From a virus: a stretch of 64,000 nucleotides of DNA. Positions 1 through 64,000 of this stretch are shown here, piece after piece. The notes beneath the pieces are model-generated. The model was not told the origin of the DNA and made no database searches. It saw only the letters and a list, made by a program, of their open reading frames with translations. Within the stretch, counting starts at the first letter, position 1. Each line of letters opens with the position of its first letter. The DNA lies in IMG/VR virus record IMGVR_UViG_3300037010_001749, positions 21,896-85,895 of that record. One strand, given 5' to 3'. The position numbers and the translations under genes were made by a program.

Positions 1-27
1 TCTTCGCTGCTTTTGCCGCGGTTGGCT

Positions 28-276
28 TCACTCCTCGTCGCCACGGGATTGCTCCTTGCGTTCCCGGATCGTGGCCGAGATGTTGAGATGGATATAGGTG
101 CTCTGCAGTTCGTCCTCGCTGAGGCTCATGACCCGCTGTAGAAGGCGCGCACGCTGCAGCGTGATGACCCCGGCGAGCTCGACGCGAAAGCCCCCTTGCG
201 TCTTGTAGGACAAGACCGCGTGGGCCTGGCCTCTCGGTGCCGAATCCTTCGGTAGCTTTGCTTTCCAGTCGCTCAT
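28..276 (-). CDS. Hypothetical protein
   Basis: ATG with GAGG RBS, co-directional with the replication operon. Confidence 0.65.
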   Translation of the reverse strand: MSDWKAKLPKDSAPRGQAHAVLSYKTQGGFRVELAGVITLQRARLLQRVMSLSEDELQSTYIHLNISATIRERKEQSRGDEE

Positions 277-283
277 TTGTTCC

Positions 284-601
284 TCAAAAGGGGGTCGTGT
301 CCCCTGTATGTGATTTCAGTCGCAAGCCCAGCCAGGCAACTGCGCCTTCGTCTTCCCCGGCTCGAACTGCTCTGTTGGCCTCGCCTTCAGGGTGCTGGTC
401 ACAGAGGGCTGAGCCCTTTCGGTGTGGCCCCCAGAAGTAGGCCCCGGCACACCTGCAAGGTACGCGATGGATACGCTCAAGATCGAGGTAAAAGCGGTCA
501 TAACCGCAGTCCCGGCACTTGCGTTTTCGCCTGTACCACTGCAGGGAGTGCTTGAAGGTGTTGCGTGTTCTGCATCGGCTGCAGCGGTAGATGTGGGCCA
601 T
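284..601 (-). CDS. Cys-rich zinc-finger-like protein
   Basis: CSRC, CRDC, CRC and later C/H residues. Confidence 0.65.
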   Translation of the reverse strand: MAHIYRCSRCRTRNTFKHSLQWYRRKRKCRDCGYDRFYLDLERIHRVPCRCAGAYFWGPHRKGSALCDQHPEGEANRAVRAGEDEGAVAWLGLRLKSHTGDTTPF

Positions 602-948
602 AGTGCGGCTTGCTCCATGAAGATATTTCCTTTGGCTAGGTTAGCCGCCATCGGCAGCACTCGCAAGTTGTAGTGAACGTGCAGGCCGCAGACCAGATCG
701 CCTTTGAGCGGGATGATGTGATCCACGCTGTGTAGCGTGCCTGTCTCTTTGGTGAGACGCTTAGCGTCTCTGTAGAGCCTACGGATCAGGGCTTTATCGG
801 CCCAAGGCGGTGTCGCCATCTTCACCTTCAGCCGGTAGACTTTTCCGCGGAAGTTCCCTCGGCTGATGCGCAGTGGGCACCCAGGCCTGAATAACGGTCC
901 TGGGTGCTGTCCATCAAGCTGCAGCGATAGCTGTTCTGCTCTTGGCAC
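316..948 (-). CDS. HNH endonuclease (start and C-terminal extension uncertain)
   Basis: ATPPWAD...HSVDHIIPLKGDLVCGLHVHYNLRVL...N..KGN. Confidence 0.85.
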   Translation of the reverse strand: MPRAEQLSLQLDGQHPGPLFRPGCPLRISRGNFRGKVYRLKVKMATPPWADKALIRRLYRDAKRLTKETGTLHSVDHIIPLKGDLVCGLHVHYNLRVLPMAANLAKGNIFMEQAALWPTSTAAADAEHATPSSTPCSGTGENASAGTAVMTAFTSILSVSIAYLAGVPGPTSGGHTERAQPSVTSTLKARPTEQFEPGKTKAQLPGWACD

Positions 949-3900
949 GAGTCTCTTCCAGCTTTGCCATGCCGTAGGCCACAGCCTCGGCCGTGGGCTG
1001 CTCACCGATCTCGATCTGCTCGCCGAACGACGGGCCAAAGCTGATCGACGACTCGATGGGGATGGCCATGCCGCCATACGGCTGCACCATACAAGCGTGC
1101 ATCTCCTGCAGGAATGGCAGCAGATCTTTGGTCGCCACGCTCCACACGACTTCGTCGTGGATGGGACCGATGAACACGCAGTCGTACTTGAAGATCAGCC
1201 GGCGCTTCCAAGCCGCACCGTAGGCGCGCTTGGTTTGCTCTGCGGCAGACCCCTGTACCTTGAAATTCACAGCCTGGCGTTCAGCCTTGCTGGCCACATA
1301 GCCGTCGCCGCTGTTGAGCGCTGCCTGCAGGTGCCGCACCGCGCCACCCATCGTCCGCACGAAGCCCTTGTTGCTGGCTTCGCTGATGACGTCGTCCTTC
1401 CAAGCCGCAGCCACGGGGAAGGCTTCTTCCTTCGCAGCCACGAAGACTTCAGCGTCCTCCAGCGGGATCAGCAGCGTCTCGGCGACCTTCTTGGCCATTG
1501 CGCCGTACTCGGTCGTGAAGTTGACCTTCTTGCCGTAGACCCGAGAGTCCTTCGCTTCAGTATGCAGCGGGCTGGTCTTGTCTTGACGGGCGGCCTCAAA
1601 GGCCTCGTAGCTCCACTCATGCGCCGGGTACTTCCACTTCGCGATCCCGAGGCCAGTCAGCGAGTGCATGTCGCGCTTGTGCTCGCCAACGTAGCAGGCC
1701 ACCATGGCCGGGTCCTTGCTGTAGTCCGCGATGATGCGGAGTTCCTGCGAGGACTCGTCAAGTGAGGCGATGACCGCATCTGCGTGGTGGGGCACGATCA
1801 CTTCCCGGAACCGGGGAAGCTGACCCTCGATCTTCGGGTGCTTTGGCAGCTGCTGCTTGTTCGGCCCGCTCTCGCTTGACCTCCGGGTATTGGCTTCGCA
1901 CTGGTTCAGCGAAGAATGGAGCTTGCCAGTCTTCCAGTGCAGCAGGCCGGGGTACTTGTTGTAGTACAGGCTGCGCCGAGTCTCGACCATCTGCATCAGC
2001 TTCATCGCATTGAGGGCCTGCTTGTCATCCTCCTTAGCGTCGAACTTCAAGGCCCAATCGATGGCCAGCACGTCGGTCTTGGCCGACCCTTCACGCTGGC
2101 CGGCGGCCTTCATCACGTCCGTTGGCTTGTTACGAATGCGGATAGGCAGGCCCATCACTTCGTACATCAACCGGGCCTTCTGCTGCGGAGACCCACCATT
2201 GAACTTCGGTTCACCCTTGAAGTGGTTCTTGACGTAGGTGTTGAACGCAACCCAGGCCTGTGTCATCGAGCCGTCGTCGTTGTAGGCCGGCAGCTTGTAG
2301 CAGTTCAGAAGCAGCGCCGCCAAGGTGTCTTCCCCTTCAGCCGCCATCAGCGCCGCGAGCTTCTCGGACTTACGCGCCTGGGTGTCCAGGACCTTGTCTG
2401 TCACCAGGCTATAGGCCAGCTTCAGATCCGACGGCGTGCTCTTGGAGTCGAACACCGGGCAGACCGAGCCCTCCCAGCCGCGCTCCATGAGGTATCCACG
2501 TAGGATCGCCCAGGCCTCGTCGTAAGTCTTGTCGTCTTCCTTCGAAAGTTCCCGCATCTTCCCAGCCGAGAAATCAGTGCCCTGCAGGAACCCGGCGGCG
2601 CTCATGTAGGCCGCATCGATCTCTGTCTCGAGGTAGCACTGCCATGTGTGTTCGAGTTCCATCACAAGTCGGTAGAAGACGTGCAGCGCCGCAGTGCAGA
2701 TAGTGTCATCAGCGCCGTAGCTGAAGACCTCCGTTGCTGGCAACTCGTTAATCTTGTAGAGCCGAGTCACGGTGGCCGGGGTGTACGAGGCGGTCTCGCC
2801 GGCAGCGTCAAGTTCCAGCGCCTGCTCTTCGGTGATCTCGTTGTTGCCCGCGTCGTAGTAGGCCGCCGGGATGTTGACCCTGACGAGGCGGCCGCCCTTG
2901 CGCATCTCGTCTTCCGGGCCGGTGCGGCTGCAGGTTTCCTTGTACGTTTGCTGCTTGTATCCCAGGTGGTAGTCAGAGCGGAACTTGAGCCCGTTCTTCA
3001 GGTTCTCGTCCACGTAGGACGCTTCAATCTTGGTATCGAGGCAGTTGGTCAGAAAGCCGTCGGCGCCGTTGTCCTCCTGCTGCGCGGACCACTCCTGGTA
3101 CAGCACCGTGAGTTCGAAGCTCAGGTTCTGGATCACCTTCTCGGGCTTGATCTGGGCAATCAGCTGCCGCACAGCTTCGCTGGGCACGTTGCGGGTCTCA
3201 GCGTGGTCCACACTGATGTAGACCGTGTACTGCAGGTTGTCCCCGAACGTGAGGCTCAAGCCTGTCAGCGTGCTGCCCAGGACGTCGACGCCGTCCGGGT
3301 CTGGCGGCTGCTGGTTCTGCAGCCACTCATCGGACTCGGGCGGAGTCGATGTCTCGATGTCCAGTGCCACGAACGGTGAGCGCTGGCACTGCTGCAAGCA
3401 GAAGTCGCGCTGGGCTTCCCAGTTGTCCGTAGTCACGAGCCAGGACTGGCCGGCGTAGCGCTCCAAGCGCTCGTCGGTCACGCCGCGCACGAAGGTCTTC
3501 ACCTTACCTGGGCGCCACTTCAGCTGGAAGCTCCGGCTATTGACCCACTCCGGGTGCAGCGATGCGAGCTTGAAGCTCTGCATCGTGCGCTCGGCGTTCT
3601 TGCAGATCAGCGCGATGGCCTTGTCTTCCTCGGCCTGGGCAAACAACGGGCCCAGCGAGCCGGCCTGCATCAAGTCCAGCAGGTGCTGCAGGCCTTCGTT
3701 GTCATACACCAGGCGGAAGCCGTCCCAGGTCTTCTCACCGAAGCCCGGGCAGCCTGGGATGTTGTCGCTGTCATCACCCACAAGCGACTTGTAGACGGTA
3801 ATGAGGTGGAAGGGAAAATCGCCGTACTTGTTGTGATTGACCTTTCCGTTGATCCACACGTGGACCTTGGCACCCTGCTCGTTCGTGCCCACCAACGCTG

Positions 3901-4345
3901 CCATGTCGTTGTCGTGGGTGGCGATCAGGATGTCACGCTCGGAGTGCTTAGCTAAGTAGGCCAGCACGTCGTCGCCTTCGACCGTGTCCTGACTCACCGC
4001 AGTGGCGCCCACGTCACGCCAGGTCTGCTCGAGCATGCCCAGCATCTTCTGGAACTCGGCGTAGGCTTCGGGCGGCCGCGCATCGCGCTTACCCTTGTAC
4101 TTCGGGTCAATGGCCAGCCGGCGACGCTTGCTGTTCTGGCCTTCGAAGACCAGGATGCATTCGTGGGGCGTAGCGCCTGCCGCCTTCATCGCACCCAGCA
4201 TCGAGTTCATGGTGTTCTCGTAGCCATACGGTGCGGTGTTGATGTGGACTTCTTTCTCTTCGTGGAGAACCTTGTAGCCCTCCTTGTCTTTCGAGACCAG
4301 GAGGCCATTCCAGCCGAAGCTGGACATATCAAATGCGAGTTGCAT
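914..4345 (-). CDS. polA: Family A DNA polymerase with N-terminal 5'-3' exonuclease and 3'-5' exonuclease domains
   Basis: EGDDVL and GDDSDNIPGCPGFGEKT (5'-3' exo); ALDIET (ExoI); motif A DESSQELRI, motif B KKVNFTTEYG, motif C IHDEV. Confidence 0.95.
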   Translation of the reverse strand: MQLAFDMSSFGWNGLLVSKDKEGYKVLHEEKEVHINTAPYGYENTMNSMLGAMKAAGATPHECILVFEGQNSKRRRLAIDPKYKGKRDARPPEAYAEFQKMLGMLEQTWRDVGATAVSQDTVEGDDVLAYLAKHSERDILIATHDNDMAALVGTNEQGAKVHVWINGKVNHNKYGDFPFHLITVYKSLVGDDSDNIPGCPGFGEKTWDGFRLVYDNEGLQHLLDLMQAGSLGPLFAQAEEDKAIALICKNAERTMQSFKLASLHPEWVNSRSFQLKWRPGKVKTFVRGVTDERLERYAGQSWLVTTDNWEAQRDFCLQQCQRSPFVALDIETSTPPESDEWLQNQQPPDPDGVDVLGSTLTGLSLTFGDNLQYTVYISVDHAETRNVPSEAVRQLIAQIKPEKVIQNLSFELTVLYQEWSAQQEDNGADGFLTNCLDTKIEASYVDENLKNGLKFRSDYHLGYKQQTYKETCSRTGPEDEMRKGGRLVRVNIPAAYYDAGNNEITEEQALELDAAGETASYTPATVTRLYKINELPATEVFSYGADDTICTAALHVFYRLVMELEHTWQCYLETEIDAAYMSAAGFLQGTDFSAGKMRELSKEDDKTYDEAWAILRGYLMERGWEGSVCPVFDSKSTPSDLKLAYSLVTDKVLDTQARKSEKLAALMAAEGEDTLAALLLNCYKLPAYNDDGSMTQAWVAFNTYVKNHFKGEPKFNGGSPQQKARLMYEVMGLPIRIRNKPTDVMKAAGQREGSAKTDVLAIDWALKFDAKEDDKQALNAMKLMQMVETRRSLYYNKYPGLLHWKTGKLHSSLNQCEANTRRSSESGPNKQQLPKHPKIEGQLPRFREVIVPHHADAVIASLDESSQELRIIADYSKDPAMVACYVGEHKRDMHSLTGLGIAKWKYPAHEWSYEAFEAARQDKTSPLHTEAKDSRVYGKKVNFTTEYGAMAKKVAETLLIPLEDAEVFVAAKEEAFPVAAAWKDDVISEASNKGFVRTMGGAVRHLQAALNSGDGYVASKAERQAVNFKVQGSAAEQTKRAYGAAWKRRLIFKYDCVFIGPIHDEVVWSVATKDLLPFLQEMHACMVQPYGGMAIPIESSISFGPSFGEQIEIGEQPTAEAVAYGMAKLEETRAKSRTAIAAA

Positions 4346-4780
4346 TTACTTGTTGTCCTTGATCGTGTAGTGGTGCGGCTGCTTGCCCTTGTGCAGCTCG
4401 AGGATGGCCGCCGCCTGGCTGTTCAACTCGGCAAGTTCAAAAGAGACGCCGTTCATCGGACGGTCGTCAACCATGTTCCCCTGCAGCATAGAGTCGCGCA
4501 GCACCATGAGGCTTGCGATGGCCTTGTCCAGGTGGTGCATGCCGCTGTCAGGGTCGATGTCTTGGCCTTCCCACCATGGGACGATGTGCCGGGCGACCGT
4601 AGCGTCGAAGTAGACCGAGGCTCGAACGCCGGCGCCGCGGTAGTTGTGCCGGCCGTACTTCGCAGCGCCTTCGAGCATGGCCAGGCCTATGCGCCACAGC
4701 ACACGCATAGGCAGGGTAGAGAAGGGCACCTTGGCAGTGCCAATGGCGTCCTTCGGGTTGGTCTCTTTACGCTCGCCCAT
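4346..4780 (-). CDS. dATP/dGTP diphosphohydrolase N-terminal domain (DUF5664-like) protein
   Basis: NPKD..G..K, GAAKYGRHNYR, RH...WWEGQDIDPDSGMHHL..A. Confidence 0.85.
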   Translation of the reverse strand: MGERKETNPKDAIGTAKVPFSTLPMRVLWRIGLAMLEGAAKYGRHNYRGAGVRASVYFDATVARHIVPWWEGQDIDPDSGMHHLDKAIASLMVLRDSMLQGNMVDDRPMNGVSFELAELNSQAAAILELHKGKQPHHYTIKDNK

Positions 4781-5792
4781 TCTCAGCCTTGTTGATCTCG
4801 AATTTGAGTGTGTTGACGATCCGGCTTTCCACTCGGCGACTCAGCACCGCAGGCAGTATCCGACGTGGGTCGTAGACCCGTTTGGCAAAGTCTTCCAGGC
4901 GCATGTGAGTCGGCACCAGGATCTCCACGAGCATCGAGACTTTGAGGCGATCCACGTACTGCCAGTCCTCCATAACGCCCAAGGCCTCCTTGAACGCCGC
5001 CACCCGCGCCTTGCGCTTGAAGGCCTCGACTGACATGCGCTCCACCGCTTGCACAAGCTCCTTGCATAGCTGACCGTCAGACAAGATACGCAGCGTCTGC
5101 AGCGCGTAGTCCACACCTTCGAACTCTGGAAACTTCTCCAGGTTCTCGTGCAGCACGGAGCGCAGCCTGGCGATGAGGTCGTAGTGGCAAGTCATGGAGA
5201 TGATGCCCCGGGGCATCTCCAGCATGCCTGCCACAGCGTTGGAGCAGTCAGCGTCCCAGGCCTCGGCGTACACCGAAGGGAAGCCGGAGACGACACCGAT
5301 CTGGCCCCACTGAGTCTCAGCGTAGTAGTTGCTTGCGTCTTCGACGAAACCTATGATGCCGGCACAGGAGGTGCGGAATACCCGGGCCACTTCCATGGCA
5401 AACATGGCGCCAGTTGCGTGCGTGCCTACCGGCCAGTCCTCGGGTAGCGGAAACGCCATCTTGCGCTCGCCAACCGGGACCTTCTGAAAGACCAGGGCCA
5501 TGCCGCGGTGGCCATCCAATGTGCTGAACTCTTCCGGAGCAAAGCGAAGAAGCTCCAGGCCTCGACGGTAGAAGGCGTGGAGTTCCTCAGCGTTAAGGGG
5601 CAACGGATAGTCCAGGTACTCGTGCAGAGGTACGCCCAGAAGCATCTGCGGGGCCTTCAGCGGTGGGGCCTGCCAGGGCAGGTCCGTGATGCTGATAGGC
5701 CCCTGCAACAAGTCCGCTGGGCTATAGCCAGCGTTGCTGAAGGAGGTGGCTATGGCCTCCGACAGTACGCGGGTTCTATTGAGCCTGGCCAT
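4767..5792 (-). CDS. Hypothetical protein, 341 aa
   Basis: Long ORF overlapping both neighbours in the operon. Confidence 0.7.
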   Translation of the reverse strand: MARLNRTRVLSEAIATSFSNAGYSPADLLQGPISITDLPWQAPPLKAPQMLLGVPLHEYLDYPLPLNAEELHAFYRRGLELLRFAPEEFSTLDGHRGMALVFQKVPVGERKMAFPLPEDWPVGTHATGAMFAMEVARVFRTSCAGIIGFVEDASNYYAETQWGQIGVVSGFPSVYAEAWDADCSNAVAGMLEMPRGIISMTCHYDLIARLRSVLHENLEKFPEFEGVDYALQTLRILSDGQLCKELVQAVERMSVEAFKRKARVAAFKEALGVMEDWQYVDRLKVSMLVEILVPTHMRLEDFAKRVYDPRRILPAVLSRRVESRIVNTLKFEINKAENGRA

Positions 5793-6378
5793 TCCCCGCG
5801 CCCGCCTCCAGAACCGTCCGCTCGTTGGTCAGATCGCGGTCCAGCGTGGCCTGCAGGTCGAAGACCGCGCCACCGTTGCGCGCCGCGAGCTTGGCGTCGT
5901 TGACCATCAAGCACTGGCGCATAGTGAAGCCATGGCGCTGCAGCAAGACAACCAGGAGCAGCATGCTCGCTTCGAGGCCTTCCAGCAGGTCGTAGTCACT
6001 GATACCCAGTTCAGCCTGGGCTGACACAGCGGCCAGCCCGGTGTTGAGTAACTTCACCAACCGCGGGCCAGCGTATTCGGCCTCTCTGGCCTCGGCTTTC
6101 GCCAGAGACTTCATGGCCTTCTCGACCCAAGAGTCCAGCTTGCTCATGCTGATTTCTCGCTCGTCGCAGAGCAATGTGAAGTACCACAGCACGTCGCCGA
6201 TCTCTTCGAGAAGGTTGACGGCGTCGAACGGCCGGCCGTAGGCCAGGCAGCGCTTGTAGATATTGGCGATCTCTCCGGACTCGGAGATGATGCCCAGTTG
6301 GGCGTGCTCGATCTGGGCGTCATGATCCAACTTTGCCGCGCGATTCCGCACAGTCACAAGGTATTCGGTGAAGTTCAT
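5776..6378 (-). CDS. MazG-like NTP pyrophosphohydrolase
   Basis: LGIISESGEIANIYKR...LLEEIGDVLWY. Confidence 0.85.
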   Translation of the reverse strand: MNFTEYLVTVRNRAAKLDHDAQIEHAQLGIISESGEIANIYKRCLAYGRPFDAVNLLEEIGDVLWYFTLLCDEREISMSKLDSWVEKAMKSLAKAEAREAEYAGPRLVKLLNTGLAAVSAQAELGISDYDLLEGLEASMLLLVVLLQRHGFTMRQCLMVNDAKLAARNGGAVFDLQATLDRDLTNERTVLEAGAGNGQAQ

Positions 6379-7047
6379 TCAGATCTCCGCAGCGCGAAGC
6401 TGCATGAGTGAGTAGCGAAGGTCGTCGTCGATGCTGGCTTCCAGCAGTAGCCATGTGCGGTACTGCCTCGGCAGGCTCTCCAGTGGCCGGTCTTTGTGCT
6501 CGCCGAAGGGCATGGTATAGATCGTGTGGCGCGGCACGTTGAGCAGCGACAGCAAGTCGCGGCCGTCAAGCCTGAGCATCTGGCGCAAGCAGGCCTGCAC
6601 CGTCAGCACGTCGTCCATGGCCCTGTGGGCGGATCCCGGGTCCACACCGAAATGCGTGGCCATCGTGCCCAGCCGGTGGTTCTCCAGCGCCGGCAGCAAC
6701 CGGCGAACGTGCTGCAAGGTGCAGAAGGTTCGCTCGATGTTCAGTATCGGCGCGAAGAACGGCTTGTCGAACTTGACGTTGTGCGCGATGAAGGTGCAAG
6801 GATCCTCGATCCTGCCGCCCATCACGACCGAGACGTACTCTTCGATCGTCGGCTCGGTCAGCACGTGGTGGTCGTGTATCCCATGGATCTCCGTGGCCCC
6901 CGGAGAGATGGGCATCTCCGGGTCGATCAGGGATTGCCAGGACCGCAAGGTGTCCAGGCTGTAGGGGTCGATCTCAATGAAAGCGACCTCCACCGCTTTC
7001 GCTTTGTGGAGGCCGGTCGTTTCGGTATCACCGATGAAGTAGCGCAT
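6379..7047 (-). CDS. DEDDh 3'-5' exonuclease (ExoX/epsilon-like)
   Basis: DTETTG, AHNVKFD, AHRAMDD, C-terminal MPFGEHK; GGAG RBS before ATG 7047. Confidence 0.9.
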   Translation of the reverse strand: MRYFIGDTETTGLHKAKAVEVAFIEIDPYSLDTLRSWQSLIDPEMPISPGATEIHGIHDHHVLTEPTIEEYVSVVMGGRIEDPCTFIAHNVKFDKPFFAPILNIERTFCTLQHVRRLLPALENHRLGTMATHFGVDPGSAHRAMDDVLTVQACLRQMLRLDGRDLLSLLNVPRHTIYTMPFGEHKDRPLESLPRQYRTWLLLEASIDDDLRYSLMQLRAAEI

Positions 7048-7085
7048 AACGCTCCAGAAGGAGGAGCCCCGTAGGGCCCCTTGGC

Positions 7086-7904
7086 TTAGGTTGCTGCCGG
7101 GGTGCGGGTGAATACCAAGGCGGTGTAGTCCTTGTTGGCCTTCTTCTGCGTCTCGGCCGAGCAGGTGGCCCGGATGAAGCGCAGCTGGTCGAGCATCATG
7201 CGCTCCTTGGCCACGTCGAACGCCGACTGGTTCGTATAGCGCTCGAAGTTGGAGCGCGTCGTCGGCGGGACGTCGATCTGGAATAGTTCGCCCTCGTCCA
7301 CGTCTGCGTCCTTGTCGCAGTCCAGCAGAGAGACCACCAGGACCATGCGCTGGCTCAGGCGCGCATCCGGGTAATCGAGCTTCTTCAGGTTGGCGATGTA
7401 CTCGGAGCACAGTTCGCCGGAGCCCTTGACGTGCACACCGTCGTCGGAGTAGCGGGCCAGGTCGCGGGCTTCGTCGGTGTCCTTGCCCGGGGAGATCATC
7501 CAGTTGTCCTGGTAGGACAGCAGTTCGAAGTCGATCCAGTCACCGAAGGTGCGCTTGCCGTCAGCGGTCTTGATCTTGCCGCTGTTGAACTTCAGGCGCA
7601 CCAGCGTGTCCCAGTCGACGCGCAAAGCGTCCTTGATGGAACTGATGGCGGCCTTGACCTCGGCGATGCGGGCCACTGCGCTGTTGGTCGGCATGACCAG
7701 GCCGGTGCTGGTGGGCTTCGCCACCAGGCTGGAAGCGGCGGGAGCCGCCGCCGAAGCAGGAGCGGCGGCAGGTGCCGCGGCGGGAGCGGGAGCCGAGGCT
7801 TGAGCCTCGGCCGGGGCTGAGGCCACACCAACAGCAGGGGCAGATGCGTCAGGGCTCGGCTCGAAAGGAGCGGAGGCGGCGGAGGCGCGGCGTGTGAGTG
7901 CCAT
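7086..7904 (-). CDS. Hypothetical protein, possible ssDNA-binding protein, with Ala/Pro-rich N-terminus
   Basis: Position in the replication module; function is inference. Confidence 0.55.
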   Translation of the reverse strand: MALTRRASAASAPFEPSPDASAPAVGVASAPAEAQASAPAPAAAPAAAPASAAAPAASSLVAKPTSTGLVMPTNSAVARIAEVKAAISSIKDALRVDWDTLVRLKFNSGKIKTADGKRTFGDWIDFELLSYQDNWMISPGKDTDEARDLARYSDDGVHVKGSGELCSEYIANLKKLDYPDARLSQRMVLVVSLLDCDKDADVDEGELFQIDVPPTTRSNFERYTNQSAFDVAKERMMLDQLRFIRATCSAETQKKANKDYTALVFTRTPAAT

Positions 7905-7982
7905 GTGAGTTTGCTTTCGTTACGATCAATGTTGACGTTGAGATGGCCTACCTGACCCAGGTAGGAGATTGCGATTATGTCA

Positions 7983-10937
7983 CTAAGCTTTGAAAGGTTC
8001 AACCCCCATTCTTGCAAGCTCGTCTAGGTCGAAGATGAACGCTCCGCCTGGGATGTTCAGTTCCTGGCCAGGCCCATGGGAGATGAGCGCAGGGCAGTCC
8101 TTCAAGCCATGGAGAAAGGCATGGTCGCCAGGAAAGAGCGGCCGTTCAGAGGTCGACCGGCAGTAGGCGCGGTAGCGGTGATAGATCGCCCGGGCCGACA
8201 GCTCAATGACGGTCTTGCCGTTCACCGTTGCGTAGGCGTACTCCTGCTTCAGGCGCACCGCCATCGGCGATGAAGGGTCAAGGCTGACCGACATCGTGGC
8301 CACCTTGTTCAGCACCTTGATCCACTCAGCTTGAGTGGAGGGCAGCAGGTCGGACATGCGGTCGTAGACCGAAGCCTCCAGCTCGTCGAACTTCGCGTCG
8401 AACTCCTTGTCAAAGATGTCAGCAACCAGTTTGCGGAACCTCTGCAAGCCGAAGCGCACCACCGTGTAGTTGAACACCGTGCGCTCCTTGGCGCCCTGCT
8501 TGGCTTGCAGTTCCTGGTCCGACAGGCCGGCAACCAGGTCCTTCTCGTTGAGCATGTACTTGGCCTGGGCCGCATCGAGCAAGGCGTCGAACTCGGTGGT
8601 CAGCTTTTCGAAGCTGTAGTCGAGCACGATGTCGGAGGCCAGGTAGTGCCCAAGAGAAGACAGCACACGCTTGTGGCGCTCCGCGATATGGAAGCGGGTG
8701 CTCCACTTCATGGCCACACTGGCCGGTGGTCTCACCACTGTGCAGAGTACCACCCGCTCCATGACCGCAGCTTCCTCTTCGGCTGCTTCGGCGATCACCA
8801 CCATCGGTGCAGCAAGCTGTGTGGTGTAGAGCGCTCGGTAGTCGTCGTTGTCCCGAGTGCCACCGCCCCGGGTGACGTCCCGGCAGTTGTAGGCATCCCG
8901 CATCATGAGCTTGAGCTTGCCGTGGATCTCAGTCGGCATCTCGTGTGGCTTGTACTCGTCGATGATGAGAGGAATCGAGGCCGATCCGGCCAAGTGCTGC
9001 TGCAGGGCGAAGAGCGTGGAGCCAGGGGTCAGTGTCTTCGCCTCCTGCTGGTAGAAGAACAAGGACATCAGCATCCTGTTCATCTCGGTCTTGCCAGCGC
9101 CTGCTGCGCCGTTGACGTGCAGAATCGGGAACTTGGTGTAGACCTTGTGGAACAGCATGCGGTAGAAGCTGGCGGTGTACCAGCCCACCAGCTTGGCGAT
9201 CACGTTCGGCTGCTGGCAGCCCAGGAAGTTCTCCAGCACAACACGCAGCGTCTGCTTATTGTCTGCAGACTCTATCCAGTCGACCAGCTTGGGCGCGTCG
9301 CTGATGTCTGTCCGGAAAGACCCACGGGGATCAGGGTAGCCCTGGAAAGAGAACTCGTAGCCCTTGGCCGCGATCCGCGGCTCGAGCACCACACCTTTGC
9401 CGTCAGCCCAGACCATGAAGGGCTCGCGCATCTCAGGGTCTGTGTGGTTGACGATGTTGATGATGTCCAAGCCCTCACGGTTCAGGACGTACAACTCCTT
9501 GCCCTCCTTGCGGCCCTTTTCTGCGACTCGCATCATCATCCCTCTCACGTGTTGATCGCTTCCCTGCAGGGCATGCGAATGGCGGCTGGCGAACTTGTTG
9601 AAAGCCTGCAGGCCGCCGAAGATGTCAAGCTCCAGGGTCTGTCGGCCTTGCGGCTTGCCGTTGATGAGCACGTCGGCCTCGTAGCAGGAGACTTGCCCCG
9701 TCTGTGGTGAGCGCAGAATGTGGACCTTGTCAAACGAGATCGCGCAAACGCGCTTCTTCCCTTCCTCGGTGTTGGCGTACAGGCCGTACTTCGTCAACTG
9801 CACACTTGCGGCAACATCGGAGTACTCGTCCAGAGCTTCCTCTGTTGCCTGGCTGTCTGGGGCTGTGCCGTCCTCAGCCTTCTTGATATTCTCTTCGACC
9901 TCGGCCTTGCTGACCGGGATGCCATCCAAGTCCGGCGCGTCGTGGTTGAGCAAGGACTTGAGTCCACCGATCGAGAACTCGTAGCACGGGTTCCCTTCGA
10001 TGTACCGGTGCATGCGAATCAACTCAGCCCGGCGCTTCTCCGGCGTGTTGTACCGATGGCCGTCGCTGCTGTGCACGCTGCAAAGGCCCTCAGCCTTCTC
10101 TGCAAGCTGCTGCTCAGTCCAGCCCATAGCCTCGGACACGATGGCAAGCTGCAGCGCGATGGGGTGGAAGCCTGCGTCCGACTTGACTCCCCGGCCTTCC
10201 AGCAGCGCCTGCAAAGATGGCAGGTCGGTCTTCCTCAGCACTGAAGGGTCGGTGTTCTTCTTCTTCCGCTTGGCCAGCCGGTCAGCCACGTCCTGCTGCG
10301 CCTTGTCGAACATGACCATCAACTCCATGCAGAGCTTCGGAGTCTGCGCAGCAGGCAACAGCCGCGGTTCTGCGGTCAGCACGCTGTAGGACTCAACGGT
10401 GACGCCCTGCAGTTCCTCGTAGGTGATAGGCACTTTGTAGTGCCCGTTCTCCCGCTTGACACCCGGTGAACGCCACATACGGCCGCGGCCGCCGGAGTAG
10501 ACCCGAAAGTCCAGGTGGTCAACGGCAAGTGCAAAGGCCAGCTGCTTGTAGACCGTGGGCAGGTACTGCACGCCCTCCTTCGGGATCTTGGCCATGAAGC
10601 AGGCCATGGGGATCTCCAGGTGAAAGCCCCGGCCGCCCGTGGCGTACAGCTGGGCGCTGCCCATGTCGAAGCCCTTCTCCTCGAGCATCAGACAGAGCTT
10701 ATGCACGTCCTCCGAGACGGCGACCATGTCGGTCCCGTCCCAGTCGAAGTACAGCGGGCCGCTGTACTTGAGCTTGTGCCGATCTTCGCTCGGCAGTTCG
10801 TCGGCCAGCTGGCTGACTGCCAACACCGTGAAGAACGCCGGATGCTTCTCTTCGGTGAGTTGAGCCTGGTAGGCGAGCGGGCACGGCTTCCACGTTTCCT
10901 CTCCGCCCGTCTCCTGGTAGTACCTGTATTTGCTCAT
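7983..10937 (-). CDS. AEP-type primase fused to a P-loop ATPase/helicase domain
   Basis: YFDWDG, TGGRGFHL (AEP motifs I and II); GAAGAGKTE, IIDEYK (Walker A and B). Confidence 0.88.
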   Translation of the reverse strand: MSKYRYYQETGGEETWKPCPLAYQAQLTEEKHPAFFTVLAVSQLADELPSEDRHKLKYSGPLYFDWDGTDMVAVSEDVHKLCLMLEEKGFDMGSAQLYATGGRGFHLEIPMACFMAKIPKEGVQYLPTVYKQLAFALAVDHLDFRVYSGGRGRMWRSPGVKRENGHYKVPITYEELQGVTVESYSVLTAEPRLLPAAQTPKLCMELMVMFDKAQQDVADRLAKRKKKNTDPSVLRKTDLPSLQALLEGRGVKSDAGFHPIALQLAIVSEAMGWTEQQLAEKAEGLCSVHSSDGHRYNTPEKRRAELIRMHRYIEGNPCYEFSIGGLKSLLNHDAPDLDGIPVSKAEVEENIKKAEDGTAPDSQATEEALDEYSDVAASVQLTKYGLYANTEEGKKRVCAISFDKVHILRSPQTGQVSCYEADVLINGKPQGRQTLELDIFGGLQAFNKFASRHSHALQGSDQHVRGMMMRVAEKGRKEGKELYVLNREGLDIINIVNHTDPEMREPFMVWADGKGVVLEPRIAAKGYEFSFQGYPDPRGSFRTDISDAPKLVDWIESADNKQTLRVVLENFLGCQQPNVIAKLVGWYTASFYRMLFHKVYTKFPILHVNGAAGAGKTEMNRMLMSLFFYQQEAKTLTPGSTLFALQQHLAGSASIPLIIDEYKPHEMPTEIHGKLKLMMRDAYNCRDVTRGGGTRDNDDYRALYTTQLAAPMVVIAEAAEEEAAVMERVVLCTVVRPPASVAMKWSTRFHIAERHKRVLSSLGHYLASDIVLDYSFEKLTTEFDALLDAAQAKYMLNEKDLVAGLSDQELQAKQGAKERTVFNYTVVRFGLQRFRKLVADIFDKEFDAKFDELEASVYDRMSDLLPSTQAEWIKVLNKVATMSVSLDPSSPMAVRLKQEYAYATVNGKTVIELSARAIYHRYRAYCRSTSERPLFPGDHAFLHGLKDCPALISHGPGQELNIPGGAFIFDLDELARMGVEPFKA

Positions 10938-10951
10938 GGTCCTTCTTGGGG

Positions 10952-12385
10952 CTAGCGGCCGTGGATCGCATCACGCAGATCTTTGAAGCCACCTTGAACT
11001 TTGTTCGCAAGGGCGTCGTTGTGCAGCAGGTTCTGGTGGAGCCTTACCTGGATGGTGTCTTGAGCGATCGCTAGCCGGATGTTGGGCACATAGAGTTGCC
11101 CATCACGGGCCACTCGGCCCACACCTTGAACGAACGGCCAAGGAACCACGGGTTCCTCAATCCACAGAACTTCCTTGCACACGTGCTGAGGGTTCCAGCC
11201 TGCCCCACCGGACCCCGGCTGGGCGATGATGGCCCGGCATTTCGGGTCGTCGAGAAAGCGGGCGATGTTACGCGCCTGCTGCGCTCCTGACACCTCTGAG
11301 TAGCAGGCTACCGTGTCGTACTTGGCCATGAACTTCGTCACAGCGCGGCTCGTCATGATGTAGTAGGTGAAGATGATGAGCTTGCTAGCTGCGGGGTTGA
11401 GCAAGTCGATCTCGTCAGCAACTGCCTCGATCAGGTCGAAGACCGCTGGCACGCACTTCTCGTCTCCGCTGAAGTGTGACCAGTTGCAGATGATCTGCTG
11501 CGACGCGTTGTACAGACGGCCGGCTGACGTGGCGTCGATCTTGCCACCGTCCGGGAGCAACAGAAGCTGCTCGTCGACCAGCTGGTTGTATAGGCCCAGG
11601 TGCTCCGGAGCCAGGTCGTAGTGGATCGGGATGTAGTTTGGCTGCTTGAGATCCTTCAGCACATCGCCGCTCAGCCGGCGTGACGCCTGCAGCATCAGGT
11701 TGCTCTGCATCATCTCCAGGTTCTGCCACTCCTTGACGTTGCCGAAGAAGTCACGATCTGCCACGTGCAGGTTCTCAAAATGCGCCTGGCTTCGGTACAC
11801 GCTCGGGGTCTTCAGCTTCACGTAGCCGTAGGCGTCACCAGGTGACGAGATGGGAGTGCCTGTCAAGACCTGCAGCTTCTCACCCTCAGAGAACTCCTTC
11901 ACAGCCTTGTAGTTGGCCGTGCCTACGTTCTTGACCGAGTGGCCCTCGTCCACCGTGAGGTTTTTGCTACGCCCTTGAAGCTGGCGTTGGATGTGAGGCA
12001 AGTCGCTCTTGAACATCTGGATCGACGTGAGGATCCACTTGTACGCCTGCAGGTTGATCGCCTGCCGCTTCACAGGTGCGCCGCGGTAGGCCACGACCGC
12101 ACCGACGTCGTGCAGCGACTCGAGCCAGCGCTTCCACTGAGGCACCAGGATAGGAGGCATCAGGACGATGTTGTGGGCACAGTCCCAGGCCAGGCTCAGG
12201 ACTGTGCTCGTGGCGGTCTTGCCTGTGCCCACCTCGTTGAACAGGCCGACGCGGTCGAACGGGTAAAGCTCCTCCACGTCTTCGACCTGGTCAGCGCGGA
12301 GTTCGAAAGGGATCTGGTGGTACTTGAGCAGATCTCCGAGGTTGTCAAAGTCAGGCACGCTTCGGCACCTTGGGTAGTGTGGCAA
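10952..12385 (-). CDS. SNF2-family helicase
   Basis: EVGTGKT, VDEGH, LTGTP, QGVGRVARDGQ. Confidence 0.9.
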   Translation of the reverse strand: MPHYPRCRSVPDFDNLGDLLKYHQIPFELRADQVEDVEELYPFDRVGLFNEVGTGKTATSTVLSLAWDCAHNIVLMPPILVPQWKRWLESLHDVGAVVAYRGAPVKRQAINLQAYKWILTSIQMFKSDLPHIQRQLQGRSKNLTVDEGHSVKNVGTANYKAVKEFSEGEKLQVLTGTPISSPGDAYGYVKLKTPSVYRSQAHFENLHVADRDFFGNVKEWQNLEMMQSNLMLQASRRLSGDVLKDLKQPNYIPIHYDLAPEHLGLYNQLVDEQLLLLPDGGKIDATSAGRLYNASQQIICNWSHFSGDEKCVPAVFDLIEAVADEIDLLNPAASKLIIFTYYIMTSRAVTKFMAKYDTVACYSEVSGAQQARNIARFLDDPKCRAIIAQPGSGGAGWNPQHVCKEVLWIEEPVVPWPFVQGVGRVARDGQLYVPNIRLAIAQDTIQVRLHQNLLHNDALANKVQGGFKDLRDAIHGR

Positions 12386-12698
12386 TCACCTTGGGCTTCC
12401 AGGCCCGTCGCTTGAACTCCTCCAGGTTCACACGGAAGGCCAGGTCTGTCAGAGGCTCACCGCCAACCGTGATGTTCGGTGCGACGACGAAGGCCCACTG
12501 AGCCGTGGCGGTGTGCTGGCCGAGCGGTGGCACACCTGACGGCTCCCCGGCGGCCAGCCAGGCAAGATTGAACATGCCTGGGTGGGTGTCAATGAGGTTT
12601 GCCCACCCACGGCCATCTTCGTCGAGGTAGCCCCAGAATGGAACGGAGGACCACCACCAACGGCGGCGGCAGTGCTGCAAAAAGTCAACGGGGGTCAT
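12351..12698 (-). CDS. Hypothetical protein
   Basis: ORF in the leftward operon. Confidence 0.5.
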   Translation of the reverse strand: MTPVDFLQHCRRRWWWSSVPFWGYLDEDGRGWANLIDTHPGMFNLAWLAAGEPSGVPPLGQHTATAQWAFVVAPNITVGGEPLTDLAFRVNLEEFKRRAWKPKVIATLPKVPKRA

Positions 12699-12963
12699 CT
12701 GCTGCTGCTGCTGCTGCTGCTGCTGCTACTGCTACTACTGCTCTTGCGGCGGCCAGGGCTAGCCTGCCGCTCTTGTTGATGCTCTGGTGTTCGATGATCT
12801 TGCCTGTGCTATTCTGGTACGGACTCGGGCGTCCGACCGTGTCCACAAGGCCGAGACCTTCCATGCTGCGGTTGACACCTGGGTTGAACTGGTTCCGGGG
12901 CAGTGGCCCAGGCATCAGTCTGGCCAGCGCGTCACGTACTGCCGGAGTGATCTTTGGTGGCAT
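12685..12963 (-). CDS. Hypothetical protein with poly-Ala tail
   Basis: ORF containing the triplet repeat. Confidence 0.5.
   Translation of the reverse strand: MPPKITPAVRDALARLMPGPLPRNQFNPGVNRSMEGLGLVDTVGRPSPYQNSTGKIIEHQSINKSGRLALAAARAVVAVAAAAAAAAADDPR
12699..12742. repeat. (CTG)9 microsatellite continuing as CTA/CTG
   Basis: Directly visible. Confidence 0.95.
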
Positions 12964-13468
12964 TCAAGCGGCTCCACTTGTTGCAGGTCCCGGTACGCTT
13001 CACGGGAAAGCCTCCGAGGCCGCATCGCAGCCCCACATCCACAGCGCTGGCTTTCAGCCGCGCTGGGTCGTCAGGATACAGCTTCAGCGCCCAGTCTGGG
13101 GGCTGGCGTTGATATTGGAAGTGCCTACAGCTGGAGCAGACTTCGCGTTTCACGCGGTAGTTCTGCTCCAGCATGGCGTCATGGTGCGACGCCTTCGGCC
13201 GGCCTCGGTCAGCCAACGTCGAACGGGACTTCCTGGACCCGGACGCAGTCGCCTTCCGGACCCACAGCAGCAAACCACACGTAGCCAGCGGCCTGCTGGT
13301 TCCTGTTCAGGCTGATGCTGATGTCTTCCAGCCGGTCACGTGACATGATGCTGGCAGCCTTCGACGCACTGCTGAGCGCCCGGCTCAGCGTACCGTCGCC
13401 GGCAAAGACCCTGACCTCGACGTCGGCGTGGCGGTCATCGACCACCATAACCAGACATTTGCCCGGAC

Positions 13469-13771
13469 TCACTTGGCGTCCTTGATCGCCGCGATTGCGG
13501 CATCCTGCACCAGTTTGCGGATGCTCTCGTGGCGGTCGTATCTTTGGTTGCCGAGCACCTCGTTGAATGCTTCGTCGACCTTGCCTTTCAGCAAGCTGCG
13601 GGCCTCGCGCTCGGCGGTACCCGTCCAGTCGATGCGCTGCAGAGCCTTGCTGATGACCTCCTTGGCGTCGGCTTGAATGATCTCTCGGCTCAGCGCTGCG
13701 ATGGCGGCGTCGCATTGCGACTTGACGGCGTTGCGCAGCGCTTCGTCGTTGATCTCGATGACGAGCTTCAT
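13469..13771 (-). CDS. Hypothetical helical protein
   Basis: ATGA overlap with upstream ORF. Confidence 0.7.
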   Translation of the reverse strand: MKLVIEINDEALRNAVKSQCDAAIAALSREIIQADAKEVISKALQRIDWTGTAEREARSLLKGKVDEAFNEVLGNQRYDRHESIRKLVQDAAIAAIKDAK

Positions 13772-14133
13772 TTGGTATCCCTTTCCAGTGCTTCTTTGGC
13801 GTCGATGGCTTCGCGAAGCCAGTCAACATCTTGGCGGTGGATGTAACTTGTCTCGATTCTCACGCCTTTGCCGCGCAGCCTGTAAAGCTGGGCTATCAGC
13901 CGTTCCGGCTGGTCGTGAATGCAGAGGCCGTCCAGCATCGCACGGATCTCCTTGTGCTCGACGGTCAACTTCCTCGTGTTGAGCCAGCCAAACAGCTGGC
14001 CCAGACCAAAACGGATGACCCCATACACGGAGCCCACCACGGCAACTTTGTACACCAGGTAGCCGCACAGCACCCATACCGCCAGCGTTGGTAGATTGGC
14101 CACTGCATCGATCAGAAACTTGATATCTTCCAT
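13768..14133 (-). CDS. Hypothetical membrane protein
   Basis: N-terminal hydrophobic segment, GAGG RBS. Confidence 0.75.
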   Translation of the reverse strand: MEDIKFLIDAVANLPTLAVWVLCGYLVYKVAVVGSVYGVIRFGLGQLFGWLNTRKLTVEHKEIRAMLDGLCIHDQPERLIAQLYRLRGKGVRIETSYIHRQDVDWLREAIDAKEALERDTK

Positions 14134-14134
14134 G

Positions 14135-14344
14135 TCACACCCTCAGGCCGAGTTCGGCCTCACGTTCCTTGTTACGGACAGGCAATGGCGCCCACCCCCA
14201 GAAGTGCTCCCCGTACGCTCCGTACCAGTAGCCCTTGACGCACACACCGTGCTTGGTCAGGAGCAAGACGGTCTTCCCCTTCGGGGCGACCTCGTATGCA
14301 TAGGCACCGCCGCCGGCGATGTACCCCTTGGCGCTCCCGGTCAC
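14135..14344 (-). CDS. Small phage protein (WAPLP motif)
   Basis: APKGKTVLLLTKHG...WGWAPLP. Confidence 0.65.
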   Translation of the reverse strand: MTGSAKGYIAGGGAYAYEVAPKGKTVLLLTKHGVCVKGYWYGAYGEHFWGWAPLPVRNKEREAELGLRV

Positions 14345-14592
14345 GTGTCGTCCGACACGTAGACGCCCACGATGGGGTGGGTCTGCCCCACCACCTGCAG
14401 GACCACCGGAGCACCGCGCAGGATTGCCGCGATCTCTTCGGCATCGGGCTTCCAGAAACTGGACATCACCGTCAGGCCATCTTCACCCTTGCTGATCGTC
14501 ACCGGCAACGCCCCAACGTCAAGCGCCTTCTGGTCCCACCCCTTCGGGGCGCCAAAGACGTGGTTGTTGGTTTTGTGTTGGATGAACCTCAT
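14341..14592 (-). CDS. Conserved small phage protein
   Basis: GAPKGWD...LPV...SFWKP..EE...I..G...V.G..HP. Confidence 0.75.
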   Translation of the reverse strand: MRFIQHKTNNHVFGAPKGWDQKALDVGALPVTISKGEDGLTVMSSFWKPDAEEIAAILRGAPVVLQVVGQTHPIVGVYVSDDT

Positions 14593-14779
14593 ACGGGAAA
14601 GGCCACGAGCTGAAGGCTGTCAGCGAAGCCCAGAAGCCCTCTGGGCTGATCCTGATGCTCCCAGGTGTTCATGGCTCGGTTCAGCAGGCTACAAACTTCG
14701 CTGGCTGTCAGCGACACAGTGGCAACGACTTTGCCTCCATGCGTGAACTGCAGCAGACCAGGTTGTTCGTCTGTTCGCA

Positions 14780-15145
14780 TCAATTCGCTCCTTCGGTAGA
14801 GACCATGTCATCCGCCGCGGTGTGGATTTCGTCGTACAGGTCCTGCTCCAGGACCAGCTTGGCCACCTTGCGGAAGGCTTGGTCGAAGCTGAGCGTCGAG
14901 GCCACTGCCCGGCGCTCAGCCTTGCGCTTGGCTAGCGCAGTCTGGATGGCCCGCAGGGCTCGATTCACGCCCAGTTGCTTCTCGACCAAGGCGTCGTACT
15001 CGGCCACAGGCAAGTGGCCCTGACCCATGGCCACGCGCCGCCGGGCCTTGGTCATCTCAGCCTTGATCGTCTGCGACTGGCCATCCATACGGCCCTTGAC
15101 CTCCAAGAGTTCCTCTCGGGTCATGTCTTCCCAGTTGCGTTTCAT
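14780..15145 (-). CDS. Hypothetical coiled-coil protein
   Basis: ATGA coupling. Confidence 0.65.
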   Translation of the reverse strand: MKRNWEDMTREELLEVKGRMDGQSQTIKAEMTKARRRVAMGQGHLPVAEYDALVEKQLGVNRALRAIQTALAKRKAERRAVASTLSFDQAFRKVAKLVLEQDLYDEIHTAADDMVSTEGAN

Positions 15146-15600
15146 GCGGTGTTGGTCCGGTCAGCCAGGTATCGGAAGTAGCCGTCGGTGCACTTCGGGT
15201 CATGCTCGTCTTCGGCGTAGTAGCGCAGCACAAGGTCCCGGAGCGTAGGTTGGGGCTGCCCTTGCGGCCTGGGCGGGACTTCTGGGTCCACCAGGCGGGC
15301 CACGGACACCGCCACGGCTTGGCTGGCGTGCATCGAGGTTGCCCGGGTAGCCCAGAGCGGATCGACCTTCCTTAGGGCTAGGGCGACGCGACGCCACCCC
15401 TGCAGTTCAGTCTTGGGCTCACTTGGCTCCTTCCAGGCAAGATGCAGGTTACGCACCAGGTGGAAAAAGCTGTCATGTGCATCATGTAGTTTGCGCTGCT
15501 GGGCCTTGCTCAAGCGTTTCAGGCTTCCCACTTCGGAGAGCATCAGTTGGAACTGCTGCGCCGCTTCCAGCGTCAGCGTTGTCTCGTCTGGGTTGAACAT
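15142..15600 (-). CDS. Hypothetical protein
   Basis: GAGG RBS, operon context. Confidence 0.65.
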   Translation of the reverse strand: MFNPDETTLTLEAAQQFQLMLSEVGSLKRLSKAQQRKLHDAHDSFFHLVRNLHLAWKEPSEPKTELQGWRRVALALRKVDPLWATRATSMHASQAVAVSVARLVDPEVPPRPQGQPQPTLRDLVLRYYAEDEHDPKCTDGYFRYLADRTNTA

Positions 15601-15937
15601 ACTCGCCTCTTTCCTTGGCAGCCCGGTCTACGCAGTGCCTGGTGGTTGTGACTGGCATCTTGAACTCTCGCGCCGTCGCCGCAAGTGTGTGGCCTTGCAC
15701 TACATGGTAGATCCAGACTTTGTGATCTCGCTTGTGCCGCTCGCGGCGCTTCTCCGAGACCTTGGCCATGCGCTCGATGCGGTCCGTACCGATGCGCTTG
15801 GTCACAGCCTCGTATACCTCGTAGGTCCTGAAGCGGTGCTCGTTGTCACAGATGCGGTCTCGCCGAGACCGCTCTAACCTGGGCTCGTCTCTAGTGGCAA
15901 GCACGCGCGACAGGGCCCCACACTTCCGGCACCTCAA
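15482..15937 (-). CDS. NrdR-like zinc-ribbon protein with possible C-terminal HTH
   Basis: MRCRKCG...V..TR...RR.R.C...HRFRTYE. Confidence 0.7.
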   Translation of the reverse strand: MRCRKCGALSRVLATRDEPRLERSRRDRICDNEHRFRTYEVYEAVTKRIGTDRIERMAKVSEKRRERHKRDHKVWIYHVVQGHTLAATAREFKMPVTTTRHCVDRAAKERGEYVQPRRDNADAGSGAAVPTDALRSGKPETLEQGPAAQTT

Positions 15938-16113
15938 GGCTGCTGAACGGCCGCCAGCGCCAGGCTGCGTTGGACCAGGTCAACCATGTAGGACTTGGAG
16001 ACTTCCAGGGTCTGCCACTCGTGCAGGCAGTTGACGCAGCTGTAGGTGCGCTCGCCATCGACATGGGCATCAAGAGTGATGGCGTTGCTCTCACACTTTG
16101 GGCAGTGGTGCAT
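15934..16113 (-). CDS. Small zinc-ribbon protein
   Basis: CPKC...CVNC.H.W.TLE. Confidence 0.6.
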   Translation of the reverse strand: MHHCPKCESNAITLDAHVDGERTYSCVNCLHEWQTLEVSKSYMVDLVQRSLALAAVQQP

Positions 16114-16390
16114 TGAAGCTGCTTTCTTTGACAGCGCGTTGCCCACCGACGTGGCGGACTTCGAGGATTTTCTGGGGAGGCGTGTGCGCTCGGATGTTGC
16201 CGGCCTCGTCGACAAAGTCATCCTCGTTGACCAGGTAGAGATCGTATGGCATCTCCTTGCCGGGCTTTTTCGTCAACCTTGGGTAATTCTTGCGTGCAAC
16301 CGCCACGGCCTCGCCGGGCTTCTTGCTCCGCCCCCAGCAGTAGGGGGCGAGGCACAAGAAGATCTTGCCTTCCGGTGCCACCAGGCTCAT
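16091..16390 (-). CDS. Hypothetical protein
   Basis: Operon context. Confidence 0.55.
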   Translation of the reverse strand: MSLVAPEGKIFLCLAPYCWGRSKKPGEAVAVARKNYPRLTKKPGKEMPYDLYLVNEDDFVDEAGNIRAHTPPQKILEVRHVGGQRAVKESSFNAPLPKV

Positions 16391-16538
16391 GCCGGCGATG
16401 TCCCGTTCAGGAGGGCCAGGAACTCCACCTCGGCCTTCAGGTAGTTCTTGCCCTTGGTAGGCTGGCCTTGAAACTTCACGCGGTCACGCCAGGCCTGCTC
16501 GACCGCCGTGCGGACGGTGACTTGCTTGTCTTCTTGGT

Positions 16539-16904
16539 TCATGCGATGCCTAGGCCGCCAGCCCAGGCCTCCCCGTTTCCGTTGGGGACTTCAATCCTCA
16601 CGACAAAGCCGCGAGGGTCGTTCTGCAGGCAGACCTTCGATCCTACCCAGGCCGCGGTGAGTTCCTCACCCATCGCAAGAAGTTCGGCCCTGGTGACTTT
16701 TCGCGCGTCCCCAAACGGAAGTCCGGAGGCCCAGGCATAGTTGCACAGGTCCTCGTCCTGCTTATGCTTGACCATGGCCACAGCGCAGATCTGCGACAGC
16801 AGCGCTATGAACTCCTCAGTCTTGGGCACTGACGGGTCGAGCCGGTGCAAGTTCGCCTGCGCCTGCCGGCCGCGGCCGGTGATCTTTCGGACCCTAGCCT
16901 TCAT
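16539..16904 (-). CDS. Conserved phage early protein
   Basis: Q.DPRG motif. Confidence 0.65.
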   Translation of the reverse strand: MKARVRKITGRGRQAQANLHRLDPSVPKTEEFIALLSQICAVAMVKHKQDEDLCNYAWASGLPFGDARKVTRAELLAMGEELTAAWVGSKVCLQNDPRGFVVRIEVPNGNGEAWAGGLGIA

Positions 16905-17382
16905 TGACAGCCAAGGTGTACGTCGTGCCTTCTATGCCGACGGTCTCCCCGCAGGCCAGGGCCTGGATCTTGAGGTGCTGCCCGGCGTTCATGGTGTTGT
17001 CCGGGTCCAGCTTCTCGGCCAGAAACTCACGTGCCGCATCCGCGTCGGTGAATAGCACCGCGTCCTCGGCGTCTGAAGAGAAGGCCATCCAGATTTCCTT
17101 ATCGCTAAGGAAGTACTTGGCCAGTTCTTCCCAGTCGACGGTAGCCATAGCATCTTTGATGATGCCGTCCCACAGGCCGTTAACGACGGGCCTACCGTCG
17201 TTCACGATGGTTTCGATGTCCAAAGCCAGGGCTTCGATTGCGGCATTCCGTGCTGAGGGAGCGTGCGACTCCTTATCGCAGGCAACCTCGAGTGAGTCAA
17301 CGGCCTGTGCTTCGCACAGGCGGTAAAGCCTGGCGTCATTAGCCAGCCACAGCCCAATGCTGCGAGTGATGCTGTTGCTCAT
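16894..17382 (-). CDS. Acidic conserved phage early protein
   Basis: T..I.LWLAND..LY and VDWEELA. Confidence 0.7.
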   Translation of the reverse strand: MSNSITRSIGLWLANDARLYRLCEAQAVDSLEVACDKESHAPSARNAAIEALALDIETIVNDGRPVVNGLWDGIIKDAMATVDWEELAKYFLSDKEIWMAFSSDAEDAVLFTDADAAREFLAEKLDPDNTMNAGQHLKIQALACGETVGIEGTTYTLAVNEG

Positions 17383-17756
17383 GCGCGAACCAGGTAGTGG
17401 TCACCAAGAATGTTGACGGACCGGTAGTCTTGCCGCAGGGCCTGGGCAGCCTTATCCCAGTCGATGCAGTCGTAGGGCCAGCCGACAACCGGCCCCAACT
17501 GACGCGCGAGGTCCTCAGCGAAGCCTCCGTAGAAATAGTCTTCGCGAACGAATAGCGCAAATACGTTCCAGTAGGCCTCGTCCAACACCGACTGGAGACC
17601 TTCGGCCTCTTCCACGGCCTCAGCAACTTCCTCAAGGGTGTCATTGCTACCGATCACCTTCTTCAGGTCGAGGATCGCAGCACGGATTTCATCCGAGCTC
17701 ACTGTCTTTCCCAGGTTAGCCAAAGCGCTTCCCTTCCGCGGTAAATGTGTATCCAT
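17379..17756 (-). CDS. ArdA-like (C-terminal domain) putative antirestriction protein
   Basis: WPYDCIDWDKAAQAL.QDY..V...G..Y.VR; acidic. Confidence 0.55.
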   Translation of the reverse strand: MDTHLPRKGSALANLGKTVSSDEIRAAILDLKKVIGSNDTLEEVAEAVEEAEGLQSVLDEAYWNVFALFVREDYFYGGFAEDLARQLGPVVGWPYDCIDWDKAAQALRQDYRSVNILGDHYLVRA

Positions 17757-18348
17757 TGGCCTCGATCGTCTCGGCCACAGCTTCGTCGGAGGTGAGGTAG
17801 TTGTACTCAGCCTCCAACTGACGGTAGATCCATTTGGCGAACGCCCGGAAAGCCTCGGTGATTCGGGCTTCAGCCGCCACCGTCGGCAAGTCGTCCTGCT
17901 CTTCGTCCGGCAGCATCCACCAGAACTCGAAGTCCATCGAGAACTCGTGGCAGTAGTTGCCGCGCTTGGTGATGCTGGCCTGCAGGCCGTGCTTCACTGA
18001 GGCTTGAGCCTCGTCCAGGTCCTGGGCGATGCGGAGCAGGTCCTCGTCCTGCGGCGCCCAGTCCTTGACCTGGGCCAGGGCGCCCTTCGTGCCAGCGTAG
18101 CGGCCCGCAAAGCAGGCTCCATCGCCCTGGGACCCGAAGCCGCTGAAGAAGATGCCACGCTTGTGGTCCTTCGCGTCGAAGGGCTCGATGTCCAGGCCCA
18201 GGCGCTTGGCAATCTCGTAATTATCCTCGAAGCCCCACCAGTCGAAGTCGAGGTCGCCGTCGTCGCGCCACCAGCCGCGGGCCTGAGCCTTCGCGGCATC
18301 ACTCAGTTCGTCGTAGTGGTAGACCGTGGTGGTGATCTGCTCAGGCAT
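17716..18348 (-). CDS. Acidic conserved phage early protein
   Basis: VY.YDELSD.AK..AR, FSGF.SQGDGACF, Y.YLTSDEAV.ETIEANGY.F. Confidence 0.8.
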   Translation of the reverse strand: MPEQITTTVYHYDELSDAAKAQARGWWRDDGDLDFDWWGFEDNYEIAKRLGLDIEPFDAKDHKRGIFFSGFGSQGDGACFAGRYAGTKGALAQVKDWAPQDEDLLRIAQDLDEAQASVKHGLQASITKRGNYCHEFSMDFEFWWMLPDEEQDDLPTVAAEARITEAFRAFAKWIYRQLEAEYNYLTSDEAVAETIEANGYTFTAEGKRFG

Positions 18349-18727
18349 TGGATGCCTCCGTCAAGGTGTCGCAGAGGCTGTCCAGCATGGAGACGAGGCC
18401 GTCCACTATGGGTTGGCGCATGCCCTTCTCGATCGCCTGCTTGGCCAGGTCGCGGGCAGATCCCAGCACGTCACTGGCCGCCTCGAGGCAGCCCAGGATC
18501 TCCTGCAGCCGGTCGTAGGTGTAGGCGCCCGGCGTGGTGTCCGCCATGGCCTCAGCGTCGTCGGCGATTGAAGAAAGGTCGACCTCGGCATCGCCGATCC
18601 GGTCATGGAGGTCCACGCAAAAGGACTTGTCCATCTCGTTGGTAAACGTGGCCTGCAGCAAGCTGCTCATGGCCCCACACTCAGTTTCGACAGCTAGGAT
18701 CTGGCCGCGGATGTCTTCGATGCTCAT
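18341..18727 (-). CDS. Acidic helical hypothetical protein
   Basis: AAGGA RBS. Confidence 0.65.
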   Translation of the reverse strand: MSIEDIRGQILAVETECGAMSSLLQATFTNEMDKSFCVDLHDRIGDAEVDLSSIADDAEAMADTTPGAYTYDRLQEILGCLEAASDVLGSARDLAKQAIEKGMRQPIVDGLVSMLDSLCDTLTEASNA

Positions 18728-18926
18728 GTAGATCCTTCAGTGAGCGTCGCCGCGTTCTTCGCGGCGAAGCAATTCCTTAACCTTGAGGAGGGAGTAGAGC
18801 CTGCGCCCTGGGTTGGACAGGACCAGGCTCGGTGCCAGACATCGTCTGGCCACCAGGCTCCGCAGAATCTCTGCGGGCTTGCCGACACGCTCCGCAATGT
18901 CGGCCAGGGTCATCTTCGGACCCGCG

Positions 18927-19148
18927 TCAACGCTTGCGGGTCTTGCTTTTGGGAGGTGGGTCACGGCGCAGCGTTTGCATGGCTTCGTATGCCCAGTCCG
19001 TGAACCATTGGAGGTTCCATTCCTGGGCCTGCTGAAAAGTCTGGTCGTCATCGAAGACCACTTCGAAGCCCGAGACGCTCTCGAACCATTGGCACCAGGC
19101 AACCTGATCTTCTGCCAATTCTGGGTAGACCGCTTTGTAGTCGATCAT
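18927..19148 (-). CDS. Hypothetical protein
   Basis: AGGAGG RBS. Confidence 0.65.
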   Translation of the reverse strand: MIDYKAVYPELAEDQVAWCQWFESVSGFEVVFDDDQTFQQAQEWNLQWFTDWAYEAMQTLRRDPPPKSKTRKR

Positions 19149-19354
19149 GGTGCCTCCTGGCTATTGGGGTTTTCCCTGGGCCACTGCGGAAACGAGGCCA
19201 CGAGCGTGCGCTCCACGCGGTAGACCTCGATCGGGCCATCGGCCTGGTATTGCATCAAGTAGCGGCCCATCTCGGCCATGGCCTCAGGCATCGTCGGGGC
19301 TTCAACCGCAGCAACAAGCTCCCCGTTGCAGTGCATCTCTGCTTCGTATCCCAT
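19145..19354 (-). CDS. Hypothetical protein
   Basis: TGATG coupling. Confidence 0.6.
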   Translation of the reverse strand: MGYEAEMHCNGELVAAVEAPTMPEAMAEMGRYLMQYQADGPIEVYRVERTLVASFPQWPRENPNSQEAP

Positions 19355-19612
19355 CAGTGCACCTTCTCCACAGTCCAGCCGCCAAAGCGTTGGTCTTCTT
19401 TCACCACGATCGGCATATCCTTGTATCGAGCGTAGGCCAGGATCACCCACAAGGTTCCGCCGGTGGCACTGAGGTAGTAGCCGTCTTTCTCGAACTGCCT
19501 GGCCAGCTTCTTCGCTGTGGCCCGGCGTAGCGGGATGGGCCGGCCCATCGTCGGCCACTCTGGCCGGGGTTCGATCACGTGGCGCCCGTCGCCCTCGACG
19601 ACGTAGGCAGCA

Positions 19613-19834
19613 TCACTTGTCTTCGAACAGCTTCTCGACATGGGTCAAATTACTCCACCGATTTTCGTCAGGCTGCCATTGCAAGCAAGAGCAGCTGAAC
19701 CCGTTGAGATGCTCACGCATGACCCAGCGAAAGCCGTCGCCTGTATCCTGGTATACCGTGCGCAGGACGCGCCCAATGCTCACGGGAGCCGGAGTGCCTT
19801 CAGGCATGCCTGGGTTCTCCAAATTCACTTCCAT
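19613..19834 (-). CDS. Hypothetical protein
   Basis: TAAGGAG RBS. Confidence 0.6.
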   Translation of the reverse strand: MEVNLENPGMPEGTPAPVSIGRVLRTVYQDTGDGFRWVMREHLNGFSCSCLQWQPDENRWSNLTHVEKLFEDK

Positions 19835-19836
19835 GC

Positions 19837-20586
19837 CTACTCCTTAGCCCTAGAGAAAAGCCTGGGCGCCGCAAACTTGCGCGCCTTCCGCCCGTGGACT
19901 GTGATGACCACTGAGGCCCTATTGCTTCGGCCGTCGGCCGTGCCGTTGCATGCACCGCACGCGATGCACGTGAGGCGCTTGCCCGCCTCTTCGCTGGCCG
20001 GGCAGACCATCTCACGCACTCCGGCCCCAGCCTTGGGCGTGCGCACACGGAAGTAACGCAGCCCCAGAGTCTGGGCCAGCGTAGCTTCAGCATCGCTGTC
20101 GACGCTGGCCATGCAGAGTTCGGTGACACCTTGCCACTGCTCCAGGGGCAAGTCTCTGTTCTGCCACTGGTGCGTGTAGCCTGTGTGGCCTGCGGCCTTG
20201 GACACCAGGGCCTGCCAGACCCTGGCAGGCACAGCCATCGGGTCCCCATAGGAGCCCAGGCGGACCATTCGGCCCTCACCCAGCACCGAGGGGTCTTCGT
20301 GCAGAGGGTAGCCGCCGCGGCGCCACTTCTTGTAGACCACGGCAGGCCCACGGTCTACCAGCACATAGCAGGCACCGCCGCGGCTGGGGCGCCAGGCACA
20401 CTCTCCGCACACAGAGACATCTGCGCCCGAGGCTACAGCCTCAGCCGGGTGCATGTCCTGGCGCAGGATGTATGTCTGCACCATGTTGCCTGTCTTCACG
20501 TTGGCGCTCGCCTTCAGGGCAATGGCCATGATGGGCGCCGCGTCAAGCAGCGACGCCCCTTGCCAGATGACGTGGCCCGTCGTCAT
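19837..20586 (-). CDS. Conserved Cys-rich phage protein (GP88-like, possible Fe-S protein)
   Basis: N.KTG.MVQT.I, CGEC...CYV, RLGSYGDP, TGYTHQW, SVDS, CPA...C..C..C. Confidence 0.7.
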   Translation of the reverse strand: MTTGHVIWQGASLLDAAPIMAIALKASANVKTGNMVQTYILRQDMHPAEAVASGADVSVCGECAWRPSRGGACYVLVDRGPAVVYKKWRRGGYPLHEDPSVLGEGRMVRLGSYGDPMAVPARVWQALVSKAAGHTGYTHQWQNRDLPLEQWQGVTELCMASVDSDAEATLAQTLGLRYFRVRTPKAGAGVREMVCPASEEAGKRLTCIACGACNGTADGRSNRASVVITVHGRKARKFAAPRLFSRAKE

Positions 20587-21167
20587 GTGGGTTCGTCGGC
20601 GAGCCAGCTTCGCGGCACGCAGTAGCATGCAACCATACCGCCTATAGTCGGCATCTCTTCGCCTTCCAAGTAGAAACCCCCATCGAGGTCAGCCGCCCCG
20701 GGCACGTAGGGACTGCAGGCCCTGTTGGCATGACCGGCTGGCCCGGCGAACACCCACAGCAGCGGCGCACCACCCAACCAGTCAATCCGATAGTTGACGC
20801 CGTCATAGACGCCTTCGATGATCGGCTCGCTGATATCGATGTTGTCTCGCCGGCGCTCGACGTGTTCCTCGACAAAGGCATCCTTGTCCGGCTCCTGATT
20901 CTTGAACCCGAACCAGTTTTGCTGGAAGATCTCGGAGTCGAAGCCCACCTCTCGGTCAGCGCCGCTCTCAGCGGCGCTAATGCAGCACTCCTCCGTCAAG
21001 GCTTCGTATTCGCCCTCGGCCTCGGCCACCAGTTCAGTGACGGCCGCCTCGTAGCTGACGTCCTTGGCGTGCTGGCCATAGAACAGGTCATCCAGGCACC
21101 AGGGCTGTAACGAGTTGAAAGAGATCACGCCGTAGGCGAGACCAGTGGTGGGGTTGTAGTCGGGCAT
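20583..21167 (-). CDS. Acidic hypothetical protein
   Basis: TAAGGAG RBS; CSPYVPGAADLD motif. Confidence 0.75.
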   Translation of the reverse strand: MPDYNPTTGLAYGVISFNSLQPWCLDDLFYGQHAKDVSYEAAVTELVAEAEGEYEALTEECCISAAESGADREVGFDSEIFQQNWFGFKNQEPDKDAFVEEHVERRRDNIDISEPIIEGVYDGVNYRIDWLGGAPLLWVFAGPAGHANRACSPYVPGAADLDGGFYLEGEEMPTIGGMVACYCVPRSWLADEPT

Positions 21168-21314
21168 CGTTGCTCCTTAGGGCTAGGTACGCTCACACCT
21201 CAAGCCACCACGCGGCCCGAGGCTGAGAAGAAATATGTCAAGCAAAACTTGTCATCTTCGAGCCGCGCAACCGCCGGATGTGCAGCCACTCGCCGTCTGT
21301 GAGACTGCGTAGCT

Positions 21315-21521
21315 TCACAGCGTCACCCGCTCAGCCAGCGCCTGGCTGATCTCACCATTCCGGGACAAGCTGTCGACGTAGTCCGAGAAGGCGCAGCGTG
21401 TGTCGGTCACGTGCATGGTGCCGTTGCCGCTGTAGTCGGGGGTCTTTTTGCGCTCCGCGTCGGGGTGCGCTTCCCAAAAGGCAGCGCGAACCTCACGCTG
21501 CGCGGTGTAGGTAGGCTTCAC
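21315..21521 (-). CDS. Conserved small phage protein
   Basis: VR.AFW...DTRCAF.DYVDSL.R.G.IS..LA..VTL. Confidence 0.7.
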   Translation of the reverse strand: MKPTYTAQREVRAAFWEAHPDAERKKTPDYSGNGTMHVTDTRCAFSDYVDSLSRNGEISQALAERVTL

Positions 21522-21603
21522 AGCGGGTAGCCCACCCGCTTCACGACCTTGCAGTTCACCACCTCGACCGTGTCTCCGACACGGATGACACCCTCCCGCC
21601 GGC

Positions 21604-21822
21604 TCATACCAGGTTCAAGGTAGTGACCCACCAACTGTTGCAAGCCAGGTAGGCGTCGTAATCCTGGTAGAGATCCTTGGTGCCTTCGTAGTGGCTCACG
21701 CGGAGCCGGTACAGCTGCCGCTCCGCGTGGAGGTTTGCGTTACCGTGGTCCACCAGCACAGCCGCGACGCACTCGCTGTTGTTCTTGATGACGATGACCT
21801 GTGTAGCTGCGTTGGGGCTCAT
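21604..21822 (-). CDS. Hypothetical protein
   Basis: ATGA coupling. Confidence 0.55.
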   Translation of the reverse strand: MSPNAATQVIVIKNNSECVAAVLVDHGNANLHAERQLYRLRVSHYEGTKDLYQDYDAYLACNSWWVTTLNLV

Positions 21823-22115
21823 GCTTCGAACCCCGCCTGGAAGCCGAAGTAGGCGATGTCCACGTGGCCACGGCTGCAGAAGACCATGTCGAAGTCGCAG
21901 GGATTGACGAGGCCTTCGATGTACCCCTGCGCCTTCCGGTCTTCGCGCCAGGCTTTGGCCACTTCAGCCCGCGCCTTCTTCAGTGCAGCCAAGGCCTCGG
22001 TGTAGTTGTCGCCAGCCGGCACAGACACCAGTGCCACATGGAAGGGCCAGGCGTGCACCCAGTCGGGCGGGAACCTGTAGTGGAGCACCACCGTCCAGGG
22101 CTTGCTGGCCCTCAC
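21819..22115 (-). CDS. Hypothetical protein
   Basis: GTGA coupling. Confidence 0.55.
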   Translation of the reverse strand: MRASKPWTVVLHYRFPPDWVHAWPFHVALVSVPAGDNYTEALAALKKARAEVAKAWREDRKAQGYIEGLVNPCDFDMVFCSRGHVDIAYFGFQAGFEA

Positions 22116-22305
22116 GACAGCGTCTCCGACTTAGCCTCTTCACCCAGGGCGCGCAACGTGGTGGCCAGCAAGGTACTGGCACGGATCGGGCTCATGCCCG
22201 AGGCGATGAGCAGGCGCTTCGCGTCCTGCATGGCCTGCAGCCCCTGTAGATTGGTCTGGCGCACGGCACTGCTGAAGGTGCGGATGATTTCGTGTTCGAT
22301 ATCGT

Positions 22306-22542
22306 TCAAACGTCTTCCTTAGGGTTGGGGAAAGGCTTGCGCTCCAAGGGGAACGAGGCTAGTCGGATCTGGCCCATGCCCTTGCGAATGTAAATATGCT
22401 GGCGGTGATCAAAACGAAAGGCCAGCATGTCACTGGCCAGGTTGGCCTTCAGGATCGCCAAGTCTTCGGTGTGATAGAACGCCCATCGGGCGGCCTTGAT
22501 GGCGCGGCCAAGGTCGCGCCAGGTCTAGCGCAGCGGGGTCAC
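22306..22542 (-). pseudogene. Small ORF with an in-frame TAG at codon 6
   Basis: Coupled GTG start, TAG at 22525-22527, frame open afterwards to TGA at 22306. Confidence 0.45.
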
Positions 22543-22700
22543 CCCACCACCGCCATGTCGCGCTCGCAAGTATTGAACTCCAGCCCGTGCTCCACGGCTA
22601 GGTCTTCGGCCTTCTGCAGAGCATCCTGCTCCGACTCGGCTTCGATTTCCACCATCGTGGCGTACGTCTCCGTGACGGCCACTTTGTACATTTTGGTCAT
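22539..22700 (-). CDS. Small acidic protein, 53 aa
   Basis: MTKMYKVAVTETYATMVEIEAESEQDALQKA. Confidence 0.6.
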   Translation of the reverse strand: MTKMYKVAVTETYATMVEIEAESEQDALQKAEDLAVEHGLEFNTCERDMAVVG

Positions 22701-22715
22701 GCTATTGTCTCTAGA

Positions 22716-22733
22716 TTAGCTCGAACGTTATGC
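22716..22733 (+). other. Truncated attC (L'/R' half), left edge of the array
   Basis: TTAGCTCGAAC GTTATGC; 22716-22737 is identical to 25019-25040. Confidence 0.8.
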
Positions 22734-22849
22734 GCCTGTCTCGGAATGGGTGAGCTTCACCGCATGCCAAGTGCCTAAAACCTCGTCTGCCGCCGTCAGC
22801 CAGTCTTGCGGCAGCGGGTGCGCTTCAGCAGGGCCAGCGCAGCGGCACC

Positions 22850-23563
22850 CTACTCCACCGGGTTCACTGCGCTTCGCGCAATCTCAATGAGCAAGTCTCG
22901 GAACTCAGGCGGTGTACCGTTGCGGATCGCAGTCTTATCCTTGCCGCCCACCATCGCCATCATTCCAATGCGCCGCGCTTTCGCGTATCCGGGCAACTCC
23001 ACGGCGCGCGGGTGTAGCCGCTGCGGTGTCTTGCCCCAGCGCAGTTCGGGCAGCAGGCGCTTTTGCACGCCAGCCACAAGCAGCCATGTTCCTTTGCCGG
23101 CAAGGTGCCCGTAGTGGCCTTGGTACACGCAGCACGTCCACAAGCCTGGCGCGGCCTCAACCCACCCACCTTTGCGCGGCGGCTTCTTCAGCCTGAAGTA
23201 CGCCCACGCATGCGAGTCCATCGGGTGTTCAAGCACGCCACCGTTCAGACGCAGCGCCGCCAGTGCGGTAGCAAAACACCCATCGTCGGCGCCCAGCTTG
23301 TACTGGTGCGGCTTGCGCGTGCTGCCGTGCCAGAACCTGCCCCAGCGCTGGCAGGGCAGGTGCGCCACTACCGGGTGCGGGCCTGCATAGGTACGGGCAT
23401 CGCGGGCTTGGTCCCACGGGTCAACGCCCGGCACGCCTACATAGCAGCCCTTCGGCTCAACGTAGAGGGCCGCCACCGTACGGAAGCTCTCCACCTGGCG
23501 CATAACCCCTCGCACAAGCTGAGAGCCAACGGCGGGTGTAATGGGTGCTTCAGGTTTGGTCAT
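22850..23563 (-). CDS. Cassette ORF: divergent C5 DNA methyltransferase-like protein
   Basis: VAALYV..., VVAHLPCQRWG (PC motif), VLEHP; start codon inside attC. Confidence 0.55.
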   Translation of the reverse strand: MTKPEAPITPAVGSQLVRGVMRQVESFRTVAALYVEPKGCYVGVPGVDPWDQARDARTYAGPHPVVAHLPCQRWGRFWHGSTRKPHQYKLGADDGCFATALAALRLNGGVLEHPMDSHAWAYFRLKKPPRKGGWVEAAPGLWTCCVYQGHYGHLAGKGTWLLVAGVQKRLLPELRWGKTPQRLHPRAVELPGYAKARRIGMMAMVGGKDKTAIRNGTPPEFRDLLIEIARSAVNPVE

Positions 23564-23596
23564 GCCGTTGGTTCCAGCTTTGCTTGGTCATTAGGC
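23500..23596 (+). other. attC type A (97 bp), R' core mutated GTT>ATT
   Basis: GCATAAC CCCTC GCACAAGC...GCTTTGC TTGGTC ATTAGGC. Confidence 0.85.
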
Positions 23597-23784
23597 GGCT
23601 TGCGCAACTCGAACATCACAACCCGCCGCAGACCCAGGCGCCGCAGGTAGTCGGCGCTCGGGTTCACCTTCTCGCCATCACGCAGCCGCGACAGGTAGCC
23701 GCAGTCAATCTCGGTCACGCGGGCCACGGCGCGCAGGCTGCCGTGCTGCGAGACGAGTTGGTCAATGCGCTCTGCCAGCGTCAT
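23560..23784 (-). CDS. Cassette ORF: XRE-like HTH protein
   Basis: GSLRAVARVTEIDCGYLSRLRDGEKVNPS. Confidence 0.8.
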   Translation of the reverse strand: MTLAERIDQLVSQHGSLRAVARVTEIDCGYLSRLRDGEKVNPSADYLRRLGLRRVVMFELRKPPNDQAKLEPTA

Positions 23785-24125
23785 GACTGATACCCGGCCA
23801 GCGCGTTGGCTAGCGCGGCATCCGCTTCGCCGAGAAAATCGTCCGGCACAATGAACGACACCCACGCGGGAGCGTTCGGCGTTGCTGGATGCCTCGCGTA
23901 TTGCAAGAGCGTCGCAAGCAGCACGGCACAGCGCTTCGGCGCAGCCCGCACCAGCACTGCAAACCGCTCCAGGTGCTCCTGCGTCACGCCGTGGCAGCCT
24001 TCGCTGTACACGCACGAACCGCTGCCGTGGTTCAGCACGTTCACCATTCCAGCAGCCTCCACCAGCGGGCCTAACCCCTCTGTCGAGCCGAGTGCCAACG
24101 GCTGGCTGGTTTTGGTAGTGTTCAT
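23781..24125 (-). CDS. Cassette ORF: hypothetical protein
   Basis: AAGGAG RBS and ATG lie in the attC loop. Confidence 0.75.
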   Translation of the reverse strand: MNTTKTSQPLALGSTEGLGPLVEAAGMVNVLNHGSGSCVYSEGCHGVTQEHLERFAVLVRAAPKRCAVLLATLLQYARHPATPNAPAWVSFIVPDDFLGEADAALANALAGYQS

Positions 24126-24173
24126 CGTTGCTTCTCCTTGGCCGTTGTCACCGGCTCAACTCCAACGTTAGGC
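24069..24173 (+). other. attC type B (105 bp)
   Basis: GCCTAAC CCCTC TGTCGAGC...GCTCAAC TCCAAC GTTAGGC. Confidence 0.9.
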
Positions 24174-24174
24174 C

Positions 24175-24468
24175 TCACACCAGCCACGATGCAGCGGCAG
24201 CTTGGCGAGAGGCTGTGTCGCGTGCCTTGATGCCCGCCAACAAGTCGGCGGCCAGCAGCGGGTATTCGGCGGCGCACGATTCTACGTATGCGCGCAGGGC
24301 CGCCGCAGCGTGCTTATCATGCGTCAGGTCCAGCACAAAGTAAACGCAGCCGCAGTGCTTGCCGCCCGGCGCGCTACTGCCGTCCGTTCGCGTCACGTTG
24401 AATCTGCTGTACAGCCCACGATTCCTGTCACAGGGCATTGGCTCGCCGCACAGTTCACACTTGCTCAT
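24175..24468 (-). CDS. Cassette ORF: conserved phage protein (alternative GTG start at 24549 within attC)
   Basis: GLY..F.V.RTDG....GGKH..C.YFVLDL.HD.HA..AL.AY. Confidence 0.8.
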   Translation of the reverse strand: MSKCELCGEPMPCDRNRGLYSRFNVTRTDGSSAPGGKHCGCVYFVLDLTHDKHAAAALRAYVESCAAEYPLLAADLLAGIKARDTASRQAAAASWLV

Positions 24469-24491
24469 GCTTTTCCTCGCTCCGGCACCAG

Positions 24492-24592
24492 GCCGAACCA
24501 TTCGCACAAGCTGCGCCCCAACGGCGGGGCACAGCAACTCGGTAGGCACCGCCTGCGCGGCCGTTGGTGCCAGCTTTCCTCAATCGTTAGCC
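24492..24592 (+). other. attC (101 bp)
   Basis: GCCGAAC CATTC GCACAAGC...GCTTTCC TCAATC GTTAGCC. Confidence 0.88.
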
Positions 24593-24605
24593 AGCGCCAA
24601 AACCA

Positions 24606-24926
24606 TCACGCCGGCTCGTAGGTGGCTGCGAAGATGTCCGGTTTGCATGGATAGTGCTCGCCGGCCACGCCGCGAATGATCCAGTCGCCTGGGCTAGCGA
24701 CATGCTGGCCTTCAAGCGTCGGAACCATGATGTTGTTGTTGTGCCATTGCGCCAGCTCGCGCCCGATGGCGTGCTGTCCCTCGTTGATCCAGAGAATCAG
24801 CGCATAGCTACTTCCGTCGTTGCGGAACTGGCGTGCTTCAATCACGATAGGTTTCTTCCTGAAGCGCGTTGTCTGTTCGGTTGTTGCCGCGTCCAGCTCA
24901 TGGCCGGCGCTGAGAAATGTTTGCAT
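24606..24926 (-). CDS. Cassette ORF: PGDYG-like conserved phage protein
   Basis: FRKKP.VIEA.QF...TLEG...ASPGDWIIRGV.GE.YPCKPDIF..TYE. Confidence 0.85.
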   Translation of the reverse strand: MQTFLSAGHELDAATTEQTTRFRKKPIVIEARQFRNDGSSYALILWINEGQHAIGRELAQWHNNNIMVPTLEGQHVASPGDWIIRGVAGEHYPCKPDIFAATYEPA

Positions 24927-24966
24927 GACGGTTCCTTCTGTGTTGTGCCAGCATGGGTCGGGCGCT

Positions 24967-25036
24967 GGCTAACCCCTCGCTCAAGCGGATTTGCCACGGA
25001 GTACCATGTCAAACGCGCTTAGCTCGAACGTTATGC
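24967..25036 (+). other. attC type C (70 bp)
   Basis: GGCTAAC CCCTC GCTCAAGC...GCTTAGC TCGAAC GTTATGC; canonical extra base in L''. Confidence 0.93.
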
Positions 25037-25635
25037 GCCTTGAGGCACGCCACCATTTGCCGCGCCGACTGTCTCGCGTCCATCAACGGGTGGTGCGCCG
25101 GTAGTTCGTCCGGCAAGCGCTCGGTCAGTTCCAGCGCGTTGCCGCCCAGCGCCAGGATCACGCTTGCCAAGTCGTGCAGCGGGTACGGGCCTTGCCACTC
25201 GCGCTCGGCGTGGTTCAGCTTCACGCACGCGCTCAGAAAGTTGGCTTCCACCGGCCAAGCGCAGTCAGCCACCAGCACCGCGCCCTGGTCGGCCCAGCTT
25301 CGCCACTCATGCCAAAAGTGGTTCCGCAGGTGCTGCTTCGTTGGGCTTGTCACCGGCAGCGCCGGCACATGCTCGCCCACCCACAGCCGGCTTTCGGCGG
25401 TGCCGGTGCAGTCGGCGGGGTCGCAAGCAATGCAGCCTTCGTCCAGCCGCTCGCCTTCTCGGTTCACCACTACCCAGGCCACTGCAAAGCCCTCGCCATG
25501 CAGGCCAATGCTTTCCACGTCAAACACCATAAATTTGTCCATCACCATCCTCTCGTTTCTCGCTGCAGGCGCCGTAACACCTCGCACAAGCTGAGAGCCA
25601 ACGGCGGGTGTAGTGGGTGCTTCAGGTTTGGTCAT
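25009..25635 (-). CDS. Cassette ORF: DEDD 3'-5' exonuclease-like protein
   Basis: VFDVESIG...HHPLMDARQS; starts and stops inside attC sites. Confidence 0.75.
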   Translation of the reverse strand: MTKPEAPTTPAVGSQLVRGVTAPAARNERMVMDKFMVFDVESIGLHGEGFAVAWVVVNREGERLDEGCIACDPADCTGTAESRLWVGEHVPALPVTSPTKQHLRNHFWHEWRSWADQGAVLVADCAWPVEANFLSACVKLNHAEREWQGPYPLHDLASVILALGGNALELTERLPDELPAHHPLMDARQSARQMVACLKAHNVRAKRV

Positions 25636-25668
25636 GCCGTTGGCTCCAGCTTTGCTCGATCGTTAGGC
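25572..25668 (+). other. attC type A (97 bp)
   Basis: Near-identical to 23500-23596; ends GTTAGGC. Confidence 0.9.
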
Positions 25669-25968
25669 GCTTACCGCAGGGCCAGCAGGCAGCGGCATCC
25701 AGTGCGTCACACGTCTCACCAGCGCTGGCGGCAGCGGCCAGTTGTGCTGGTCCACCTCCCACCGAGGGCCCTCACCAGTAAGCCGGAACTTCGTGATGTG
25801 CGCGTGTCCAGGAGTCAGCCGGTCAAAGACCCCGCGGCGCCACACCAGCACGGTGGCGTTGTGACTGGGCAAGCGCTCGCCAGTCGGCACCCACGCGCAT
25901 AACCCCTCACTGCAACCGAGCCCCAACGGCTGGCCCGTGCTGCTGTCATCGGTAGTTTCAGTGGTCAT
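25663..25968 (-). CDS. Cassette ORF: DUF551-like protein
   Basis: W.P..ERLP...VLV...VTHWMPLP..P. Confidence 0.85.
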   Translation of the reverse strand: MTTETTDDSSTGQPLGLGCSEGLCAWVPTGERLPSHNATVLVWRRGVFDRLTPGHAHITKFRLTGEGPRWEVDQHNWPLPPALVRRVTHWMPLPAGPAVSA

Positions 25969-26016
25969 CGTGTTTCCTCTCGTGCCGTTGTGTCCGGCTC
26001 ACCTCGAACGTTAGGG
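25897..26016 (+). other. attC (120 bp)
   Basis: GCATAAC CCCTC ACTGCAAC...GCTCACC TCGAAC GTTAGGG. Confidence 0.85.
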
Positions 26017-26184
26017 CGCAGGGCCACGCTTGCGGTTCTCGCGGCGCTGCAACTTCGCTTCCAGCGCCCTGACCTCTGGCACGTACTCCGGGCGCACATG
26101 CACTGTCACCGCAGTGCGCCCGGATTCCTTGTGGCGCTGCCGCTCGTCGGCCTTGCGCTCTGCTGCTGTTTTCGCTGGGCTCAT
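26011..26184 (-). CDS. Cassette ORF: 57-aa basic protein, possible DNA-binding or antitoxin-like
   Basis: MSPAKTAAERKADERQRHKESGRTAVTVHVRPE...; ATGA-coupled; stop is the TAA in the R' site. Confidence 0.7.
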   Translation of the reverse strand: MSPAKTAAERKADERQRHKESGRTAVTVHVRPEYVPEVRALEAKLQRRENRKRGPAP

Positions 26185-26423
26185 GCCAGCGTGGCGCCGG
26201 CCGCTAGGTAGTGCGCCAGCTCGCTGTCCGGGATCGAAACGAACCTGTAGCCCATGCGGTGCGCAGTGGAGCCATCAGGAATGGTCACAACGCTGAACGG
26301 CTCACCCTTCATTTCGGCAATCTGCTTTGCGTAGGCACGCACTGGCTCGGCCTGCGAGTGGATCGGTTCCACTTGCAGGGCTGCGCGCTGGCGCTTCAGT
26401 GTCTTGGTCATCTCAGCTTGCAT
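26181..26423 (-). CDS. Cassette ORF: hypothetical protein
   Basis: AAGGAG RBS downstream of the cassette promoter. Confidence 0.7.
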   Translation of the reverse strand: MQAEMTKTLKRQRAALQVEPIHSQAEPVRAYAKQIAEMKGEPFSVVTIPDGSTAHRMGYRFVSIPDSELAHYLAAGATLA

Positions 26424-26462
26424 CTCTTGCTCCTTCTGCTGCACTGTAGCCGCAGTGGCTAC

Positions 26463-26491
26463 AGTATCGCTCATCGTGACACGTCACGCAA
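26463..26491 (-). promoter_or_regulatory. Sigma70-like promoter with overlapping palindromic operator inside a cassette
   Basis: TTGCGT-17bp-GATACT; CGTGAC-GT-GTCACG dyad overlaps the -35 and spacer. Confidence 0.7.
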
Positions 26492-26506
26492 GCATTCTCG
26501 CGTGCG

Positions 26507-26612
26507 CCCTAACCCCTCGTTGCAACCGAGCCCCAACAGGCTGCGGTCAGTTGTGGCCTTTCGGCCTGCTTATGCACGGCCTGTTGGGGCCGGCTGAACT
26601 CGAACGTTAGGC
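26507..26612 (+). other. attC type D (106 bp)
   Basis: CCCTAAC CCCTC GTTGCAAC...GCTGAAC TCGAAC GTTAGGC. Confidence 0.92.
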
Positions 26613-26911
26613 CCTTCAATGCCGCGAGCAATCTTGCTGGCGGCATTCCGCGCGTTCACCGTCACGCCGTCAGCGTGCGTCTCGCCCCAGCGGCGGGCAA
26701 TGGCGGCGCAGCGTGCGCGCTCGGCGGCCACGGCCTTGTCAATGCGCCACTGCACATGCGCCGGGCTTGACCAATGGCCGCACTCGGCGGGGTCATCGTT
26801 TGTGCCGCAGATTGTCATGGTCAGGTATTGGCCCTCGCGCTGCGGTGGCAGCGGGCCTAACCCCTCTGTCGAGCCGAGTGCCAACGGCTGGCTGGTTTTG
26901 GTAGTGTTCAT
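26570..26911 (-). CDS. Cassette ORF: hypothetical phage protein
   Basis: AVAAERARCAAIA motif; starts and stops in attC sites. Confidence 0.75.
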   Translation of the reverse strand: MNTTKTSQPLALGSTEGLGPLPPQREGQYLTMTICGTNDDPAECGHWSSPAHVQWRIDKAVAAERARCAAIARRWGETHADGVTVNARNAASKIARGIEGPNVRVQPAPTGRA

Positions 26912-26959
26912 CGTTGCTTCTCCTTGGCCGTTGTCACCGGCTCACATCGATCGTTCGGT
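26855..26959 (+). other. attC type B (105 bp)
   Basis: Near-identical to 24069-24173; ends GTTCGGT. Confidence 0.88.
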
Positions 26960-26966
26960 GTGTTGC

Positions 26967-27197
26967 TCACCGCGAGCAACCCAAATGCTTGCCGTCGCTC
27001 GTCATGCGTGGCGTGAGTCCGCCGGCCGAAGTGCGCAGATACTGGCACCCGGTCAGCGCGTCGGTGCTGGGCACCAAGCCGCTGCGGGCGCCCCACGCGC
27101 CGGGGTCCGTGTCATCGCGCCCAATGGGCAGCAGGCCCACAACCAGCATCATGGCCACGCCAATCAGCAGGTACTTCCCGCACCAGCGGGCGAACAT
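26967..27197 (-). CDS. Cassette ORF: membrane-anchored DUF6440-like protein
   Basis: TM helix then D.TD...RSGL...TD.LTGCQYL....GGLTPR...DG. Confidence 0.75.
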   Translation of the reverse strand: MFARWCGKYLLIGVAMMLVVGLLPIGRDDTDPGAWGARSGLVPSTDALTGCQYLRTSAGGLTPRMTSDGKHLGCSR

Positions 27198-27218
27198 TTT
27201 TGCTTCTATCAACGACAC

Positions 27219-27324
27219 GCCTAACCCCTCGTTGCAACCGAGCCCCAACAGGCTGCGGTCAGTTGTGGCCTTTCGGCCTGCTTATGCACGGCCTGTTGGG
27301 GCCGGCTGAACTCGAACGTTCGGC
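27219..27324 (+). other. attC type D (106 bp)
   Basis: Near-identical to 26507-26612; ends GTTCGGC. Confidence 0.9.
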
Positions 27325-27325
27325 A

Positions 27326-27628
27326 TCAATACCGGCTTTCGAGTTTCGCCAGCGCCGCTTTGATGATCGACTGCATCACCTCATCGGTCATGTGCTTGGC
27401 CATTGCGTCCTTGATGCCGGTTTCCAGCAGCGGCGCGTAGGTGGCCAGCACTTCCTTTTCGATCAGTTCGCGCACGTACCGCTTGACGACATCATCGAAT
27501 GGGTTGTTGTAGCTCTTGGACAGTTCAGCGATGCTGCGCTGAACGGCACCCTTCACTACTTCACCGATCTGGCTGTCCATCACAGTCTTGGCGATGAACT
27601 CGTTAATTTGCTGCGGGGTCAGTTCCAT
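27326..27628 (-). CDS. Cassette ORF: helical hypothetical protein
   Basis: AAGGA RBS; fills its cassette. Confidence 0.8.
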   Translation of the reverse strand: MELTPQQINEFIAKTVMDSQIGEVVKGAVQRSIAELSKSYNNPFDDVVKRYVRELIEKEVLATYAPLLETGIKDAMAKHMTDEVMQSIIKAALAKLESRY

Positions 27629-27651
27629 GTCGTTTCCTTCTGTGCGTTGAT

Positions 27652-27756
27652 GCCGAACTGGCAGTTCAAGCAGAGCCCCAACGGCGGCCTGCTTTTGTGG
27701 TTAAAAACTCCGGCGTCCGTGGCGCCGTTGGTACCTGCTTAACCTAAACGTCAGCC
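27652..27756 (+). other. attC (105 bp), R' core GTT>GTC
   Basis: GCCGAAC TGGCA GTTCAAGC...GCTTAAC CTAAAC GTCAGCC. Confidence 0.88.
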
Positions 27757-27792
27757 GGCACCAATACCCTCGGTGCCGGCATACTCGTGTTG

Positions 27793-28071
27793 TCAGAACG
27801 TGGTGGGCTGCGCAATGCCGCGAATCAACTTCATGAAGCCCACTTGCAGGTCAGTGGCTCCCATGCTGACCCACCGCTGGTCAAGGTCCAGTGACAGCGG
27901 CCTGCCATCGGCCACAGGCGTATCGGTGCGCGTGATGTCAGGGTGTTGACGCAGTTTCGCCACAAAAGCGCCGCACTGCTCGGCCAGCGCCTTGCCCTCG
28001 TTCATCAGCGCTACTTCAGCACCGCTCAGTTGACGGTAGCCCGTCACTTTCGGTTGAATCATCGTTTCCAT
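27793..28071 (-). CDS. acb2: Cassette ORF: Acb2-family anti-CBASS cyclic oligonucleotide sponge
   Basis: KVTGYRQLS..E..LMN..K and RW..MG.TDLQ.G.M..IR.IAQP..F match the Acb2 termini; 92 aa. Confidence 0.88.
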   Translation of the reverse strand: METMIQPKVTGYRQLSGAEVALMNEGKALAEQCGAFVAKLRQHPDITRTDTPVADGRPLSLDLDQRWVSMGATDLQVGFMKLIRGIAQPTTF

Positions 28072-28111
28072 GTGGTTCCTTAAGTTGCATGCCAGCGTTG
28101 GTGCGGGTGCT

Positions 28112-28181
28112 GGCTAACCCATCGCTCAAGCGGATTTGCCACGGAGTACCAAGTCAAACGCGCTTAGCTTGAACGTTCGGT
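28112..28181 (+). other. attC type C (70 bp)
   Basis: Near-identical to 24967-25036; ends GTTCGGT. Confidence 0.92.
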
Positions 28182-28415
28182 CCGTTCATTCGCCACCGCC
28201 ACTGCATCAAGCACACCCGGCTTCATCGCCAGTTCCAGCAGGCTGCCCATCATGCGCTTGCCGTGCGCCCGGTTGGCATCCAGTAGATCGATGTACTTCT
28301 TGCGATACTGGTGAAGTTCTTCGTTTTCCTCGCGCAGCCGCTCTAGTTCGTGATGCATGTCCAGCACGTCGGCGGCCATCTGCACAGCCAGGGGCACTTT
28401 GTAGTCTCGCCTCAT
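28164..28415 (-). CDS. Cassette ORF: coiled-coil hypothetical protein
   Basis: GGAG RBS; stop inside attC. Confidence 0.75.
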   Translation of the reverse strand: MRRDYKVPLAVQMAADVLDMHHELERLREENEELHQYRKKYIDLLDANRAHGKRMMGSLLELAMKPGVLDAVAVANERTERSS

Positions 28416-28434
28416 CTCGTTTCTCCACCAACGG

Positions 28435-28470
28435 GCCTAACCCGTCGCTCAAGTTGAGAGCCAACGGCGC
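28435..28470 (+). other. Truncated attC (R''/L'' half), right edge of the array
   Basis: GCCTAAC CCGTC GCTCAAGT TGAGAGCCAACGGC; no right arm. Confidence 0.8.
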
Positions 28471-28482
28471 CAGCAGGCACCG

Positions 28483-29394
28483 TCATGCCGCCTCCTTAGC
28501 CTTGAGGAGGCCCAGTTGGTGGGCGATACCTTCGATCTCATCGAAGGCGATGTCATGGCAGCCGACCACGATATTGCCGTTGGTGCAGATCTTCGTCAAC
28601 TCGTAGTGACCCAAGGTCATGCCTACCTCGTAGTCCTTCTTGCCCTTCATGACGCGCTGGATGACCGGCCAGAGCTTCTTCGCGTCTTCGACGGGGATGC
28701 TGGCGTGGCGGCTGGTCTGGATCATGAACGACGGCAAGTCCAGCCGCAGCATCGTCGGAAGATCCCGGCTGAGCGCTGGGCTCCCACTCCGCCGCCAGGC
28801 TGTAATGGCGACGGCCTGCAGCCTCCGAAAGGCCTTGGCCTGCGACACTGCGCGGCGTTTCTCCGAGACGGCTTTCTTGGCCAGGTGCTCGCGGTGCTGC
28901 TCCGGGCTCCACGTCGCCGCATCGATCGGCTTGATACGGGCCTTGTGCTTCAGCAGCTTCGCAAACTGGTTGAAGTCGGCGGTGATCTGCGCCGCTTGGC
29001 TGAGGTAGACAGGCCGATTGCCGTCGGCCTTGGCGCGTAGGGCCTTGGCCAGCAGGTTGTCGACGAGGGCCTGAGTGCCTTCCGTGTCCGGCGCGTCGTG
29101 CTCCGGGTTCAGCACGGACACCTGCTTCAGGTGCCTGGTGGCGTGTCGTGCCTCCCAGACGTGCCTGTTTGTCGTGGAAGAATTCTTCTCCAGGTTGATG
29201 GCCACCCAGCCGCCGGGTAAGTGGCGACCGATGCAGTAGTGCTTGCCGTAGCTGTAGAAGTAGTCGCCTTCGACGAAGGCCTGGATGACGCGGCCGCCGT
29301 TCATGCCGGGACGCTCGGGCATCCGAGCTTCAGCCTGCCGTTTGTGGGCCCAGATGTGGGCCAGTTCTTCCGAGTGGTTGTACACCGTCTTCAT
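28483..29394 (-). CDS. Conserved phage early protein, 303 aa
   Basis: AH.WA...YSYG.HY.I...S.TT..H; GCH.I...EI. Confidence 0.8.
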   Translation of the reverse strand: MKTVYNHSEELAHIWAHKRQAEARMPERPGMNGGRVIQAFVEGDYFYSYGKHYCIGRHLPGGWVAINLEKNSSTTNRHVWEARHATRHLKQVSVLNPEHDAPDTEGTQALVDNLLAKALRAKADGNRPVYLSQAAQITADFNQFAKLLKHKARIKPIDAATWSPEQHREHLAKKAVSEKRRAVSQAKAFRRLQAVAITAWRRSGSPALSRDLPTMLRLDLPSFMIQTSRHASIPVEDAKKLWPVIQRVMKGKKDYEVGMTLGHYELTKICTNGNIVVGCHDIAFDEIEGIAHQLGLLKAKEAA

Positions 29395-29645
29395 GCGATG
29401 AGTCCTCGTTGTCTTGCGTACTCGACCAGATGGGGTTGCCACTCAGCTTCGCTGTTGGCTGACCGACTATTGAAGCCGGCGAGGCGTGGAGCGGTCAGGT
29501 AACCCGACTCGATCTCCTCGTTGATGGCCTCGACATCAAGGCTGAAAATCTCGCGCCCCCTCGGGGTGCTGAGGCTGGCGTATCCGTCGCCTCGTTCAAA
29601 CCACACGCTGGCCACGTACTCGTGGTCAGCGATCTTCTTTGCCAT
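29391..29645 (-). CDS. Hypothetical protein
   Basis: TAAGGAG RBS. Confidence 0.7.
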   Translation of the reverse strand: MAKKIADHEYVASVWFERGDGYASLSTPRGREIFSLDVEAINEEIESGYLTAPRLAGFNSRSANSEAEWQPHLVEYARQRGLIA

Positions 29646-29709
29646 GGCGGCTCCTTAGGGCTAGAGAACCCGGCCGATGCGGTCCTGGCCTTTGATCTTG
29701 ATGGCCATG

Positions 29710-29985
29710 TCAGTACAGGTTCTCGCTGTACAGCGTCCCATCGTTGGCATCGTCGCCACCGCAGCGGCGGACGATCTGGCCTGCCGCTTCGGCAACCTTC
29801 CAGGCCACCGTCCGAGACATGAACACACCGTGCTGGTCGATGAAGCCCTGCTCCTCTTTCGGGTCATGCGGAGTGAAGGCCTGCACGAGTCGCCACTGGT
29901 CGCGCATCACCAGGTCCCAGTGCCGGGCGCCGACCAGCATGTGGTAGTCGCCGATCTTGGTGGCCGCGCAAACGACGCGTCTCAT
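29710..29985 (-). CDS. Conserved small phage protein
   Basis: G.RH.D...EQGFIDQ.G.F.SR..A..VA..AGQ...LYSENLY. Confidence 0.8.
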   Translation of the reverse strand: MRRVVCAATKIGDYHMLVGARHWDLVMRDQWRLVQAFTPHDPKEEQGFIDQHGVFMSRTVAWKVAEAAGQIVRRCGGDDANDGTLYSENLY

Positions 29986-32900
29986 CGCACACCTGACAGG
30001 TTCTCGTACTCTTCGACGCCCATGATGACGCACTCGATGACAGCCAGGCCGTCTCGAAGCCACATCGGGCACTCGCGCTTGGCCTGCTGCCCGTCTTCCT
30101 CCGTCAGGTGGAACTGGTTCGCACCCTTCTCGAAGCCCAGCGGCTTGCCGGCGCGATCCTTCTGCATGGCCACCCACACTTGAGTCGGCGCCGTCACTTC
30201 AGCACACCTGCAATCTTGGCGTACTTCTCGAGCAGTTCCGGGAACGCATCTTCGATGCGCCGGATGCTGTCGTCGTCAGCCACGAGGTAGGCCTCGGCCA
30301 ACTTGGCGGCGAACCCTCCGCCGTAGGCTCGCATCACCCGGATGATGTCCAGGCGGTCGTTCAGTTCGTAGTGCATGACGCCTCCTTAGCGCTGAGGAGC
30401 CAAGGTATAGAAGCGGACCGCCGCATCGCGGCGCCAGGCATCCAGCAGTTCACCGTCAGCGCCGGGATACTTCTGGACCTTGTCGCCCACCCAGGCCCGC
30501 TGCAGGTTCTCCTTCAGACGTTCCGCCTGAACTGGGTCAGCAAAGCGCGACACCGTGAGCAACTCGTTGGGCGGGTCGCACACGACGGTGTACAGCGTCG
30601 GGTGGTAGAGCGGCGGGATACCCGCCTTCTGCTGATGCCACGTGCTCAAGCTCGATCCTCCTTAGCGTTGAGGGCGTTGGCGATAACCTGGGCCTGCCCC
30701 ATGCCGGAGCACTCGCAGACGACCTGGTTTCCGTACCAGTCGTCGCCTGCCTCTCGTGCGTACGGCGGCGGGTCGATGTTCGTGTCCACCACTGAGGCAT
30801 CAAAGCAGCAGGCATGGCCGAGGATGCTGCGCTCCACAGCCTTGTACCGCGGCGTCATGTCACCTCCCGCAAGGTGGCCTTGTCGCGCAAGTCAGCACGC
30901 CACTGCTCGGCCCAGCTGGTCAAGTCTGGGATGTGCTCACGGACAAGCTCGCACACCATGTCCGCGAAGTAGCCTGCGGCGCAGCGCTGCCAGAACTCAT
31001 CGGCGTTGCCGTAGCAACACGCGCCCAGGCTTTCCTCGCCCAGCATCTCGCCACGGTGCCATAGGCTCACGTCGGCGTTGAACCAGGCGAAGTCCTCGAT
31101 CTCGCGGTACTGCTGCGGCGTCCACCCGCACTCCTTCACGAAATGCCGGTGCATGCTGACCGACTCTTCCGGAGGAGCATCGAAGCAAATCATGTAGTCG
31201 GTGCCAGGGATCACAAGCACTGGTTTCATTTCTGCCTTTCAGCGAGGCCAGAGGCTGCGGCGGCTTCCGCATGCTCCAGCGAACCCAGGTAGCTGCGGCC
31301 TTCAATGGCGCGCAGTTCGGTCAGGCGGTCGCCCAACTCCTTAGCCCTGAGGAATTCGTCCCCGGCCAGCCGGCTGCCCAGCGCCTTCAGGATCAGCAGT
31401 GTGTCGAACTTGTTGAGTTCGAAGATCCAGTTGGGCTTGAGGTGCAGTTGCGGCTTGTCGATTCGTTCACCGTTCATCGGCTATCCCTCATCTTGTCCAC
31501 GTTGAAGCGCTTGATCCAGCGCTCGATGATCGTGTCGCACACGCCCAGGCCATCCAGCAGCCCATCGAGGTCTTCCGCACGCAGGCATAGGCTGACGTGC
31601 CCGTAACTCTCGTGGCTTTCGATACCCCGCTCCGGATCACCCTTGAACGCCTCGTCGAGCATGTCAATCAGCTGAGTGACGTAGTAGCCACCTGGCTGCT
31701 GATTGCGCTCTTCGGCGTCACGCAGCACAAACTCCAGCCGGTGCCCATGCCAGGTCTTGACGTTGAGCCAGCCGTCGACGTGGGTCAGCTCAGCATAGAT
31801 GTCGTCGTCGTCGCTCACAGCTTCTCCGCCACCAAGCCAGCGAGCATCGTGCGCATGGCCTGGGTGTAGCCCATCAGGTAGAGATCGCCGTTCTCCTTAG
31901 CGTTGAGTATGATGTTGTCCAGGCCCTGGAACATCGATTCGATGCGGTAGTCATCGACTAGCCGGTTGCGCCGTCGGCGGTCAGGCCGCTCGATCCCTTG
32001 ATTGTCGGTGTAGTAGTCCATGTCAGGTCTCCACGATTCGTGCGTCCCAGCCGTAGGCGATACTCTCGCCTCCCTTGGACAGCATGTTGAACATCTGCTT
32101 GATGTCATCGAGCACGTCATTTGGGTCACGCAGCATCTCGCCTTCCTCGGACGGGAGAAGCGTGACCATGATGTGCACGGGCTTCGCCCGCGGCTCGCCA
32201 TCATCGGGGCCATCGGCCCCGGCACGCTCGAAAGGCTCGTGGCTGTCGCAGCCGTCGTCGTACTCTTCAGGGAGCATCAGCTTTCCTCGGGTGCAGCGTA
32301 GAGCTGCTCAACGACAAGGTCCTGGGGCCGGGCCAGCGGCGGTTGGGTGTAACGCCAATGTTGCGACTCATCGGAGTTCTTCCAGAACCAGCGCGTGCCT
32401 GCGTAATACGTCAAGGGGCTCGCCTGAAAGGCGGCCTGCAGCATTGCTCCATAACCATCTTCTTCAACCGCCTCCATGGCGTCGAGCATCGCTCGTGTCG
32501 CCACGGTGGGCACCAGCTTCCAGTGGGTCACAGGTCCACCTCGCGCCCATCGGGCATGATCAGCGTGGTCTCGGTGCTGATACCGAGCACCGCGTCGAGG
32601 ATCTTGAGGCTGTAGCTGGGCAGGGCCGGCGCCACGAGATTTTCGAGCGTCTCGTGCAGGGTTTCCACGTGGTCGTCCTGGTTGGGGTCGAAGTCGTCGG
32701 GCACTTCGACCTCGAACGTCTCGCGCTCCCAGACGGCCTGGTCGCGTTGGATTCGGATCTTCATTCAATGCCTCCAAACAAAGCCGTCTTCGGTGAGGAA
32801 GCCGCCGCCGATGCCACGTTCGGTGTAGGCGCCTTGCAGGGCGTACTCGAGGACGTCAAGCTGGGTGAGTCTCACCGCCCGGCTCCTTCGCGTCCTGGTA

Positions 32901-34357
32901 CATCGGGCACGACGGCGTCAGGCCGTCACAGTTTTCGCGAATCAGACGCCGACGGACTTCCGCGTAGCCGTCGCTCATGGCGCAATAGCTGTCGCCGTCC
33001 TGATCTGCGTCTCGGTAGGGGCATCGCCCGCACTCGGTCACAAAGAAGCTGAAGCCCTTCACAGCAGCCTCGCTACTTCAAGGCGAAACTGGTCAATCAT
33101 CCTGGTAACGTGCCAGGTGATCGGTAGCACGTCATCGACGCGCCACCATGAGCCGGCCCTGATCTTCTTCGGCGTGAAGCCCCAGGCCTCGATGTCCTGC
33201 GCCTTCATCACGAAGGGCAGGGCCGCGTTGAGTTCGGCGGTGCTCACGTAGAGCACACCGTCGATCATTTCAGTCTTCAAAGGACCTCCTTAGGGCTGAG
33301 GATCAGGCAAAGCGCTGGGCGCTCTCTCGGTACCAGACATACTCTTCTTGGGCCCAGATCCAGTCTGGGTAGCCAAGGCACTTGACGGCTTGCCAGATTT
33401 CCTCGCAAGCCCCGGCCTGGCCTTCAGCGTAGGCCTTGACGTATTCGGCGTACACCTCCTCGGGTACGTCCATCACTGCAGTTTCGCCAACTGTTGCTTG
33501 CCCAGCGTAGTCAACCACAGCTTGCCCGCTGAGTCCACCGTGATGTACCTCAGGTCATCGAAGTAGGTGGCCCACAGCCGCGGGCCCACCGGATCGAAAT
33601 CGTCGAAGAAGATGACCTTGGTGGCACCGCCACCAGTGTTGTGCACGTACTGCAGCACCTGCTTTTGGAATGTGCTCATCCCGCCTCCTTAGCGTTAGGG
33701 AGCCGCCGGTGCTCCTGCCGGTCGTCTTTCAGCCGCTTCTCGACCCGGTCACCAGTCCCGCCGTTGACGGCGATGTGCACAAGGCCGTCGACCCAGGGCT
33801 CGCAGTAGAAGCTGACCGTGTTGGCCACCAGGATGGCGGCCAGGCGTTGGGCCGTGGCCTCATGCATCTCGAAGATGGCGACCCCATCGGGACCACCCTT
33901 GATGAGCAGGGCCACGTCAGTCCCCCGGCGTGTCGCTGCTGGGCGCGTCGTAGCTGGCGTCGGCACCACCGCCGCCGAAGTCACCACCGCCGCCGGACTC
34001 AATTCCGTCGGTGCCGCCGAAGCCCACGGTCGGACGGCCTGTGCCCTCGGGAATCTCGGGGCTGTCCTGGATCGCATCGACGATCAAGCTGCCCACAGCC
34101 ATGGCCTCGGTAGGCAGTGCGCCGACTGCCGGCGGCGCCCAGTGAAGCTCCAGCGCCTCGGGGTAGAAGGTTCTGCCATAGCATTCGGCATAGTGCGTCA
34201 CGTAAACACGGCCCGAACTGCTGGCGTTGTTCGGCGCGCTGGCGTCGTCCAGGCGCCAGACGTCACCCCACTTGTCAGTGATCCGCTGGCCGGCCACAAC
34301 AGGCTTGAACCACTTGTCCAGCAGCGTATAAGTGCCGTTGTACCCTTGCTTTTCCAT
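29982..34357 (-). other. Run of about 17 small, tightly coupled hypothetical early ORFs (e.g. 30194-30376, 30386-30649, 30646-30858, 30855-31229, 31226-31477, 31474-31818, 31815-32021, 32023-32277, 32277-32531, 32528-32764, 33059-33280, 33473-33679, 33676-33915, 33917-34357)
   Basis: Consecutive minus-strand ORFs with ATGA overlaps or TAAGGAG RBS. Confidence 0.65.
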
Positions 34358-34370
34358 GTCTGACTCTCCT

Positions 34371-34524
34371 TAGTCCTGGGGAACGTAATTCTTGAAAAAG
34401 ACCCGGCCATAGCTCTGACTCGGGACCTCATCGGGAAACGCGCTGCGGCTTCCGCAGCGATCTTGGTTGGGTAGAGCACGTCGCGCAAGTCTTGCACGCG
34501 CCAAAGATCCACGACATCAGGCAT
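34371..34524 (-). pseudogene. Probable frameshifted small ORF
   Basis: N-terminal frame (...YPTKIAAEAAAR) and the C-terminal frame ending at the RBS-motif stop (AFPDE...YVPQD*) are offset. Confidence 0.35.
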
Positions 34525-34548
34525 CGCCTACGTGGCGCAAGTAATCAG

Positions 34549-37500
34549 TCACTTGGTTTCCTTTGCCAGTGAGCGGGCCACACGTGCCCGCAGCTTCTCA
34601 AACTGCACCATCTCATCGGTAATCTCGTCGAGCACCTCGTCGTAATAGTTGACATCGGGGCAGGTGGCGATCTGGTTGTGCAATTCCGCGATGGCCAGGC
34701 CCAGGCCCTCGTGGACCATCTTCAGGTTCTTGCCTGTGAAGATCACGGAGCGCACCCCATGATCTGCTTGCGCACCCAGACATCCTGCTCGCGCCGGTCG
34801 ATCAGTTCCTTCAGCGCGTCAGCCAGATCCTGGCTGTCCACGTGCTCGAAGTCTCCAGTGGGTAAACGCGCTCCGCGGTTGGCTGACAGGCCCCCCTCGT
34901 GGCGCATGCGGCGCAGCTTGCTGTGCATCGTGTGCAACTCCTCAAGGCTAAGGTTCAGTACGGTCCCCAGTCGTATGAGTAGGGCACGTCGAACCAGGCC
35001 TGCTGCGGCGACATGCCTGCTTCGAAGCGGCTCTTCCATGCCTGGCGTTCTTCCAGCGGGCCGGACTCCGCGTCATAGTGCGCCAGCTTCTTCTCGGCGG
35101 CGATGCGCTTGAGTTCGGCAAACCACACAGCCTTGTCCCAAGGCAGGCCCACCAGGTGCTTGTGGCGGTTCACCACGTTGAAGTAGATGCCGTCCTCGTC
35201 ACTGGCGAAGTAGCCGACGATGCGCTTGCCTTTGTGCTCGGTCACGGCCGGCACGCTGAAGTAGGTGTCAGCGTAGCCGCTGGCGTAGCAGGTGAGTCTC
35301 AGCTGCGTGCCGGCGATGGGGCAGTTGCGGACCTTGGCGTAGGGGCCGAGGCAGTCGAACGAGCCGCCGGGTCGGTGACCCACCGCACCGTTGGGCCAGG
35401 TGAACGTGTCGGTCGGATGTGCGTAGAACTTCTGTCCTGCCATGACCTCTCCCTAGCGGCTAAGGAACCGCGGCTTCTTCTTGCCGATGAAGTTGGCCAG
35501 GCGTTCCACCTGGTCAGTGACAGGGACAGGAACCGGCTTGGGCATCGGCGCCGGCGGCTTGGCCAGCAATGCTGCCTGCACTGCGTCCGCGCCCTCGCCC
35601 TGCTTGGGCAAGGCCGGGCGGATAGCGCTGCCAATACGGGTCGGGCTCCAGTCCTTCTGCAGCGTCACAAGGCTGCCAGTGCGCTCCAGCATCAGTCGTA
35701 CTGCGCGCCGCTGGGGCGCAGCCGGCCGTGCTCAATCAGAACCTGGATGATGAGGTTCATCTCGGCCCGGCTCGGGATGCCGAACTGTTCGTTGCGCCAG
35801 CCCTGCGCACCGTAGACGAAACGACGGACCGCGCTGCGGTGCAGCAGCTTGTCCAGCCAGTTCAGTTCATACTCGACCACGACTTCTTCGTAGCCGGAAG
35901 GACCCTTCGACCAGAAGGTAACGGAGCGGACTTGCATCAGGAGTTGTCCATTTCTTTGAAAGCCGCAGCAAGAAAGTCGACGGCGTCGGCCACGGCCTGG
36001 TCGTAGGTGTCGAGAACCGGACCGACCACGCACTCTTTGGCAAGTTGCCACCAGTGGCCGCCGTTGAGATCATCCTGGCGGAACTCGAAGCCTGCAGCCT
36101 GCAGGTGATGCACCGGAATCATGGCCACGGTGCGGACGATGGGTAGGTCTTGCATGCCTTCTCCTTAGTCCTGAGGAATCACGCAGTTGGCCACGTACAG
36201 GTCCAGCTGCGGGTTGAGGTAGTGCGCCCCTTGTGCCTCGGTCATGGCGATCTGCATGAGCAGGCCGCCGATGGAGTCTTCGATATAGGTCGACAGGAAC
36301 CACGGTGTGCGCAGGCGCTCGCATTGCGCCTCGGCCTTGGCCACCCCGTCCTTGATAGCCGGGTCTCCGAAAGTGACGTGGCCTTCGGCGACCTCACGCA
36401 GCAGGCCCTGATAGTGCCACTGCCTGGCGTAATCCCGCTGTTTGGGCGACAGCTGGTCGTAGGTCAGCAGAGCCTGGTCCAGGCCGGCGTTGAAGGCCTT
36501 GCGAGAGAACGTCGCAGGCGTCACCAACAATTCCCGGTCCCGTGTTGAAGGCTCGAGGCTTTCGTACCACGCGTCAAAGTCCATCACTTTTCCTTCCAGT
36601 TGGCGCAGCAGCGCTGCGAGATCCAGTAGTCCGCTGAGGTGTCGCAGATCAGGTACTCCTGCAGCGCCTTTCGGGCTTCAGCCCGAGTCTCGAACTCGTC
36701 GACCGTTTCGGTGTGGCCCTGGCCACGTCGGTTGATGTAGGTCATTCCCTAGCCCTGGGGAATTTCGGCAACCGAGGCAAACCAGCACTCGGTCAATGAC
36801 TCGTCGTCGTTGAAGGTCTCGAACAGGTACTCGCAAGCGGCTTCGCCGATGCCCTGCGCCGTGAACGCGTTCTCCGCCTGGACGGCGATCTTGACTGTCA
36901 CGACAAACTCTCCCGGTTTCGTAGCCATGCTTTGGTTCTCCAATCGTTGGGCAAGCGCTGCACGCGCTGCAGCCGCACCCGCGGCTCAACGCTGGCGCAG
37001 AACGCTTCGTACTGCTTGAACAAGGTCTCAGCCTGCTTGGCGTAGGCGTGCGGGGGCTTGGTGCCCCAGTAGAACTCCAGCGAAGCCTCGCTGTGCCCTT
37101 CGCTCGGGTGCCAGCAAGCGATGTAGCCGCGGTTCACCTCGTCGTAGGGCAGGAACAGTTCCAGCTCGCGCCCCTCGGGCAGACTGCGCTCCTTCAGCGT
37201 CTTGGGCGGGATGCACCGGATCAGGACCGGCACCGTGATGAGCCAGTCGGTGATGGCGTAGCGCGGTCTCACTTCAGCCGCTCCGCACGGCGCGCCATCT
37301 TCGCCGCCAGCTTCTCGCGCTTGGCCGCTTCGACCTCGCGGTTGTGCTTGGCGATTTCCATCTGGAGGAGAGCCTGCTGCGCCCTGTTGGCGGTGCTGTT
37401 GCTGCGGTTCGGCCGACCAGTCTTTGACGCCTTCATGCCGCTGCTCGCGGCAGCTGCCATGAGCATAGCGCTGAGGCTAAGGCTGAATTTCTTGAGTCCG

Positions 37501-39108
37501 TTGAACATGGAGTTCTCCTTAGGGTTGGGGAGCCGCGTAGTGCCGCGCAGCTTCCAGTTCGACAAGTGCTGTGATGGTGCGGTGCTTCTCGGTTTCTGCC
37601 ACATCAATCTCGAAGAGCGTGTCTCCCGCTTTGCCGCACTGCACGACGTAGGCGTCACGCCAGGCCTCGGAGTAGAACCACTGCGTCTTTGGGTTTGTCG
37701 GGCTGTTGAGCGCGACGACGTAGATCTTCATGGTCACTCCTTAGGGTTAGGCAAAAGGTAGGTTCAGCATGGCGCCAGCGCCGTGCAGGATGCTGATGAT
37801 CTTCTCGCCGGCGCTTCGCGTCGGCAAGGGGCCGGATATATGCTGCTGGCCGTCCACGTCGAAGACGTAGAAGGGCGGATATCGCCCTTCGGTCTCGTTC
37901 GTAGACTGCACGCCGCTGCCATCTGGTGTGTCTTCGCCATCAATGGCAAGCCACCTGCGTGTCAGGTCGGGAGTGGTCATCACGCCCCCACCAGGTGGGC
38001 ACGCTTTTCCAGCTCGAACAGGTGGCGATCACGGCCAGGCTCCAGCACCACGCCGCGGGCACGCTCCCGGGCCCGGTCGGCTTCCAGCGTCGTGTCGCCA
38101 GTCTTCGGGCCGCTGGCCAGCGCCGCGGCCGCAGCCACACGCTCAGCCGCCTTGGCCTTGCGCTCCATGCGCCTGGTGTAGTCCAAGCCACGAATGATCT
38201 CGTCGCCCCAGGCTTCAGCATCAGCTGCGCCCAGGAACTCGACATCGAAGCCGCCCATACGGGCTGTGGCAAGTGTGTAGCGGCTGGCCCGGTCGATGAT
38301 TTCCTGGCCGTGCCGGAACTGGTCCAGGTACTGGGCTGGGCAGACGAAGATCTGCTGCACAGGGCTGGCGCCGAGGGCAATGGCCGTGATGTCGTTCAGG
38401 GTGGCGCCTTCGATGATGGCGTCGACCGTGTCAGGGTGCCGCAGCACGACCGTGAACAGGTTCGGGGGCAGGTAACCGGTTTGCTGGTTCATCATGAACT
38501 CCTTAGTCCCTAGGGACCGCTTGGTTGACGGCTGGGGCACTCCCCAGCCGGGTTGTTTCACCGGCCGTCGGCCGGTGTCTTCTCGCCGCGGATGTCCACA
38601 AGGCCGAGAGCCTCGCCGTACGTCCAATGGGCTCTGACTTCGTGTACCAGGAAGCCCTGGTCTCGCGCCTGGTAGATCAGGTCCACCATCTTGCGCTGGA
38701 TGTCTTTCAGCGCGAGCGGCAGAGGGGTGTAACTGGTCATGGGTGTTTCCGCGGCTGGGGCAGGTCGCCTTCTTTGGGCAAAGCATTCCAGGCCTTGCGC
38801 TCGGCGTAGCCGCCGAGAAGGTAGCCAACAGCGAAGAGGGCGAGACCGAGAGCCACGAAGATGCCGGCCGACAGAGCGATGAACATGTCCATGTGGGCTC
38901 CTTAGGGTTGGGGAAGGTCGAGCTTGAAGACGGCGTGCTGCGTGGCAAGACACGCAAGGTGCCCGGCGTCCACGCTGGCCCGGCAAGCGTGGTACGGCTG
39001 CGCCCGTTCGTCGAAGAACAGGCACTGGCAACAGTGCGGATTGCCTGGGTGTTCCTCGGGGTGTGCAGGAACAACGACAAGTCGAACAGGAAAGCCCAGG
39101 ACGTTCAT
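34549..39108 (-). other. Run of small hypothetical early ORFs (e.g. 34549-34755, 34955-35443, 35453-35692, 35692-35937, 35937-36155, 36165-36587, 36898-37272, 37269-37508, 37519-37737, 37747-37983, 37980-38495, 38558-38740, 38902-39108)
   Basis: Consecutive minus-strand ORFs, many preceded by the TAAGGAG motif. Confidence 0.65.
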
Positions 39109-39335
39109 AGCACGCGCTCCAAGAGGTGTTTGCGCTCCCGGTCGGCGTAAGCGATCAGCTGCGCCATCTTCGAGAGCTTGTCGGCCATCAAAAACCTCCA
39201 GTGATTGAAAGAGCCACTTGTCGGCCCCATCGGTAGGCAGTCGGGCTGCCCTGCGGGTCCCGCAAGTTGTCGACGATGTAGTCGACGAAGCCCAAGCAGA
39301 AGTATTTCACAGCTTGCCAGGTTTGCAAAATGTGA

Positions 39336-39782
39336 TCAGTCACCGTAGGCCTCCTTAGCATTGAGGAGCCAGAGGATCATCGGCTCGGGGTCCGGCGGAT
39401 TGCCGTTGGTTCCCTTGGAGTAGGGGCTGTGGTGCTCGCCGCTCATGAGGCGGTCACAAGCCGTGTTGCCGCGCACCTCGTGCAGCGGGCACTCCTCGCA
39501 CTCCGGAGTGCCGGACCAATCCGGGTCGTCCACTTCACGCTCCTCCGCGTCGGTGTCGTAATGCTTCGCGCACAGCGCGCAGCTTTTGGCATCGATTCTG
39601 AGGGCAGATTCGCGTCCCTCCCCGGTAACAACGCCATCTGTGAAGCTGACGCCGTGCTTGGCCAGATTCTCGGGCCGCAGGCCGATCCACTTCTGCAGGC
39701 TGTGCGCCGTGGGCTTGGCCCTGGCCTCAGGCGAGTCGGCACAGCAGGGGTAGAACTCCTTTGACCAGGTTTTATAGCTCAT
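39336..39782 (-). CDS. Cys-rich hypothetical protein
   Basis: SL.KW.GL, CALC, CEECPL. Confidence 0.75.
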   Translation of the reverse strand: MSYKTWSKEFYPCCADSPEARAKPTAHSLQKWIGLRPENLAKHGVSFTDGVVTGEGRESALRIDAKSCALCAKHYDTDAEEREVDDPDWSGTPECEECPLHEVRGNTACDRLMSGEHHSPYSKGTNGNPPDPEPMILWLLNAKEAYGD

Positions 39783-39794
39783 TTCAAGCTCTCC

Positions 39795-40349
39795 TTAGCG
39801 TTGAGGACGGGCGTTCTTGCCCTTGGTGGTGATAGCGCCCTGGGCGTTGAGATAGCCCAGGGCGATAAGGGAGCGCTTCGCAAGCGCGAAGCGCTCGGTC
39901 GAGATGCCGCGGCGCCGCAGTTCGTCGGCCCGTGCGAAGCTCTTCAGCCCACACGTCACGTCAAGCACCTGCAGTTCGTCGGCCGACAGAGTCGGGCCCG
40001 GCGCCGGCAGCAAAGGCGCCGCGTTGTCCGGATGAACGTAGACCGTCGGGTCCATGTACTTGCCGCAGAAGCAGCACGACTCAACGATGGCGAAGCCTGG
40101 CTTCAGGTGGATGTTCTTGTCCTTGCGACAGCTGAACCAGGGCGGGCTCCACGCATCGGTGACGCTGGCCATGCGGCCCGTGGCCAGTTCCAATGCGTCG
40201 TACTGGTAGCGAGTGCCACCGTCCCACACGCCAGCGTATGCCGGGATGTGCACTTCCGTGGTGGCGTGCAACTTGACAGACTTTCGTCCTGTGATGCCGC
40301 GCAAGTGCAGCGGCAGTTCCTTGGTGTCAACGTGAATGGCTTGGCTCAT
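39795..40349 (-). CDS. Conserved phage early protein
   Basis: WDGGTR..Y; GAIT.KG.NA; AGGAG RBS. Confidence 0.75.
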   Translation of the reverse strand: MSQAIHVDTKELPLHLRGITGRKSVKLHATTEVHIPAYAGVWDGGTRYQYDALELATGRMASVTDAWSPPWFSCRKDKNIHLKPGFAIVESCCFCGKYMDPTVYVHPDNAAPLLPAPGPTLSADELQVLDVTCGLKSFARADELRRRGISTERFALAKRSLIALGYLNAQGAITTKGKNARPQR

Positions 40350-40434
40350 GGCTAACTTCTCCTTTGACTGACCACTATGGCCAGTGGCAAGCGTTGGCGC
40401 TTGCCACTACCCACGAGGGATAGCGGTGCGTGCT

Positions 40435-40830
40435 TTACTCCGCAAGGTTCGTGGCGGGCATCTCCTTAGTACTAGGGACCGGAGCAGGCAGCACTCGCCG
40501 CGCCAGGTCATCGATGAGTTGGGCCACGACCGTCGGCACGCTGTCAAGGGTCTGGTCGTCGTCCAGGCGCCTGAGCCTGCGGTCGCGCTTGATGGCGATG
40601 GTGTGCTTGGCTACCGTTGTCGTGCCGTTCGCGTACACCTTAACGGTCATGGGGCGGCCGCTCAGGCTCTGTACGATCCAGGAAGGGTGCTTCAGGGCTC
40701 GGCTGTTGGCCCGGCCAGCCAGAAGCCTTGGGTCTGCTCCGGCCTTGGGGCGGTCAAGCACCAGGACGACAGCTCCGGCGTCATTCCCGGAAATAACAAG
40801 GGCTTTGCAGCCCGGTTCGATCGGTTTCAT
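40435..40830 (-). CDS. Hypothetical protein
   Basis: TAAGGAG RBS. Confidence 0.7.
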   Translation of the reverse strand: MKPIEPGCKALVISGNDAGAVVLVLDRPKAGADPRLLAGRANSRALKHPSWIVQSLSGRPMTVKVYANGTTTVAKHTIAIKRDRRLRRLDDDQTLDSVPTVVAQLIDDLARRVLPAPVPSTKEMPATNLAE

Positions 40831-40845
40831 GCTGGCTCCTTAGGG

Positions 40846-41229
40846 TTAGGGAGTCAGGCTGCGCCGCTTGGCGCAGCCACGTGCGTACTCGGTGCCGGCC
40901 GCGTCCGTGGCCAGCGTGATGAGACCGTGGGCCATCTGGTTGTGGTCGAACCAGAGGAATAGCCAGGCACGCTGGCCGTACACCACGCAGGCCTCACCAT
41001 CGGCCGGCGTCTCGCTCCGGCACAGCTCCGTGTAGAGGACAGGGCGGCAGCCGTGCGGCATCTCGCCCAGGTCGTGAGCCGTCAGCGGGTCGCGGCAAGC
41101 CACAAGGTCGGGGGCCTGGGCCATGCCTGCGCAGGCCGCTACTGCGCGCTCGGCCTCAGCGTGGAAGTAGACGCCAGACCAGAAGCAGTCGGCCATGGTG
41201 GCATGGGCATGGCCAAAGAAGTTGTGCAT
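40846..41229 (-). CDS. Hypothetical protein
   Basis: TAAGGAG RBS. Confidence 0.65.
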   Translation of the reverse strand: MHNFFGHAHATMADCFWSGVYFHAEAERAVAACAGMAQAPDLVACRDPLTAHDLGEMPHGCRPVLYTELCRSETPADGEACVVYGQRAWLFLWFDHNQMAHGLITLATDAAGTEYARGCAKRRSLTP

Positions 41230-41238
41230 GGCGGCTCC

Positions 41239-41700
41239 TTAGGCGTTAAGGAGAAAGGAGAGGACAGCGACCATCTCCCGGGCCTGGTCGGGCATCACGT
41301 AGTCGATGCCCGACTCACCGGGCCTGACGTCGGCCATGAGGTCGATCGACACCCGCTCGAAGGCAAGCAGGCGCAGATGGCTGCGTATGGCCGACTCGTT
41401 CCGGGCGGTCACCCACATAGGTGGCGCGCTCGGGCTGTCGTCGATGGTCAGCTGATAGACCTTGGGGCTCCGCTGGGCCCGGTCCTCGGGCCAGCCGAAA
41501 ACCTTGGCCGCCTCGTGGGCCAGCCAGCATTCGAAATCGCTGCAGCTGCCGTCCAGGGTCTTGCGGCCCTCCAGGTAGGCCCAGACAACCTCGAGGGTGC
41601 GGGCAGCGAAGTCGCGGGGGTCGGGGCAGAAGTTGGGCTCGCGGTCCATGCGCTCTGCGCAGGCACCGCGGACGAACATGCGGAGATGGTTGAGTTCCAT
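41239..41700 (-). CDS. Hypothetical protein
   Basis: TAAGGAG RBS. Confidence 0.7.
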   Translation of the reverse strand: MELNHLRMFVRGACAERMDREPNFCPDPRDFAARTLEVVWAYLEGRKTLDGSCSDFECWLAHEAAKVFGWPEDRAQRSPKVYQLTIDDSPSAPPMWVTARNESAIRSHLRLLAFERVSIDLMADVRPGESGIDYVMPDQAREMVAVLSFLLNA

Positions 41701-41728
41701 GTAGATGCTCCTTAGGGTTGGGGAAGGG

Positions 41729-41965
41729 TCAGCGCAGGTTGATGTAGCCGGGCATGCCCACAGCTCGGGCGAACAGGTTTGCGTCGTGCCTGTTCGCAAG
41801 GTGTTGGATCAGGTACTTGGACAGGCTCACGGCTTCGTCGCTGAGCCGGCGTGCCTCGATGAACTGCTCCATGGTGACCTGGTCAAAGTGACCGGTCATC
41901 GGCACGTGCTTGCCTATACGTGCTCTGAGCGGACGCGCCATGCGGCAGATCGTTTTTGGGTGCAA
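41729..41965 (-). CDS. Hypothetical protein
   Basis: TTG start after TAAGGAG. Confidence 0.5.
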   Translation of the reverse strand: MHPKTICRMARPLRARIGKHVPMTGHFDQVTMEQFIEARRLSDEAVSLSKYLIQHLANRHDANLFARAVGMPGYINLR

Positions 41966-42049
41966 GGTTCTCTCCTTAGGGGCTAGGGAAGGGGCTGGTT
42001 CGGTGGGTCTACGTGTTGCTGGTCGTAGGAGTCTCCTTAGGGTTGGGGA

Positions 42050-42400
42050 AGTAACTTAGTTACGGGGTTGGGCGAAACTGCGGAACAGAGGCGGTTACAA
42101 CTGCGTTTTTGCAGATGTACTACAGATGACAAAATTCTGGTGATTTTGCTTTTGTCAACTTGGATCCGGATTTAAGAAAAAAATAGGGGGTGGGGGGGCA
42201 GCTCCAGAGCGCTTTTTGGCGCGTTTTCAGGCGTTTTGGGCATGGGTGGGGGGTATGCCTGAAGGACAAAACACGTGAAAAAGCCAGCTTATTACGAGGG
42301 TTTCCCTGTAGGTGTAAGTAAATCTACATAGGGTCATCTAAGATCATCTGATGCTGAGTTACAGCCGTTTTCCGAATCTGTGTGTGATTTACTGCACACT
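42050..42400. other. AT-richer non-coding segment, possible replication origin
   Basis: No good ORF; repeated GTTAC/GTAAC/TGTA words, A and G runs. Confidence 0.4.
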
Positions 42401-42432
42401 TGCGCTCTGGCCTGTGACTTCCGTCACGGCTC

Positions 42433-42464
42433 AGCCCCGGGACACTTGCGAGTGTCCCGGGGTT
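42433..42464. terminator. Strong GC hairpin (terminator or processing site)
   Basis: CCCCGGGACACT-TGCG-AGTGTCCCGGGG. Confidence 0.5.
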
Positions 42465-43585
42465 CCTTCTGTCTTGCACCGTTTTACGCGTTATCCAAGA
42501 CTCCACCGGGCGGCCAGACCCGGCTTCAAGACATAGCCCGCGAGTGAACCCTGTGCAGGCATGCATGCCTGCTCCCTAGGGGTAGGGAACACTGGCCAGC
42601 CCACAAAGTGGGCTGGGCGCTGTTCCTTACGCTCCGTACTGCAGAACCCGGAGCGTGTCGGCGTCATACCTGACTCCGGGCTCGCAGTTCACGCCGGTCT
42701 CGTCCATGTGGGTGAAGGCGGCTTCGCGGTTTTGCCCGTCCAGCTCATGCCAAGCCGCCGCGCTATCTCGCGGTGCCGCGGTTTGAATGGTAGGCCTCAG
42801 CCAGCCCTGGGCCTGGTGATAGCGCCTCATACTTGCTCCGCGCAGTCAAGGCACAGAGCCGCAAGGCAGGCGCAGATCACCGCGCCACCAAGCGCTGCCG
42901 CAGGGTGCAAGCCGTGCCCGATGTCCACGTAATCGGTCGCGAGACTTGCGAAAATGCCGATACAGGCAAGCATGCCCGTGAAAAACGCCAGAAAAACTGT
43001 GCGCATGATCAGACCTTTGCGGGTTGCAGGTTACGAATGGGCGCGGGCTTGATGGCCGCGAAGCGCTGGGCAAGGGCCTGGTTTTCCTTAGCGCTGAGGA
43101 AGCGGGCTTCCGCTTCGCGCTGCAGTTGCTCAGCCAGGCTCATGTGGGCCAGTCGGTCACTTTTCACTTTGAGCCCTTCCATGTGCGGATGGTCGAAGAT
43201 GTGTAGGCCGTGCCGATGACGTGGACCTTGGCAGGCGGCCACCTGCTAGGCTGCTGTGCCACGGGCGCCGGTCCCTTGGCCTTTGCCGTCGAATGCCACC
43301 ATGGCCGGACCGGGTCTGGTTCCCCCATGCACGTGCCCAGCGCCCACACAACCTGTAGCGTGCCCCAAATGCGAACTTCAGCGCCGGGAGTCAGCTTTGC
43401 CCTTTCGATAGCCCTGTGCATGCTTTTGGTGCGCCGGCCATAGGCACACAGAACCCCGTCGCTGGGGCAGAAAGTTTGGTAGAACATCCGTTCGTCCTTT
43501 TCGCAGGCACCATGCCTACGGGCTTCCCTAGTGCACTGGGGAAGCCCGTAGATACGGGGCCCCGGGAGCGTCCCGGGGCAGGCCC

Positions 43586-44236
43586 TCAAGCGGCAAGGGC
43601 CAGACCGTCGGCGCGTTCGGCCATCGGTGTGACCTTTGTAGCTGGGCGGATGCTTGCCAGCGCTTCGACTTGCGCTGGGGTCAAGGCGTCAGCCTTGTGC
43701 ATGGCGCACAGCTGGGCGATCACTGCATCTACGTTCAAGCCGCCGGACTCGGTGCCGGACTTGGCGCCGGACTCGGTGCCGGACTTGGCGCCGGACTCGG
43801 TGCCGGACTTGGCGCCGGACTCTGATGCTTTTGTCAACCGCTCGGCTTCGGCTTTCAGCGCCGATTGGTTTGACGTAGCAACGCTGGCAGTGATGCGGCC
43901 AAGGTCGAAGGGTTCCAATGTCACGACTCGTGCAGGCCCTTTGCCGCTAGCCACGTAGTAGTTCACGACTCCACTGCGGGCTCTGGCGAACTTCCGTAGG
44001 GTGAGAATGTAGACGTACAGCGTCTTTACCGGGCCGGACAATGACTTGTCCAACGTGGCCCACCCCGTAGCCGCAGGAAGCTCGTTTCGTTCGCAGACGA
44101 GCTGGCGGATCTCCTCGGCCAGTACTTCCATGGTAACGAAAGATTGTAGTGCTGCTTCTTGTAGCAGGGCAAACGCGGTGCCTTTGCCTTGAGCTGCAGC
44201 GTAAACGGCGATAGCTTTTTCGGAGAATTGGCGCAT
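43586..44236 (-). CDS. First leftward gene; hypothetical protein with ESGAKSGT repeats
   Basis: TAAGGA RBS, 216 aa. Confidence 0.75.
   Translation of the reverse strand: MRQFSEKAIAVYAAAQGKGTAFALLQEAALQSFVTMEVLAEEIRQLVCERNELPAATGWATLDKSLSGPVKTLYVYILTLRKFARARSGVVNYYVASGKGPARVVTLEPFDLGRITASVATSNQSALKAEAERLTKASESGAKSGTESGAKSGTESGAKSGTESGGLNVDAVIAQLCAMHKADALTPAQVEALASIRPATKVTPMAERADGLALAA
43741..43822. repeat. 24-bp tandem repeat, about 3.4 copies, in frame
   Basis: CGCCGGACTCGGTGCCGGACTTGG. Confidence 0.95.
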
Positions 44237-44774
44237 GGTATCGATCCTTAAGACTAGGGTAAATGCGGCCCGATTATTCGGGCCGGTAATCCGAAGGATT
44301 ACCCTAATGGGCGGCCATTAGGGAAACCCTCGTGAGGGTTTCGGTTTCACAAGCCGCGGGTTAGGCCCTAAACCTTACCGCGGCTAGAAACCATGAGCGC
44401 TAAGACAATGCGCATGCCTCAAAAAGTTAGCCGGGTTCTCAATTTTGACCCGTGGCTAACTTCGCTGCTATCAAAACCCGTTACAGGGTGCCTGTCTGCA
44501 CTATGCATATACATCCGCGCCTTTCGGCTGCTAATCGGGGTCATTCTTTCGCTTTTCGAATGGTTTGCACGGCGGCTATGTTCGGGGTTTTCTTTCGCAT
44601 CCTTTCCCTCGTTTGTTTCTCTTGGCACAAGGTGGCCTCACGTCCTATCTCACCGCCTAGGTGGGCGCCGGGCCCGCTATCCCGGCCGCGCCTCACGGCG
44701 CGGATTTCTGGCCTAACCCTGCCAGTCTGGTGCGCAAACCCCTAGGGGCTCACCCTAGAGATAGCGCGCTTGAG

Positions 44775-44787
44775 TTGTTAAAGAGCG
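44775..44787 (-). promoter_or_regulatory. boxA antitermination element preceded by small hairpins
   Basis: CGCTCTTTAACAA on the minus strand at the head of the leftward arm. Confidence 0.75.
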
Positions 44788-45266
44788 CTGCCGGAGCCTA
44801 CCGCCGGACTGCGCCGCGGGCTTACCGCCCGGGGCTTGCATCTATCGTTTCCTCTAGTGCATGGCTAGTAATGTATCCCTAAGCGCTAAGGAACCAATCA
44901 GGACAAACCCTAATAGGGTTTACCCCACATATAACTTCGGTGCGCGACGCATGCACGCGTTAAATAGATTCGGAATTAGCGAAACGCAATAGGGGTTTAC
45001 CCTAATGTTCTGCATTCGCTGTTTTTTCAGACCCCCATAGGGGTTAGGTACCAAAAGGCAAAAAAGGCCATAAACGGCCGTCTGATGCTTTCCAGCGGCA
45101 AAGGGTTAACCCCTAGTCTAGCTGGCCTGGTTTTTGACGGCATGTTTGTTGCCTGTTACAATTACACGCCCATTAGTAACACACTGATACGCACGCATCG
45201 GCTATTCGGCCCATGCCAGCAAGCACGCACATCCTTAGCCCTAAGGGCCATGCGGGTATCACTGGG

Positions 45267-45691
45267 CCATGCCCAGCGCTCGACCCGGGGCCATGACCCG
45301 GGCCCATGCCCAGCGCTCGACCCGGGGCCATGGCAAGGGCTCGACCCGGGCCCATGGCAAGGGCTCGACCCGGGCCCATGGCAAGGGCTCTACCCGGGGC
45401 CATGGCAAGGGCTCTACCCGGGGCCATGACCCGGGCCCATGCCCAGCGCTCGACCCGGGGCCATGGCAAGGGCTCGACCCGGGGCCATGGCAAGGGCTCG
45501 ACCCGGGCCCATGGCAAGGGCTCGACCCGGGGCCATGACCCGGGGCCATGCCCAGCGCTCGACCCGGGGCCATGGCAAGGGCTCGACCCGGGCCCATGGC
45601 AAGGGCTCGACCCGGGGCCATGACCCGGGGCCATGCCCAGCGCTCGACCCGGGGCCATGGCAAGGGCTCGACCCGGGGCCATGACCCGGGC
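45267..45691. repeat. Composite tandem repeat of 24-bp A, 24-bp B and 13-bp S units
   Basis: 5 A + 10 B + 5 S = 425 bp. Confidence 0.97.
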
Positions 45692-45843
45692 CCATGGTGG
45701 CCGCCGAATCCGCGCCCCAGGGAGTGTCAGGGCCCCAGGTACACTTTGCGCCATGGGCCTGGTCCTGGGCCACGGCCCTGGGCCCCTCCCCCTTCGCGAA
45801 ATTTTTGGTATCTTTTCGGCCAGTTTTGCAAGACAATACCCCC

Positions 45844-46155
45844 ATGACCATTCTGGATCGCGCTCAGCCCTACATCCCGACCCTGGAGGCCCGGGAGATC
45901 ACCATCCGCGCCCTGGCCAAGATCCTCGGATGCCACGAGTGCTACCTCTCCAGGGCACTCCAAGGGCACTTGAACCGGGTCGAAAGCAGCACCAAACTCC
46001 GCAGAAAACAAGCAAAGTTGCTCGAATCTCGCAAAGAAATGCGCCAAAGACACGCGCTTTTGGTGAAAAGCGGGGCGAAAAGCCTCAAAAAAGGCGCCGC
46101 AGACGCGAGATGCAGCGAAAGAACCATTCGGCGCTATGTTGCCAACCTATCCTGA
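45844..46155 (+). CDS. Double-HTH DNA-binding protein (packaging or regulatory)
   Basis: TIRALAKILGCHECYLSRAL and AADARCSERTIRRYV. Confidence 0.7.
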   Translation: MTILDRAQPYIPTLEAREITIRALAKILGCHECYLSRALQGHLNRVESSTKLRRKQAKLLESRKEMRQRHALLVKSGAKSLKKGAADARCSERTIRRYVANLS

Positions 46156-46157
46156 CC

Positions 46158-46613
46158 ATGGCCCTCAAAGACCACAGCCTCAGCGGCGTTCCACGTGAAA
46201 CCGCCCTCGTCAATCTCGACATCCTGGACGAGCTCGAGCTCCTCAGCCTTAGGGCCCAGATCGACAGCCGACTGAACCTAGGCACCATCCGGGAAATCGA
46301 CCTCGGCCACGAGTTGACGCTACAGTTGCGCACCGTAAAGGCCTTGCAGCAGGCCGCCAGCGACGACCTCGACACGCCTTTCGGCCAGAAGGCCCAGACG
46401 GCCATGGCTGTGCAGCGCTTGCTGCAGGACCTGGTCAAGATGCAGACCGAAATCCACAACTCCGAGTTCGCCAAGGCGCTCGAAGGTATGGTCATCAAGG
46501 CCTTCGCCCTTTGCGAGGCTGCGGCCGACCCAACACTTGCGGGCGTGCTCAAGCAGGTCAAGGACCTATTCTTCGAGCAGTACGAGTCGCTGCAGGCCTC
46601 AGCAAGTGAGTGA
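46158..46613 (+). CDS. Putative terminase small subunit
   Basis: Helical 151-aa ORF directly upstream of the large subunit. Confidence 0.55.
   Translation: MALKDHSLSGVPRETALVNLDILDELELLSLRAQIDSRLNLGTIREIDLGHELTLQLRTVKALQQAASDDLDTPFGQKAQTAMAVQRLLQDLVKMQTEIHNSEFAKALEGMVIKAFALCEAAADPTLAGVLKQVKDLFFEQYESLQASASE
46188..46201. promoter_or_regulatory. parS-like site
   Basis: GTTCCACGTGAAAC versus consensus tGTTtCACGTGAAACa. Confidence 0.6.
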
Positions 46614-48297
46614 GCACTCACTTACGCCGGCGGCAAGCCTTGCCAGGCTAAAGGCGGGCGTCTACGCCACCTATAGCCTGAGCCAGATTCCGACCTGGAT
46701 CACAGAAAAGACGTTCCTGCATGGCCGCCGGTACTCGTTCAAGGGCCACGAGTTCCAGCACCAGGTCGTTCAGGATGAAAGCCAAGAGGTCAACTGCCAG
46801 AAGTGCAGCCAGATCGGCATGACCGAGGCCCAAGCCCGGTGGAGCATGGGGATCTGCAAGGTCTTCCCCAACTTCTCGCTGATCTACACGATGCCCTACA
46901 GCAACGACGCAGAGATCCTGTGCCGGACCCGGGTCGACCCTATCATCGCCAGCAGCCCCGAGCTTGCGCAAGCGATGAACCCCGACATGAACAACTCCCA
47001 GATCAAGCAGATCGGGAACTCATTCATCTACTTCCGGGGCACCCAGGGCAACACCCAGGCCATCTCGATCCCGGCCGACTGCATCATTTCCGACGAGATC
47101 GATCGGTCATCAGCGCATATCCTAAGCCAGTACACCAGCCGGCTGACCCATAGCCCGTGGAAGCTGCGGCGCAACTTCTCGACGCCTACGATCGACGGGT
47201 TCGGCATCGCCGGCAAGATGGAGACTTCAAGGCGCTTCCGTAACGTCTGCAAGTGCCACCACTGCAGCCACACCTTCGTGCCGGACTACTATCAGCACGT
47301 GGTGATTCCCGGTTTCGCCGGCAAGCTCGAGGAAGTGACGAAGCCACTGCTGGCGCGCATCCGGTGGAAGGAGGCCAAGCTGCTATGCCCGCGCTGCGGC
47401 CAAGTGCCCAGCCTGCTACCGCAGCACCGGGAGTGGGTCCAGGAGAACACCCTGGATCTTCATGACGCCGCGGGCTACTACGTAAGCCCGTTCGACGCTC
47501 CGCTGCTCATCACCGTCACGAGCCTTGTGAAAGCGAGCACGGAATACGCCCGGCTGTCCGAGTTCAAGAACCAGAACCTGGGCATCACCGCCCAGGAGGC
47601 CGAGGATGTCCTCACGCTCGATGACTTGCGCAAGAGCCTGGTCCAGGGCGACCTCAAGGACAGCGGGCTGTACGCCATGGGCGCGGACATGGGCCTAATC
47701 TGCCGCATTGTCATCGGCCGCCTGGACGCCAACGGGGTCCTAGTGGTAGTACACCGGGAGAAGGTGCCACTGGGCAACTTCGAGAACCGGTACAGGGAAC
47801 TCACGAGCGAGTTTCGGTGCCTGATGAAGGTGTTCGACAGCCAGCCGTACGTCGACCTTGTGATGCGGCTACAGAGCCAGGACCCTAACCTCTATGCCGG
47901 CGTATTCGTCAAGAGCAAGCGGGTCGAGGTCTTCCGCGCCCAAGAACAGAAGGAAGATCCAGAGGCCGGAAAGCTGGACATGCGCCAGGTGCAGATCAAC
48001 CGAAACAAGGCGCTCGACGAGCTTGTGGGGCACATCAAACACCAGGGCCTAGCACTTCAGGCCAACCCGAACGAGGATGAGGACTATGAGAAGGAGTGCC
48101 TCGACCTCAAGCGGGTGCAGGTCCGCGATGAGTCCGGCGACCTCACGTTCAGCTGGGAGAAGTCCGCCCAGGGCAACGACCACTACCTATTTGCCACCCT
48201 TTACCTGTATGCTGCGGCCCGGCTGCGGGGCATGGCCAGCAGTAGCTTCATGCCGACCAGCATACTGAGCACCTTTGCTCTCAAACGAGACGTCTAG
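46606..48297 (+). CDS. terL: Terminase large subunit, gpA-type ATPase
   Basis: KCSQIGMTE, IISDEID, FSTPT, CHHC/CPRC, GADMG, C-terminal DHY. Confidence 0.92.
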   Translation: MSEHSLTPAASLARLKAGVYATYSLSQIPTWITEKTFLHGRRYSFKGHEFQHQVVQDESQEVNCQKCSQIGMTEAQARWSMGICKVFPNFSLIYTMPYSNDAEILCRTRVDPIIASSPELAQAMNPDMNNSQIKQIGNSFIYFRGTQGNTQAISIPADCIISDEIDRSSAHILSQYTSRLTHSPWKLRRNFSTPTIDGFGIAGKMETSRRFRNVCKCHHCSHTFVPDYYQHVVIPGFAGKLEEVTKPLLARIRWKEAKLLCPRCGQVPSLLPQHREWVQENTLDLHDAAGYYVSPFDAPLLITVTSLVKASTEYARLSEFKNQNLGITAQEAEDVLTLDDLRKSLVQGDLKDSGLYAMGADMGLICRIVIGRLDANGVLVVVHREKVPLGNFENRYRELTSEFRCLMKVFDSQPYVDLVMRLQSQDPNLYAGVFVKSKRVEVFRAQEQKEDPEAGKLDMRQVQINRNKALDELVGHIKHQGLALQANPNEDEDYEKECLDLKRVQVRDESGDLTFSWEKSAQGNDHYLFATLYLYAAARLRGMASSSFMPTSILSTFALKRDV

Positions 48298-48306
48298 GAG
48301 GACGCG

Positions 48307-48561
48307 ATGACCCAAGTACGTGCCAAATTCCGAGTCAATCTGGTGACCCCTTACCTGGACGTGGGCGGCAAGCCCAGCGGGTGGCGTATCAGCCTGGCGC
48401 CGGTCTACGACAGTAACCCGCAGTCGGAGAACGGCCAGTTCTACCAGCAGACCCCTTGGGGTGACATCACCCTGGGCACGGTCAACTCCGCGGCCTCTGA
48501 GTTTTTCAAGAGTGGCGCTGAGATCTACGTGGACTTCACCCCCGTGCAGCCGGCGGATTGA
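48307..48561 (+). CDS. Conserved small phage protein
   Basis: VRAKF.V...EN..F...TP.G.I...N...G.E.YVDFTP; AGGAGG RBS. Confidence 0.85.
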   Translation: MTQVRAKFRVNLVTPYLDVGGKPSGWRISLAPVYDSNPQSENGQFYQQTPWGDITLGTVNSAASEFFKSGAEIYVDFTPVQPAD

Positions 48562-48587
48562 CAGCCCTGCGGAGTCTGACTTAGACT
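48558..48587 (+). promoter_or_regulatory. Possible sigma70 promoter overlapped by an inverted repeat
   Basis: TTGACA-18bp-TAGACT; GCGGAGTCT/AGACTCCGC dyad. Confidence 0.5.
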
Positions 48588-48728
48588 CCGCGTCGTCGAG
48601 AGAGCTTGGGCCGTGGGTCAGCAATGTGGCCTCCCTGCTGACATCTGGACCAGCACGCCGTGGAGTCCTCCCTGCTGGTGAATAACTGAGGACCAGGGGC
48701 CACGCCCCAAGCTCTCTCGACGGCGCGG
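48588..48728 (+). ncRNA. Candidate structured RNA: 29-bp closing stem and two CCUCCC-loop hairpins
   Basis: Inverted repeats visible directly; G-U pair favours the + strand. Confidence 0.6.
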
Positions 48729-48754
48729 CGCGCCACAGGCACAATGGGGGACCC

Positions 48755-50266
48755 ATGAAGACGCCCATCGACATCTTCGAGACCCCCCTCTGGAAGGCTG
48801 CCACCTCTGTGGCACCGGTCCAGATGCCCAAGGTCAGCCCGAAGCAACAGAGCTACCCGGGCTTTGCCGTGGGACTCACAGCCAGCACGTCCGTGCTTCG
48901 CCGCGAAGACCTGGGGCTGGCCAGCACCGACATTCTGTCGTTTCGGTCAGAAGGTGATAGCCGAAAGATGCTGGCCAAGCTGGCTCGGGCCAATCCGGAC
49001 CTGGGCGCAGCTGTCAATGCCTACCTCCGGGTGGGCCTGACACAGTCGGCCAAATGCTGGGCCATCAACATGGCGGACGGCAGCTTCAACCGTGATGCCA
49101 CCATCCTTGCGCACACCCTGGTGCGCCGCTTCGACCTGGTACCCGACTACGTGGCGGACGGCTTCAGCCAGACGGCCAGCATTCGCTCTTTCGCGGAGTC
49201 CGCGGCACTTGAGATCCTGTTCAATGGCGCGGCCTGCTCCGAGCTTGTGCTGGACAAGACCCGCTTGCCTGGCAAGCTGATGCTGGTGCCTGTCGTCAAC
49301 ATCAAGTTCTACCAGGACGACAAGGGCGTCCGGCCTGTGCAACTTGTGGGCGGCCAGGAGGTTGACCTCGACTTTCCGACCATCTTCTGGACCAGCGTGG
49401 ACCAGCCGGTGCTCAGCGCCTACGCGCACAGCCCGCTGGAGGCCAGCATTCAGCCTGTGCTGGCCGACAGCGAGTATCTGAACGATCTTCGTCGCGTGCT
49501 CAAGCGCGCTGTGCAGCCGCGCCTGCAGGCCCTGATCGATATGGATGTGGCCAAGAAGATGGCGCCTCCTGAAGTCCAGGTGGACCCAGCCAAGATGGAA
49601 GCTTTCCTGGTCCAGATCCGCGCCGACGTGGAACGGACGCTGAACGGGCTGAGCCCGGAAGACGCTCTCGTGGCGTTCAACATGATCAACTTCAGCTATG
49701 TGTCAGGTGGCACGGGCGACGTGCCAGACGTCATCACGGTCATCCAGCAGCTGCTGAACGCCAAAATGTCGGCCGGGTCCAAGACGTTACCGTCTGTGCT
49801 CGGCCATGGCTCTGGCAGCCAGAACATCGCCAGCAGTGAGACGCTGCTCTTCATGAAGTCAGCCGACGGCATCGTGCGTAGCAAGCTCAACGAGATGCTC
49901 TCGAAGATGCTGACACTGGGCGTGCGACTGTTCGGCCAGGACGTTGCAGTCTATTTCGAGTACGACCCCATCCAGTTGCGGCCTGCAGATGAACTGGAGG
50001 CCTTCAAGGCCATGCAGCAGGCCAGGGTGCTGGAGCAGTTGAGCCTTGGCTTTCTGGAAGACGACATGGCGGCGATCCTCCTGACAAGCCGTGTCACTCC
50101 CAACGGCTTCAAGCCACTATCCGGCACCCAGTTTTATGGCGCCAAGTCGGTAGACCCGGCAGGCAACGGCTACTCGGGCACCAGCAACGGTGGCGCGGGT
50201 GGCGGGGCGCTGAACCAGAGCCTCAAGCCTGGCACGCCCAAGAAGGCAGGGGGCAAGTCGCAGTGA
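48755..50266 (+). CDS. Portal protein
   Basis: 503 aa after terL with a portal-like layout. Confidence 0.8.
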   Translation: MKTPIDIFETPLWKAATSVAPVQMPKVSPKQQSYPGFAVGLTASTSVLRREDLGLASTDILSFRSEGDSRKMLAKLARANPDLGAAVNAYLRVGLTQSAKCWAINMADGSFNRDATILAHTLVRRFDLVPDYVADGFSQTASIRSFAESAALEILFNGAACSELVLDKTRLPGKLMLVPVVNIKFYQDDKGVRPVQLVGGQEVDLDFPTIFWTSVDQPVLSAYAHSPLEASIQPVLADSEYLNDLRRVLKRAVQPRLQALIDMDVAKKMAPPEVQVDPAKMEAFLVQIRADVERTLNGLSPEDALVAFNMINFSYVSGGTGDVPDVITVIQQLLNAKMSAGSKTLPSVLGHGSGSQNIASSETLLFMKSADGIVRSKLNEMLSKMLTLGVRLFGQDVAVYFEYDPIQLRPADELEAFKAMQQARVLEQLSLGFLEDDMAAILLTSRVTPNGFKPLSGTQFYGAKSVDPAGNGYSGTSNGGAGGGALNQSLKPGTPKKAGGKSQ

Positions 50267-50589
50267 GCGCTCAACCCATTGTCATCGAGTGGAAGCGCGG
50301 GGACTTCTTCAGCGTCGCCTGCCAGTATCGGGATGACGCCGGCGTCAACACTGACTTCACGGCGCTTGGCATCTCGGTACGCAGCCAGGTGCGGCGGCCG
50401 GACGGAAGGCTTGTCGCCGAACTTGCTGTGGCTTCTGGCGCCACGGGGGCCTACCTCCTTGAGCAAACGACGGCCGACTGGCCTCTCGGCGACTTGCTCT
50501 GGGACATCCAGTACACGCTGGCGACGAAGCCCTTCTCGACTCAGAACATGACCATCCGCGTTTTTCGCGGCGCGACGGAGCCGAATTGA
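50263..50589 (+). CDS. Virion beta-domain protein (BppU N-terminal-like)
   Basis: KRGD.F, SQVR, T..WP.G.L.WDIQ.T. Confidence 0.6.
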   Translation: MSAQPIVIEWKRGDFFSVACQYRDDAGVNTDFTALGISVRSQVRRPDGRLVAELAVASGATGAYLLEQTTADWPLGDLLWDIQYTLATKPFSTQNMTIRVFRGATEPN

Positions 50590-51032
50590 GCACGACCGAG
50601 ATCATCGTTCGAGCCGGATCCGGGACCGCGGTCAGCCAGGTCGTCTACCAGACAGTCCTGAACCAGGCCCTGCTCATCGCCGGGCCGCCTGGGCCAGTCG
50701 GGCCGCCAGGCGGCGCCGTACCGACCCTTGCGTTCTCGTACGGAGACGCAACGCCGGAACTTGTGGCAACCCTGTTGGCCGGCCAGCGGCTTGTTGAAGT
50801 TCGGTTGTCGGTCGAGACGGCGTTCAACGGTAGCGGCGCCAGGCTATCGGTGGGCACCACGGCAGACCACAATGCTTTTGCGGACGAGTCCGTCGTGGAT
50901 CCTACGACGGCCGCGGTGTTTGAGTTCTCGCCGCAGACCGTGTTTTTGGTGGATACTCCGGTGTATCTTTTCATTACCCCTGGCAGCGGAGCTTCCGCAG
51001 GCAAAGGGAGTGTCATTCTTCAACGTCAGTAG
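50586..51032 (+). CDS. Putative virion structural protein with a short collagen-like stretch
   Basis: GPPGPVGPPG; V.TAFNG....LSVG domain. Confidence 0.6.
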   Translation: MSTTEIIVRAGSGTAVSQVVYQTVLNQALLIAGPPGPVGPPGGAVPTLAFSYGDATPELVATLLAGQRLVEVRLSVETAFNGSGARLSVGTTADHNAFADESVVDPTTAAVFEFSPQTVFLVDTPVYLFITPGSGASAGKGSVILQRQ

Positions 51033-51044
51033 GGAACCTACGTC

Positions 51045-51731
51045 ATGGGCATCTATCAGGACCTGGTTGGCACACTCCGTGCCGCTCTCAAGATCGGTGG
51101 CACCGCAGGCGTGGTGCTGAAAAACTCGGCTGGCAACCTGCTGGTCCGCAACACCGGCGACAGTGCCGACGCTGCGGTCACAGCCAGCAAGGTCAGTGTG
51201 TCAGGCGAGGTCCTGGAGTTGAACTCTGACGCCGCGGGCTCAGGCGCCGACTGGAAGACGACCATTCAGCGCCCGGCCAGCGGCCAGGCTGCTGCGCTGA
51301 CTTTGACCTTGCCGGTCAATGCGGGCACTGCCGCCCAAGTGCTGTCCACTGACGGCACGGGCGTGCTTTCCTGGGTCAGCGCTGGCTCGAATGCCTCCAG
51401 CGACAAGATGGACACGACCGGCTTGGCCTTCGGCACTGCCAGCCCTCTGACCCTGTTCAGCACAGGTGCTGCCGACATCATCGAGAAGGTTCAGGTCGTC
51501 ATTGACACGGCCTTCAACGGTGCGCCTACCCTGTCGGTTGGTGTTTCCGGCACTACCAGCAAGTACATGAGCGCCACCGACGTGGACTTGACGGCTGCTG
51601 CCGGCACCGTATTTGAGGTCCACCCAGGCCTGACCGCTGCCGGCGTCGAAGCCCTGATTGCCACCTACGCTGCTGGCGGTGCCTCAGCAGGCGCCGCTCG
51701 CATTCTCGTCTTCTTCGGCTCACCGGCCTAA
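51045..51731 (+). CDS. Putative fibre-like virion protein
   Basis: TLTLP...GT..QVL.TDG.G.LSW. Confidence 0.7.
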   Translation: MGIYQDLVGTLRAALKIGGTAGVVLKNSAGNLLVRNTGDSADAAVTASKVSVSGEVLELNSDAAGSGADWKTTIQRPASGQAAALTLTLPVNAGTAAQVLSTDGTGVLSWVSAGSNASSDKMDTTGLAFGTASPLTLFSTGAADIIEKVQVVIDTAFNGAPTLSVGVSGTTSKYMSATDVDLTAAAGTVFEVHPGLTAAGVEALIATYAAGGASAGAARILVFFGSPA

Positions 51732-51749
51732 GCGACCAGGGGCCCCTAG

Positions 51750-52097
51750 ATGGGGATCTTTCAAGACCTCCTGGGCACGCTTAGGGCGTCGTTCAAGATC
51801 GCTAAGGCCACTCTCTCGACGAGTGGCCTTACTGCTGCCCGGACGTTTAATTTTCCAGACGTTGGCGGCACTGTCGCGCTCAACTCGCAATACCGCTTGC
51901 TCATCCAGGCGACCATTGCCGAGGGTGCGACGACGCCAGACCCCGGTGCCACCGGTTGCTGGGCGTGGTCAACCACGCTCTCATCCATCGTCTTTTGGGA
52001 TGGCACCCGCTGGCGCGCAGCGACGCCCGGCATTACAGTTGGGACCACAGCACCAGCCAACCCCGCCGTGGGCCAGATCTGGGTAGATACAAACTGA
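51750..52097 (+). CDS. Putative fibre-like virion protein
   Basis: LTAARTF.FPD..GTVAL; VGTTAP.NP..G.IW.DT. Confidence 0.7.
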   Translation: MGIFQDLLGTLRASFKIAKATLSTSGLTAARTFNFPDVGGTVALNSQYRLLIQATIAEGATTPDPGATGCWAWSTTLSSIVFWDGTRWRAATPGITVGTTAPANPAVGQIWVDTN

Positions 52098-52104
52098 GGT
52101 AGTC

Positions 52105-52504
52105 ATGCCCGCGAACAAGATCCCCCGTAAAGGCTGGCAGGAAACTCGAAGGCCCGGGACCTGGTCGTCTAGAGGCAGAGAGGTCGTCACCGACGCTTCA
52201 GTACGGGAGGACCTCTGCAGTCTCATGGCCTTGATGGGCCCAGGTAACAAGGTGCAGAGCCTTGGGCAGGCTTTCGTACGGATTGGCCCGCACCTGTATG
52301 CTTGAGCCGGCTAGACAGCAGCTGGCCCGAAAGGTCAGTAGCCTTGAACGGAGATTGTCTCAGGCTGAACGGGACAGCTTCGGGGCGCTGGCCGAGTCAT
52401 TCAAAGCTGAAATCTCCCGAATCACTCACGCGCTACGGGGCATGCCGCACCAGCGCAAAACACCGAAAGCTGAACCACCATGTCACTCTCTCCCGCCCAA
52501 CTGA
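52105..52504 (+). other. Two small ORFs (52105-52305, 52298-52504), hypothetical
   Basis: GAGGT RBS; overlapping ATG. Confidence 0.4.
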
Positions 52505-53007
52505 CCACCCTGCAAGCCGCGATCCAGGCGGACCCCACGGCCAACGTGATGTTTCTGGCCCAGAACACGCCTGACCTGACGACCTGGTGCAACGCCCAGA
52601 AACCCGGGTCAACCGCGTGGGCCACGTCCATCACACCCGAGAGCCTGGACAGCGCGGCCACGTACCTGAATTTCGACTCGCTGGTTGCGGGTAAGCGGGA
52701 CTCCTGGAAGATGCTGGTGACGTTCAACCGCGACCCCTCTTTGCTGAAAATCCGCAACTGGGTTGCCGACGTGTGGGGGGCGAACGACACCGCGTCCGTT
52801 ACGGCTGACGTGCTGGCCGCCTGCACGGAGTTGGCTACGAACGCGCAGACCGCTCTGGGCCTCACACAGCCTGCCACCGTGACGGGCGCCACCCGGGTGG
52901 GCACCAGCACGCTGACGGCTGGCAAGCGCAACTTCACGGGCTCTGTGACGCAAGACGAGATCAGCCGCATGGTTGCCGTCGCCGCAGCGGCGCGCATGGG
53001 AGGCTGA
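52480..53007 (+). CDS. Putative virion-associated protein
   Basis: M.L...QL.TL.AAI.AD N-terminus. Confidence 0.7.
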   Translation: MSLSPAQLTTLQAAIQADPTANVMFLAQNTPDLTTWCNAQKPGSTAWATSITPESLDSAATYLNFDSLVAGKRDSWKMLVTFNRDPSLLKIRNWVADVWGANDTASVTADVLAACTELATNAQTALGLTQPATVTGATRVGTSTLTAGKRNFTGSVTQDEISRMVAVAAAARMGG

Positions 53008-53008
53008 G

Positions 53009-53488
53009 ATGGCTGGCGAGTTTCGCGCCCAAGGCCGGTCTATCGTGACGTTGACCACGGCTGGTGCCGCCCTGTCCAACAACAGCGCGGCGGTCGCCAA
53101 CGCCACGGCAGACCTGGATGCCCGCAACACGGGTAATGCTGGAGAGGACTTCCAGTGCGTGTTTGAACTCACCTGTCAGTGGGCGACGGTGGCGGGCATC
53201 CTCAAAGACATCGTGGTGGCGGAACTCTACTTGGTGCCTCTGCTTGACGGCACGAACCTGCCCGACATTGACCTGACGGCCGGAGCGAGCGTGCTGCCAC
53301 AGGCAACCTACGTCGGGCCGTTCGTGGCGACCAAGGCCCCCACTGTGAACGTCGATGCTAGGTTCCCGTCGCCGGTCGTTTCGCTCATGCCGCTGCTCTA
53401 CAGGCCCTACATCCAGGACCGCAGCGGTCAAGCCATTTCGGCCAACTGGACCCTCAAGGTTGTGTCGGCTCACGGTCAGTACACCTGA
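53009..53488 (+). CDS. Putative virion-associated beta-sandwich protein
   Basis: GGAGG RBS; ELYL.P.LDGTN. Confidence 0.7.
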   Translation: MAGEFRAQGRSIVTLTTAGAALSNNSAAVANATADLDARNTGNAGEDFQCVFELTCQWATVAGILKDIVVAELYLVPLLDGTNLPDIDLTAGASVLPQATYVGPFVATKAPTVNVDARFPSPVVSLMPLLYRPYIQDRSGQAISANWTLKVVSAHGQYT

Positions 53489-53491
53489 GCC

Positions 53492-54340
53492 ATGCTGCTG
53501 CCTGCCTCACCCTGGTCTCGCCAACCGACGCTGCAAAGCGGGCTGGTGCTGCGGCCGGGGATCAACTGGTCGGCGGGAATCCTTGCCCGGGACTGGACGC
53601 TGCGCAGCGGGCGCCCCACGCGCATAGGCACGGTGTCACTTGCTCGCAACGGGCAAGGGGAGGCCGCATCGTTCAGCGGCACAGGCACCAATGCCGTCAG
53701 AACGTCGATTCTTGGGGGTGTTGCGCTTGGCGCGGGCCCCCTTGCACTACTTGCCGTTTTCAGAACGCTGAACACCACGGCCGACAAGACGTTTGTCGGG
53801 CTCGGGTCAGAAACAGGGGGCACGGGCAACTCGGTTTTTGCTATTGCTTGTAGTGCGACAAACGCGGCGCAGATTCGGCTGATCGCTGGCGGCTCCAGCA
53901 GCAACGGAGATGGCGGTGGGGTCGCAGGAACGGTCATCAATGACGGCGCGGTCCACGCGGCGCTGTTGGCTGTTGACAAGTTCAGCACCTCCGTGGCCAG
54001 CAGTGCCCGGTTGTTTCTCGATGGGCGTCTTGTGCAGACGTATGCCACGCCCGCAATCGGGCTGAGCAACTACACCAGCTTGGTGTCGGGCGGGTTCCGG
54101 CGCGCAGCCACTGACTTTGCGGGAGGGGCGTGCGACGTACTGTGGGCCCAACTCCTCGTTGGCGGCGTCACCGACGCCGTCGGTAACGACTTGACGCGCA
54201 CCCCGTGGGCGAGTTTTCAACAGCCGGGCCGCCGAGGGTGGGGTCTTCCCTCTGCGGCCAGCACCCCCACGCTCTCCGCAGCCACGGTCTTCAACATCAC
54301 GTCCACGACGGTCAGACCGCGTGTGACAATCACGTTCTGA
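53492..54340 (+). CDS. Concanavalin/LamG-like putative adhesin
   Basis: INDGAVH...RLFLDG; Gly/Thr/Ser-rich. Confidence 0.55.
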   Translation: MLLPASPWSRQPTLQSGLVLRPGINWSAGILARDWTLRSGRPTRIGTVSLARNGQGEAASFSGTGTNAVRTSILGGVALGAGPLALLAVFRTLNTTADKTFVGLGSETGGTGNSVFAIACSATNAAQIRLIAGGSSSNGDGGGVAGTVINDGAVHAALLAVDKFSTSVASSARLFLDGRLVQTYATPAIGLSNYTSLVSGGFRRAATDFAGGACDVLWAQLLVGGVTDAVGNDLTRTPWASFQQPGRRGWGLPSAASTPTLSAATVFNITSTTVRPRVTITF

Positions 54341-54347
54341 GGCTCCC

Positions 54348-54641
54348 ATGGCAACTGGGCAAGGCACCGTTACCTTCGACTTTGGCTCCGCGCCAGGGAC
54401 GAACATCGTCCAGGCCACCGTGATCGGCCAAGGCGCCATCGGCGCAGGCAGCAAGGTCGATTTCTTTTTGATGGGCACGGACTCCACGGTGAACCACAAC
54501 GGTTACGAGCACGCGCTGCTCTCGCTGTTCATGGGCTTTGCCTGCATGTCCATCACCCCGGCCTCTGGGTTTGTCGCCCAGGCCATGTCGAACTTGAGGC
54601 TCACGGGCCTCGTAACCGCCCGCTTCGTCTGGGCCGATTGA
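54348..54641 (+). CDS. Putative structural protein
   Basis: GAGG RBS; GT.T.DFG. Confidence 0.65.
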   Translation: MATGQGTVTFDFGSAPGTNIVQATVIGQGAIGAGSKVDFFLMGTDSTVNHNGYEHALLSLFMGFACMSITPASGFVAQAMSNLRLTGLVTARFVWAD

Positions 54642-54651
54642 GGAGTACAAA

Positions 54652-56154
54652 ATGGGTCTGCAAGTAGAAGGTTTTGCCGTCGCAAACGGCATGAATGTTG
54701 ACGCTGCAAACAACGCGCGGGTCAACACCCCGGGCTACAACTCGGCCGGAGTCGCTGTCGGGGGCGGTGACATCAACGGCCCAGCGGTCTTCAGCGAGGT
54801 TGACAGCGGGACGATCACCGCCGCGCGTAGGGTGCTGTCCCCTGAAGTTGACGATGACTACCGCTTCCGTGTTGCCACAGACACCATGCTGGACGAGTAC
54901 GCGTTTCTCGACGTGGTGCAGAACACGGCGAAGTTCAAGCACGACTTCCTGACGTTGACGGCCACTGCCTCAGCCGCTGGCCTCCTGTGCAACAGCGGGG
55001 CCATCACGACCACGACCACAGGTATGACGTTCGGCACGTTCGCCATGTTCCCCTGCGGCGGAACGCAGTCGCTGATCACTTGCCAGGAATTTGCGATGTC
55101 GGCCCAGCCGAGCGCCAACCAGGTGTTTGACATCGGCCCGTTCCAGCGTGGCGCGGCCAACCCGTTCTTGCCGCTGGACGGCGCGTATTTTCGAATTTCC
55201 GCTGCCGGTGTGCAGGGCGTGGTGAACTTCAACGGCACCGAGACCTCCTCTGGCGTGTTCACGAACGCCGGGAACACTGGCACTTTCGCCTACGCCAACA
55301 ACCAGGTATACCACTGGCTGATCCAGGCTAACGCCCTGAAGACGACGTTCTGGATTAACAACATCCTGTACGCGGAAATCCTCACGCCGATTGGTCAGCA
55401 CGCGCCCTTCATGTCCCGGGCTTTGCCGTGGTCCCTCCGAGACTCAATCGTGGGCGGCGCGGCCGGCTCTGCCCTACAGCCGTTGGTCAAGTCGTACCAG
55501 GTCTACACGCGAGGGGCGGTCTCCGCCGAGCCTCTGAGCGCCATGCGCAACCGTGTGGACGGCAGCTACCAGCGGCCTGACGCAGCAGTGCTTGGCAGCC
55601 TGGGCACTTACGCGAACAGCACCAATCCAACAGCAGCGGTGCCGAGCAACACGACGCTGACAGTCGGCGCGGCGGGTCTGCTCAATCAAGCGTGGGAGAC
55701 TTTCAGCTTGGCGGTCAACACCGACGCTCTGCTGGCGAGTTACCAAGTCCCTGCAGGCTCAGCCACGGTCCCAGGCAGGCGCTTGAAGGTCATGGGCGTG
55801 AAGCTCTCCAGCTACGTCCAGACTGTGCTCGTGGGCGGCCCGTGCGCCCGAACCTTTGGCTTGGCTTTCGGTGGCACGGCCGTATCGCTGGCCCAAGGCG
55901 AGTCAGCCTCGTTCGCCACGGGCACGACCAAGGCCCGGCGTGTGGTGCTTCTCCCTGAACTCACCCAGATCATCACGGCGGCGCAGGTCGTGAGCACCAT
56001 GATTTCGCAACCCCAAGGCAGCGTGTCGATGTTTCCTGCCCCGGTGTACGTCAACCCGGGCGAATTCGTCCAGGTGTTCGAAAAGATCGTCGGGACTGTG
56101 GGCACCAGCGGCACCATCGTCAACCACATCCAGATCATCGCCGAACCGGAGTGA
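54652..56154 (+). CDS. Putative lectin-like structural protein, 500 aa
   Basis: GAGGAG RBS; beta-rich composition. Confidence 0.7.
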   Translation: MGLQVEGFAVANGMNVDAANNARVNTPGYNSAGVAVGGGDINGPAVFSEVDSGTITAARRVLSPEVDDDYRFRVATDTMLDEYAFLDVVQNTAKFKHDFLTLTATASAAGLLCNSGAITTTTTGMTFGTFAMFPCGGTQSLITCQEFAMSAQPSANQVFDIGPFQRGAANPFLPLDGAYFRISAAGVQGVVNFNGTETSSGVFTNAGNTGTFAYANNQVYHWLIQANALKTTFWINNILYAEILTPIGQHAPFMSRALPWSLRDSIVGGAAGSALQPLVKSYQVYTRGAVSAEPLSAMRNRVDGSYQRPDAAVLGSLGTYANSTNPTAAVPSNTTLTVGAAGLLNQAWETFSLAVNTDALLASYQVPAGSATVPGRRLKVMGVKLSSYVQTVLVGGPCARTFGLAFGGTAVSLAQGESASFATGTTKARRVVLLPELTQIITAAQVVSTMISQPQGSVSMFPAPVYVNPGEFVQVFEKIVGTVGTSGTIVNHIQIIAEPE

Positions 56155-56159
56155 ACTGA

Positions 56160-56597
56160 ATGGCCCTACTGCTGGCGCTCACGGGCGGCCCGGCAGTCCC
56201 GGCGATTTACTACGTCATCGGGCCTGCTGCTGGGTGGGTAGACCCGACTGACGACGAGGTAGTTGCCGGGCAACTCAGCGGCGGCGGGACCGCGACCGCC
56301 CAAGGCAGCCAAGCATCGGCAACATCCACCACGACGGTGGACTTTGCCCTTGATGCCTTCGGGCTGACCCCGGGCGGAAGCTACAAGATAGCCTACGTCT
56401 GGTGGGATGGGGTGGCCCCCATAGCTCCCCCGGACAGCAGCAACGTCCAGGTTTCTGCCGCGTTCACCATGCTCGGCGGCAACCGGTTCAAAGTCTGGAG
56501 CGGCTCAGCCTGGACCGCCAAAATCTTGAAGTTCTGGAACGGCACGGCTTGGGTGCCCAAGCCCGGGAAGTTCTGGAACGGGACGACCTGGGCCTGA
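56160..56597 (+). CDS. Putative fibre-tip protein with K.W.G.AW repeats
   Basis: KVWSGSAW, KFWNGTAW, KFWNGTTW. Confidence 0.7.
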   Translation: MALLLALTGGPAVPAIYYVIGPAAGWVDPTDDEVVAGQLSGGGTATAQGSQASATSTTTVDFALDAFGLTPGGSYKIAYVWWDGVAPIAPPDSSNVQVSAAFTMLGGNRFKVWSGSAWTAKILKFWNGTAWVPKPGKFWNGTTWA

Positions 56598-56684
56598 TAG
56601 CGCACCAACGACTTGCGAGGTATCATGAAAGGATCGTTTGACCAAGTCCTGGCTGACCCCTTCCTCGGCCTTCAGGAGACCTTC

Positions 56685-57155
56685 ATGAGTACAGCGCTGC
56701 CCGCCTCCCCTGAGCTACTAGATCCCGCGCCGGCGCCTCCGCCCACCGAAGCCTGGAGCCTGGCGGATCCGCCTGCTGGCGCGGTGGCCAACGTCAGCTA
56801 CGTTGTGGTGCCGGCCGAGCAAATTCGCGAGTGGCAGGCTAGCGTCGCTTGGATGCAGCAGCAGGCGCAGATCTTTGATCGTGCCACGTTGGCGGCTGAG
56901 AGCAATGCCCAGACGTTCCAGCAGCAAAAGGTTGCGATGGAACGCCACGCAACCGCGGTCGAGAACCTGGTCAACGGCCTGTCAGCTACGATGTCTCAGC
57001 CGGTGGCGCAAGCTCCGAGGACCACGCTACAGGTTGCTGACGCCCTGCTCGCGGTGCTTGCCCCTATCATGCAGGACAAAACACCGCTTGCTGTGTTCCA
57101 GCGCGTGAAGGCCTTGACCGACATGCGCAAAGCCTACCTTTCTGCCTTCCAATGA
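56685..57155 (+). CDS. Hypothetical coiled-coil protein
   Basis: AGGAG RBS. Confidence 0.6.
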   Translation: MSTALPASPELLDPAPAPPPTEAWSLADPPAGAVANVSYVVVPAEQIREWQASVAWMQQQAQIFDRATLAAESNAQTFQQQKVAMERHATAVENLVNGLSATMSQPVAQAPRTTLQVADALLAVLAPIMQDKTPLAVFQRVKALTDMRKAYLSAFQ

Positions 57156-57487
57156 TCGGACCACTCACTATGACCAAGAACCTCCTGATCTCGATCGAAA
57201 ATTCAGTCGAGACGCCGCTGCCCGACAGCGTGACCTTCGCGGGCTTCAAATTCACGCTGCGGTCGATGCAGCCTGGCGTGGCCGACAGTGCCTCCAGCGT
57301 GGTGGCCGAGACCGTGTACACGTTTCCCGACGTGGCTCTCGGCAGCTATGTGGCTGAGGTGGTAGCCATGGGGTCGAACGACCAGCCCCTCGGAACACCG
57401 GTGTCGATCAAGGTCGAAGTGGCTGATGTACCGCCGCCGGCCCTGACGTACCCCCAACCTGCAGTCCTTGCTTTCTCCGTGTTCTGA
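57152..57487 (+). CDS. Hypothetical Ig-like protein
   Basis: TF.DV..G.Y...V.A. Confidence 0.6.
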   Translation: MIGPLTMTKNLLISIENSVETPLPDSVTFAGFKFTLRSMQPGVADSASSVVAETVYTFPDVALGSYVAEVVAMGSNDQPLGTPVSIKVEVADVPPPALTYPQPAVLAFSVF

Positions 57488-57618
57488 GGCTGGCGGTGTA
57501 CTATCCAGCCCAAAGTGCCGGCGCTGTGAAGGCGCTGTCTGGCGATCACCCGAAAAGCCAGGCTGGGCGCTTGAATCCTTCAAGCACAGCCCAGCTCACC
57601 GGGCGTGGAGTCAAGCGC

Positions 57619-58044
57619 ATGCGCAACCCCTACACCACCCTGGGTGTCCTCAAGCTCTACGCCTGCCTTGCGGCAGGTATCACTGGCTGGGAAGGCCTGG
57701 CCACGCAACCAGCAGTGCCTTTTGCCCATCTGCTGGCTTTCGGCCTGCTGCTGAGCGTGGCGATGGTTGGCCTGGTTGACGCGGTGGTGAACGATATGCT
57801 GCCGGCTCACTACGAAGCGACGTGGACAGCCACCTACCGCTACTTCATTTTCGTGGCGTTGGCCACTGGCCAGTTGTCAGTTCTGCACGCCTACGTGGTG
57901 GGTGAGCACATCAGCTACTCAGCAATCCGGTATGCTCTCGATGCCGCGGCGGCTGTCTCAGTTGCCGTTCTTGACATCGGACTCAGGCGCCACCATGCAA
58001 AAAATCGAAGTGCCGAATCTACGCTACCAGCTGGTGTTGCTTAG
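57619..58044 (+). CDS. Multi-pass membrane protein
   Basis: About 4 hydrophobic segments. Confidence 0.65.
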   Translation: MRNPYTTLGVLKLYACLAAGITGWEGLATQPAVPFAHLLAFGLLLSVAMVGLVDAVVNDMLPAHYEATWTATYRYFIFVALATGQLSVLHAYVVGEHISYSAIRYALDAAAAVSVAVLDIGLRRHHAKNRSAESTLPAGVA

Positions 58045-58435
58045 GAACCTGGCGCTACTCCTGGGGATCCTGCCGGCGGTGGCCTGGGGCTTTGCTGAAC
58101 CACTCACGATCGACAATCAACTGGCGGTGATACCCACCGTGGTGTACATCATCACGATGGTTTCGGCCTCTCTTGGCGGTTTGGCCGGTACGCTCCACAG
58201 AGTGTCAAAACACCTCGAGCCCACCGAGACGGTCATCAGGCACCCCAAGATCTTCGTGGCCGCCAACATGCTTGGCGGCCTTGTTGCTGGATGGGTGATG
58301 TTCTTCATGAGCACCCATGCCGGCACGCCGACGCTGCTGGTCCAGGGCTTTGTGCTCATGTGCTCGTTCGGTGGCGCTGCGCTGGTCGAGCGCTTTGTCG
58401 ACCGCTACTTCCCGGCTCCGGGCGAAAAGGGTTGA
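57995..58435 (+). CDS. Holin-like membrane protein
   Basis: Several TM segments; SFGG..LVE.F motif. Confidence 0.55.
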   Translation: MQKIEVPNLRYQLVLLRNLALLLGILPAVAWGFAEPLTIDNQLAVIPTVVYIITMVSASLGGLAGTLHRVSKHLEPTETVIRHPKIFVAANMLGGLVAGWVMFFMSTHAGTPTLLVQGFVLMCSFGGAALVERFVDRYFPAPGEKG

Positions 58436-58437
58436 CC

Positions 58438-59253
58438 ATGTTCCAGCTGCCTTCTTTCTGGGCTGGCGACGACCAGTCCCTTGACCTCCTTGCCTCGGCG
58501 ATGGAGTCGGTCTACGCTATGACCGAGGCGCGGGCAGGCAAGTCTTCCAGCCCATTCGAACTGCCCCCGCTGGTCAACGTGCAGGACGGCGTCGGTGTGG
58601 TCAGTCTGAAGGGCTCCCTCGTCGCCGGCTCTGCGGGCCTCATGCGCCTATTCGGAATCACGGGCTACACGGACTTCCAGGAGGCATTGCTCGAGGCGGC
58701 CACTGACAAGTCGGTCAAGTCCATCATGCTGGACGTGGCCAGTGGCGGCGGCGACGTGAACGGTGTGGACGAGACCAGCGACATCCTGAAGCAGATTGCT
58801 GCGCTCAAACCCGTGATGACCTACGCTAGCGGCCTGATGAACTCAGCTGCGTACTGGCTGGGCTCGGCCGGCACGCGCCGCCTGGCCAGCCAGACCTCCC
58901 AGGTCGGCTCCATCGGCGTCATCGCCGTGCACATGGAGCGGACCAAGCAGATGGAGAAGGATGGCGTCACACCGACGGTTGTACGCAGCGGCAAGTGGAA
59001 GGCCCTTGGCGGCCCCTACGAGAAGCTCTCCGCACTTGCGGAAGCGGAAATCACCAAGCAGGTGATGGCCATCAGCGGTATTTTCGAGAACCGCGTGGCC
59101 AGCAACCTCGGTACGACTCAGGCCAAGGTGCACGACCGCATGGGTCAAGGCCGGGTATTTCTCGGCGCTGAAGCCGTTGATGTTGGCCTTATTCACGGCA
59201 TCGCTACCCACCAGCAGGCGTTCCTCGCTGCAAAAGCGATGGCACGTAGTTGA
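58438..59253 (+). CDS. S49-family prohead protease
   Basis: LDV.SGGG.V.G, SAAYWLGS, VGSIGV. Confidence 0.92.
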   Translation: MFQLPSFWAGDDQSLDLLASAMESVYAMTEARAGKSSSPFELPPLVNVQDGVGVVSLKGSLVAGSAGLMRLFGITGYTDFQEALLEAATDKSVKSIMLDVASGGGDVNGVDETSDILKQIAALKPVMTYASGLMNSAAYWLGSAGTRRLASQTSQVGSIGVIAVHMERTKQMEKDGVTPTVVRSGKWKALGGPYEKLSALAEAEITKQVMAISGIFENRVASNLGTTQAKVHDRMGQGRVFLGAEAVDVGLIHGIATHQQAFLAAKAMARS

Positions 59254-59278
59254 CACTGAGTTAGTGCTCACTCACAAT
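59250..59278 (+). promoter_or_regulatory. Sigma70-like promoter upstream of scaffold/capsid genes
   Basis: TTGACA-17bp-CACAAT with a TGAG/CTCA dyad in the spacer. Confidence 0.6.
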
Positions 59279-59304
59279 CCCGCAACTTTCGAGGACTACA
59301 CCAA

Positions 59305-59859
59305 ATGGGCAAGAAGATCGTTTTGGACGATGCCACCCGGGCCCTGATCCTGGCCGGCGGCACCGAGATCGAAATCGAGGAGACCACTCCGGCACCTGCC
59401 ACTGGCGCCGCGCCGGTGACGCCTCCCGTTTCGGCTGCTGCCCCTGCCGCTGCCCCTGCGGCCGCGCCTGTCGCCCCGGTGGCCCCTTCTGCTGATCTGG
59501 TCGCCAACCTGATGAGCCAGATCAGCGCGAAGGACACTGCGCTGGTAGAAGCCAACGTCAAGATTGCCACGCTGACCGCTGCGTCCAAAGACGCCACCGA
59601 CAGCCTGCCCGGTCTGCTGGCCATCGCCCAAGGGGTGATTGGCAACATGCAGGTGGCCCTCGGTGCCAGCAGCACAGCTGCCGCCTTGAGCGCTGCTGAT
59701 GCTGTCAAGGAGCACGCACGCATCTCCCCGCTCTACACCGAGAAGTTCAAGACGGGTGGCATCGCCTCCCCCCAGGCTTCCACGGAAGAACCGGGTGCCG
59801 GCAACGTCACCATCCACCCCGCATTTGCCCAGCGCCTCGCTGCGGCCAACGCTAAGTAA
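59305..59859 (+). CDS. Putative scaffold protein
   Basis: Ala/Pro-rich plus coiled coil, between protease and capsid. Confidence 0.65.
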   Translation: MGKKIVLDDATRALILAGGTEIEIEETTPAPATGAAPVTPPVSAAAPAAAPAAAPVAPVAPSADLVANLMSQISAKDTALVEANVKIATLTAASKDATDSLPGLLAIAQGVIGNMQVALGASSTAAALSAADAVKEHARISPLYTEKFKTGGIASPQASTEEPGAGNVTIHPAFAQRLAAANAK

Positions 59860-59868
59860 GGAGCTCCC

Positions 59869-60360
59869 ATGAGCCGCGACCACCGCATCGTCCCCACCGC
59901 GCCGACTGAAGCCAGCAAGACCGTGCGTCTCGGCGCCGGCACCGGCGCAGCCAACAACTTTGACCTGAAGGAGCAAGGCAAAGCTGTCAAGCTGGTTGCT
60001 GAATCCCGCTACGACCTTTGCGCCGCCGGCGACGAGATCGAGGGCTTCATCACTTCCGTCGAAGGTGCCACGCAGAACGGCTACAGCATCGGCGGCATTG
60101 CCCAAGAAGACCTGCAGTGGGCTACGGCCGACGGCCTGCAAGGCACCCTTGGCGTTGGTGTGATCGCCGTTGGTGACTACATACTGGCCGGTACCCTGAC
60201 GGCCAAGGGTACTGCCCTGCTGCAGTACCAGAAGGTGGCCAAGGCCACCACGCAGGCCAACGTCAAGGCTTCGCCTTTCAGCTGGCGCGTCGAGTCTCTG
60301 GGCCCGGCTGGCACCGGTGCCGTCGGTACCGCCATCGTCATCCGCCGCCAGGCCTGCTGA
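59869..60360 (+). CDS. Putative capsid decoration protein
   Basis: GKAVKL...GDEIEG; directly upstream of MCP. Confidence 0.65.
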   Translation: MSRDHRIVPTAPTEASKTVRLGAGTGAANNFDLKEQGKAVKLVAESRYDLCAAGDEIEGFITSVEGATQNGYSIGGIAQEDLQWATADGLQGTLGVGVIAVGDYILAGTLTAKGTALLQYQKVAKATTQANVKASPFSWRVESLGPAGTGAVGTAIVIRRQAC

Positions 60361-60384
60361 TCCCTCACCCTCACGGAGAATCCA

Positions 60385-61602
60385 ATGAGCGCATTTCTGA
60401 ACCACAAGGGTGAGCCGGAGCAAGTCCAGCTGACCCCGGAAATCTACCGCGCCGCGCATGACGCCAACCTGTCTGTGCCGGCCTTCCTGAACCGTGAGTA
60501 CGGTTCGAAGACGGATCGGGCCAAGCACGGCGACATCTTCAAGCAGATGTGCGTGTCGGAAGGCATCTACATCCCCGGCCGCGACGGCATGGACTTGCGC
60601 GCCGCCACCGTGGGCGACATCCTCGACGGCAAGGCCTCCTTGACCATGGGGGCTGCCACGACCCAGCAGCGCAACACCGACTACGGTGGCACGCAAGCCC
60701 GGATCTTGTTCCCCGCCGCGGTGGTGGACATCATCGAGTCCACGCTGAAGAAAGACCTGGTCACTGACCTGAACCTCTTCAACAGCATGATCTCGCTGCG
60801 CCTGGGTGTCGCCAGCGACACGTTCGAGCAGCCGATGATCAACTACCAGACCAACAACGGTCCGGATGGTGCTGCTCGGGCAACCGCACAGCGCGTTGCT
60901 CAGCTGGCCACACCACCCGCGATGGCTGTCTTCACGACCAGCCAAACCCCCCGTCGGCTGCCGACCTTCTCCATGGGCGCCGAGTTCTCTCAGCAAGCCC
61001 TGAAGACGGCCACGCTGGACCTGGTGGCCCTGAGCTTGGCGCGCTTCATGCAGGTGGAAGAAGACGCCCGCGTGTACGAGTGGCTGTCGAATTTGTGGTC
61101 CGGTGACCTCGACTTCAACATGGCTGCCATCAGCGCTGTGACCACGACTTCCCTGGACGCCCTGGCCACCGGTGGCGTGTTGACGCACAAGGCCTGGGTC
61201 AAGTGGCTGTACCGCCAACGCAAGTACCGTCGCCTCACGCATGCGGTCTGCGACATCGACACGTACTTCAAGATCGAAGGCCGCACGGGTCGCCCGGGCG
61301 CCATCGGCCTGCTGGACCCGACGCTGCCGAAGATCGCACCGGAAGGCATGGCGCAAAACCCGTACGTCGACAACGTGAAGATCATGCTGGTCGACGCGGC
61401 TATCGACGGCGGCCCGGTGCCGGCCAACACCATCTGGGGCGTGGACTCACGCTTCGGCATCGTCAAGGTCAGCAACACCAGCGCGGCCTACAGCGCTGCC
61501 GAGACCTTCGCGATGAAGCGTTCGGAGGCCTTCCGCATCGACACCTCGGAGTCGGTGTACCGCCAGTGGGACGCGGCGTTCGATGTCCTGACGATCGCCT
61601 GA
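60385..61602 (+). CDS. Major capsid protein
   Basis: 405 aa, canonical position, followed by a terminator. Confidence 0.8.
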   Translation: MSAFLNHKGEPEQVQLTPEIYRAAHDANLSVPAFLNREYGSKTDRAKHGDIFKQMCVSEGIYIPGRDGMDLRAATVGDILDGKASLTMGAATTQQRNTDYGGTQARILFPAAVVDIIESTLKKDLVTDLNLFNSMISLRLGVASDTFEQPMINYQTNNGPDGAARATAQRVAQLATPPAMAVFTTSQTPRRLPTFSMGAEFSQQALKTATLDLVALSLARFMQVEEDARVYEWLSNLWSGDLDFNMAAISAVTTTSLDALATGGVLTHKAWVKWLYRQRKYRRLTHAVCDIDTYFKIEGRTGRPGAIGLLDPTLPKIAPEGMAQNPYVDNVKIMLVDAAIDGGPVPANTIWGVDSRFGIVKVSNTSAAYSAAETFAMKRSEAFRIDTSESVYRQWDAAFDVLTIA

Positions 61603-61604
61603 GC

Positions 61605-61832
61605 GTGGCTGAAATCACTGTCGTCGATGTGGACGGGCGCTGGGTACTCAACCCCAACGCCTTTCCCTTCGCGGATCCGGAGACCAGAGTGGTCTTCGTC
61701 CCTGGCCAGGTCTACAAGGTGAAGTATGCCGAGGAGTCCTGGATTCACCAGCAGGTGGCGGCAGGCGTGCTTGCCAAGGCCCCAGACCCGATGAAGCCGG
61801 ACAAAGCCGCACCGGCCGAGTCCAAGACCTGA
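61605..61832 (+). CDS. Small hypothetical protein
   Basis: GTG start right after MCP. Confidence 0.6.
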   Translation: MAEITVVDVDGRWVLNPNAFPFADPETRVVFVPGQVYKVKYAEESWIHQQVAAGVLAKAPDPMKPDKAAPAESKT

Positions 61833-61845
61833 CCCGGCAAGACAG

Positions 61846-61870
61846 AAAGGGCCCCTCACGGGGCCCTTTT
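61846..61870 (+). terminator. Rho-independent terminator
   Basis: AAAGGGCCCC-TCAC-GGGGCCCTTTT. Confidence 0.9.
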
Positions 61871-61884
61871 CACTGGAGCACCTG

Positions 61885-62373
61885 ATGCTTGCGGACTACA
61901 CCACTTTCGACGAGATCCGCGCTGCCCTCGGGGTTTCCGATGAGGAGATCACCGACGAGACCCTGGGGCTGGAGATCCACGAGATCCGTTTCGAAGAGGA
62001 CCTGCGCAGTCTCTCAACACTTGCGTTGAGCACTTGGCTCGCGCTGCCCGGGATCGATAGCCGGTCAACTGCTGAGGTGCGCTTCGGCAAGCTGCTCAAG
62101 CTCTACGCCACCTACTCGGTGGCCTACGCTTTGACCGACAGCGCGGAACTTTTCGGCTTCCTGAAGGTGGCGGACGGCCGGGCGTCCACAGAGCGCACTG
62201 CGCAGGCTTTTGCCAATCTTCGTGGCAGCCTGGCCGGCCGAGTCCGGTCCTTCGGTGACCTGATGCTTGAAGCCTTGAGCGTCATCGTCCCTGACGTGCC
62301 GGCGCCGACTGGCGAATTCCCACTTTGGGTCTCAGCTGTCGGCGGAGCCACCGACCCGGTGACCGACACATGA
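61885..62373 (+). CDS. Putative head-tail adaptor
   Basis: YTT..EIRA.LG; position after capsid. Confidence 0.6.
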   Translation: MLADYTTFDEIRAALGVSDEEITDETLGLEIHEIRFEEDLRSLSTLALSTWLALPGIDSRSTAEVRFGKLLKLYATYSVAYALTDSAELFGFLKVADGRASTERTAQAFANLRGSLAGRVRSFGDLMLEALSVIVPDVPAPTGEFPLWVSAVGGATDPVTDT

Positions 62374-63200
62374 AGCTCAAGAGCGCGGCGCGCTACTACG
62401 ATGACACACCGGTGGCCGACGGCTACACCGGTGACTATCTGTGGCGGTGCCAGTTCTCCAGCTTCAACGACGTGAATGCGGTGGGCTCGACGTCCACTCG
62501 CCGGATCCTGTCCATCGCACCGGACCTACAGCTGCCGGCGCGCCGTGTCGTCAAGGTCTTCGACGACCGGTGGCTTGTGGGCGACGGCAATCCGGACTCC
62601 TGGCGCGGCGAGGTCATCCGCCAATCCTTCAACATGAAGAAGGCCACGGCGCTGGCCCAGATGCTCACGCCAGCGCAAGCCTGCCTCAGCCAGGCCGGCA
62701 CCGAGGCGTATACCCAGGCCATCTACTTCAAGGACACGGTCAACTCGCTCAACAACGCAGATTACGACCCGTTCTGGAACTACTTCTTTGCGCCGACTGA
62801 GCCAGTGGGCAAGGGTTCGTTCATCCGCGACGGTACGCGGCTCCTCCGCGTACGTAGCAGCTACGTCCCGCTCGAGGACTTGCGCATCTGCCAGAGCGAC
62901 GAGATTGACATGCTGCCCCAGGCCGCGGTGTTCGGCACAGGCGCCTACGACCCGGCCTCCGATAGCTTCGGCGCCGGGACCGTGGCGACTCCGGTCATCC
63001 TCTTCGACACGGTGAAGGCGTACACCAATGTTACTCAGGCTACAGCCTCGGTGGCCAAGGGCGACCTAAGCGGGTTGGTGGCAGCTTCAGCCGTCACGCC
63101 GGCCGTGGGCAAGACGGTGGACATCGCGGGCACTGCCTGGCGAATTCTGGGCAGCACCGCTGATCTCGACGCCTGGCTACTGCACTTGCGTCGTGCTTGA
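62370..63200 (+). CDS. Putative head-closure/neck protein
   Basis: Position, ATGA coupling. Confidence 0.55.
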   Translation: MKLKSAARYYDDTPVADGYTGDYLWRCQFSSFNDVNAVGSTSTRRILSIAPDLQLPARRVVKVFDDRWLVGDGNPDSWRGEVIRQSFNMKKATALAQMLTPAQACLSQAGTEAYTQAIYFKDTVNSLNNADYDPFWNYFFAPTEPVGKGSFIRDGTRLLRVRSSYVPLEDLRICQSDEIDMLPQAAVFGTGAYDPASDSFGAGTVATPVILFDTVKAYTNVTQATASVAKGDLSGLVAASAVTPAVGKTVDIAGTAWRILGSTADLDAWLLHLRRA

Positions 63201-63729
63201 GATCGACACGTCAGGAGTGGAAGCGTACGCGGCCTGGCTTGAGCAGGAAGCCGCCCGCATCACGCTCGACTTTCGCCAGTTCCTACACAGCTGGGCGCTG
63301 TTCGTGCACGCGGACATCACGAGCTTGACCCCGCAGTGGTCAGGCAACCTGGCGGCCAACTGGGCACTTGACGTCGGCGCAGAGACCACCGCCGCCACGA
63401 CCTTTGCCGGTCCGGCCGGGGACCAGCCTTTCAAGGGCGGCCGCGGTGGTGGCCCAATGTACTCTCGCGGCATGCAGCCGGCGGTGGCCATTTCGCTGGC
63501 CCGGGCCCGGCAGGCCCGGTTGCCAGAATTGAGTGAGACGGTGTACATCCACAACCCGGTGGAGTACGCTGAGGCTGTTGAGAACGATTCGGGCCCACTG
63601 CGCGTCCGGGCCATCAACCGTTTGCCTCGCACCGAGGCTGGTAAGATCGCCATGGTACTGCATGCTTACACCAAGTATTCGCAGACTGCCGACTTCAGCT
63701 ACTTGGCGGAGCCCTATGGAAGATCTTGA
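63193..63729 (+). CDS. Putative neck/tail-completion protein
   Basis: TP..SG.L.ANW; VYI.N.V.YA..VE. Confidence 0.65.
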   Translation: MLEIDTSGVEAYAAWLEQEAARITLDFRQFLHSWALFVHADITSLTPQWSGNLAANWALDVGAETTAATTFAGPAGDQPFKGGRGGGPMYSRGMQPAVAISLARARQARLPELSETVYIHNPVEYAEAVENDSGPLRVRAINRLPRTEAGKIAMVLHAYTKYSQTADFSYLAEPYGRS

Positions 63730-64000
63730 ACCCTGGCTTGTTCGCGCTGAAAACCTTCTCCGTTTTGATCCGGAAACGGGCTACTTCTATTGGAGGCAGA
63801 GCCGAGGTGGCACTGCTCGGGCCGGGGAAAGGGCCGGGGGGATCGACGCCTACGGCTACTGGGTTGTGAAGCTAGAAGGTAAGAGCTACAAGGCCCACAG
63901 ACTTGCTTGGGCCTTCATTCATCGGGCATGGCCGGCCGGAGATTTGGACCACAAGTTCAGTTCTCACCAAGACAACCGTGTAGCCTTTTTGCGCCCGGCC
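63716..64000 (+). CDS. HNH homing endonuclease (runs off the window)
   Basis: FDPETG.F.W...GY...YKAHRLAW...DH...DNR. Confidence 0.85.
   Translation, partial: MEDLEPWLVRAENLLRFDPETGYFYWRQSRGGTARAGERAGGIDAYGYWVVKLEGKSYKAHRLAWAFIHRAWPAGDLDHKFSSHQDNRVAFLRPA

Follow-up and report, generated by a model that had tools for sequence, protein, structure and literature searches.

An imperfect palindrome of 16 bases is repeated about 40 times in the genome of an uncultured phage, and one arm of this dyad appears, from its position, to be the ribosome-binding site (RBS) of most independently translated genes in a leftward, presumably early gene arm. The genome is IMG/VR record IMGVR_UViG_3300037010_001749 (85,895 bp); the window, that is, the whole stretch of DNA analyzed, comprises 64,000 nt (positions 21,896 to 85,895 of the record).

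Enrichment and anatomy of the dyad

The dyad signal is confirmed as real and far above chance. Its consensus is TCCYYAR-N2(3,4)-YTRRGGA, a unit of 16 bp and rarely of 17 to 18 bp. The whole 85,895-bp record holds 41 dyads, compared to about 0.7 by chance: 35 with a 2-nt spacer (N2), 5 with N3, and 1 with N4, but none with spacers of 0, 1, or 5 to 9 nt. First-order Markov resamples of the whole record (n = 30) gave 0.30 N2 and 0.37 N3 dyads. Within the window, CTAAGGAG occurs 25 times, on the minus strand only (0.82 expected; largest shuffle, 4). The 25 main positions listed in an earlier note on this DNA all hold, 24 as exact CTAAGGAG on the minus strand and 22315 as CTAAGGAA, and every site given there as a variant (15369, 35449, 42572, 43085, 44245, 44877, and 45232) is a dyad with at most one mismatch. 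The dyads at 5584, 16813, 17096, 18774, 34939, 36746, 43525, and 46240 were absent from that note. The inverted half-site is borne out by CCYYARNNYTRRGG, found 26 times (0.29 expected), and by its N3 form, found 5 times (0.23 expected). Enrichment of this second half-site goes beyond Shine-Dalgarno and codon bias: TCCYYAR, with at most one mismatch, lies 2 or 3 nt upstream of 28 of the 29 minus-strand CTAAGGA copies (chance, ∼0.011 per site). The sole CTAAGGA lacking a left arm falls within the DNA polymerase gene, at 2037, and provides an internal control for chance.

Both arms match a single Y/R-degenerate half-site, with symmetric invariant positions (T1, C2, C3, and A6 versus T, G, G, and A). 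Transversions at left-arm positions L4 and L5 number 0/25 each among the N2 CTAAGGA copies and 0/30 each in a wider alignment; L7 is a purine in 25/25 and 29/30, respectively, the exception being the C at 42573. Among the 30 dyads having a C/TTAAGGA right arm, 28 have C at R1, whereas A and G are about equally frequent at the mirror position L7, an asymmetry that is explained neither by symmetry nor by rRNA pairing. Nor is the left arm a simple copy of the right arm, because the mirror-perfect form (L4L5 = TT) is found in none of the 25 N2 CTAAGGA copies, where ∼4 would be expected under independence. The left arm holds ∼1 to 2.3 bits per position, has sharp edges, and is present in every reading-frame relation to the upstream gene as well as in non-coding DNA. 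An identical 18-nt version recurs at four junctions whose flanks are unrelated; the copy at 22316 is a fifth, matching it at 17 of 18 nt and ending in GGAA.

Table 1. Dyads in the window, with their gene context
Position	Strand	Feature	Context
5584..5599		Dyad without start	Inside gene 4767-5792; right arm CTGAGGA on minus strand
15369..15384		Dyad without start	Inside gene 15142-15600
16813..16828		Dyad without start	Inside gene 16539-16904
17096..17111		Dyad without start	Inside gene 16894-17382
18774..18789		Dyad, exact fit, right arm TTAAGGA	Inside weak ORF 18737-18913; without start
19841..19856	-	Dyad-RBS	Gene 19613-19834; upstream protein C terminus ..RAKE*
21174..21189	-	Dyad-RBS	Gene 20583-21167
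22316..22331	-	Dyad-RBS CTAAGGAA	Gene 22112-22309, TTG start; left edge of cassette array
28493..28508	-	Dyad-RBS	ATG at 28486 opens only a 24-codon ORF; right edge of cassette array
29652..29667	-	Dyad-RBS	Gene 29391-29645; left-arm TAG = upstream stop
30383..30398	-	Dyad-RBS	Gene 30194-30376; right-arm TAA = upstream stop
30659..30674	-	Dyad-RBS	Gene 30386-30649, TTG start
31338..31353		Intragenic dyad without start	In 31226-31477, frame reads FLRAKEL
31894..31909		Intragenic dyad without start	In 31815-32021, frame reads ILNAKEN
33287..33302	-	Dyad-RBS	Gene 33059-33280, TTG start
33686..33701	-	Dyad-RBS	Gene 33473-33679
34367..34382	-	Dyad-RBS	Gene 33917-34357
34939..34954	-	Dyad-RBS	Gene 34743-34928; variable arm = RBS arm (TTGAGGAG), distal arm CCTTAG
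35450..35466	-	N3 dyad-RBS CTAGGGAG	Gene 34955-35443
36162..36177	-	Dyad-RBS	Gene 35937-36155
36746..36761	-	Dyad CTAGGGA	Abuts ATG of ORF 36584-36745
37516..37531	-	Dyad-RBS	Gene 37269-37508
37738..37753	-	Dyad-RBS	Gene 37519-37731
38500..38516	-	N3 dyad-RBS	Gene 37980-38495
38899..38914	-	Dyad-RBS	Gene 38737-38892
39352..39367	-	Dyad-RBS	Gene 39188-39343, GTG start
39792..39807	-	Dyad-RBS	Gene 39336-39782
40463..40478		Dyad without usable start	3' end of gene 40435-40830, frame reads VPSTKEM
40837..40852	-	Dyad-RBS	Gene 40435-40830
41236..41252	-	N3 dyad-RBS	Gene 40846-41229
41709..41724	-	Dyad-RBS	Gene 41239-41700
41973..41989	-	N3 dyad-RBS	ORF 41729-41965, TTG start
42034..42049		Non-coding dyad without start	61 nt upstream of 41973 dyad
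42573..42588	-	Dyad CTAGGGAG	ATG of ORF 42324-42566 6 nt further on
43085..43100		Intragenic dyad without start	In 43009-43182, frame reads FLSAKEN
43525..43542		N4 dyad	Center of longer hairpin just after first early gene; counterpart L009 491
44245..44260	-	Dyad-RBS TTAAGGAT	First early gene 43586-44236; L009 counterpart has N3 spacer
44876..44892		N3 dyad without start	Non-coding control region
45232..45247		Near-perfect palindrome	Control region, beside 24-nt tandem array; kept in L009 and L010
46240..46255		Dyad	Inside first plus-strand gene 46158-46613; kept in L009 and L010

Starts, stops, and gene classes

In 26 of the 41 copies, the right arm, almost always CTAAGGAG, stands with its GGAG 5 to 8 nt before a start codon. 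The dyad-RBS form heads 20 of the 25 non-overlapping early gene starts versus 4 of the 33 overlapping ones. Motif use is specific to one gene class: it precedes 25 of 59 early genes and none of the 40 late, 34 replication, and 14 cassette genes (0/88), and no dyad lies in the cassette array (22.4 to 28.4 kb), as had been noticed before. Ordinary GGAG, GAGG, or AGGA sites precede 23 of the 40 late genes. Promoter-like sites across 18.7 kb numbered 3, compared to 3.4 expected, and none was located at a dyad.

At 19 of the 26 junctions, the ribosome on the upstream gene enters or crosses the motif. At 13 of these, the upstream stop codon lies inside the motif (TAA or TAG in the right arm in 10 cases, TAR in the left arm in 3), and at the other 6, the upstream protein reads through it as ..(A/P)KE plus 0 to 4 residues. 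The earlier observation that upstream proteins end in NAKE, AKE, or PKE applies to only the 6 read-through junctions of the 26, whereas stops inside the motif are more common.

Fifteen of the 41 dyads are not followed by a start codon, 11 of them intragenic and 4 non-coding, the latter including those at 44876 and 45232 in the divergent control region. The earlier proposal that the motif is more than an RBS is supported. The four start-less copies within early genes are all CTAAGGA(G/A) in the mRNA sense. The seven located outside the early arm differ in their right arms (two have CTGAGGA; the others have ATAAGGA, TTAAGGA, CTAGGCA, CTAAGGA, and, at 46240, GCCCTAA/TTAGGGC).

Close relatives retain the dyad with changed letters. 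Five sites are kept in L009 and two in L010, and minus-strand starts in L011, whose TerL is 70% identical, are preceded by TCCTCAG-ATT-CTGAGGAG and by two sites resembling it. Orthologous sites can differ in spacer, for example, that at 44245 (N2) and its L009 counterpart (N3).

Candidate readers of the palindrome

The dyad is tentatively regarded as a duplex-DNA site for a putative dimeric phage regulator, one half-site of which was co-opted as an RBS. The reader of the palindrome would be a dimeric protein, probably phage encoded, acting on the leftward arm (early, then replication) as at an operator or roadblock, presumably for shut-off, in a mode likened to that of the "stoperators" dispersed in cluster A mycobacteriophages. 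Spelled as CTAAGGA(G), the half-site YTRRGGA is also a Shine-Dalgarno sequence of 7 bases that includes a TAA stop, and the promoter-distal arm would have two jobs, as the stop of the upstream gene and in ribosome binding for the downstream gene. Because the arm is tightly packed and the junctions are almost its sole free space, the site would have been placed on junctions; because of the double duty, the RBS arm would be fixed, and the other arm free to drift within Y/R limits. Variable right arms in the seven start-less copies outside the early arm are expected if CTAAGGAG is only the RBS-adapted form. The earlier suggestion of dimeric-protein sites fits the anatomy best because of the common half-site, the N2 peak, the start-less copies, and the unselected mRNA pairing. 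Similar reasoning on the ESAS inverted repeats appears in Pope et al. (PMC3203893). However, variation between N2, N3, and N4, even at orthologous sites, is awkward for a rigid dimer, and the tight link to non-overlapping starts is the behavior expected of a translation signal. The four intragenic early copies in the mRNA sense are also compatible with a reader acting on RNA, or with remnants of old junctions.

The Pfam scan ties no protein to this role: among the 56 early and control-region proteins, none has a DNA-binding domain at E ≤ 0.05, barring a sub-threshold helix-turn-helix (HTH) in 45844-46152. That protein, put forward earlier as a candidate (45844-46155), has sub-threshold HTH matches only and terminase genes as neighbors. 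The product of the first early gene (43586-44236) has no recognizable family. A PHROG match at E ≤ 1e-5 is missing in 45 of the 56 proteins, and none of the 11 that are matched has an assigned function. By portal protein, the closest isolates are proteobacteria phages, with at most 32% identity.

A start-associated element at the mRNA level is possible but rather unlikely. It would be a weak hairpin that masks the Shine-Dalgarno sequence and is opened by the upstream ribosome, or the target of a nuclease or of a protein by which early translation is repressed or boosted, with T4 RegA or RegB as the functional likeness. The spacing to the start codon, the preference for non-overlapping starts, and the passage of the upstream ribosome all agree with such an element, as do the invariance and constant mRNA sense of the RBS-side arm, the four intragenic early copies included. 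A hairpin loop would tolerate the spacer variation, YUCC...GGAG pairing is always possible, and there are a few strong folds (−12.9 kcal/mol at 28493 and −12.5 at 42573). Nevertheless, mRNA pairing is not under selection. Folding energies average −5.0 kcal/mol at 35 sites versus −5.4 (standard deviation, 3.5) in 83 start regions that lack the motif; pairing extends to only 72.9% of cells, and about 26% of core pairs are mismatched, with the three variable pairs failing in about half of the sites (L4-R4 in 15, L5-R3 in 18, and L7-R1 in 14 of 30). Covariation between the arms on the mRNA strand is not above shuffles (30 sites). The translational operator proposed earlier is supported by the position at RBSs but not by hairpin stability or by the mismatched core pairs. 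Furthermore, a full-length hairpin cannot close on a 2-nt spacer, the A at L6 is invariant though it would lie in the loop, and an inverted repeat offers no symmetry to a single-stranded-RNA-binding protein. The 11 intragenic copies, and the variable right arms of the 7 outside the early arm, also argue against this explanation.

Improbable, too, is a gene-junction linker, the recombination signal of the earlier note, by which small early genes would be swapped in register between related phages through short homology, the stop and RBS letters traveling along. The motif lies at junctions of ORFan genes, its exact 18-nt version recurs between unrelated flanks, and the cassette array, with another start context, fits exactly between the dyad junctions 22316 and 28493. 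At a place where the window has neither, L009 carries an additional ORF of 63 codons and a dyad, and the flanks of the two dyads there in L009 are similar over ∼28 nt. The PeSL cassettes of T4-type phages are a precedent (PMC2839356). Conversely, this sole informative indel between L009 and the window has its left breakpoint ∼35 nt from a dyad and does not run from dyad to dyad, 16 to 18 bp is short for homologous exchange, intragenic copies in replication genes are no junctions, and public DNA runs contained near-identical copies only, with no informative rearrangements.

Little credence is given to a purely cis-acting module that dispenses with a dedicated factor, i.e., an extra-strong RBS with built-in stops whose left arm is a passive by-product of junction descent or codon effects. 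UAAGGAG is a maximal Shine-Dalgarno sequence, half of the junctions have the stop inside the motif, and exact subtypes recur, but the left arm is informative and sharply bounded in all frame relations and in non-coding DNA, the highly expressed late genes do not use the motif, 15 copies have no start, and L011 keeps the dyad relation with other letters. Most doubtful is a plus-strand (antisense or template) structure, such as a hairpin in single-stranded template DNA or in an antisense transcript that is stabilized or processed and whose anti-Shine-Dalgarno-like arm could pair with every early RBS: on that strand, the variable pairs are standard, G.U included, in 30, 29, and 27 of 30 sites, 87.1% of cells pair, the mean ΔG is −6.5 kcal/mol, and a sigma-70-like promoter (10/12 matches) lies 70 nt upstream of the 45232 dyad, but whenever U or G in the free arm is replaced by a transition, a G.U pair arises automatically on the other strand, the wobble is on the mRNA strand instead in L011, at 35450, and at 44876, L0-R8 is unpaired in 19/30 sites, covariation is not above shuffles, and the energy gain over controls is ∼1 kcal/mol.

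Comparison with known phage repeats

The dyad most closely resembles the SAS/ESAS of cluster K mycobacteriophages, the SAS (start-associated sequence) itself being unexplained. Common to both are a short motif far more conserved than an ordinary RBS, with a Shine-Dalgarno core near starts; one orientation, confinement to the non-structural arm, and a gene subset of unrelated families; an upstream stop codon sometimes inside the motif; some conserved positions unable to pair with 16S rRNA; and a link to an inverted repeat in which the deviations from symmetry lend RNA pairing no support. However, the letters are unrelated, and the Shine-Dalgarno sequence here is one arm of the repeat (7-nt arms, 2- to 3-nt spacer), whereas cluster K has a 13-bp asymmetric SAS and separate upstream 17-bp repeats with 4- to 13-bp spacers. 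Also unlike in cluster K, more than one-third of the copies have no start codon, and neither an integrase nor a repressor was found in this phage.

The favored duplex-DNA model is based on a likeness to stoperators, in which dozens of copies of one short site are dispersed across a transcription arm, mostly at junctions, and bound by one transcription-blocking phage protein. Stoperators differ from the dyad in being asymmetric, orientation dependent, outside the RBS, and in temperate phages with a known repressor. They are mentioned in PMC3203893.

Accounts of other phages describe comparable repeats before the starts of leftward or early genes of unknown function: SAS/ESAS-like motifs in cluster EF phages of Microbacterium and, in the cluster EG phage Hyperion, a pair of short inverted motifs, 2 bp apart, that is repeated ten times (PMC7302621), and a 26-bp SAS-like repeat in Citrobacter phage Mordin (PMC4611695), a case of the same phenomenon in a phage of a Gram-negative host. 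The Hyperion motif lies 14 to 21 bp before the start and so, unlike the dyad, is clear of the RBS; no dyad is described for EF or Mordin in those passages, which give 8 to 12 copies for these phages versus 41 here. The PeSL cassettes (PMC2839356) resemble the dyad in being stem-loop repeats that flank ORFan early genes, close with the Shine-Dalgarno sequence plus the start codon of the following gene, and are proposed as recombination linkers; they are ∼100 bp long with a strong sigma-70 promoter and a terminator, whereas the dyad is a promoterless unit of 16 to 18 bp.

The dyad and the genes that it precedes

The virus record (85,895 bp, 62% G+C), of which the window covers bases 21896-85895, is, judging from its predicted gene content, that of a tailed phage whose genes form two arms running in opposite directions. 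Gene coordinates are predictions from a codon-usage gene caller, and the products were annotated with Pfam and PHROGs. The region of small genes is taken to be early because it adjoins the divergent non-coding region and lies upstream of the replication genes. The largest proteins are the tape-measure protein, PolA, the fibre protein and the primase. Scans of the 141 predicted proteins (Pfam) and the 102 window proteins (PHROGs) revealed no RNA polymerase, integrase or repressor families, and the window holds no tRNAs or known RNA families.

Predicted features of the phage genome, with dyads that lack a start codon (window coordinates)
Feature	Position	Strand	Basis or remark
Plus-strand arm	starts 46158	+	
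Large terminase (TerL)	46606-48297	+	Pfam/PHROGs
Portal-like protein	48755-50266	+	tblastn against isolated phages, ≤32% identity
S49 protease	plus-strand arm	+	Pfam/PHROGs
Tail tube, tape measure, GpJ-like protein, lysozyme, fibre protein	record start		plus-strand arm continued
Minus-strand arm	leftwards from 44236	-	
About 59 small genes without known function	28.4-44.3 kb and 19.6-22.4 kb	-	
First early gene	43586-44236		
Tandem repeat in first early gene	43741-43822		perfect 24-nt unit, 3.4 copies
Repeated-cassette block	22400-28400		14 genes
Acb2/Tad1 hairpin-domain protein	27793-28071		in cassette block
Cassette genes with identical 30 nt upstream	23781-24125 and 26570-26911		
SNF2 helicase, primase, exonuclease, MazG, dGTP_diPhyd_N protein, PolA, SbcCD-like proteins	after cassette block		replication genes
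dGTP_diPhyd_N (MazZ-like), 341-aa and MazG-like proteins	4346-6378		adjoin PolA
Divergent non-coding control region	44237-46157		
CCCTA/TAGGG-rich part of control region	44300-45120		
24-nt tandem array	45267-45695		non-coding
Terminator-like hairpin	45066-45079	-	with T-run
Sigma-70-like promoter	45134-45162	+	TTGACG-17-TACAAT, upstream TG
103-aa ORF	45844-46152	+	two weak helix-turn-helix signatures
AT-rich non-coding stretch	42060-42330		
Perfect TTGACA	~42151-42156	-	in AT-rich stretch
Perfect hairpin, 14 bp, G+C rich	42433-42464		between ORF 42324-42566 and AT-rich stretch
Start-less dyads in other than early genes	5584, 15369, 16813, 17096, 18774, 46240		a seventh in an SbcC-like gene outside the window
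Non-coding start-less dyads	42034; 43525; 44876 and 45232		last two in control region

The dyad is an imperfect palindrome, TCCYYAR-N-YTRRGGA, and with at most one mismatch the whole record contains 35 copies with a 2-nt spacer (N2), 5 with 3 nt (N3) and 1 with 4 nt (N4), and none with spacers of 0, 1 or 5-9 nt; 30 first-order Markov resamples yield means of 0.30 (N2) and 0.37 (N3). The sequence CTAAGGAG occurs 25 times in the window and no more often in the full record, with every copy on the minus strand, compared with an expectation of 0.82 and a maximum of 4 in dinucleotide shuffles. The full dyad CCYYARNNYTRRGG was observed 26 times versus 0.29 expected, and its 3-nt-spacer form 5 times versus 0.23 expected. 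All of the dyad coordinates listed in the earlier note hold. Its own refutation test is also passed, the second half-site being enriched beyond Shine-Dalgarno sequence and codon bias: the left arm is present at 28 of the 29 minus-strand copies of CTAAGGA, 2 or 3 nt upstream, where it would be expected by chance at ∼1% of sites. The sole copy without a left arm lies inside the polymerase gene. Moreover, the left arm is present in every relation to the upstream gene, namely, where that gene reads through the motif (6 junctions), stops at a TAA or TAG in the right arm (10), stops at a TAR in the left arm (3) or stops before the dyad (3), and where there is no upstream ORF (4).

The 25 N2 copies of CTAAGGA were aligned in mRNA sense, with left-arm positions numbered L0 to L7 and right-arm positions R1 to R8. 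The left arm shows a pyrimidine at L0 (18/25), T at L1 (22/25), C at L2 (22/25) and L3 (23/25), C or T at L4 (14 and 11) and L5 (16 and 9), A at L6 (25/25), and A or G at L7 (13 and 12). The spacer, mostly CC or CG, is followed by CTAAGGA, invariant from R1 to R7, and the next base is G in 21/25; directly outside L0 and R8, information content is at the background level. The distance from the GGA end to the start codon (ATG in 20 cases, TTG in 4, GTG in 1) is 6-10 nt in 23 of the 25 genes. UAAGGAG is complementary to the final seven bases of an E. coli-type 16S rRNA tail, which may not be that of the host, so that the right arm represents a maximal Shine-Dalgarno sequence and almost certainly works as a ribosome-binding site (RBS) whichever reading of the dyad holds. 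Pairing with this tail accounts for neither the C at R1 nor any of the left arm, again with the proviso that the host's may differ.

The dyad heads 25 of the 59 genes of the early region and none of the 40 late (plus-strand; virion and packaging), 34 replication or 14 cassette-array genes, classes in which ordinary GGAG, GAGG and AGGA sites are common. Among the early genes, it precedes 20 of the 25 starts located at least 2 nt past the upstream stop and only 4 of the 33 that overlap or abut the upstream gene. Early cistrons that are translated independently are, as a rule, headed by the dyad. This regulatory motif is real, strongly non-random and specific to a gene class; its kind is known but unexplained, and its form is new.

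Copies without a start codon and copies in relatives

A usable start codon is absent at 15 of the 41 dyads. Four of these lie inside early genes, all in one common reading frame (F-L-R-A-K-E-L, I-L-N-A-K-E-N, V-P-S-T-K-E-M and F-L-S-A-K-E-N), seven inside other genes and four in non-coding DNA, including the single N4 dyad, at 43525, which forms the centre of a longer hairpin. These copies are not noise because only ∼0.7 dyads are expected by chance in the whole record. Since the right arm varies within YTRRGGA in seven start-less copies outside the early arm, we take the degenerate palindrome to be the basic unit and CTAAGGAG to be the version that is also usable as a stop codon plus RBS.

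A TerL query identified only three short contigs, the same set in viral_contigs and metagenome_contigs. Two of them, L009 and L010, encode TerL that is 91% identical and keep 5 and 2 dyads, respectively, including counterparts of those at 45232, 46240, 43525 and 44245. The third, L011 (TerL 70% identical), carries three dyads within 4.3 kb upstream of the terminase gene, two of which precede predicted minus-strand starts. All three have different letters and a 3-nt spacer, as TCCTCAG-ATT-CTGAGGAG, TCCCTAG-GTT-TTGAGGAG and ACCTCAG-ATT-TTGAGGAT; the dyad relation and its link to the RBS thus persist despite letter change. The match of CTGAGGA with TCCTCAG in L011 hints that the two arms may co-vary between lineages. 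No recurring dyad was found in 12 distant TerL relatives (26-56% identity) retrieved with a TerL profile; queries with PolA or a 303-aa early protein found no relatives, and megablast with 8 kb from the early arm matched no isolated phage. When viral_contigs was scanned for a 16-mer, five contigs showed one copy each, which we take to be chance occurrences.

DNA site or RNA element

Among 30 aligned N2 sites, there are no transversions at L4 or L5, and L7 is a purine in all except one (C at 42573); the conserved feature is the purine/pyrimidine pattern. Such degeneracy in a palindrome of fixed spacing is typical of sites for dimeric DNA-binding proteins. The leading reading, which we hold tentatively and at somewhat less than an even chance, is that the dyad is a duplex-DNA site for a putative dimeric regulator of the leftward arm, one half-site of which would have been co-opted to double as stop codon and RBS. 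Stoperators and other dispersed operators are bound by a known phage repressor and block transcription; by analogy, a regulator on dyad DNA would likely act as a roadblock to, or shut off, early transcription. However, the spacer varies between orthologous sites (N2 at 44245, N3 at its L009 counterpart), the preference for C at R1 is left unexplained by a DNA-bound dimer, and the intragenic early copies retain the mRNA-sense orientation. No repressor, integrase or clear DNA-binding domain was found. Of the candidate binding proteins, the first early gene yielded no informative look-alike and the helix-turn-helix ORF (45844-46152) no PDB relative.

A start-associated operator acting at the mRNA level is rather unlikely. 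The perfect mirror arm, TT at L4L5, is missing from the 25 N2 copies of CTAAGGA (∼4 expected) and present in 3 of the 5 N3 copies, and its absence from the former suggests selection against hairpins strong enough to occlude the Shine-Dalgarno sequence. A translational operator hairpin in RNA is supported by neither stability nor covariation. Segments of 26-27 nt around 35 dyads fold with a mean dG of -5.0 kcal/mol in mRNA sense (-6.5 kcal/mol for the complementary, plus strand), compared with -5.4 kcal/mol (sd 3.5) for 83 start regions without the motif, and 72.9% of the cells in the 30 aligned N2 sites form a standard pair on the mRNA strand. On that strand, L4-R4, L5-R3 and L7-R1 are unpaired at 15, 18 and 14 of the 30 sites, respectively. 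Arm covariation does not exceed that of shuffles on either strand (mRNA strand, 0.097 versus 0.090), nor are L4 and R4 associated within the genome (L4 is C in 4/6 copies with G at R4 versus ∼18/31 with A).

A broader proposal, which we consider improbable, casts the dyad as the operator of a switch that acts across the genome and is specific to this phage lineage. A putative small phage protein, or an antisense RNA with an anti-Shine-Dalgarno-like arm, could use it to silence ∼25 early ORFan cistrons in concert, at the levels of both transcription and translation; each site would then be a DNA palindrome, stop codon and RBS at once. If this were true, the motif would serve as a sequence tag with which uncultured phages could be searched for early genes of host takeover and anti-defence, and start-associated sequences as a class would be a general, cross-phylum regulatory device rather than an actinobacteriophage curiosity.

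That a role as recombination linker is the main reason for the motif's persistence appears very improbable. The one informative indel is that of L009, in which an additional 63-codon ORF, with a dyad after it, stands at a place where the window runs directly from a conserved 14-nt stretch into the next gene. The right breakpoint falls at the start codon just past the dyad, and the left one 14 nt before the start codon of the extra ORF, ∼35 nt from the other dyad. This single case is compatible with "gene plus junction" units but is no dyad-to-dyad exchange. Contigs from four public DNA runs are near-identical (0-1 differences over long pieces), joints with short sides (21-35 letters) being left out. 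A cis-only module merits as little credence as the linker.

Least probable of all is a structure formed by the plus strand, on which 87.1% of the cells pair and L4-R4, L5-R3 and L7-R1 are paired, through G.U, at 30, 29 and 27 of the 30 sites: this excess is striking but largely automatic, since a transition in the free arm from U or G yields G.U on the opposite strand. In L011 and at 35450 and 44876, it is the mRNA strand that carries the wobble, and the outer pair, L0-R8, also favours that strand. These five readings (DNA site, mRNA operator, linker, cis-only module and plus-strand structure) are not mutually exclusive. A phage RNA polymerase or N4-type hairpin promoter was rejected, with no RNA polymerase family among the 141 (Pfam) and 102 (PHROGs) proteins, as were sigma-70 promoters, none of which were found at dyads.

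Known systems and neighbouring features

Integron attC arrays consist of imperfect palindromes of ∼60-140 bp after each cassette, together with an integron integrase; the sites here are 16-18 bp, and no integrase family occurs among the 141 predicted proteins (Pfam).

Start-associated sequences (SAS) have been catalogued since 2011. In the sense of Pope et al. (2011; PMC3203893), the dyad behaves as one of them: repeated ∼10-20 times or more with conservation beyond the RBS (here, 25 copies of CTAAGGAG), located at the RBS position a few bases before starts that are mostly ATG, confined to the non-structural arm in one orientation (here, 0/40 plus-strand genes), and with positions beyond 16S rRNA pairing (here, the C at R1 and the left arm, relative to an E. 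coli-type tail that may not be the host's). According to the same paper, SAS, like the dyad, are linked with an inverted repeat that gives RNA pairing no support. However, the strict cluster K SAS has a 13-bp asymmetric, non-palindromic consensus (PMC3203893), whereas the dyad differs in its letters, is palindromic and has the Shine-Dalgarno sequence as one arm. The extended form (ESAS) comprises imperfect 17-bp inverted repeats with a 4-13-bp spacer directly upstream of the SAS, whereas the dyad has arms of 7 nt that are 2-4 nt apart, and its RBS is itself one of the arms.

PeSL cassettes (PMC2839356) likewise flank ORFan genes and have been proposed as linkers, but they are ∼100-bp promoter-terminator units in which an early promoter of sigma-70 type is combined with a terminator stem-loop; no dyad has a promoter-like site, and dyad hairpins do not exceed control stability. 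SAS-like motifs are described for cluster EF Microbacterium phages and Citrobacter phage Mordin (PMC7302621, PMC4611695), and the cluster EG phage Hyperion has inverted motifs 2 bp apart, although these lie 14-21 bp ahead of the start (PMC7302621). According to a survey of 188 cluster K genomes from 2025, the role of SAS still needs experimental verification (PMC12699233). No dyad in which the Shine-Dalgarno sequence forms one of the arms was found described in the main texts of the literature searched. The present case shows that the phenomenon is not confined to actinobacterial phages, and this phage is a cleaner study case, with 41 copies of simple symmetric design, built-in contrasts between RBS copies and copies elsewhere and with motif-free gene classes in the same genome, and concrete mutations that would separate DNA-level from RNA-level function. 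The motif also marks a co-regulated set of ∼25 early genes without known function, beside an island with an Acb2/Tad1-like anti-defence gene; these early genes could be a starting point in looking for host-takeover functions.

The cassette block has its own conserved start context and no dyads, and also encodes a DUF551 protein and matches to PHROG families of unassigned function; with the dyads at 22316 and 28493 as its borders, it has the look of an anti-defence island that was inserted. The genes that adjoin PolA recall modified-purine phages, but a link to Z-genomes (2-aminoadenine) found no support, the 341-aa protein having no match, PurZ-like or other, in Pfam, PHROGs or PDB. Within the first early gene, the tandem repeat encodes a Ser/Gly/Thr/Glu/Lys-rich repeated linker between two domains. 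The AT-rich stretch may contain a second early promoter region because of its perfect TTGACA.

In the control region, dense CCCTA/TAGGG elements form palindromes of several spacings (16 elements in the 44-46-kb bin, compared with 0-3 of each pentamer per 2-kb bin outside 34-46 kb), and their core is similar to the dyad arm in its CCCTAR version. The tandem array, located between the two arms, consists of ∼17 copies of its unit with shorter 13-nt inserts and a higher-order period of 85-109; it abuts the dyad at 45232, its L009 counterpart region is shorter, and it could represent origin iterons or a packaging site. With the terminator-like hairpin and sigma-70-like promoter nearby, either strand could conceivably give rise to a short non-coding transcript that spans the palindrome at 45232. 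Finally, the 103-aa ORF just upstream of the terminase genes is conserved in all three close relatives and may be a packaging gene or late regulator.

What the first reader, a model, noticed from the sequence alone, without database searches (positions are those of the whole stretch)
22716..28470. Phage-borne, reverse-oriented integron cassette array carrying phage genes
Seen: 11 complete attC sites (23500, 24069, 24492, 24967, 25572, 25897, 26507, 26855, 27219, 27652, 28112) and two half-sites, with integron geometry (R''-5bp-L'' with an extra base...L'-6bp-R'), delimiting 12 units of 1-2 ORFs. The attC top strand is +, yet every ORF is on the minus strand, in line with the phage early operon. 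Known: classical cassettes mostly carry ORFs in the attC-sense orientation, are read from Pc near attI and are moved by IntI; attC clusters without integrase (CALINs) exist. Here the cargo is typical phage accessory genes (DUF551-like, PGDYG-like, DEDD exonuclease, HTH, DUF6440-like, Acb2) and no intI or attI is visible. Inference: a phage gene-shuffling platform that uses a host (or distant phage) integron integrase to gain, lose and reorder early genes.
Basis: partly seen in the sequence, partly recalled or inferred. Interest (0 to 1): 0.97.

Follow-up and report, generated by a model that had tools for sequence, protein, structure and literature searches.

The report
Backwards integron gene cassettes in phage
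A large phage carries a row of twelve swappable gene cassettes bounded by genuine integron recombination sites, but with every gene facing backwards, and many other phages (some with their own integron integrase) are built the same way, which points to a phage-side gene-shuffling system.

Summary
Window 22692-28470 contains 11 complete attC sites and two half-sites. They bound 12 cassettes whose 14 ORFs all lie on the minus strand, inside the early operon of a real phage.

The sites are true integron attC sites. A model built only from them finds more than 100 sites next to intI in Rubrivivax-type chromosomal integrons. Cassette ends carry the G|TT signature (p about 0.001). Whole cassettes are shared with unrelated viral contigs, with breakpoints at the R' core.

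The reversed polarity is systematic. In 22 viral loci, 85 of 85 array genes lie on the attC bottom strand. In bacterial arrays the longest ORF lies on the top strand in 41 of 48 cassettes.

This record has no IntI. Three of 34 viral contigs carrying the same attC family have intI and an attI-like site at the promoter-distal end of such arrays. At least 92 viral contigs encode IntI relatives.

attC clusters in phages were published in 2023 (PMC9892861). I found nothing in print on reversed arrays with phage cargo. The scan noted reversed phage cassettes before on other DNA (e1-5971010, e1-5925966). IntI recombination itself is inferred, not shown.

The parts
22692..22733 (+). Left half-site: the loop, L', 6-nt spacer and R' (GTTATGC) of an attC. 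The R''-L'' half is missing.
   Evidence: 82% identical to the right half of a5 (family D4). Recovered by nhmmer --max as the 13th hit. Its RRRY complements the R'' of a1 4 of 4.
22850..23563 (-). Cassette 1 ORF, 237 aa, phage family phrog_12600.
   Evidence: PHROG E 1e-60 over residues 28-232. Homologues in 13 cultured-phage records, matching from residue 2-30 onwards depending on the record and from 30 in the best. 63-64% identical copies in six other viral arrays.
23500..23596 (+). attC a1. Its R' is degenerate (ATTAGGC).
   Evidence: 91.3 bits. 90% identical to a5.
23560..23787 (-). Cassette 2, first ORF, 75 aa.
   Evidence: ORF. No Pfam, PHROG or NCBIfam hit.
23781..24125 (-). Cassette 2, second ORF, 114 aa, starting in the loop of a2.
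   Evidence: No family hit.
24069..24173 (+). attC a2.
   Evidence: z -4.09; 104.4 bits. 95% identical to a8.
24175..24549 (-). Cassette 3 ORF, 124 aa.
   Evidence: phrog_9572, E 4e-20.
24492..24592 (+). attC a3.
   Evidence: 81.3 bits.
24606..24926 (-). Cassette 4 ORF, 106 aa.
   Evidence: phrog_419, E 1e-29, and six more PHROGs.
24967..25036 (+). attC a4 (short type, 70 nt).
   Evidence: 48.6 bits. 92% identical to a11.
25009..25635 (-). Cassette 5 ORF, 208 aa as listed. The likely true start is after the attC. The exonuclease label is unverified.
   Evidence: 88% identical protein in L004. The DNA match is 86% over 25018-25667, with high identity starting at the R' GTT. No Pfam, NCBIfam or PDB hit.
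25572..25668 (+). attC a5.
   Evidence: 91.9 bits.
25663..25968 (-). Cassette 6 ORF, 101 aa, DUF551.
   Evidence: Pfam PF04448, 33.2 bits against a cut-off of 22, residues 26-97.
25897..26016 (+). attC a6.
   Evidence: 78.8 bits. Folding alone is not significant (z +0.63).
26011..26474 (-). Cassette 7: two ORFs, 57 aa (26011-26184) and 97 aa (26181-26474).
   Evidence: Weak match to phrog_536, a transcriptional regulator, for the 57-aa ORF.
26507..26612 (+). attC a7.
   Evidence: z -4.24; 93.5 bits. 99% identical to a9 up to the GTT.
26570..26911 (-). Cassette 8 ORF, 113 aa.
   Evidence: 57% match over 65 aa in L029.
26855..26959 (+). attC a8.
   Evidence: 105.6 bits.
26967..27248 (-). Cassette 9 ORF, 93 aa.
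   Evidence: phrog_14094, E 4.5e-12. 87.5% identical protein in L028. The DNA match covers 26926-27328.
27219..27324 (+). attC a9.
   Evidence: z -3.32; 95.1 bits.
27326..27628 (-). Cassette 10 ORF, 100 aa.
   Evidence: codon score 50.5. No family above its cut-off.
27652..27756 (+). attC a10. Its R' is degenerate (GTCAGCC).
   Evidence: 81.7 bits.
27793..28071 (-). Cassette 11 ORF, 92 aa, Acb2/Tad1-type cyclic-nucleotide sponge family.
   Evidence: Pfam PF24729, 47.1 bits against a cut-off of 27.
28112..28181 (+). attC a11 (short type).
   Evidence: 43.9 bits.
28164..28415 (-). Cassette 12 ORF, 83 aa.
   Evidence: No family hit.
28435..28470 (+). Right half-site: R'' (GCCTAAC), spacer and L'' arm only.
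   Evidence: 70-75% identical to the left arms of the other sites (families D1 and D2). The model scores 20.4 bits, E 0.003.

Best explanation
The region is a genuine integron-type gene-cassette array without an integrase (a CALIN). It sits in the early, leftward operon of a large phage of at least 86 kb. The host is probably a Rubrivivax-like member of the Burkholderiales.

Each of the 12 units is a cassette in the strict sense. It starts at the TT of one R' core and ends at the G of the next. Its attC belongs to the same sequence and structure family as the attC sites of the large chromosomal integrons of those bacteria.

The cassettes carry phage accessory genes, including an Acb2-family anti-CBASS sponge and DUF551. 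These genes lie on the attC bottom strand. They are therefore transcribed with the phage operon, through the attC and then into the gene, and not from an integron Pc promoter.

The most likely way the array gains, loses and reorders units is attC x attC recombination at G|TT by an integron integrase supplied in trans. The source would be the host's chromosomal integron or a co-resident temperate phage. Some such phages carry intI, an attI-like site and the same kind of backwards array.

Shown here: the sites, their geometry and family, the polarity, the self-complementary cassette ends, cassette-level sharing with breakpoints at R', and the existence of phage integrons with IntI.

Inferred: catalysis by IntI in trans, present-day activity, and the counter-defence role of the cargo.
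For: 1. Same family as bacterial attC.
- The motif taken from these sites occurs in multi-copy arrays in Rubrivivax and Burkholderiales genomes.
- Five of 5 such genomes encode IntI above the NCBIfam cut-off.
- Model R1, built only from the 11 phage sites, finds at least 150 sites beside intI in G001. It finds about 100 in Rubrivivax sp. RP6-9, mostly beside intI, at 68-83 bits. In every array that abuts intI the sites are on the intI strand.

2. Structure. The L helix is 96.6% paired with 8 compensated pairs, and there are 5- and 6-nt spacers and a bulged base.

3. G|TT signature. The variable part of R'' complements the RRRY at the cassette's own far end perfectly in 7 of 12 cassettes. For the two arms of the same site the figure is 1 of 11. 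The permutation p is 0.0012-0.0017, and only shift 0 stands out.

4. Cassette-level sharing.
- The cassette 5 copy in L004 is highly identical from GTTATGC of R' onward, and similarity stops at the next R'. The neighbouring cassettes differ.
- Cassette 9 is shared with L028 and cassette 1 with six loci.
- Twenty-five of 80 ORFs from other viral arrays recur in more than one viral locus.

5. Polarity.
- Own array: 12 of 12 called genes are on the bottom strand.
- In the 22 viral loci with 3 or more sites, 85 of 85 are on the bottom strand.
- In bacterial arrays the longest ORF is on the top strand in 41 of 48 cassettes.
- Homology confirms the strand.

6. Integrase sources.
- Three of 34 viral records with this attC family encode IntI at 395-427 bits, matched in a single full-length stretch.
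- In these records the arrays lie upstream of intI on its strand. They have an attI-like GCGAATTGAWGTTAG junction that complements the R'' of the first cassette.
- They carry phage genes on both sides.

7. The array is native to the phage.
- Its GC is 0.626, against 0.615 and 0.626 in the flanks.
- Contigs from an independent study (X4) span both junctions.
- In run X3, one contig joins the GTT of a6 directly to a cassette 9 variant.
Against: - No IntI, and no tyrosine-recombinase candidate of any kind, is present in the 85.9-kb record. The record is 71% complete by CheckV.
- Two R' cores are mutated (a1 ATT, a10 GTC), and both ends of the array are truncated half-sites. IntI does not produce half-sites, so some units may be fixed and other recombination has acted here.
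- Five of 12 cassettes lack perfect end complementarity.
- Single-site folding is not better than shuffles for a6 and a11, and is only weakly better for a1, a3 and a4.
- Near-identical attC pairs (a7/a9 99%, a2/a8 95%) mean that the short-read cassette order between them is not secure. Logan contigs break at every such repeat.
- The read evidence for an alternative junction is one low-depth contig (depth 3.7, side 30).
- The codon model used for polarity mis-calls bacterial intI in 4 of 5 control loci. The bacterial polarity therefore rests on the cruder longest-ORF count.
- The same crude count on the phage's own array gives 6 against 6.
- IntegronFinder's own attC model could not be run.
Confidence: 0.8

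Rival explanations
1. Fossil array. The cassettes were once assembled by an integrase, but in this phage the array is now inert. It changes only through ordinary homologous or illegitimate recombination between phages, using the roughly 100-nt attC repeats as patches of homology.
For: - Both ends are half-sites cut inside the attC, which IntI does not produce.
- The 53-aa ORF at 22539-22700 is fused at the loop ATG of a decayed a5-type site.
- The R' cores of a1 and a10 are mutated.
- The record has no integrase.
- Near-identical attC pairs would support homologous exchange.
Against: - Nine of 11 R' cores keep GTT and all R'' keep AAC.
- The helices keep compensated pairs.
- Identity to the L004 copy starts at the GTT itself, and the attC bodies to its left are of different types. 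Homologous exchange within the repeat would not place the breakpoint there.
- End complementarity is significant.
- Integrase sources exist in hosts and in other phages.
Confidence: 0.15
2. The repeats are phage regulatory hairpins (translation-coupling or attenuator modules in the early mRNA). They only resemble attC and have no connection with integrons.
For: - Several ORFs start inside the loop, downstream of a Shine-Dalgarno-like sequence.
- An ATGA stop/start overlap lies in the loop of a1.
- All sites are transcribed in one direction.
Against: - A model built from these sites alone retrieves hundreds of attC sites beside intI in bacteria.
- In viral contigs that encode IntI, 52 of 52 hits are upstream of intI and on its strand.
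- The TAACCCCTC motif is shared with the bacterial sites, so it is not a phage-specific adaptation.
- The conserved protein domains begin after the attC-coded residues.
Confidence: 0.03
3. Assembly chimera: a bacterial integron fragment was wrongly joined into a phage contig.
For: The source is a short-read metagenome, and repeats of about 105 nt break the assembly graph.
Against: - Contigs in four runs, including an independent study (X4), cross both junctions into phage genes.
- Depth is even across the array and its flanks.
- GC and codon usage match the phage.
- The cargo is phage-type and co-oriented with the operon.
- No cassette protein matches the 120 bacterial array loci.
Confidence: 0.02

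Closest known systems
CALINs and integrons in bacteriophage genomes (Qi, Rajabal, Ghaly, Tetu, Gillings 2023, Front Microbiol, PMC9892861; I read the abstract, section 3.4 and passages of section 2.1)
   Same: - attC clusters without an integrase inside phage genomes.
- attC sites recognisable by integron criteria.
- Methyltransferases among the cargo, suggesting counter-defence.
   Different: - The paper screened 10,705 NCBI phage genomes and reported components in 21 phages, with CALINs of at least two attC sites.
- It describes cassettes 'oriented in the same direction' as typical of bacterial arrays. It frames phages as vehicles that move bacterial cassettes.
- Here there are 11 sites plus two halves, every gene is antisense to its attC, and the cargo is phage genes absent from the sampled bacterial arrays.
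- The same design recurs in dozens of uncultured viral contigs, some with their own IntI.
- I could not see the paper's figures or supplements, so the ORF polarity of its cases is unknown to me.
Sedentary chromosomal integrons of Burkholderiales (for example Rubrivivax sp. RP6-9, G004, and the MAG G001)
   Same: - The same attC family: TAACCCCTC on the R'' side, a CCAACGGC stem, and 68-83 bits with the phage-derived model.
- The same spacing of one or two ORFs per unit.
- The same relation of the bottom strand to the intI strand.
   Different: - The bacterial arrays have 100 or more cassettes beside intI.
- Their ORFs are mostly on the attC top strand (41 of 48).
- Their cassette GC is 0.47-0.64.
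- They share no proteins with the phage cassettes in the 120 loci fetched.
Reverse-oriented cassettes inside classical integrons (toxin-antitoxin cassettes of Vibrio chromosomal integrons; recalled, not read here)
   Same: The gene is antisense to the attC and needs its own expression signals, or signals from outside the integron.
   Different: Those are a minority of units with their own promoters in an otherwise sense-oriented array. Here the whole array, and all 85 called genes in 22 viral loci, are antisense and are read by the phage operon.
Phage accessory-gene ('moron') regions and mosaic boundaries in early operons (general knowledge, recalled)
   Same: Small, variable, non-essential early genes exchanged between unrelated phages.
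   Different: Exchange here is bounded by a defined site-specific recombination site rather than by short, arbitrary patches of homology.

Membership tests
Integron attC site (59-base element) | Inverse core R'' ending in AAC and core R' starting with GTT, in that order on the top strand (consensus RYYYAAC ... GTTRRRY; G|TTRRRY is quoted in PMC9892861). | tested here: met
   R'' ends in AAC in 11 of 11 sites and in the right half-site. R' starts with GTT in 9 of 11 sites and in the left half-site; a1 has ATT and a10 has GTC.
Integron attC site (59-base element) | Imperfect dyad: paired L''/L' boxes, an unpaired central spacer and an extra-helical base on the L'' arm of the folded bottom strand (terms recalled). 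| tested here: met
   The L helix is 96.6% paired with 8 compensated pairs. The spacers are 6 and 5 nt. Alignment column 107 is bulged, and is G in 8 of 11 sites. RNAalifold does propose three weak G-U pairs inside the spacer.
Integron attC site (59-base element) | Variable length and variable central loop between conserved arms. | tested here: met
   The sites are 70 to 120 nt long, and the loop columns are not conserved.
Integron attC site (59-base element) | Belongs to a family that occurs in arrays adjacent to an integron integrase gene. | tested here: met
   for bacteria. for viral contigs.
Integron attC site (59-base element) | Detected by the IntegronFinder or HattCI attC models. | not testable with these tools
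   Neither program nor its model is available. Rfam 15 gave no match at gathering thresholds.
Integron attC site (59-base element) | Recombined by IntI at G|TT of the folded bottom strand. | not testable with these tools
   Only indirect traces: complementarity of cassette ends, breakpoints at R' and one alternative junction at GTT in run X3.
[quoted passage not shown] | Two or more attC sites in one orientation, with no intI nearby on the replicon. | tested here: met
   Eleven sites, all with the top strand on +. There is no TIGR02249 candidate in the 85,895-base record. The record is only 71% complete.
Complete integron | An intI gene, an adjacent attI site and a Pc promoter that reads the cassettes in the sense direction. 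| tested here: not met
   There is no intI. The left end is an attC-derived half-site, not the attI-like motif seen in L168 and L170. The genes are antisense to the attC.
Classical cassette polarity | The ORF lies on the attC top strand, followed by its attC. | tested here: not met
   Zero of 14 ORFs are on the top strand. The strand is confirmed by homology.

The most novel reading that the evidence does not exclude
Phages of GC-rich Betaproteobacteria run their own integron economy. It is a pool of cassettes built backwards relative to attC, filled with phage accessory and counter-defence genes, and separate from the bacterial cassette pool.

The cassettes are read from the phage early promoter. 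They are served either by phage-encoded IntI, which sits with attI at the promoter-distal end of the array next to the phage's own integrase, or by the host's IntI for phages such as this one.

The reversed polarity would put the recombinogenic bottom strand on the non-template strand of a heavily transcribed operon. Phage arrays would then be the counter-defence mirror of the bacterial chromosomal integrons recently described as banks of anti-phage defence.
Probability: 0.5. Interest if true: 0.92.

Novelty: new variant of a known kind. Interest (0 to 1): 0.82.

Why it matters
Integrons are regarded as bacterial devices. Phages have so far appeared only as occasional carriers of bacterial cassettes (PMC9892861).

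This array suggests that phages use the integron recombination system for their own accessory genes, with a design not found in print: every gene is antisense to its attC, expression comes from the phage operon, and in some phages IntI lies at the far end.

If true, it has four consequences.
- It gives a site-specific mechanism for part of phage mosaicism.
- It supplies a ready-made catalogue of candidate counter-defence genes. Each cassette is a small, independently selected unit, and one here is Acb2.
- It mirrors the 2024-25 reports that bacterial integron cassettes encode anti-phage defence (preprints 10.1101/2024.07.02.601686 and 10.1101/2024.07.02.601719; for the second I saw only the search listing and the start of the abstract).
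- The reversed polarity makes the open questions of how cassettes are created, and how attC folding is coupled to transcription or replication, directly testable.

Tried and rejected
- Rfam 15 at gathering thresholds on the whole window: no match. I could not establish whether Rfam holds an attC model.
- Megablast of 20000-32000 against cultured phages: no match.
- blastn of attC a2 against cultured phages: no match.
- The search for related loci with the flanking 319-aa gene in viral contigs: no relative. I therefore could not compare the same locus in sister phages.
- A crude regex geometry scan recovered only 6 of the 11 sites, plus 3 weak chance hits elsewhere. I dropped it in favour of the models.
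- The longest-ORF polarity count is too noisy in GC-rich phage DNA: 6 against 6 on the phage's own array, and 57 against 38 on viral loci. I replaced it with a codon model trained on 10 of the phage's own genes.
- That codon model fails on bacterial DNA: it calls an antisense ORF across intI in 4 of 5 control loci and calls nothing across intI in the fifth. I therefore do not lean on its bacterial tally of 149 top against 23 bottom, nor on the small bacterial upstream control of 10 against 13.
- Read laying: all four runs are Logan contigs, which break at the attC repeats.
  - Eight of the nine listed joints have sides of about 18-31 letters at 90% likeness and may come from other arrays in the same metagenomes. 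I did not use them.
  - I cite only the X3 joint 26012 to 26976 (side 30, 19 diverged letters in between), and only as weak evidence.
- Pfam, NCBIfam and PDB sequence searches gave nothing for the 208-aa 'exonuclease'.
- Pfam and NCBIfam gave nothing for the 75-aa 'HTH' or the 106-aa 'PGDYG-like' ORFs.
- Literature: six full-text searches found only Qi et al. 2023 on integrons in phages, and nothing on antisense cassette arrays in phages.
- No structure prediction, complex prediction or large protein-database search was run. None was needed for the question.

Full report
WHERE THE WINDOW LIES

The window is bases 21896-85895 of an 85,895-base IMG/VR virus record. The record is linear and 71% complete by CheckV.

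It is a phage. PHROG profiles identify the following genes:
- DNA polymerase, 914-4345, minus strand
- primase, 7983-10937, minus strand
- helicase, 10952-12385, minus strand
- large terminase, 46537-48297, plus strand
- portal, 48755-50266, plus strand
- head protease, 58291-59253, plus strand

The finding lies inside the long leftward early operon. Every gene called between 20583 and 30649 is on the minus strand.

THE OBSERVATION

The repeat finder groups them into families:
- a1 and a5, 90% identical
- a2 and a8, 95%
- a7 and a9, 99%
- a4 and a11, 92%
- a3, a6 and a10 are singletons

A left element (22692-22733) is only the loop, L' and R' half of an a5-type site. A right element (28435-28470) is only the R''-L'' half.

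I aligned the sites as bottom strands. They share the following structure:
- a paired AAC/GTT core
- a 6-nt spacer on the R' side and a 5-nt spacer on the R'' side
- an 18-pair L helix, 96.6% paired, with 8 pairs showing compensatory changes
- a bulged base on the L'' arm, which is G in 8 of 11 sites

No shuffle out of 500 reaches the observed covariation, and sliding one arm drops pairing to 27-44%.

Folding each site alone is less convincing. Five of 11 sites have z of -2.7 or lower, while a6 and a11 are no better than shuffles.

The outer four R-box pairs are only 55-64% paired in place. This is expected if the outer part of each R' belongs to the next cassette.

ARE THEY REAL attC SITES?

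I derived a degenerate motif from the left arms and scanned the species-representative genome collection. Most are Betaproteobacteria (Rubrivivax, Aquabacterium, Hydrogenophaga, Leptothrix and other Burkholderiales). Many loci carry 5-10 copies at intervals of about 600 nt.

All 5 genomes that I checked encode an integron integrase above the NCBIfam TIGR02249 cut-off, at 423-468 bits against a cut-off of 265.

I built covariance model R1 from the eleven phage sites only. In those genomes it finds:
- at least 150 sites in one MAG, all to the right of intI(-) and on the minus strand
- about 100 in the complete Rubrivivax sp. RP6-9 chromosome. Most run on the intI strand up to 1.1 kb from intI(+). 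Smaller clusters lie elsewhere.
- scores of 68-83 bits

This fixes the strand assignment. The modelled strand is the intI strand, which is the attC bottom strand.

Inside the phage record the elements occur nowhere else.

TRACES OF SITE-SPECIFIC EXCHANGE

In an integron, the crossover at G|TT makes the last six bases of each R' the first bases of the next cassette. A cassette's own two ends, rather than the two arms of one site, should therefore be complementary.

This is what I see:
- The four variable bases of R'' complement the RRRY at the cassette's far end perfectly in 7 of 12 cassettes.
- For the arms of the same site the figure is 1 of 11.
- Permuting the partners gives p of 0.0012 for the sum and 0.0017 for perfect matches.
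- Among shifts from -4 to +4, only shift 0 stands out.

Whole cassettes recur in otherwise unrelated viral contigs:
- The cassette 5 protein is 88% identical to one in L004, and the cassette 9 protein is 87.5% identical to one in L028.
- The cassette 1 protein is 63-64% identical to copies in six loci.
- The DNA matches end at the attC sites.
- In the L004 alignment, near-perfect identity begins exactly at GTTATGC of the preceding R'. The attC bodies to the left are of different types. Similarity ends at the R' of the cassette's own attC.

In public runs, contigs from an independent study (X4) cross both junctions between the array and the phage backbone. One low-depth contig in run X3 joins the GTT of a6 straight to a diverged cassette 9, without cassettes 7 and 8. 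I treat that single contig as weak support only. Contigs break at every attC repeat, so the cassette order between the near-identical pairs is not secure.

THE REVERSED POLARITY IS GENERAL IN VIRAL CONTIGS

The same motif hit 35 loci from IMG/VR viral contigs. R1 gave 181 matches in them (this count includes some opposite-strand echoes).

I trained a codon model on ten of the phage's own long genes. It calls only minus-strand genes across 20583-30649. The results are:
- own array: all 12 genes on the bottom strand
- the 22 viral loci with three or more nhmmer sites: all 85 genes on the bottom strand

Some of these loci are near-duplicates (L001, L005 and L035; L003, L008, L019 and L034), so there are fewer independent arrays than 22.

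Homology supports the calls:
- DUF551, Acb2 and four PHROG families in the phage's own array
- 11 Pfam and 36 PHROG families among 80 ORFs of the other arrays, including several DNA methyltransferases, DUF551, DUF5131, DUF1643 and an HNH endonuclease

For bacterial arrays the model-free count puts the longest ORF on the top strand in 41 of 48 cassettes. The codon model agrees (149 against 23). I discount that tally, because the model mis-calls bacterial intI in 4 of 5 control loci.

The two cassette pools look separate in this sample:
- None of the phage's 125 called proteins matches the 120 bacterial loci.
- The 80 ORFs from other viral arrays give one 40-residue match, probably attC-coded, against the bacterial loci.
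- Twenty-five of those 80 recur in more than one viral locus.

The array's GC (0.626) equals that of its flanks.

WHERE THE INTEGRASE COULD COME FROM

The phage record has no IntI and no tyrosine-recombinase candidate.

Three of the 34 viral records with this attC family do encode IntI. The scores are 395-427 bits, matched over the whole model in one stretch. In all three:
- The attC sites lie upstream of intI, on its strand.
- The intervening genes run toward intI.
- The contigs are temperate phages, with tail fibre, primase-helicase, ParB and a separate phage integrase next to IntI.

Two of them share an attI-like junction, GCGAATTGAWGTTAG, 55-60 nt from the intI start. Its RRRY is complementary to the R'' of the first cassette.

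These IntIs are about 50% identical to the bacterial ones. They are 53-82% identical to each other.

A wider scan found 92 viral contigs that encode IntI relatives, and 80 were fetched.
- In 77 of them searched with R1, all 52 hits lie upstream of intI and on its strand. The hits fall in 21 loci.
- In the 50 GC-rich loci with enough upstream sequence, 298 of 326 genes within 5 kb upstream run toward intI.
- As an internal control, intI itself is called on the right strand in 47 of 50 loci.
- The model-free tally is 233 against 113.

Among viral records at least 90% complete that carry this attC family, 1 of 4 has IntI. Complete phages that depend on an outside integrase therefore exist.

HOW IT MOST LIKELY WORKS

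The array is an integrase-less integron cassette array. Its units are moved by an IntI supplied in trans, by the host's chromosomal integron or by a co-resident IntI-bearing phage, through attC x attC recombination at G|TT.

Expression does not use a Pc promoter. The phage early transcript runs through R', L', the loop, L'' and R'' of each attC into the gene.

Shown here: the sites, their family, the polarity, the end signature, the breakpoints and the existence of phage integrons. Inferred: catalysis, current activity and the counter-defence role of the cargo.

Against full activity stand the two mutated R' cores, the truncated end sites and the five cassettes with imperfect ends. A partly frozen array that also changes by homologous recombination is the main rival.

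COMPARISON WITH WHAT IS KNOWN

Qi et al. 2023 (PMC9892861) screened 10,705 NCBI phage genomes. They reported integron components in 21 phages, including 17 CALINs with at least two attC sites, and showed that five phage attC sites recombine with attI1 under IntI1. I read the abstract, section 3.4 and a passage of the methods.

They present phages as vehicles for bacterial cassettes. In the text I read they do not discuss genes antisense to attC. Their figures and supplements were not available to me.

Six full-text searches found nothing on antisense arrays with phage cargo, or on IntI at the distal end of a phage operon.

Earlier unchecked notes of this scan report reversed cassettes in two other phages (e1-5971010, e1-5925966).

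I therefore file this as a new variant of a known kind. It meets the tests for an attC site and for a CALIN. It fails those for a complete integron and for classical cassette polarity.

VERDICT

Interest is 0.82. The single array is a solid member of what looks like a widespread phage-side use of integrons that I could not find described.

Noticed in passing
window 23560-23563; 24125-24141; 26911-26927: Translation signals sit inside the attC loops on the minus strand.
- a2 and a8 carry AAGGAG, 7 nt, then ATG, in frame with two unrelated ORFs of 114 and 113 aa.
- In a1, the stop of the 75-aa ORF overlaps the start of the 237-aa ORF (ATGA).

Yet conserved domains start only after the attC-coded residues: PHROG from residue 28, DUF551 from residue 26, and the best cultured-phage homologues from residue 18-30. 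The attC-coded leaders may therefore not be part of the mature proteins.
   Followed up: partly
L168 2530-2591 and L170 7694-7745: In two temperate-phage contigs that encode IntI, the 55-60 nt between the intI start and the first cassette hold two GTT cores and a shared motif, GCGAATTGAWGTTAG. This is a candidate attI. The last cassette ORF reads across it toward intI.
   Followed up: partly
L175-L254 (IMG/VR contigs): At least 92 viral contigs encode relatives of integron integrases (38-100% identity to the phage IntI query). In 46 of 50 GC-rich loci, 80% or more of the genes in the 5 kb upstream run toward intI. This is the opposite of the divergent layout of bacterial integrons.
   Followed up: partly
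G004:C1:1278238-1285251 (Rubrivivax sp. RP6-9): A second cluster of at least seven attC sites of the same family lies 3.8 Mb away from the main integron, on the opposite strand. I did not check whether an integrase is nearby.
   Followed up: no
window 27319-28175: Cassettes 10 and 11 (the 100-aa ORF and Acb2) have GC of 0.55 and 0.59, against 0.63-0.66 for most other cassettes. They may be more recent arrivals.
   Followed up: no
window 22539-22700: The 53-aa DpnD/PcfM-like ORF just outside the array starts at the loop ATG of the truncated left attC and shares its first three codons with the a1 and a5 loop ORFs. An attC was probably cut by a deletion that fused a new gene to its start codon.
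   Followed up: partly
L255-L259 (bacterial intI loci): A codon model trained on the phage calls an antisense ORF across bacterial intI in 4 of 5 loci, and nothing across intI in the fifth. On viral contigs it calls intI correctly in 47 of 50. Strand calls from such a model should not be carried over to the bacterial arrays.
   Followed up: yes

What the first reader, a model, noticed from the sequence alone, without database searches (positions are those of the whole stretch)
22727..28441. Cassette ends match each other better than adjacent attC arms, a footprint of site-specific recombination
Seen: the R'' side of an attC is often complementary to the start of its own cassette rather than to its current R'. 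Examples: 24586 GTTAGCCAGCGCC with GGCGCTGGCTAAC (13/13); 27318 GTTCGGCATCAA with TTGATGCCGAAC (12/12); 26010 GTTAGGGCGCA with TGCGCCCTAAC (11/11); 22727 GTTATGCGCC with GGCGCATAAC (10/10); 26606 GTTAGGCCC with GGGCCTAAC (9/9); 27750 matches 11/13. Known: this is what is expected when a circular cassette integrates at G|TT. It argues the units were mobile as circles and are not just repeated hairpins.
Basis: partly seen in the sequence, partly recalled or inferred. Interest (0 to 1): 0.78.

Follow-up and report, generated by a model that had tools for sequence, protein, structure and literature searches.

The report
Integron cassette end-pairing in a phage
Twelve small gene units in this phage genome each begin with the mirror image of the outer arm of their own recombination hairpin, the textbook scar left when circular integron cassettes are inserted, so the units are genuine integron cassettes, although the scar itself is ordinary.

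Summary
All six quoted pairs are at the stated places. Over all 12 cassettes, own-end complementarity at positions 4-13 after GTT averages 7.25/10. The two arms of the same attC give 4.0/10 and the 132 non-own pairings give 4.44/10. None of 500,000 permutations reaches the observed sum.

The same footprint occurs in a bacterial chromosomal integron of the same attC family (66 cassettes). It also occurs in 70 cassettes of other viral contigs, and at the attI junction of two IntI-encoding viral records (11/11 nt each).

The object is an integrase-less attC array (CALIN) of 11 full and 2 half sites at 22716-28476. It lies inside a real phage contig with polymerase, primase, terminase and portal genes.

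The pairing is symmetric and cannot give polarity on its own. Polarity came from the bulged arm, from intI-adjacent arrays and from one clean G|TT-to-G|TT cassette. The + strand is the attC top strand, yet all 12 cassettes code on the - strand. The same holds in 67 of 72 viral cassettes, against 16 of 99 bacterial ones.

Phage CALINs are published (Qi 2023). This scan has already noted inverted phage arrays on other DNA.

The parts
22716..22733 (+). Half attC (attC0). Only the L'-spacer-R' end is present (right core GTTATGC at 22727-22733). The R''-L'' half is missing, and a - strand ORF (22539-22700, DpnD/PcfM-like) starts 16 nt to the left.
   Evidence: (no full-length CM match here)
22728..23590 (.). 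Cassette c1. The own-end pair is 22727-22736 against 23497-23506 (10/10). The ORF is on the - strand at 22850-23563, and the family match starts at residue 28, so the likely start is the ATG at 23503 inside the core. It includes attC1 (23500-23596), whose right core is ATTAGGC.
   Evidence: 86.7 bits; phrog_12600, 1e-60
23591..24167 (.). Cassette c2. The own-end pair is weak (6/10 at positions 4-13). Two overlapping - strand ORFs lie at 23560-24015 and 23781-24125. It includes attC2 (24069-24173).
   Evidence: (103.4 bits)
24168..24586 (.). Cassette c3. The own-end pair scores 5/10. The ORF is on the - strand at 24175-24549. It includes attC3 (24492-24592).
   Evidence: 75.7 bits; phrog_9572, 4.4e-20
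24587..25030 (.). Cassette c4. The own-end pair is 24586-24598 against 24961-24973 (13/13). The ORF is on the - strand at 24606-24926. It includes attC4 (24967-25036, short type).
   Evidence: 44.2 bits; phrog_419, 1.2e-29
25031..25662 (.). Cassette c5. The own-end pair scores 5/10, with one indel. The ORF is on the - strand at 25009-25635, and its stop lies 21 nt past the G|TT point, inside attC4. It includes attC5 (25572-25668).
   Evidence: (91 bits)
25663..26010 (.). Cassette c6. The own-end pair scores 6/10. The ORF is on the - strand at 25663-25968 and is a DUF551 protein whose ATG and ribosome-binding site lie in the loop of attC6. It includes attC6 (25897-26016).
   Evidence: 73.4 bits; DUF551, 9.7e-08, over the cut-off
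26011..26606 (.). Cassette c7. The own-end pair is 26010-26020 against 26503-26513 (11/11). Two - strand ORFs lie at 26181-26474 and 26011-26184. It includes attC7 (26507-26612).
   Evidence: (93.2 bits)
26607..26953 (.). Cassette c8. The own-end pair is 26606-26614 against 26853-26861 (9/9). The ORF is on the - strand at 26570-26911. It includes attC8 (26855-26959).
   Evidence: 105 bits; 57% relative in L019
26954..27318 (.). Cassette c9. The own-end pair scores 7/10, with mismatches at core positions 4 and 7. The ORF is on the - strand at 26967-27248, with a likely ATG at 27200. It includes attC9 (27219-27324). A homologous cassette lies in viral contig L018 beside different neighbours.
   Evidence: (94.7 bits)
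27319..27750 (.). Cassette c10. The own-end pair is 27318-27329 against 27647-27658 (12/12). The ORF is on the - strand at 27326-27628. It includes attC10 (27652-27756), whose right core is GTCAGCC.
   Evidence: (79 bits)
27751..28175 (.). Cassette c11. The own-end pair is 27750-27762 against 28106-28118 (11/13). The ORF is on the - strand at 27793-28071 and carries an Acb2/Tad1 hairpin domain. It includes attC11 (28112-28181, short type).
   Evidence: 41.2 bits; PF24729, 2.7e-12, over the cut-off
28176..28476 (.). Cassette c12 with a half attC (attC12, left core 28435-28441). The own-end pair scores 7/10. The ORF is on the - strand at 28164-28415. The R''-L'' half and part of the loop remain, and L'-R' is replaced by the 3' end of the phage gene at 28483-29442. 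A 24-codon - strand leader inside the half site is ATGA-coupled to the cassette ORF.
   Evidence: (20 bits, E 0.0013)

Best explanation
The stretch 22716-28476 is an integron-type gene-cassette array of the CALIN kind: attC sites with no integrase on the contig. It lies in the early or accessory region of a phage genome.

Each attC is an imperfect hairpin, R''-L''-loop-L'-R'. An integron integrase cuts the folded bottom strand in the AAC of R', which is G|TT on the top strand. When a circular cassette is inserted, its R' is therefore split. The G stays at the cassette's end, and TT plus the outer arm of the stem becomes the cassette's first bases. The R'' of every integrated cassette then pairs with that cassette's own start and not with the R' remnant now lying next to it, which belongs to the following cassette.

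Shown here:
- The pairing statistics.
- The attC architecture with covarying stems and two bulged bases on the R''-L'' arm.
- Membership of an attC family that lies beside intI in Burkholderiales-type chromosomes and in two viral records.
- The polarity: the + strand is the top strand.
- One cassette in related viral contigs bounded exactly G|TT to G|TT.

Inferred:
- The cassettes of this phage were assembled by an IntI supplied in trans, by the host or by a co-infecting IntI-bearing element.
- They passed through circular forms.

An unusual feature is that all 12 cassettes code on the attC bottom strand. Each gene is therefore preceded, not followed, by its own attC.
For: Pairing:
- Own 7.25/10 against 4.0 and 4.44, with 0 of 500,000 permutations reaching the sum; 11 of 11 attCs fit their own start better.
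- For the extension alone, 0 of 200,000 permutations reach the sum.
- Folding gains about 4 kcal/mol with the own start.

Architecture:
- 11 sites of 70-120 nt. AAC is invariant in all 12 left cores and GTT is present in 10 of 12 right cores.
- 19 consensus pairs, 10 of them with compensatory changes. The two bulges (columns 16 and 23) are both on the left arm.
- The covariance model finds the 11 sites plus the half site and nothing else in the 64 kb.

Family:
- The pattern occurs in at least 120 bacterial stretches, mostly Betaproteobacteria and Burkholderiales MAGs.
- 5 of 5 such genomes tested carry intI over the TIGR02249 cut-off.
- intI(-) is followed by attC(+) in G001, G002 and G004 and in viral records G012 and G018.

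Same footprint elsewhere:
- The bacterial array has it (66 cassettes).
- So do other viral arrays (70 cassettes).
- So do the attI junctions of two viral records, 11/11 nt each; 4 of 2000 shuffles give a 10-nt match.

Cassette limits: L010 and L021 share one cassette with the body 89% identical, its own attC 100%, the upstream attC 56% and the next 60 nt 47%.

Assembly: contigs of runs X1 and X2 bridge both array ends into phage DNA at an even depth of 15-18.
Against: - No integrase of any tyrosine type was found on the 85.9-kb contig, which is about 71% complete.
- Six of 12 cassettes have only a short perfect run (0-4 nt).
- Both ends of the array are half sites, which a simple series of insertions at one attC would not leave.
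- Of 4 cassettes shared between viral contigs, only 1 clearly carries its attC along and 1 does so weakly (63% against 24%). In 2, both neighbouring attC interiors differ or are only family-like.
- attC2 and attC8 are identical up to 10 nt before GTT and differ from there on, so that boundary is not at G|TT.
- Logan contigs cannot show circles or excision. The only usable joint (X3, 26012 to 26976, side 30, depth 3.7, one contig) is a weak hint.
Confidence: 0.8

Rival explanations
1. The end-pairing is an inherited relic. The cassettes were once made by integrase action elsewhere. Within phages, the [core-ORF-core] modules and the attC interiors are shuffled by homologous recombination or template switching inside the conserved attC blocks (TAAC + CCCTC, and CTCGAAC + GTT), not by IntI.
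For: - c9 and its L018 homologue share 88% identity from core to core, while both flanking attC interiors are only at background level (0.68 and 0.72, where the background 95th percentile is 0.72). In the L011/L018 pair both attC interiors score 0.38-0.39.
- attC7 and attC9 are identical from CCTAAC to GTT but are joined to unrelated ORFs.
- c4 and c11 share both ends and the attC but not the ORF.
- attC2 and attC8 diverge 10 nt before GTT.
- The array has half sites at both ends.
- There is no IntI on this contig or in 18 of 20 other viral records tested.
Against: - It does not explain why the pairing exists at all, nor why its sequence varies while staying complementary.
- L010/L021 show exact G|TT-to-G|TT limits.
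- The attI junctions in two IntI-bearing viral records carry the footprint.
- The two routes are not exclusive.
Confidence: 0.13
2. The inverted repeats flanking each ORF are kept for a function unrelated to recombination. Candidates are RNA stem formation, transcription termination, or mRNA processing between phage early genes.
For: - The genes are co-transcribed on the - strand, so the repeats are in the mRNA.
- Several attC loops carry a ribosome-binding site and an ATG.
- A leader in the half attC12 is ATGA-coupled to the next ORF.
Against: - Terminator-like sites are not enriched (10 found, 8.1 expected) and no promoter-like site was found.
- There is no Rfam match.
- The same repeats and the same footprint occur in intI-linked bacterial arrays, where the genes lie on the other strand.
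- A stem closing over a whole ORF of 250-800 nt is an unlikely RNA element.
Confidence: 0.04
3. The pairing is chance or composition, or the array is an assembly chimera between a phage and a bacterial integron.
For: - The window is G+C-rich (60-64%).
- The cores share a consensus.
- GTTRRRY is not enriched overall.
Against: - The permutation tests keep the same set of ends and only re-pair them; 0 of 500,000 reach the observed sum.
- Contigs of an independent assembler bridge both array ends at even depth.
- Pieces with 0 differences occur in runs of two other studies, X3 and X4.
- The cassette genes are phage families on the phage's coding strand.
Confidence: 0.02

Closest known systems
Gene cassettes of sedentary chromosomal integrons (IntI, attI, attC arrays), here those of Burkholderiales/Betaproteobacteria genomes such as G001, G002 and G004
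   Same: - The attC family is the same: the covariance model built on the phage sites scores 55-78 bits on 17 of the 19 sites listed beside intI in G001.
- The R''-L''-loop-L'-R' layout and the bulges on the R''-L'' arm are the same.
- The own-end footprint is the same, typically a 12-nt perfect run.
   Different: - No intI or attI is on this contig.
- The array lies in a phage.
- Genes are on the attC bottom strand in 12 of 12 cassettes, whereas 83 of 99 bacterial cassettes code on the top strand.
- Both ends of the array are half sites.
CALINs (clusters of attC sites lacking an integrase) in phage genomes, Qi, Rajabal, Ghaly, Tetu and Gillings 2023, Front Microbiol (PMC9892861; I read the abstract and section 3.4)
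   Same: - These are attC clusters without IntI inside phage genomes.
- The paper shows that five of six tested phage attCs recombine with attI1 under IntI1, with junctions at G|TT.
- Cassettes with counter-defence potential are noted there (methyltransferases).
   Different: - That paper lists 17 CALINs with a minimum of two attCs. Here there are 12 cassettes.
- The section I read does not describe own-end pairing, nor a systematic inversion of genes relative to attC.
- Supplementary tables could not be seen and may bear on orientation.
Reverse-oriented cassettes inside bacterial integrons (for example toxin-antitoxin cassettes with their own promoters; recalled, not from a call)
   Same: The gene lies on the attC bottom strand within an otherwise normal cassette. 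16 of 99 bacterial cassettes of this attC family scored that way.
   Different: In bacteria they are a minority scattered among forward cassettes. Here, and in 67 of 72 cassettes of other viral contigs, the reverse layout is the rule.

Membership tests
integron attC site | Outer inverted repeats R'' (RYYYAAC) and R' (GTTRRRY) with conserved AAC and GTT triplets | tested here: met
   AAC is present in 12 of 12 left cores and GTT in 10 of 12 right cores; the exceptions are ATT at 23590 and GTC at 27750. The full 7-mer consensus is met by 4 of 12 left and 3 of 12 right cores, and the rest deviate at 1-2 positions.
integron attC site | Inner imperfect inverted repeats L''/L' around a variable loop; total length about 57-141 bp (PMC3053210, passages read) | tested here: met
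   Lengths are 70-120 nt. There are 19 consensus pairs, 10 of them with compensatory changes.
integron attC site | Extrahelical bases on the R''-L'' arm, which mark the recombinogenic bottom strand (Nivina 2016, PMC5027507, passages read) | tested here: met
   Two bulged columns (16 and 23) lie on the left arm of the + strand and none on the right arm. This polarity agrees with the intI-adjacent arrays.
integron attC site | Recombined by an integron integrase at G|TT | not testable with these tools
   Support is indirect only: the own-end footprint and one G|TT-to-G|TT shared cassette.
integron attC site | Recognised by the curated attC model of IntegronFinder or by HattCI | not tested
   These programs are not on hand. 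Rfam holds no matching family (0 matches at E <= 0.1). A model built from the sites themselves was used instead.
CALIN (attC cluster lacking an integrase) | Two or more attC sites in series with no integron integrase nearby | tested here: met
   11 full and 2 half sites lie within 5.8 kb. There is no TIGR02249-like match on the whole 85.9-kb record, which is about 71% complete.
complete integron | intI gene and attI site next to the array | tested here: not met
   One search found none on this record. Two of 20 other viral records with the same attC family do have intI beside attCs.
canonical integron cassette | Promoterless ORF on the attC top strand, followed by its attC | tested here: not met
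   All 12 cassettes code on the - strand, which is the bottom strand. This rests on the GC3 phase, on DUF551 and Acb2/Tad1, and on three PHROG families.
canonical integron cassette | [quoted passage not shown] | tested here: met
   own 7.25/10 against 4.0 and 4.44; 0 of 500,000 permutations reach the observed sum.

The most novel reading that the evidence does not exclude
Phages of Burkholderiales-type hosts keep their own pool of integron cassettes. These use the host's attC family but are built the other way round, with the gene on the attC bottom strand and the attC ahead of the gene. The cassettes include counter-defence genes such as an Acb2/Tad1-like sponge. They would be exchanged between phages during infection by host or phage-borne IntI acting in trans. 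The reversed build would keep phage cassettes silent if a bacterial integron captured them, and bacterial cassettes silent in phage arrays. It would also put the recombinogenic strand on the coding, G-rich strand, where it may fold more readily. On this reading the end-pairing footprint is the evidence that these units really move one by one.
Probability: 0.4. Interest if true: 0.8.

Novelty: new variant of a known kind. Interest (0 to 1): 0.5.

Why it matters
Taken alone, the footprint is textbook. It only certifies that these repeats are real integron cassette boundaries and not generic intergenic hairpins.

Its value lies in where it is found. It shows that a 12-cassette, integrase-less array inside a phage was built cassette by cassette, as were dozens of similar arrays in other viral contigs. 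These arrays use the recombination-site family of the hosts' chromosomal integrons, but nearly every gene is reversed.

Bacterial integrons have recently been described as stores of anti-phage defence cassettes (preprints seen in search listings only). A mirror-image cassette system in phages, carrying at least one known counter-defence domain, would make the exchange of accessory genes between phages directly testable with standard IntI assays.

Tried and rejected
Steps that led nowhere:
- The strict GTTRRRY scan was not enriched and was useless for finding sites.
- A crude AAC...GTT palindrome scan and a faulty regular expression missed the sites.
- The first pairing test used 4 of 24 anchors that were misplaced by 1-10 nt. 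It was redone with anchors located by string search, and only one search is used.
- A GC3-GC2 strand call on bacterial cassettes was too noisy. It was replaced by a codon log-odds model trained on 19 long genes of this phage.
- The right-core index was off by one. It was redone.
- The c10 protein and the right-flank protein (28483-29442) have no relatives in viral contigs.
- The window's large terminase has no match in five other array-bearing viral records.
- The single metagenome scan with c9 gave only about 50% relatives. Three of the 5 loci have attC on the strand opposite to the gene.
- Of the 14 cassette proteins, none matched the bacterial loci held (L022-L149). Three matched viral loci.
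- Rfam gave 0 matches. The promoter and terminator scans showed no excess.
- Logan contig joints with sides of about 20 nt (eight of nine rows) were set aside as repeat or foreign joins. Stretches without cover in X3 and X4 were not interpreted.
- Eight ORFs of L009 were scanned against PHROGs. They gave a serine integrase, a methyltransferase, an HNH nuclease and a ParB-like protein, but no structural gene. That IntI-bearing record is viral only by its IMG/VR label.
- The record holding L021 was not searched for intI.

Readings considered and rejected: chance, terminators, and an assembly chimera (see the rival explanations).

Literature:
- I found no paper describing systematic gene inversion in phage attC arrays, or Acb2 in cassettes. 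This rests on searches (listings only), and on PMC9892861, of which I read the abstract and section 3.4.
- Supplements are closed and may hold orientation tables.

Full report
WHAT IS THERE

The window is bases 21896-85895 of an 85,895-base IMG/VR virus record with an estimated completeness of 71%. It is a real phage. PHROG matches identify five hallmark genes:
- DNA polymerase at 914-4345 on the - strand (2.5e-77).
- Primase at 7983-10937 on the - strand.
- Helicase at 10952-12385 on the - strand.
- Large terminase at 46537-48297 on the + strand (3.2e-83).
- Portal at 48755-50266 on the + strand.

Between the replication and packaging modules lies a run of small genes on the - strand. Within that run, 22716-28476 holds eleven complete hairpin sites of 70-120 nt and a half site at each end. 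A covariance model built from the eleven sites finds them at 41-105 bits on the + strand. It also finds the half site at 28435 at 20 bits, and nothing else in the 64 kb at E <= 1.

CHECK OF THE OBSERVATION

I anchored every right core (the G of GTT) and every left core (the C of AAC). I then compared the 10 positions after GTT with the reverse complement of the sequence before AAC:
- Own cassette pairs score 7.25/10 on average.
- The two arms of the same attC score 4.0/10.
- The 132 non-own pairings score 4.44/10.
- No re-pairing in 500,000 permutations reaches the observed sum (87 against a maximum of 86).
- In 11 of 11 complete sites the left arm fits its own cassette start better than its present right arm.

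The signal survives when the 7-bp core is left out (positions 8-13: 3.92/6 against 1.64 and 1.82; 0 of 200,000 permutations).

Each cassette was circularised in silico and the bottom strand folded with DNA parameters. This gave -27.55 kcal/mol with the own start, -23.48 as now arranged, and -23.33 with other starts.

Half of the cassettes (c2, c3, c5, c6, c9, c12) pair only moderately, with perfect runs of 0-4 nt. An earlier run of the test with some misplaced anchors is superseded.

WHAT THE SITES ARE

The sites have the attC layout. The outer cores carry AAC in 12 of 12 cases and GTT in 10 of 12. The inner stems have compensatory changes in 10 of 19 consensus pairs. Two bulged bases lie on the left arm of the + strand and none on the right arm.

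A degenerate pattern of the left half finds 21 viral contigs. It also finds at least 120 bacterial stretches, nearly all Betaproteobacteria or Burkholderiales MAGs (Rubrivivax, Hydrogenophaga, Acidovorax and others). One contig among them holds more than a hundred sites. All five bacterial genomes I tested carry an integron integrase above the TIGR02249 cut-off.

In three of these genomes, intI on the - strand is followed by attCs that the model matches on the + strand (L143 and L146; 19 sites in L230). This is the canonical divergent arrangement. The + strand of the window is therefore the attC top strand. This agrees with the rule that the extrahelical bases lie near L'' and that the bottom strand carries AAC in R' (Nivina 2016, PMC5027507, passages read).

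There is no Rfam match and no excess of promoter-like or terminator-like sites.

IS THE FOOTPRINT ORDINARY?

Yes. [quoted passage not shown] The crossover lies between G and TT (PMC3518468).

The bacterial control shows the same thing. In 66 cassettes of the intI-linked array of G001, own ends score 8.18/10 against 6.70 and 6.60. Own beats same-attC in 50 cassettes, ties in 8 and loses in 8. None of 20,000 permutations reaches the sum, and the typical perfect run is 12 nt.

Seventy cassettes in the other viral contigs behave alike: 7.50 against 5.07 and 5.28, with own better in 61, tied in 5 and worse in 4, and 0 of 20,000 permutations.

The most telling case is in two viral records that do encode IntI (426.8 and 425.4 bits). 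There the first cassette next to intI begins with an exact 11-nt reverse complement of the extended R'' of its own attC (L238:2584 and L236:2514). Only 4 of 2000 shuffles give even a 10-nt match. At that junction the left neighbour is not an attC, so insertion of a pre-formed unit at G|TT is the simplest reading.

WHAT THE FOOTPRINT CANNOT SAY

The paired segments simply flank each ORF. The same pair can therefore be read as cassette start plus R'' on either strand. The folding gain is about 4 kcal/mol under both polarities. Polarity had to come from other evidence.

Comparison of shared cassettes helps. One cassette common to L010 and L021 is 89% identical in the body and 100% identical through the attC on its right (top-strand sense). 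Identity begins at the upstream GTT core and ends after GTTA of its own right core. The upstream attC (56%) and the next cassette (47%) differ. That is a canonical G|TT-to-G|TT unit.

The picture is not uniform, however:
- The window's c9 and its homologue in L018 are 88% identical from core to core, have different neighbours, and carry attC interiors only at background similarity on both sides.
- L011/L018 behave likewise, and L001/L014 are intermediate.
- Within the window, attC7 and attC9 are identical from CCTAAC to GTT yet joined to unrelated ORFs.
- attC2 and attC8 part company 10 nt before GTT.
- c4 and c11 share both ends and the attC but not the ORF.

Exchange inside the conserved attC blocks therefore also occurs. 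This could be homologous recombination or rare recombination at R''. The footprint proves a history of cassette-wise assembly. It does not prove current activity.

THE UNUSUAL PART

Every cassette in the window codes on the - strand, which is the attC bottom strand. The evidence:
- The GC3 phase matches the - strand in all 12 cassettes.
- DUF551 is found in c6 and an Acb2/Tad1 hairpin domain in c11, both above their Pfam cut-offs.
- PHROG families are found for c1, c3 and c4.

With one codon model applied to both sets, the best ORF lies on the bottom strand in 67 of 72 cassettes of the other viral contigs. It lies on the top strand in 83 of 99 bacterial cassettes of the same attC family.

Other points about the viral arrays:
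- Two of the viral records are complete genomes with direct terminal repeats, carrying 14 and 7 sites.
- Of 20 other viral records tested, 2 encode IntI. The record of L021 was not tested.
- In those two records the cassette ORFs run toward intI.
- The c4 protein belongs to a very common phage family (582 of 592 candidate stretches confirmed). None of the 80 best loci has an attC within 2.5 kb. An ordinary phage gene is therefore packaged as a cassette here.
- No cassette protein matched the bacterial loci held.

ARRAY ENDS AND ASSEMBLY

The left end keeps only L'-R' (22716-22733). The right end keeps only R''-L'' and part of the loop (28435 to about 28476), fused to the stop of the upstream phage gene. 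A 24-codon leader there is ATGA-coupled to the c12 ORF.

Contigs from an independent assembler in runs X1 and X2 (possibly the source sample) bridge both ends into phage DNA at an even depth of 15-18. Pieces with no differences occur in two runs of other studies. The array is therefore not a chimera.

One contig in X3 joins the end of an attC6-like site directly to a c9 variant at GTT. Its short side is only 30 nt, so it is a weak hint. Joints with 20-nt sides were ignored.

MECHANISM AND VERDICT

This is most likely (0.8) a CALIN-type integron cassette array. It was assembled by integron-integrase recombination at G|TT, with the enzyme supplied in trans by the host or by IntI-bearing relatives. 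The end-pairing is the split R''/R' stem of each cassette's circular form.

Shown: the pairing, the architecture, the family link to intI, the polarity, and one exact cassette boundary. Inferred: circles, the source of the integrase, and present activity.

Rivals are a relic footprint with homologous shuffling (0.13), another function for the repeats (0.04), and chance or chimera (0.02).

NOVELTY

- The footprint is already known.
- Phage CALINs are published (Qi et al. 2023; abstract and section 3.4 read).
- The systematic reversal of genes relative to attC in phage arrays was not found in the papers I could search (listings only; supplements closed).
- This scan has noted the same kind of array on other DNA many times (308 notes in at least 264 genomes). 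Those notes were read after my own tests.

I file the object as a new variant of a known kind and the specific finding as confirmed but ordinary.

Noticed in passing
window 22716-28476; viral loci L001-L021; bacterial loci L022-L141: Genes lie on the attC bottom strand in 12 of 12 cassettes here and in 67 of 72 cassettes of other viral contigs. In bacterial arrays of the same attC family they lie on the top strand in 83 of 99 cassettes.
   Followed up: yes
L238:1501-3081 (record G018) and L236:1501-3651 (record G012): Two IMG/VR records with this attC family encode an integron integrase over the TIGR02249 cut-off. The attCs lie in canonical polarity beside it, while the cassette ORFs run toward intI. 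Eight ORFs scanned in L009 gave no structural phage gene, so the viral nature of that record rests on its label.
   Followed up: partly
window 27793-28071 (-): Cassette c11 encodes a 92-aa protein with the Acb2/Tad1 hairpin domain (PF24729, 2.7e-12). This is a family of phage sponges for defence signalling nucleotides.
   Followed up: partly
window 25897-26016, 24069-24173, 26855-26959, 28435-28476: Several attC loops carry a ribosome-binding site and an ATG on the - strand, in frame with the cassette ORF. Examples are the DUF551 protein of c6 and the loops of attC2 and attC8. The half attC12 encodes a 24-codon leader whose ATG overlaps the stop of the upstream phage gene and whose stop overlaps the ATG of c12.
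   Followed up: partly
window 26507-26612 vs 27219-27324; 24069-24173 vs 26855-26959: attC7 and attC9 are identical from CCTAAC to GTT but are attached to unrelated ORFs. attC2 and attC8 are identical from 6 nt left of the core up to 10 nt before GTT, and diverge from there on. attC interiors therefore behave as modules of their own.
   Followed up: partly
window 24586-25036 vs 27750-28181: Cassettes c4 and c11 share homologous ends (about 20 nt after GTT and about 28 nt before AAC) and the same short attC type, but their ORFs are unrelated. Position 11 of the paired ends changes on both arms (G:C to A:T), which is a compensatory change.
   Followed up: partly
window 24606-24926 (-); loci L150-L229: The c4 protein belongs to a very widespread phage family (582 of 592 candidate stretches confirmed). 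None of the 80 best loci has an attC within 2.5 kb.
   Followed up: yes
window 25009-25030: The c5 ORF runs 21 nt past the G|TT point and stops inside the L' box of the neighbouring attC4. Its last 7 codons would therefore change with its neighbour.
   Followed up: no
window 22112-22700 (-): Small - strand ORFs lie directly left of the array. The one at 22539-22700 has a DpnD/PcfM-like match (4.9e-06, over the cut-off), and its ATG is 16 nt from the half attC0.
   Followed up: no
records G006 (L002) and G009 (L019): Two complete phage genomes with direct terminal repeats (35.9 and 40.3 kb) carry 14 and 7 attC sites of this family. Neither has an IntI-like gene.
   Followed up: partly
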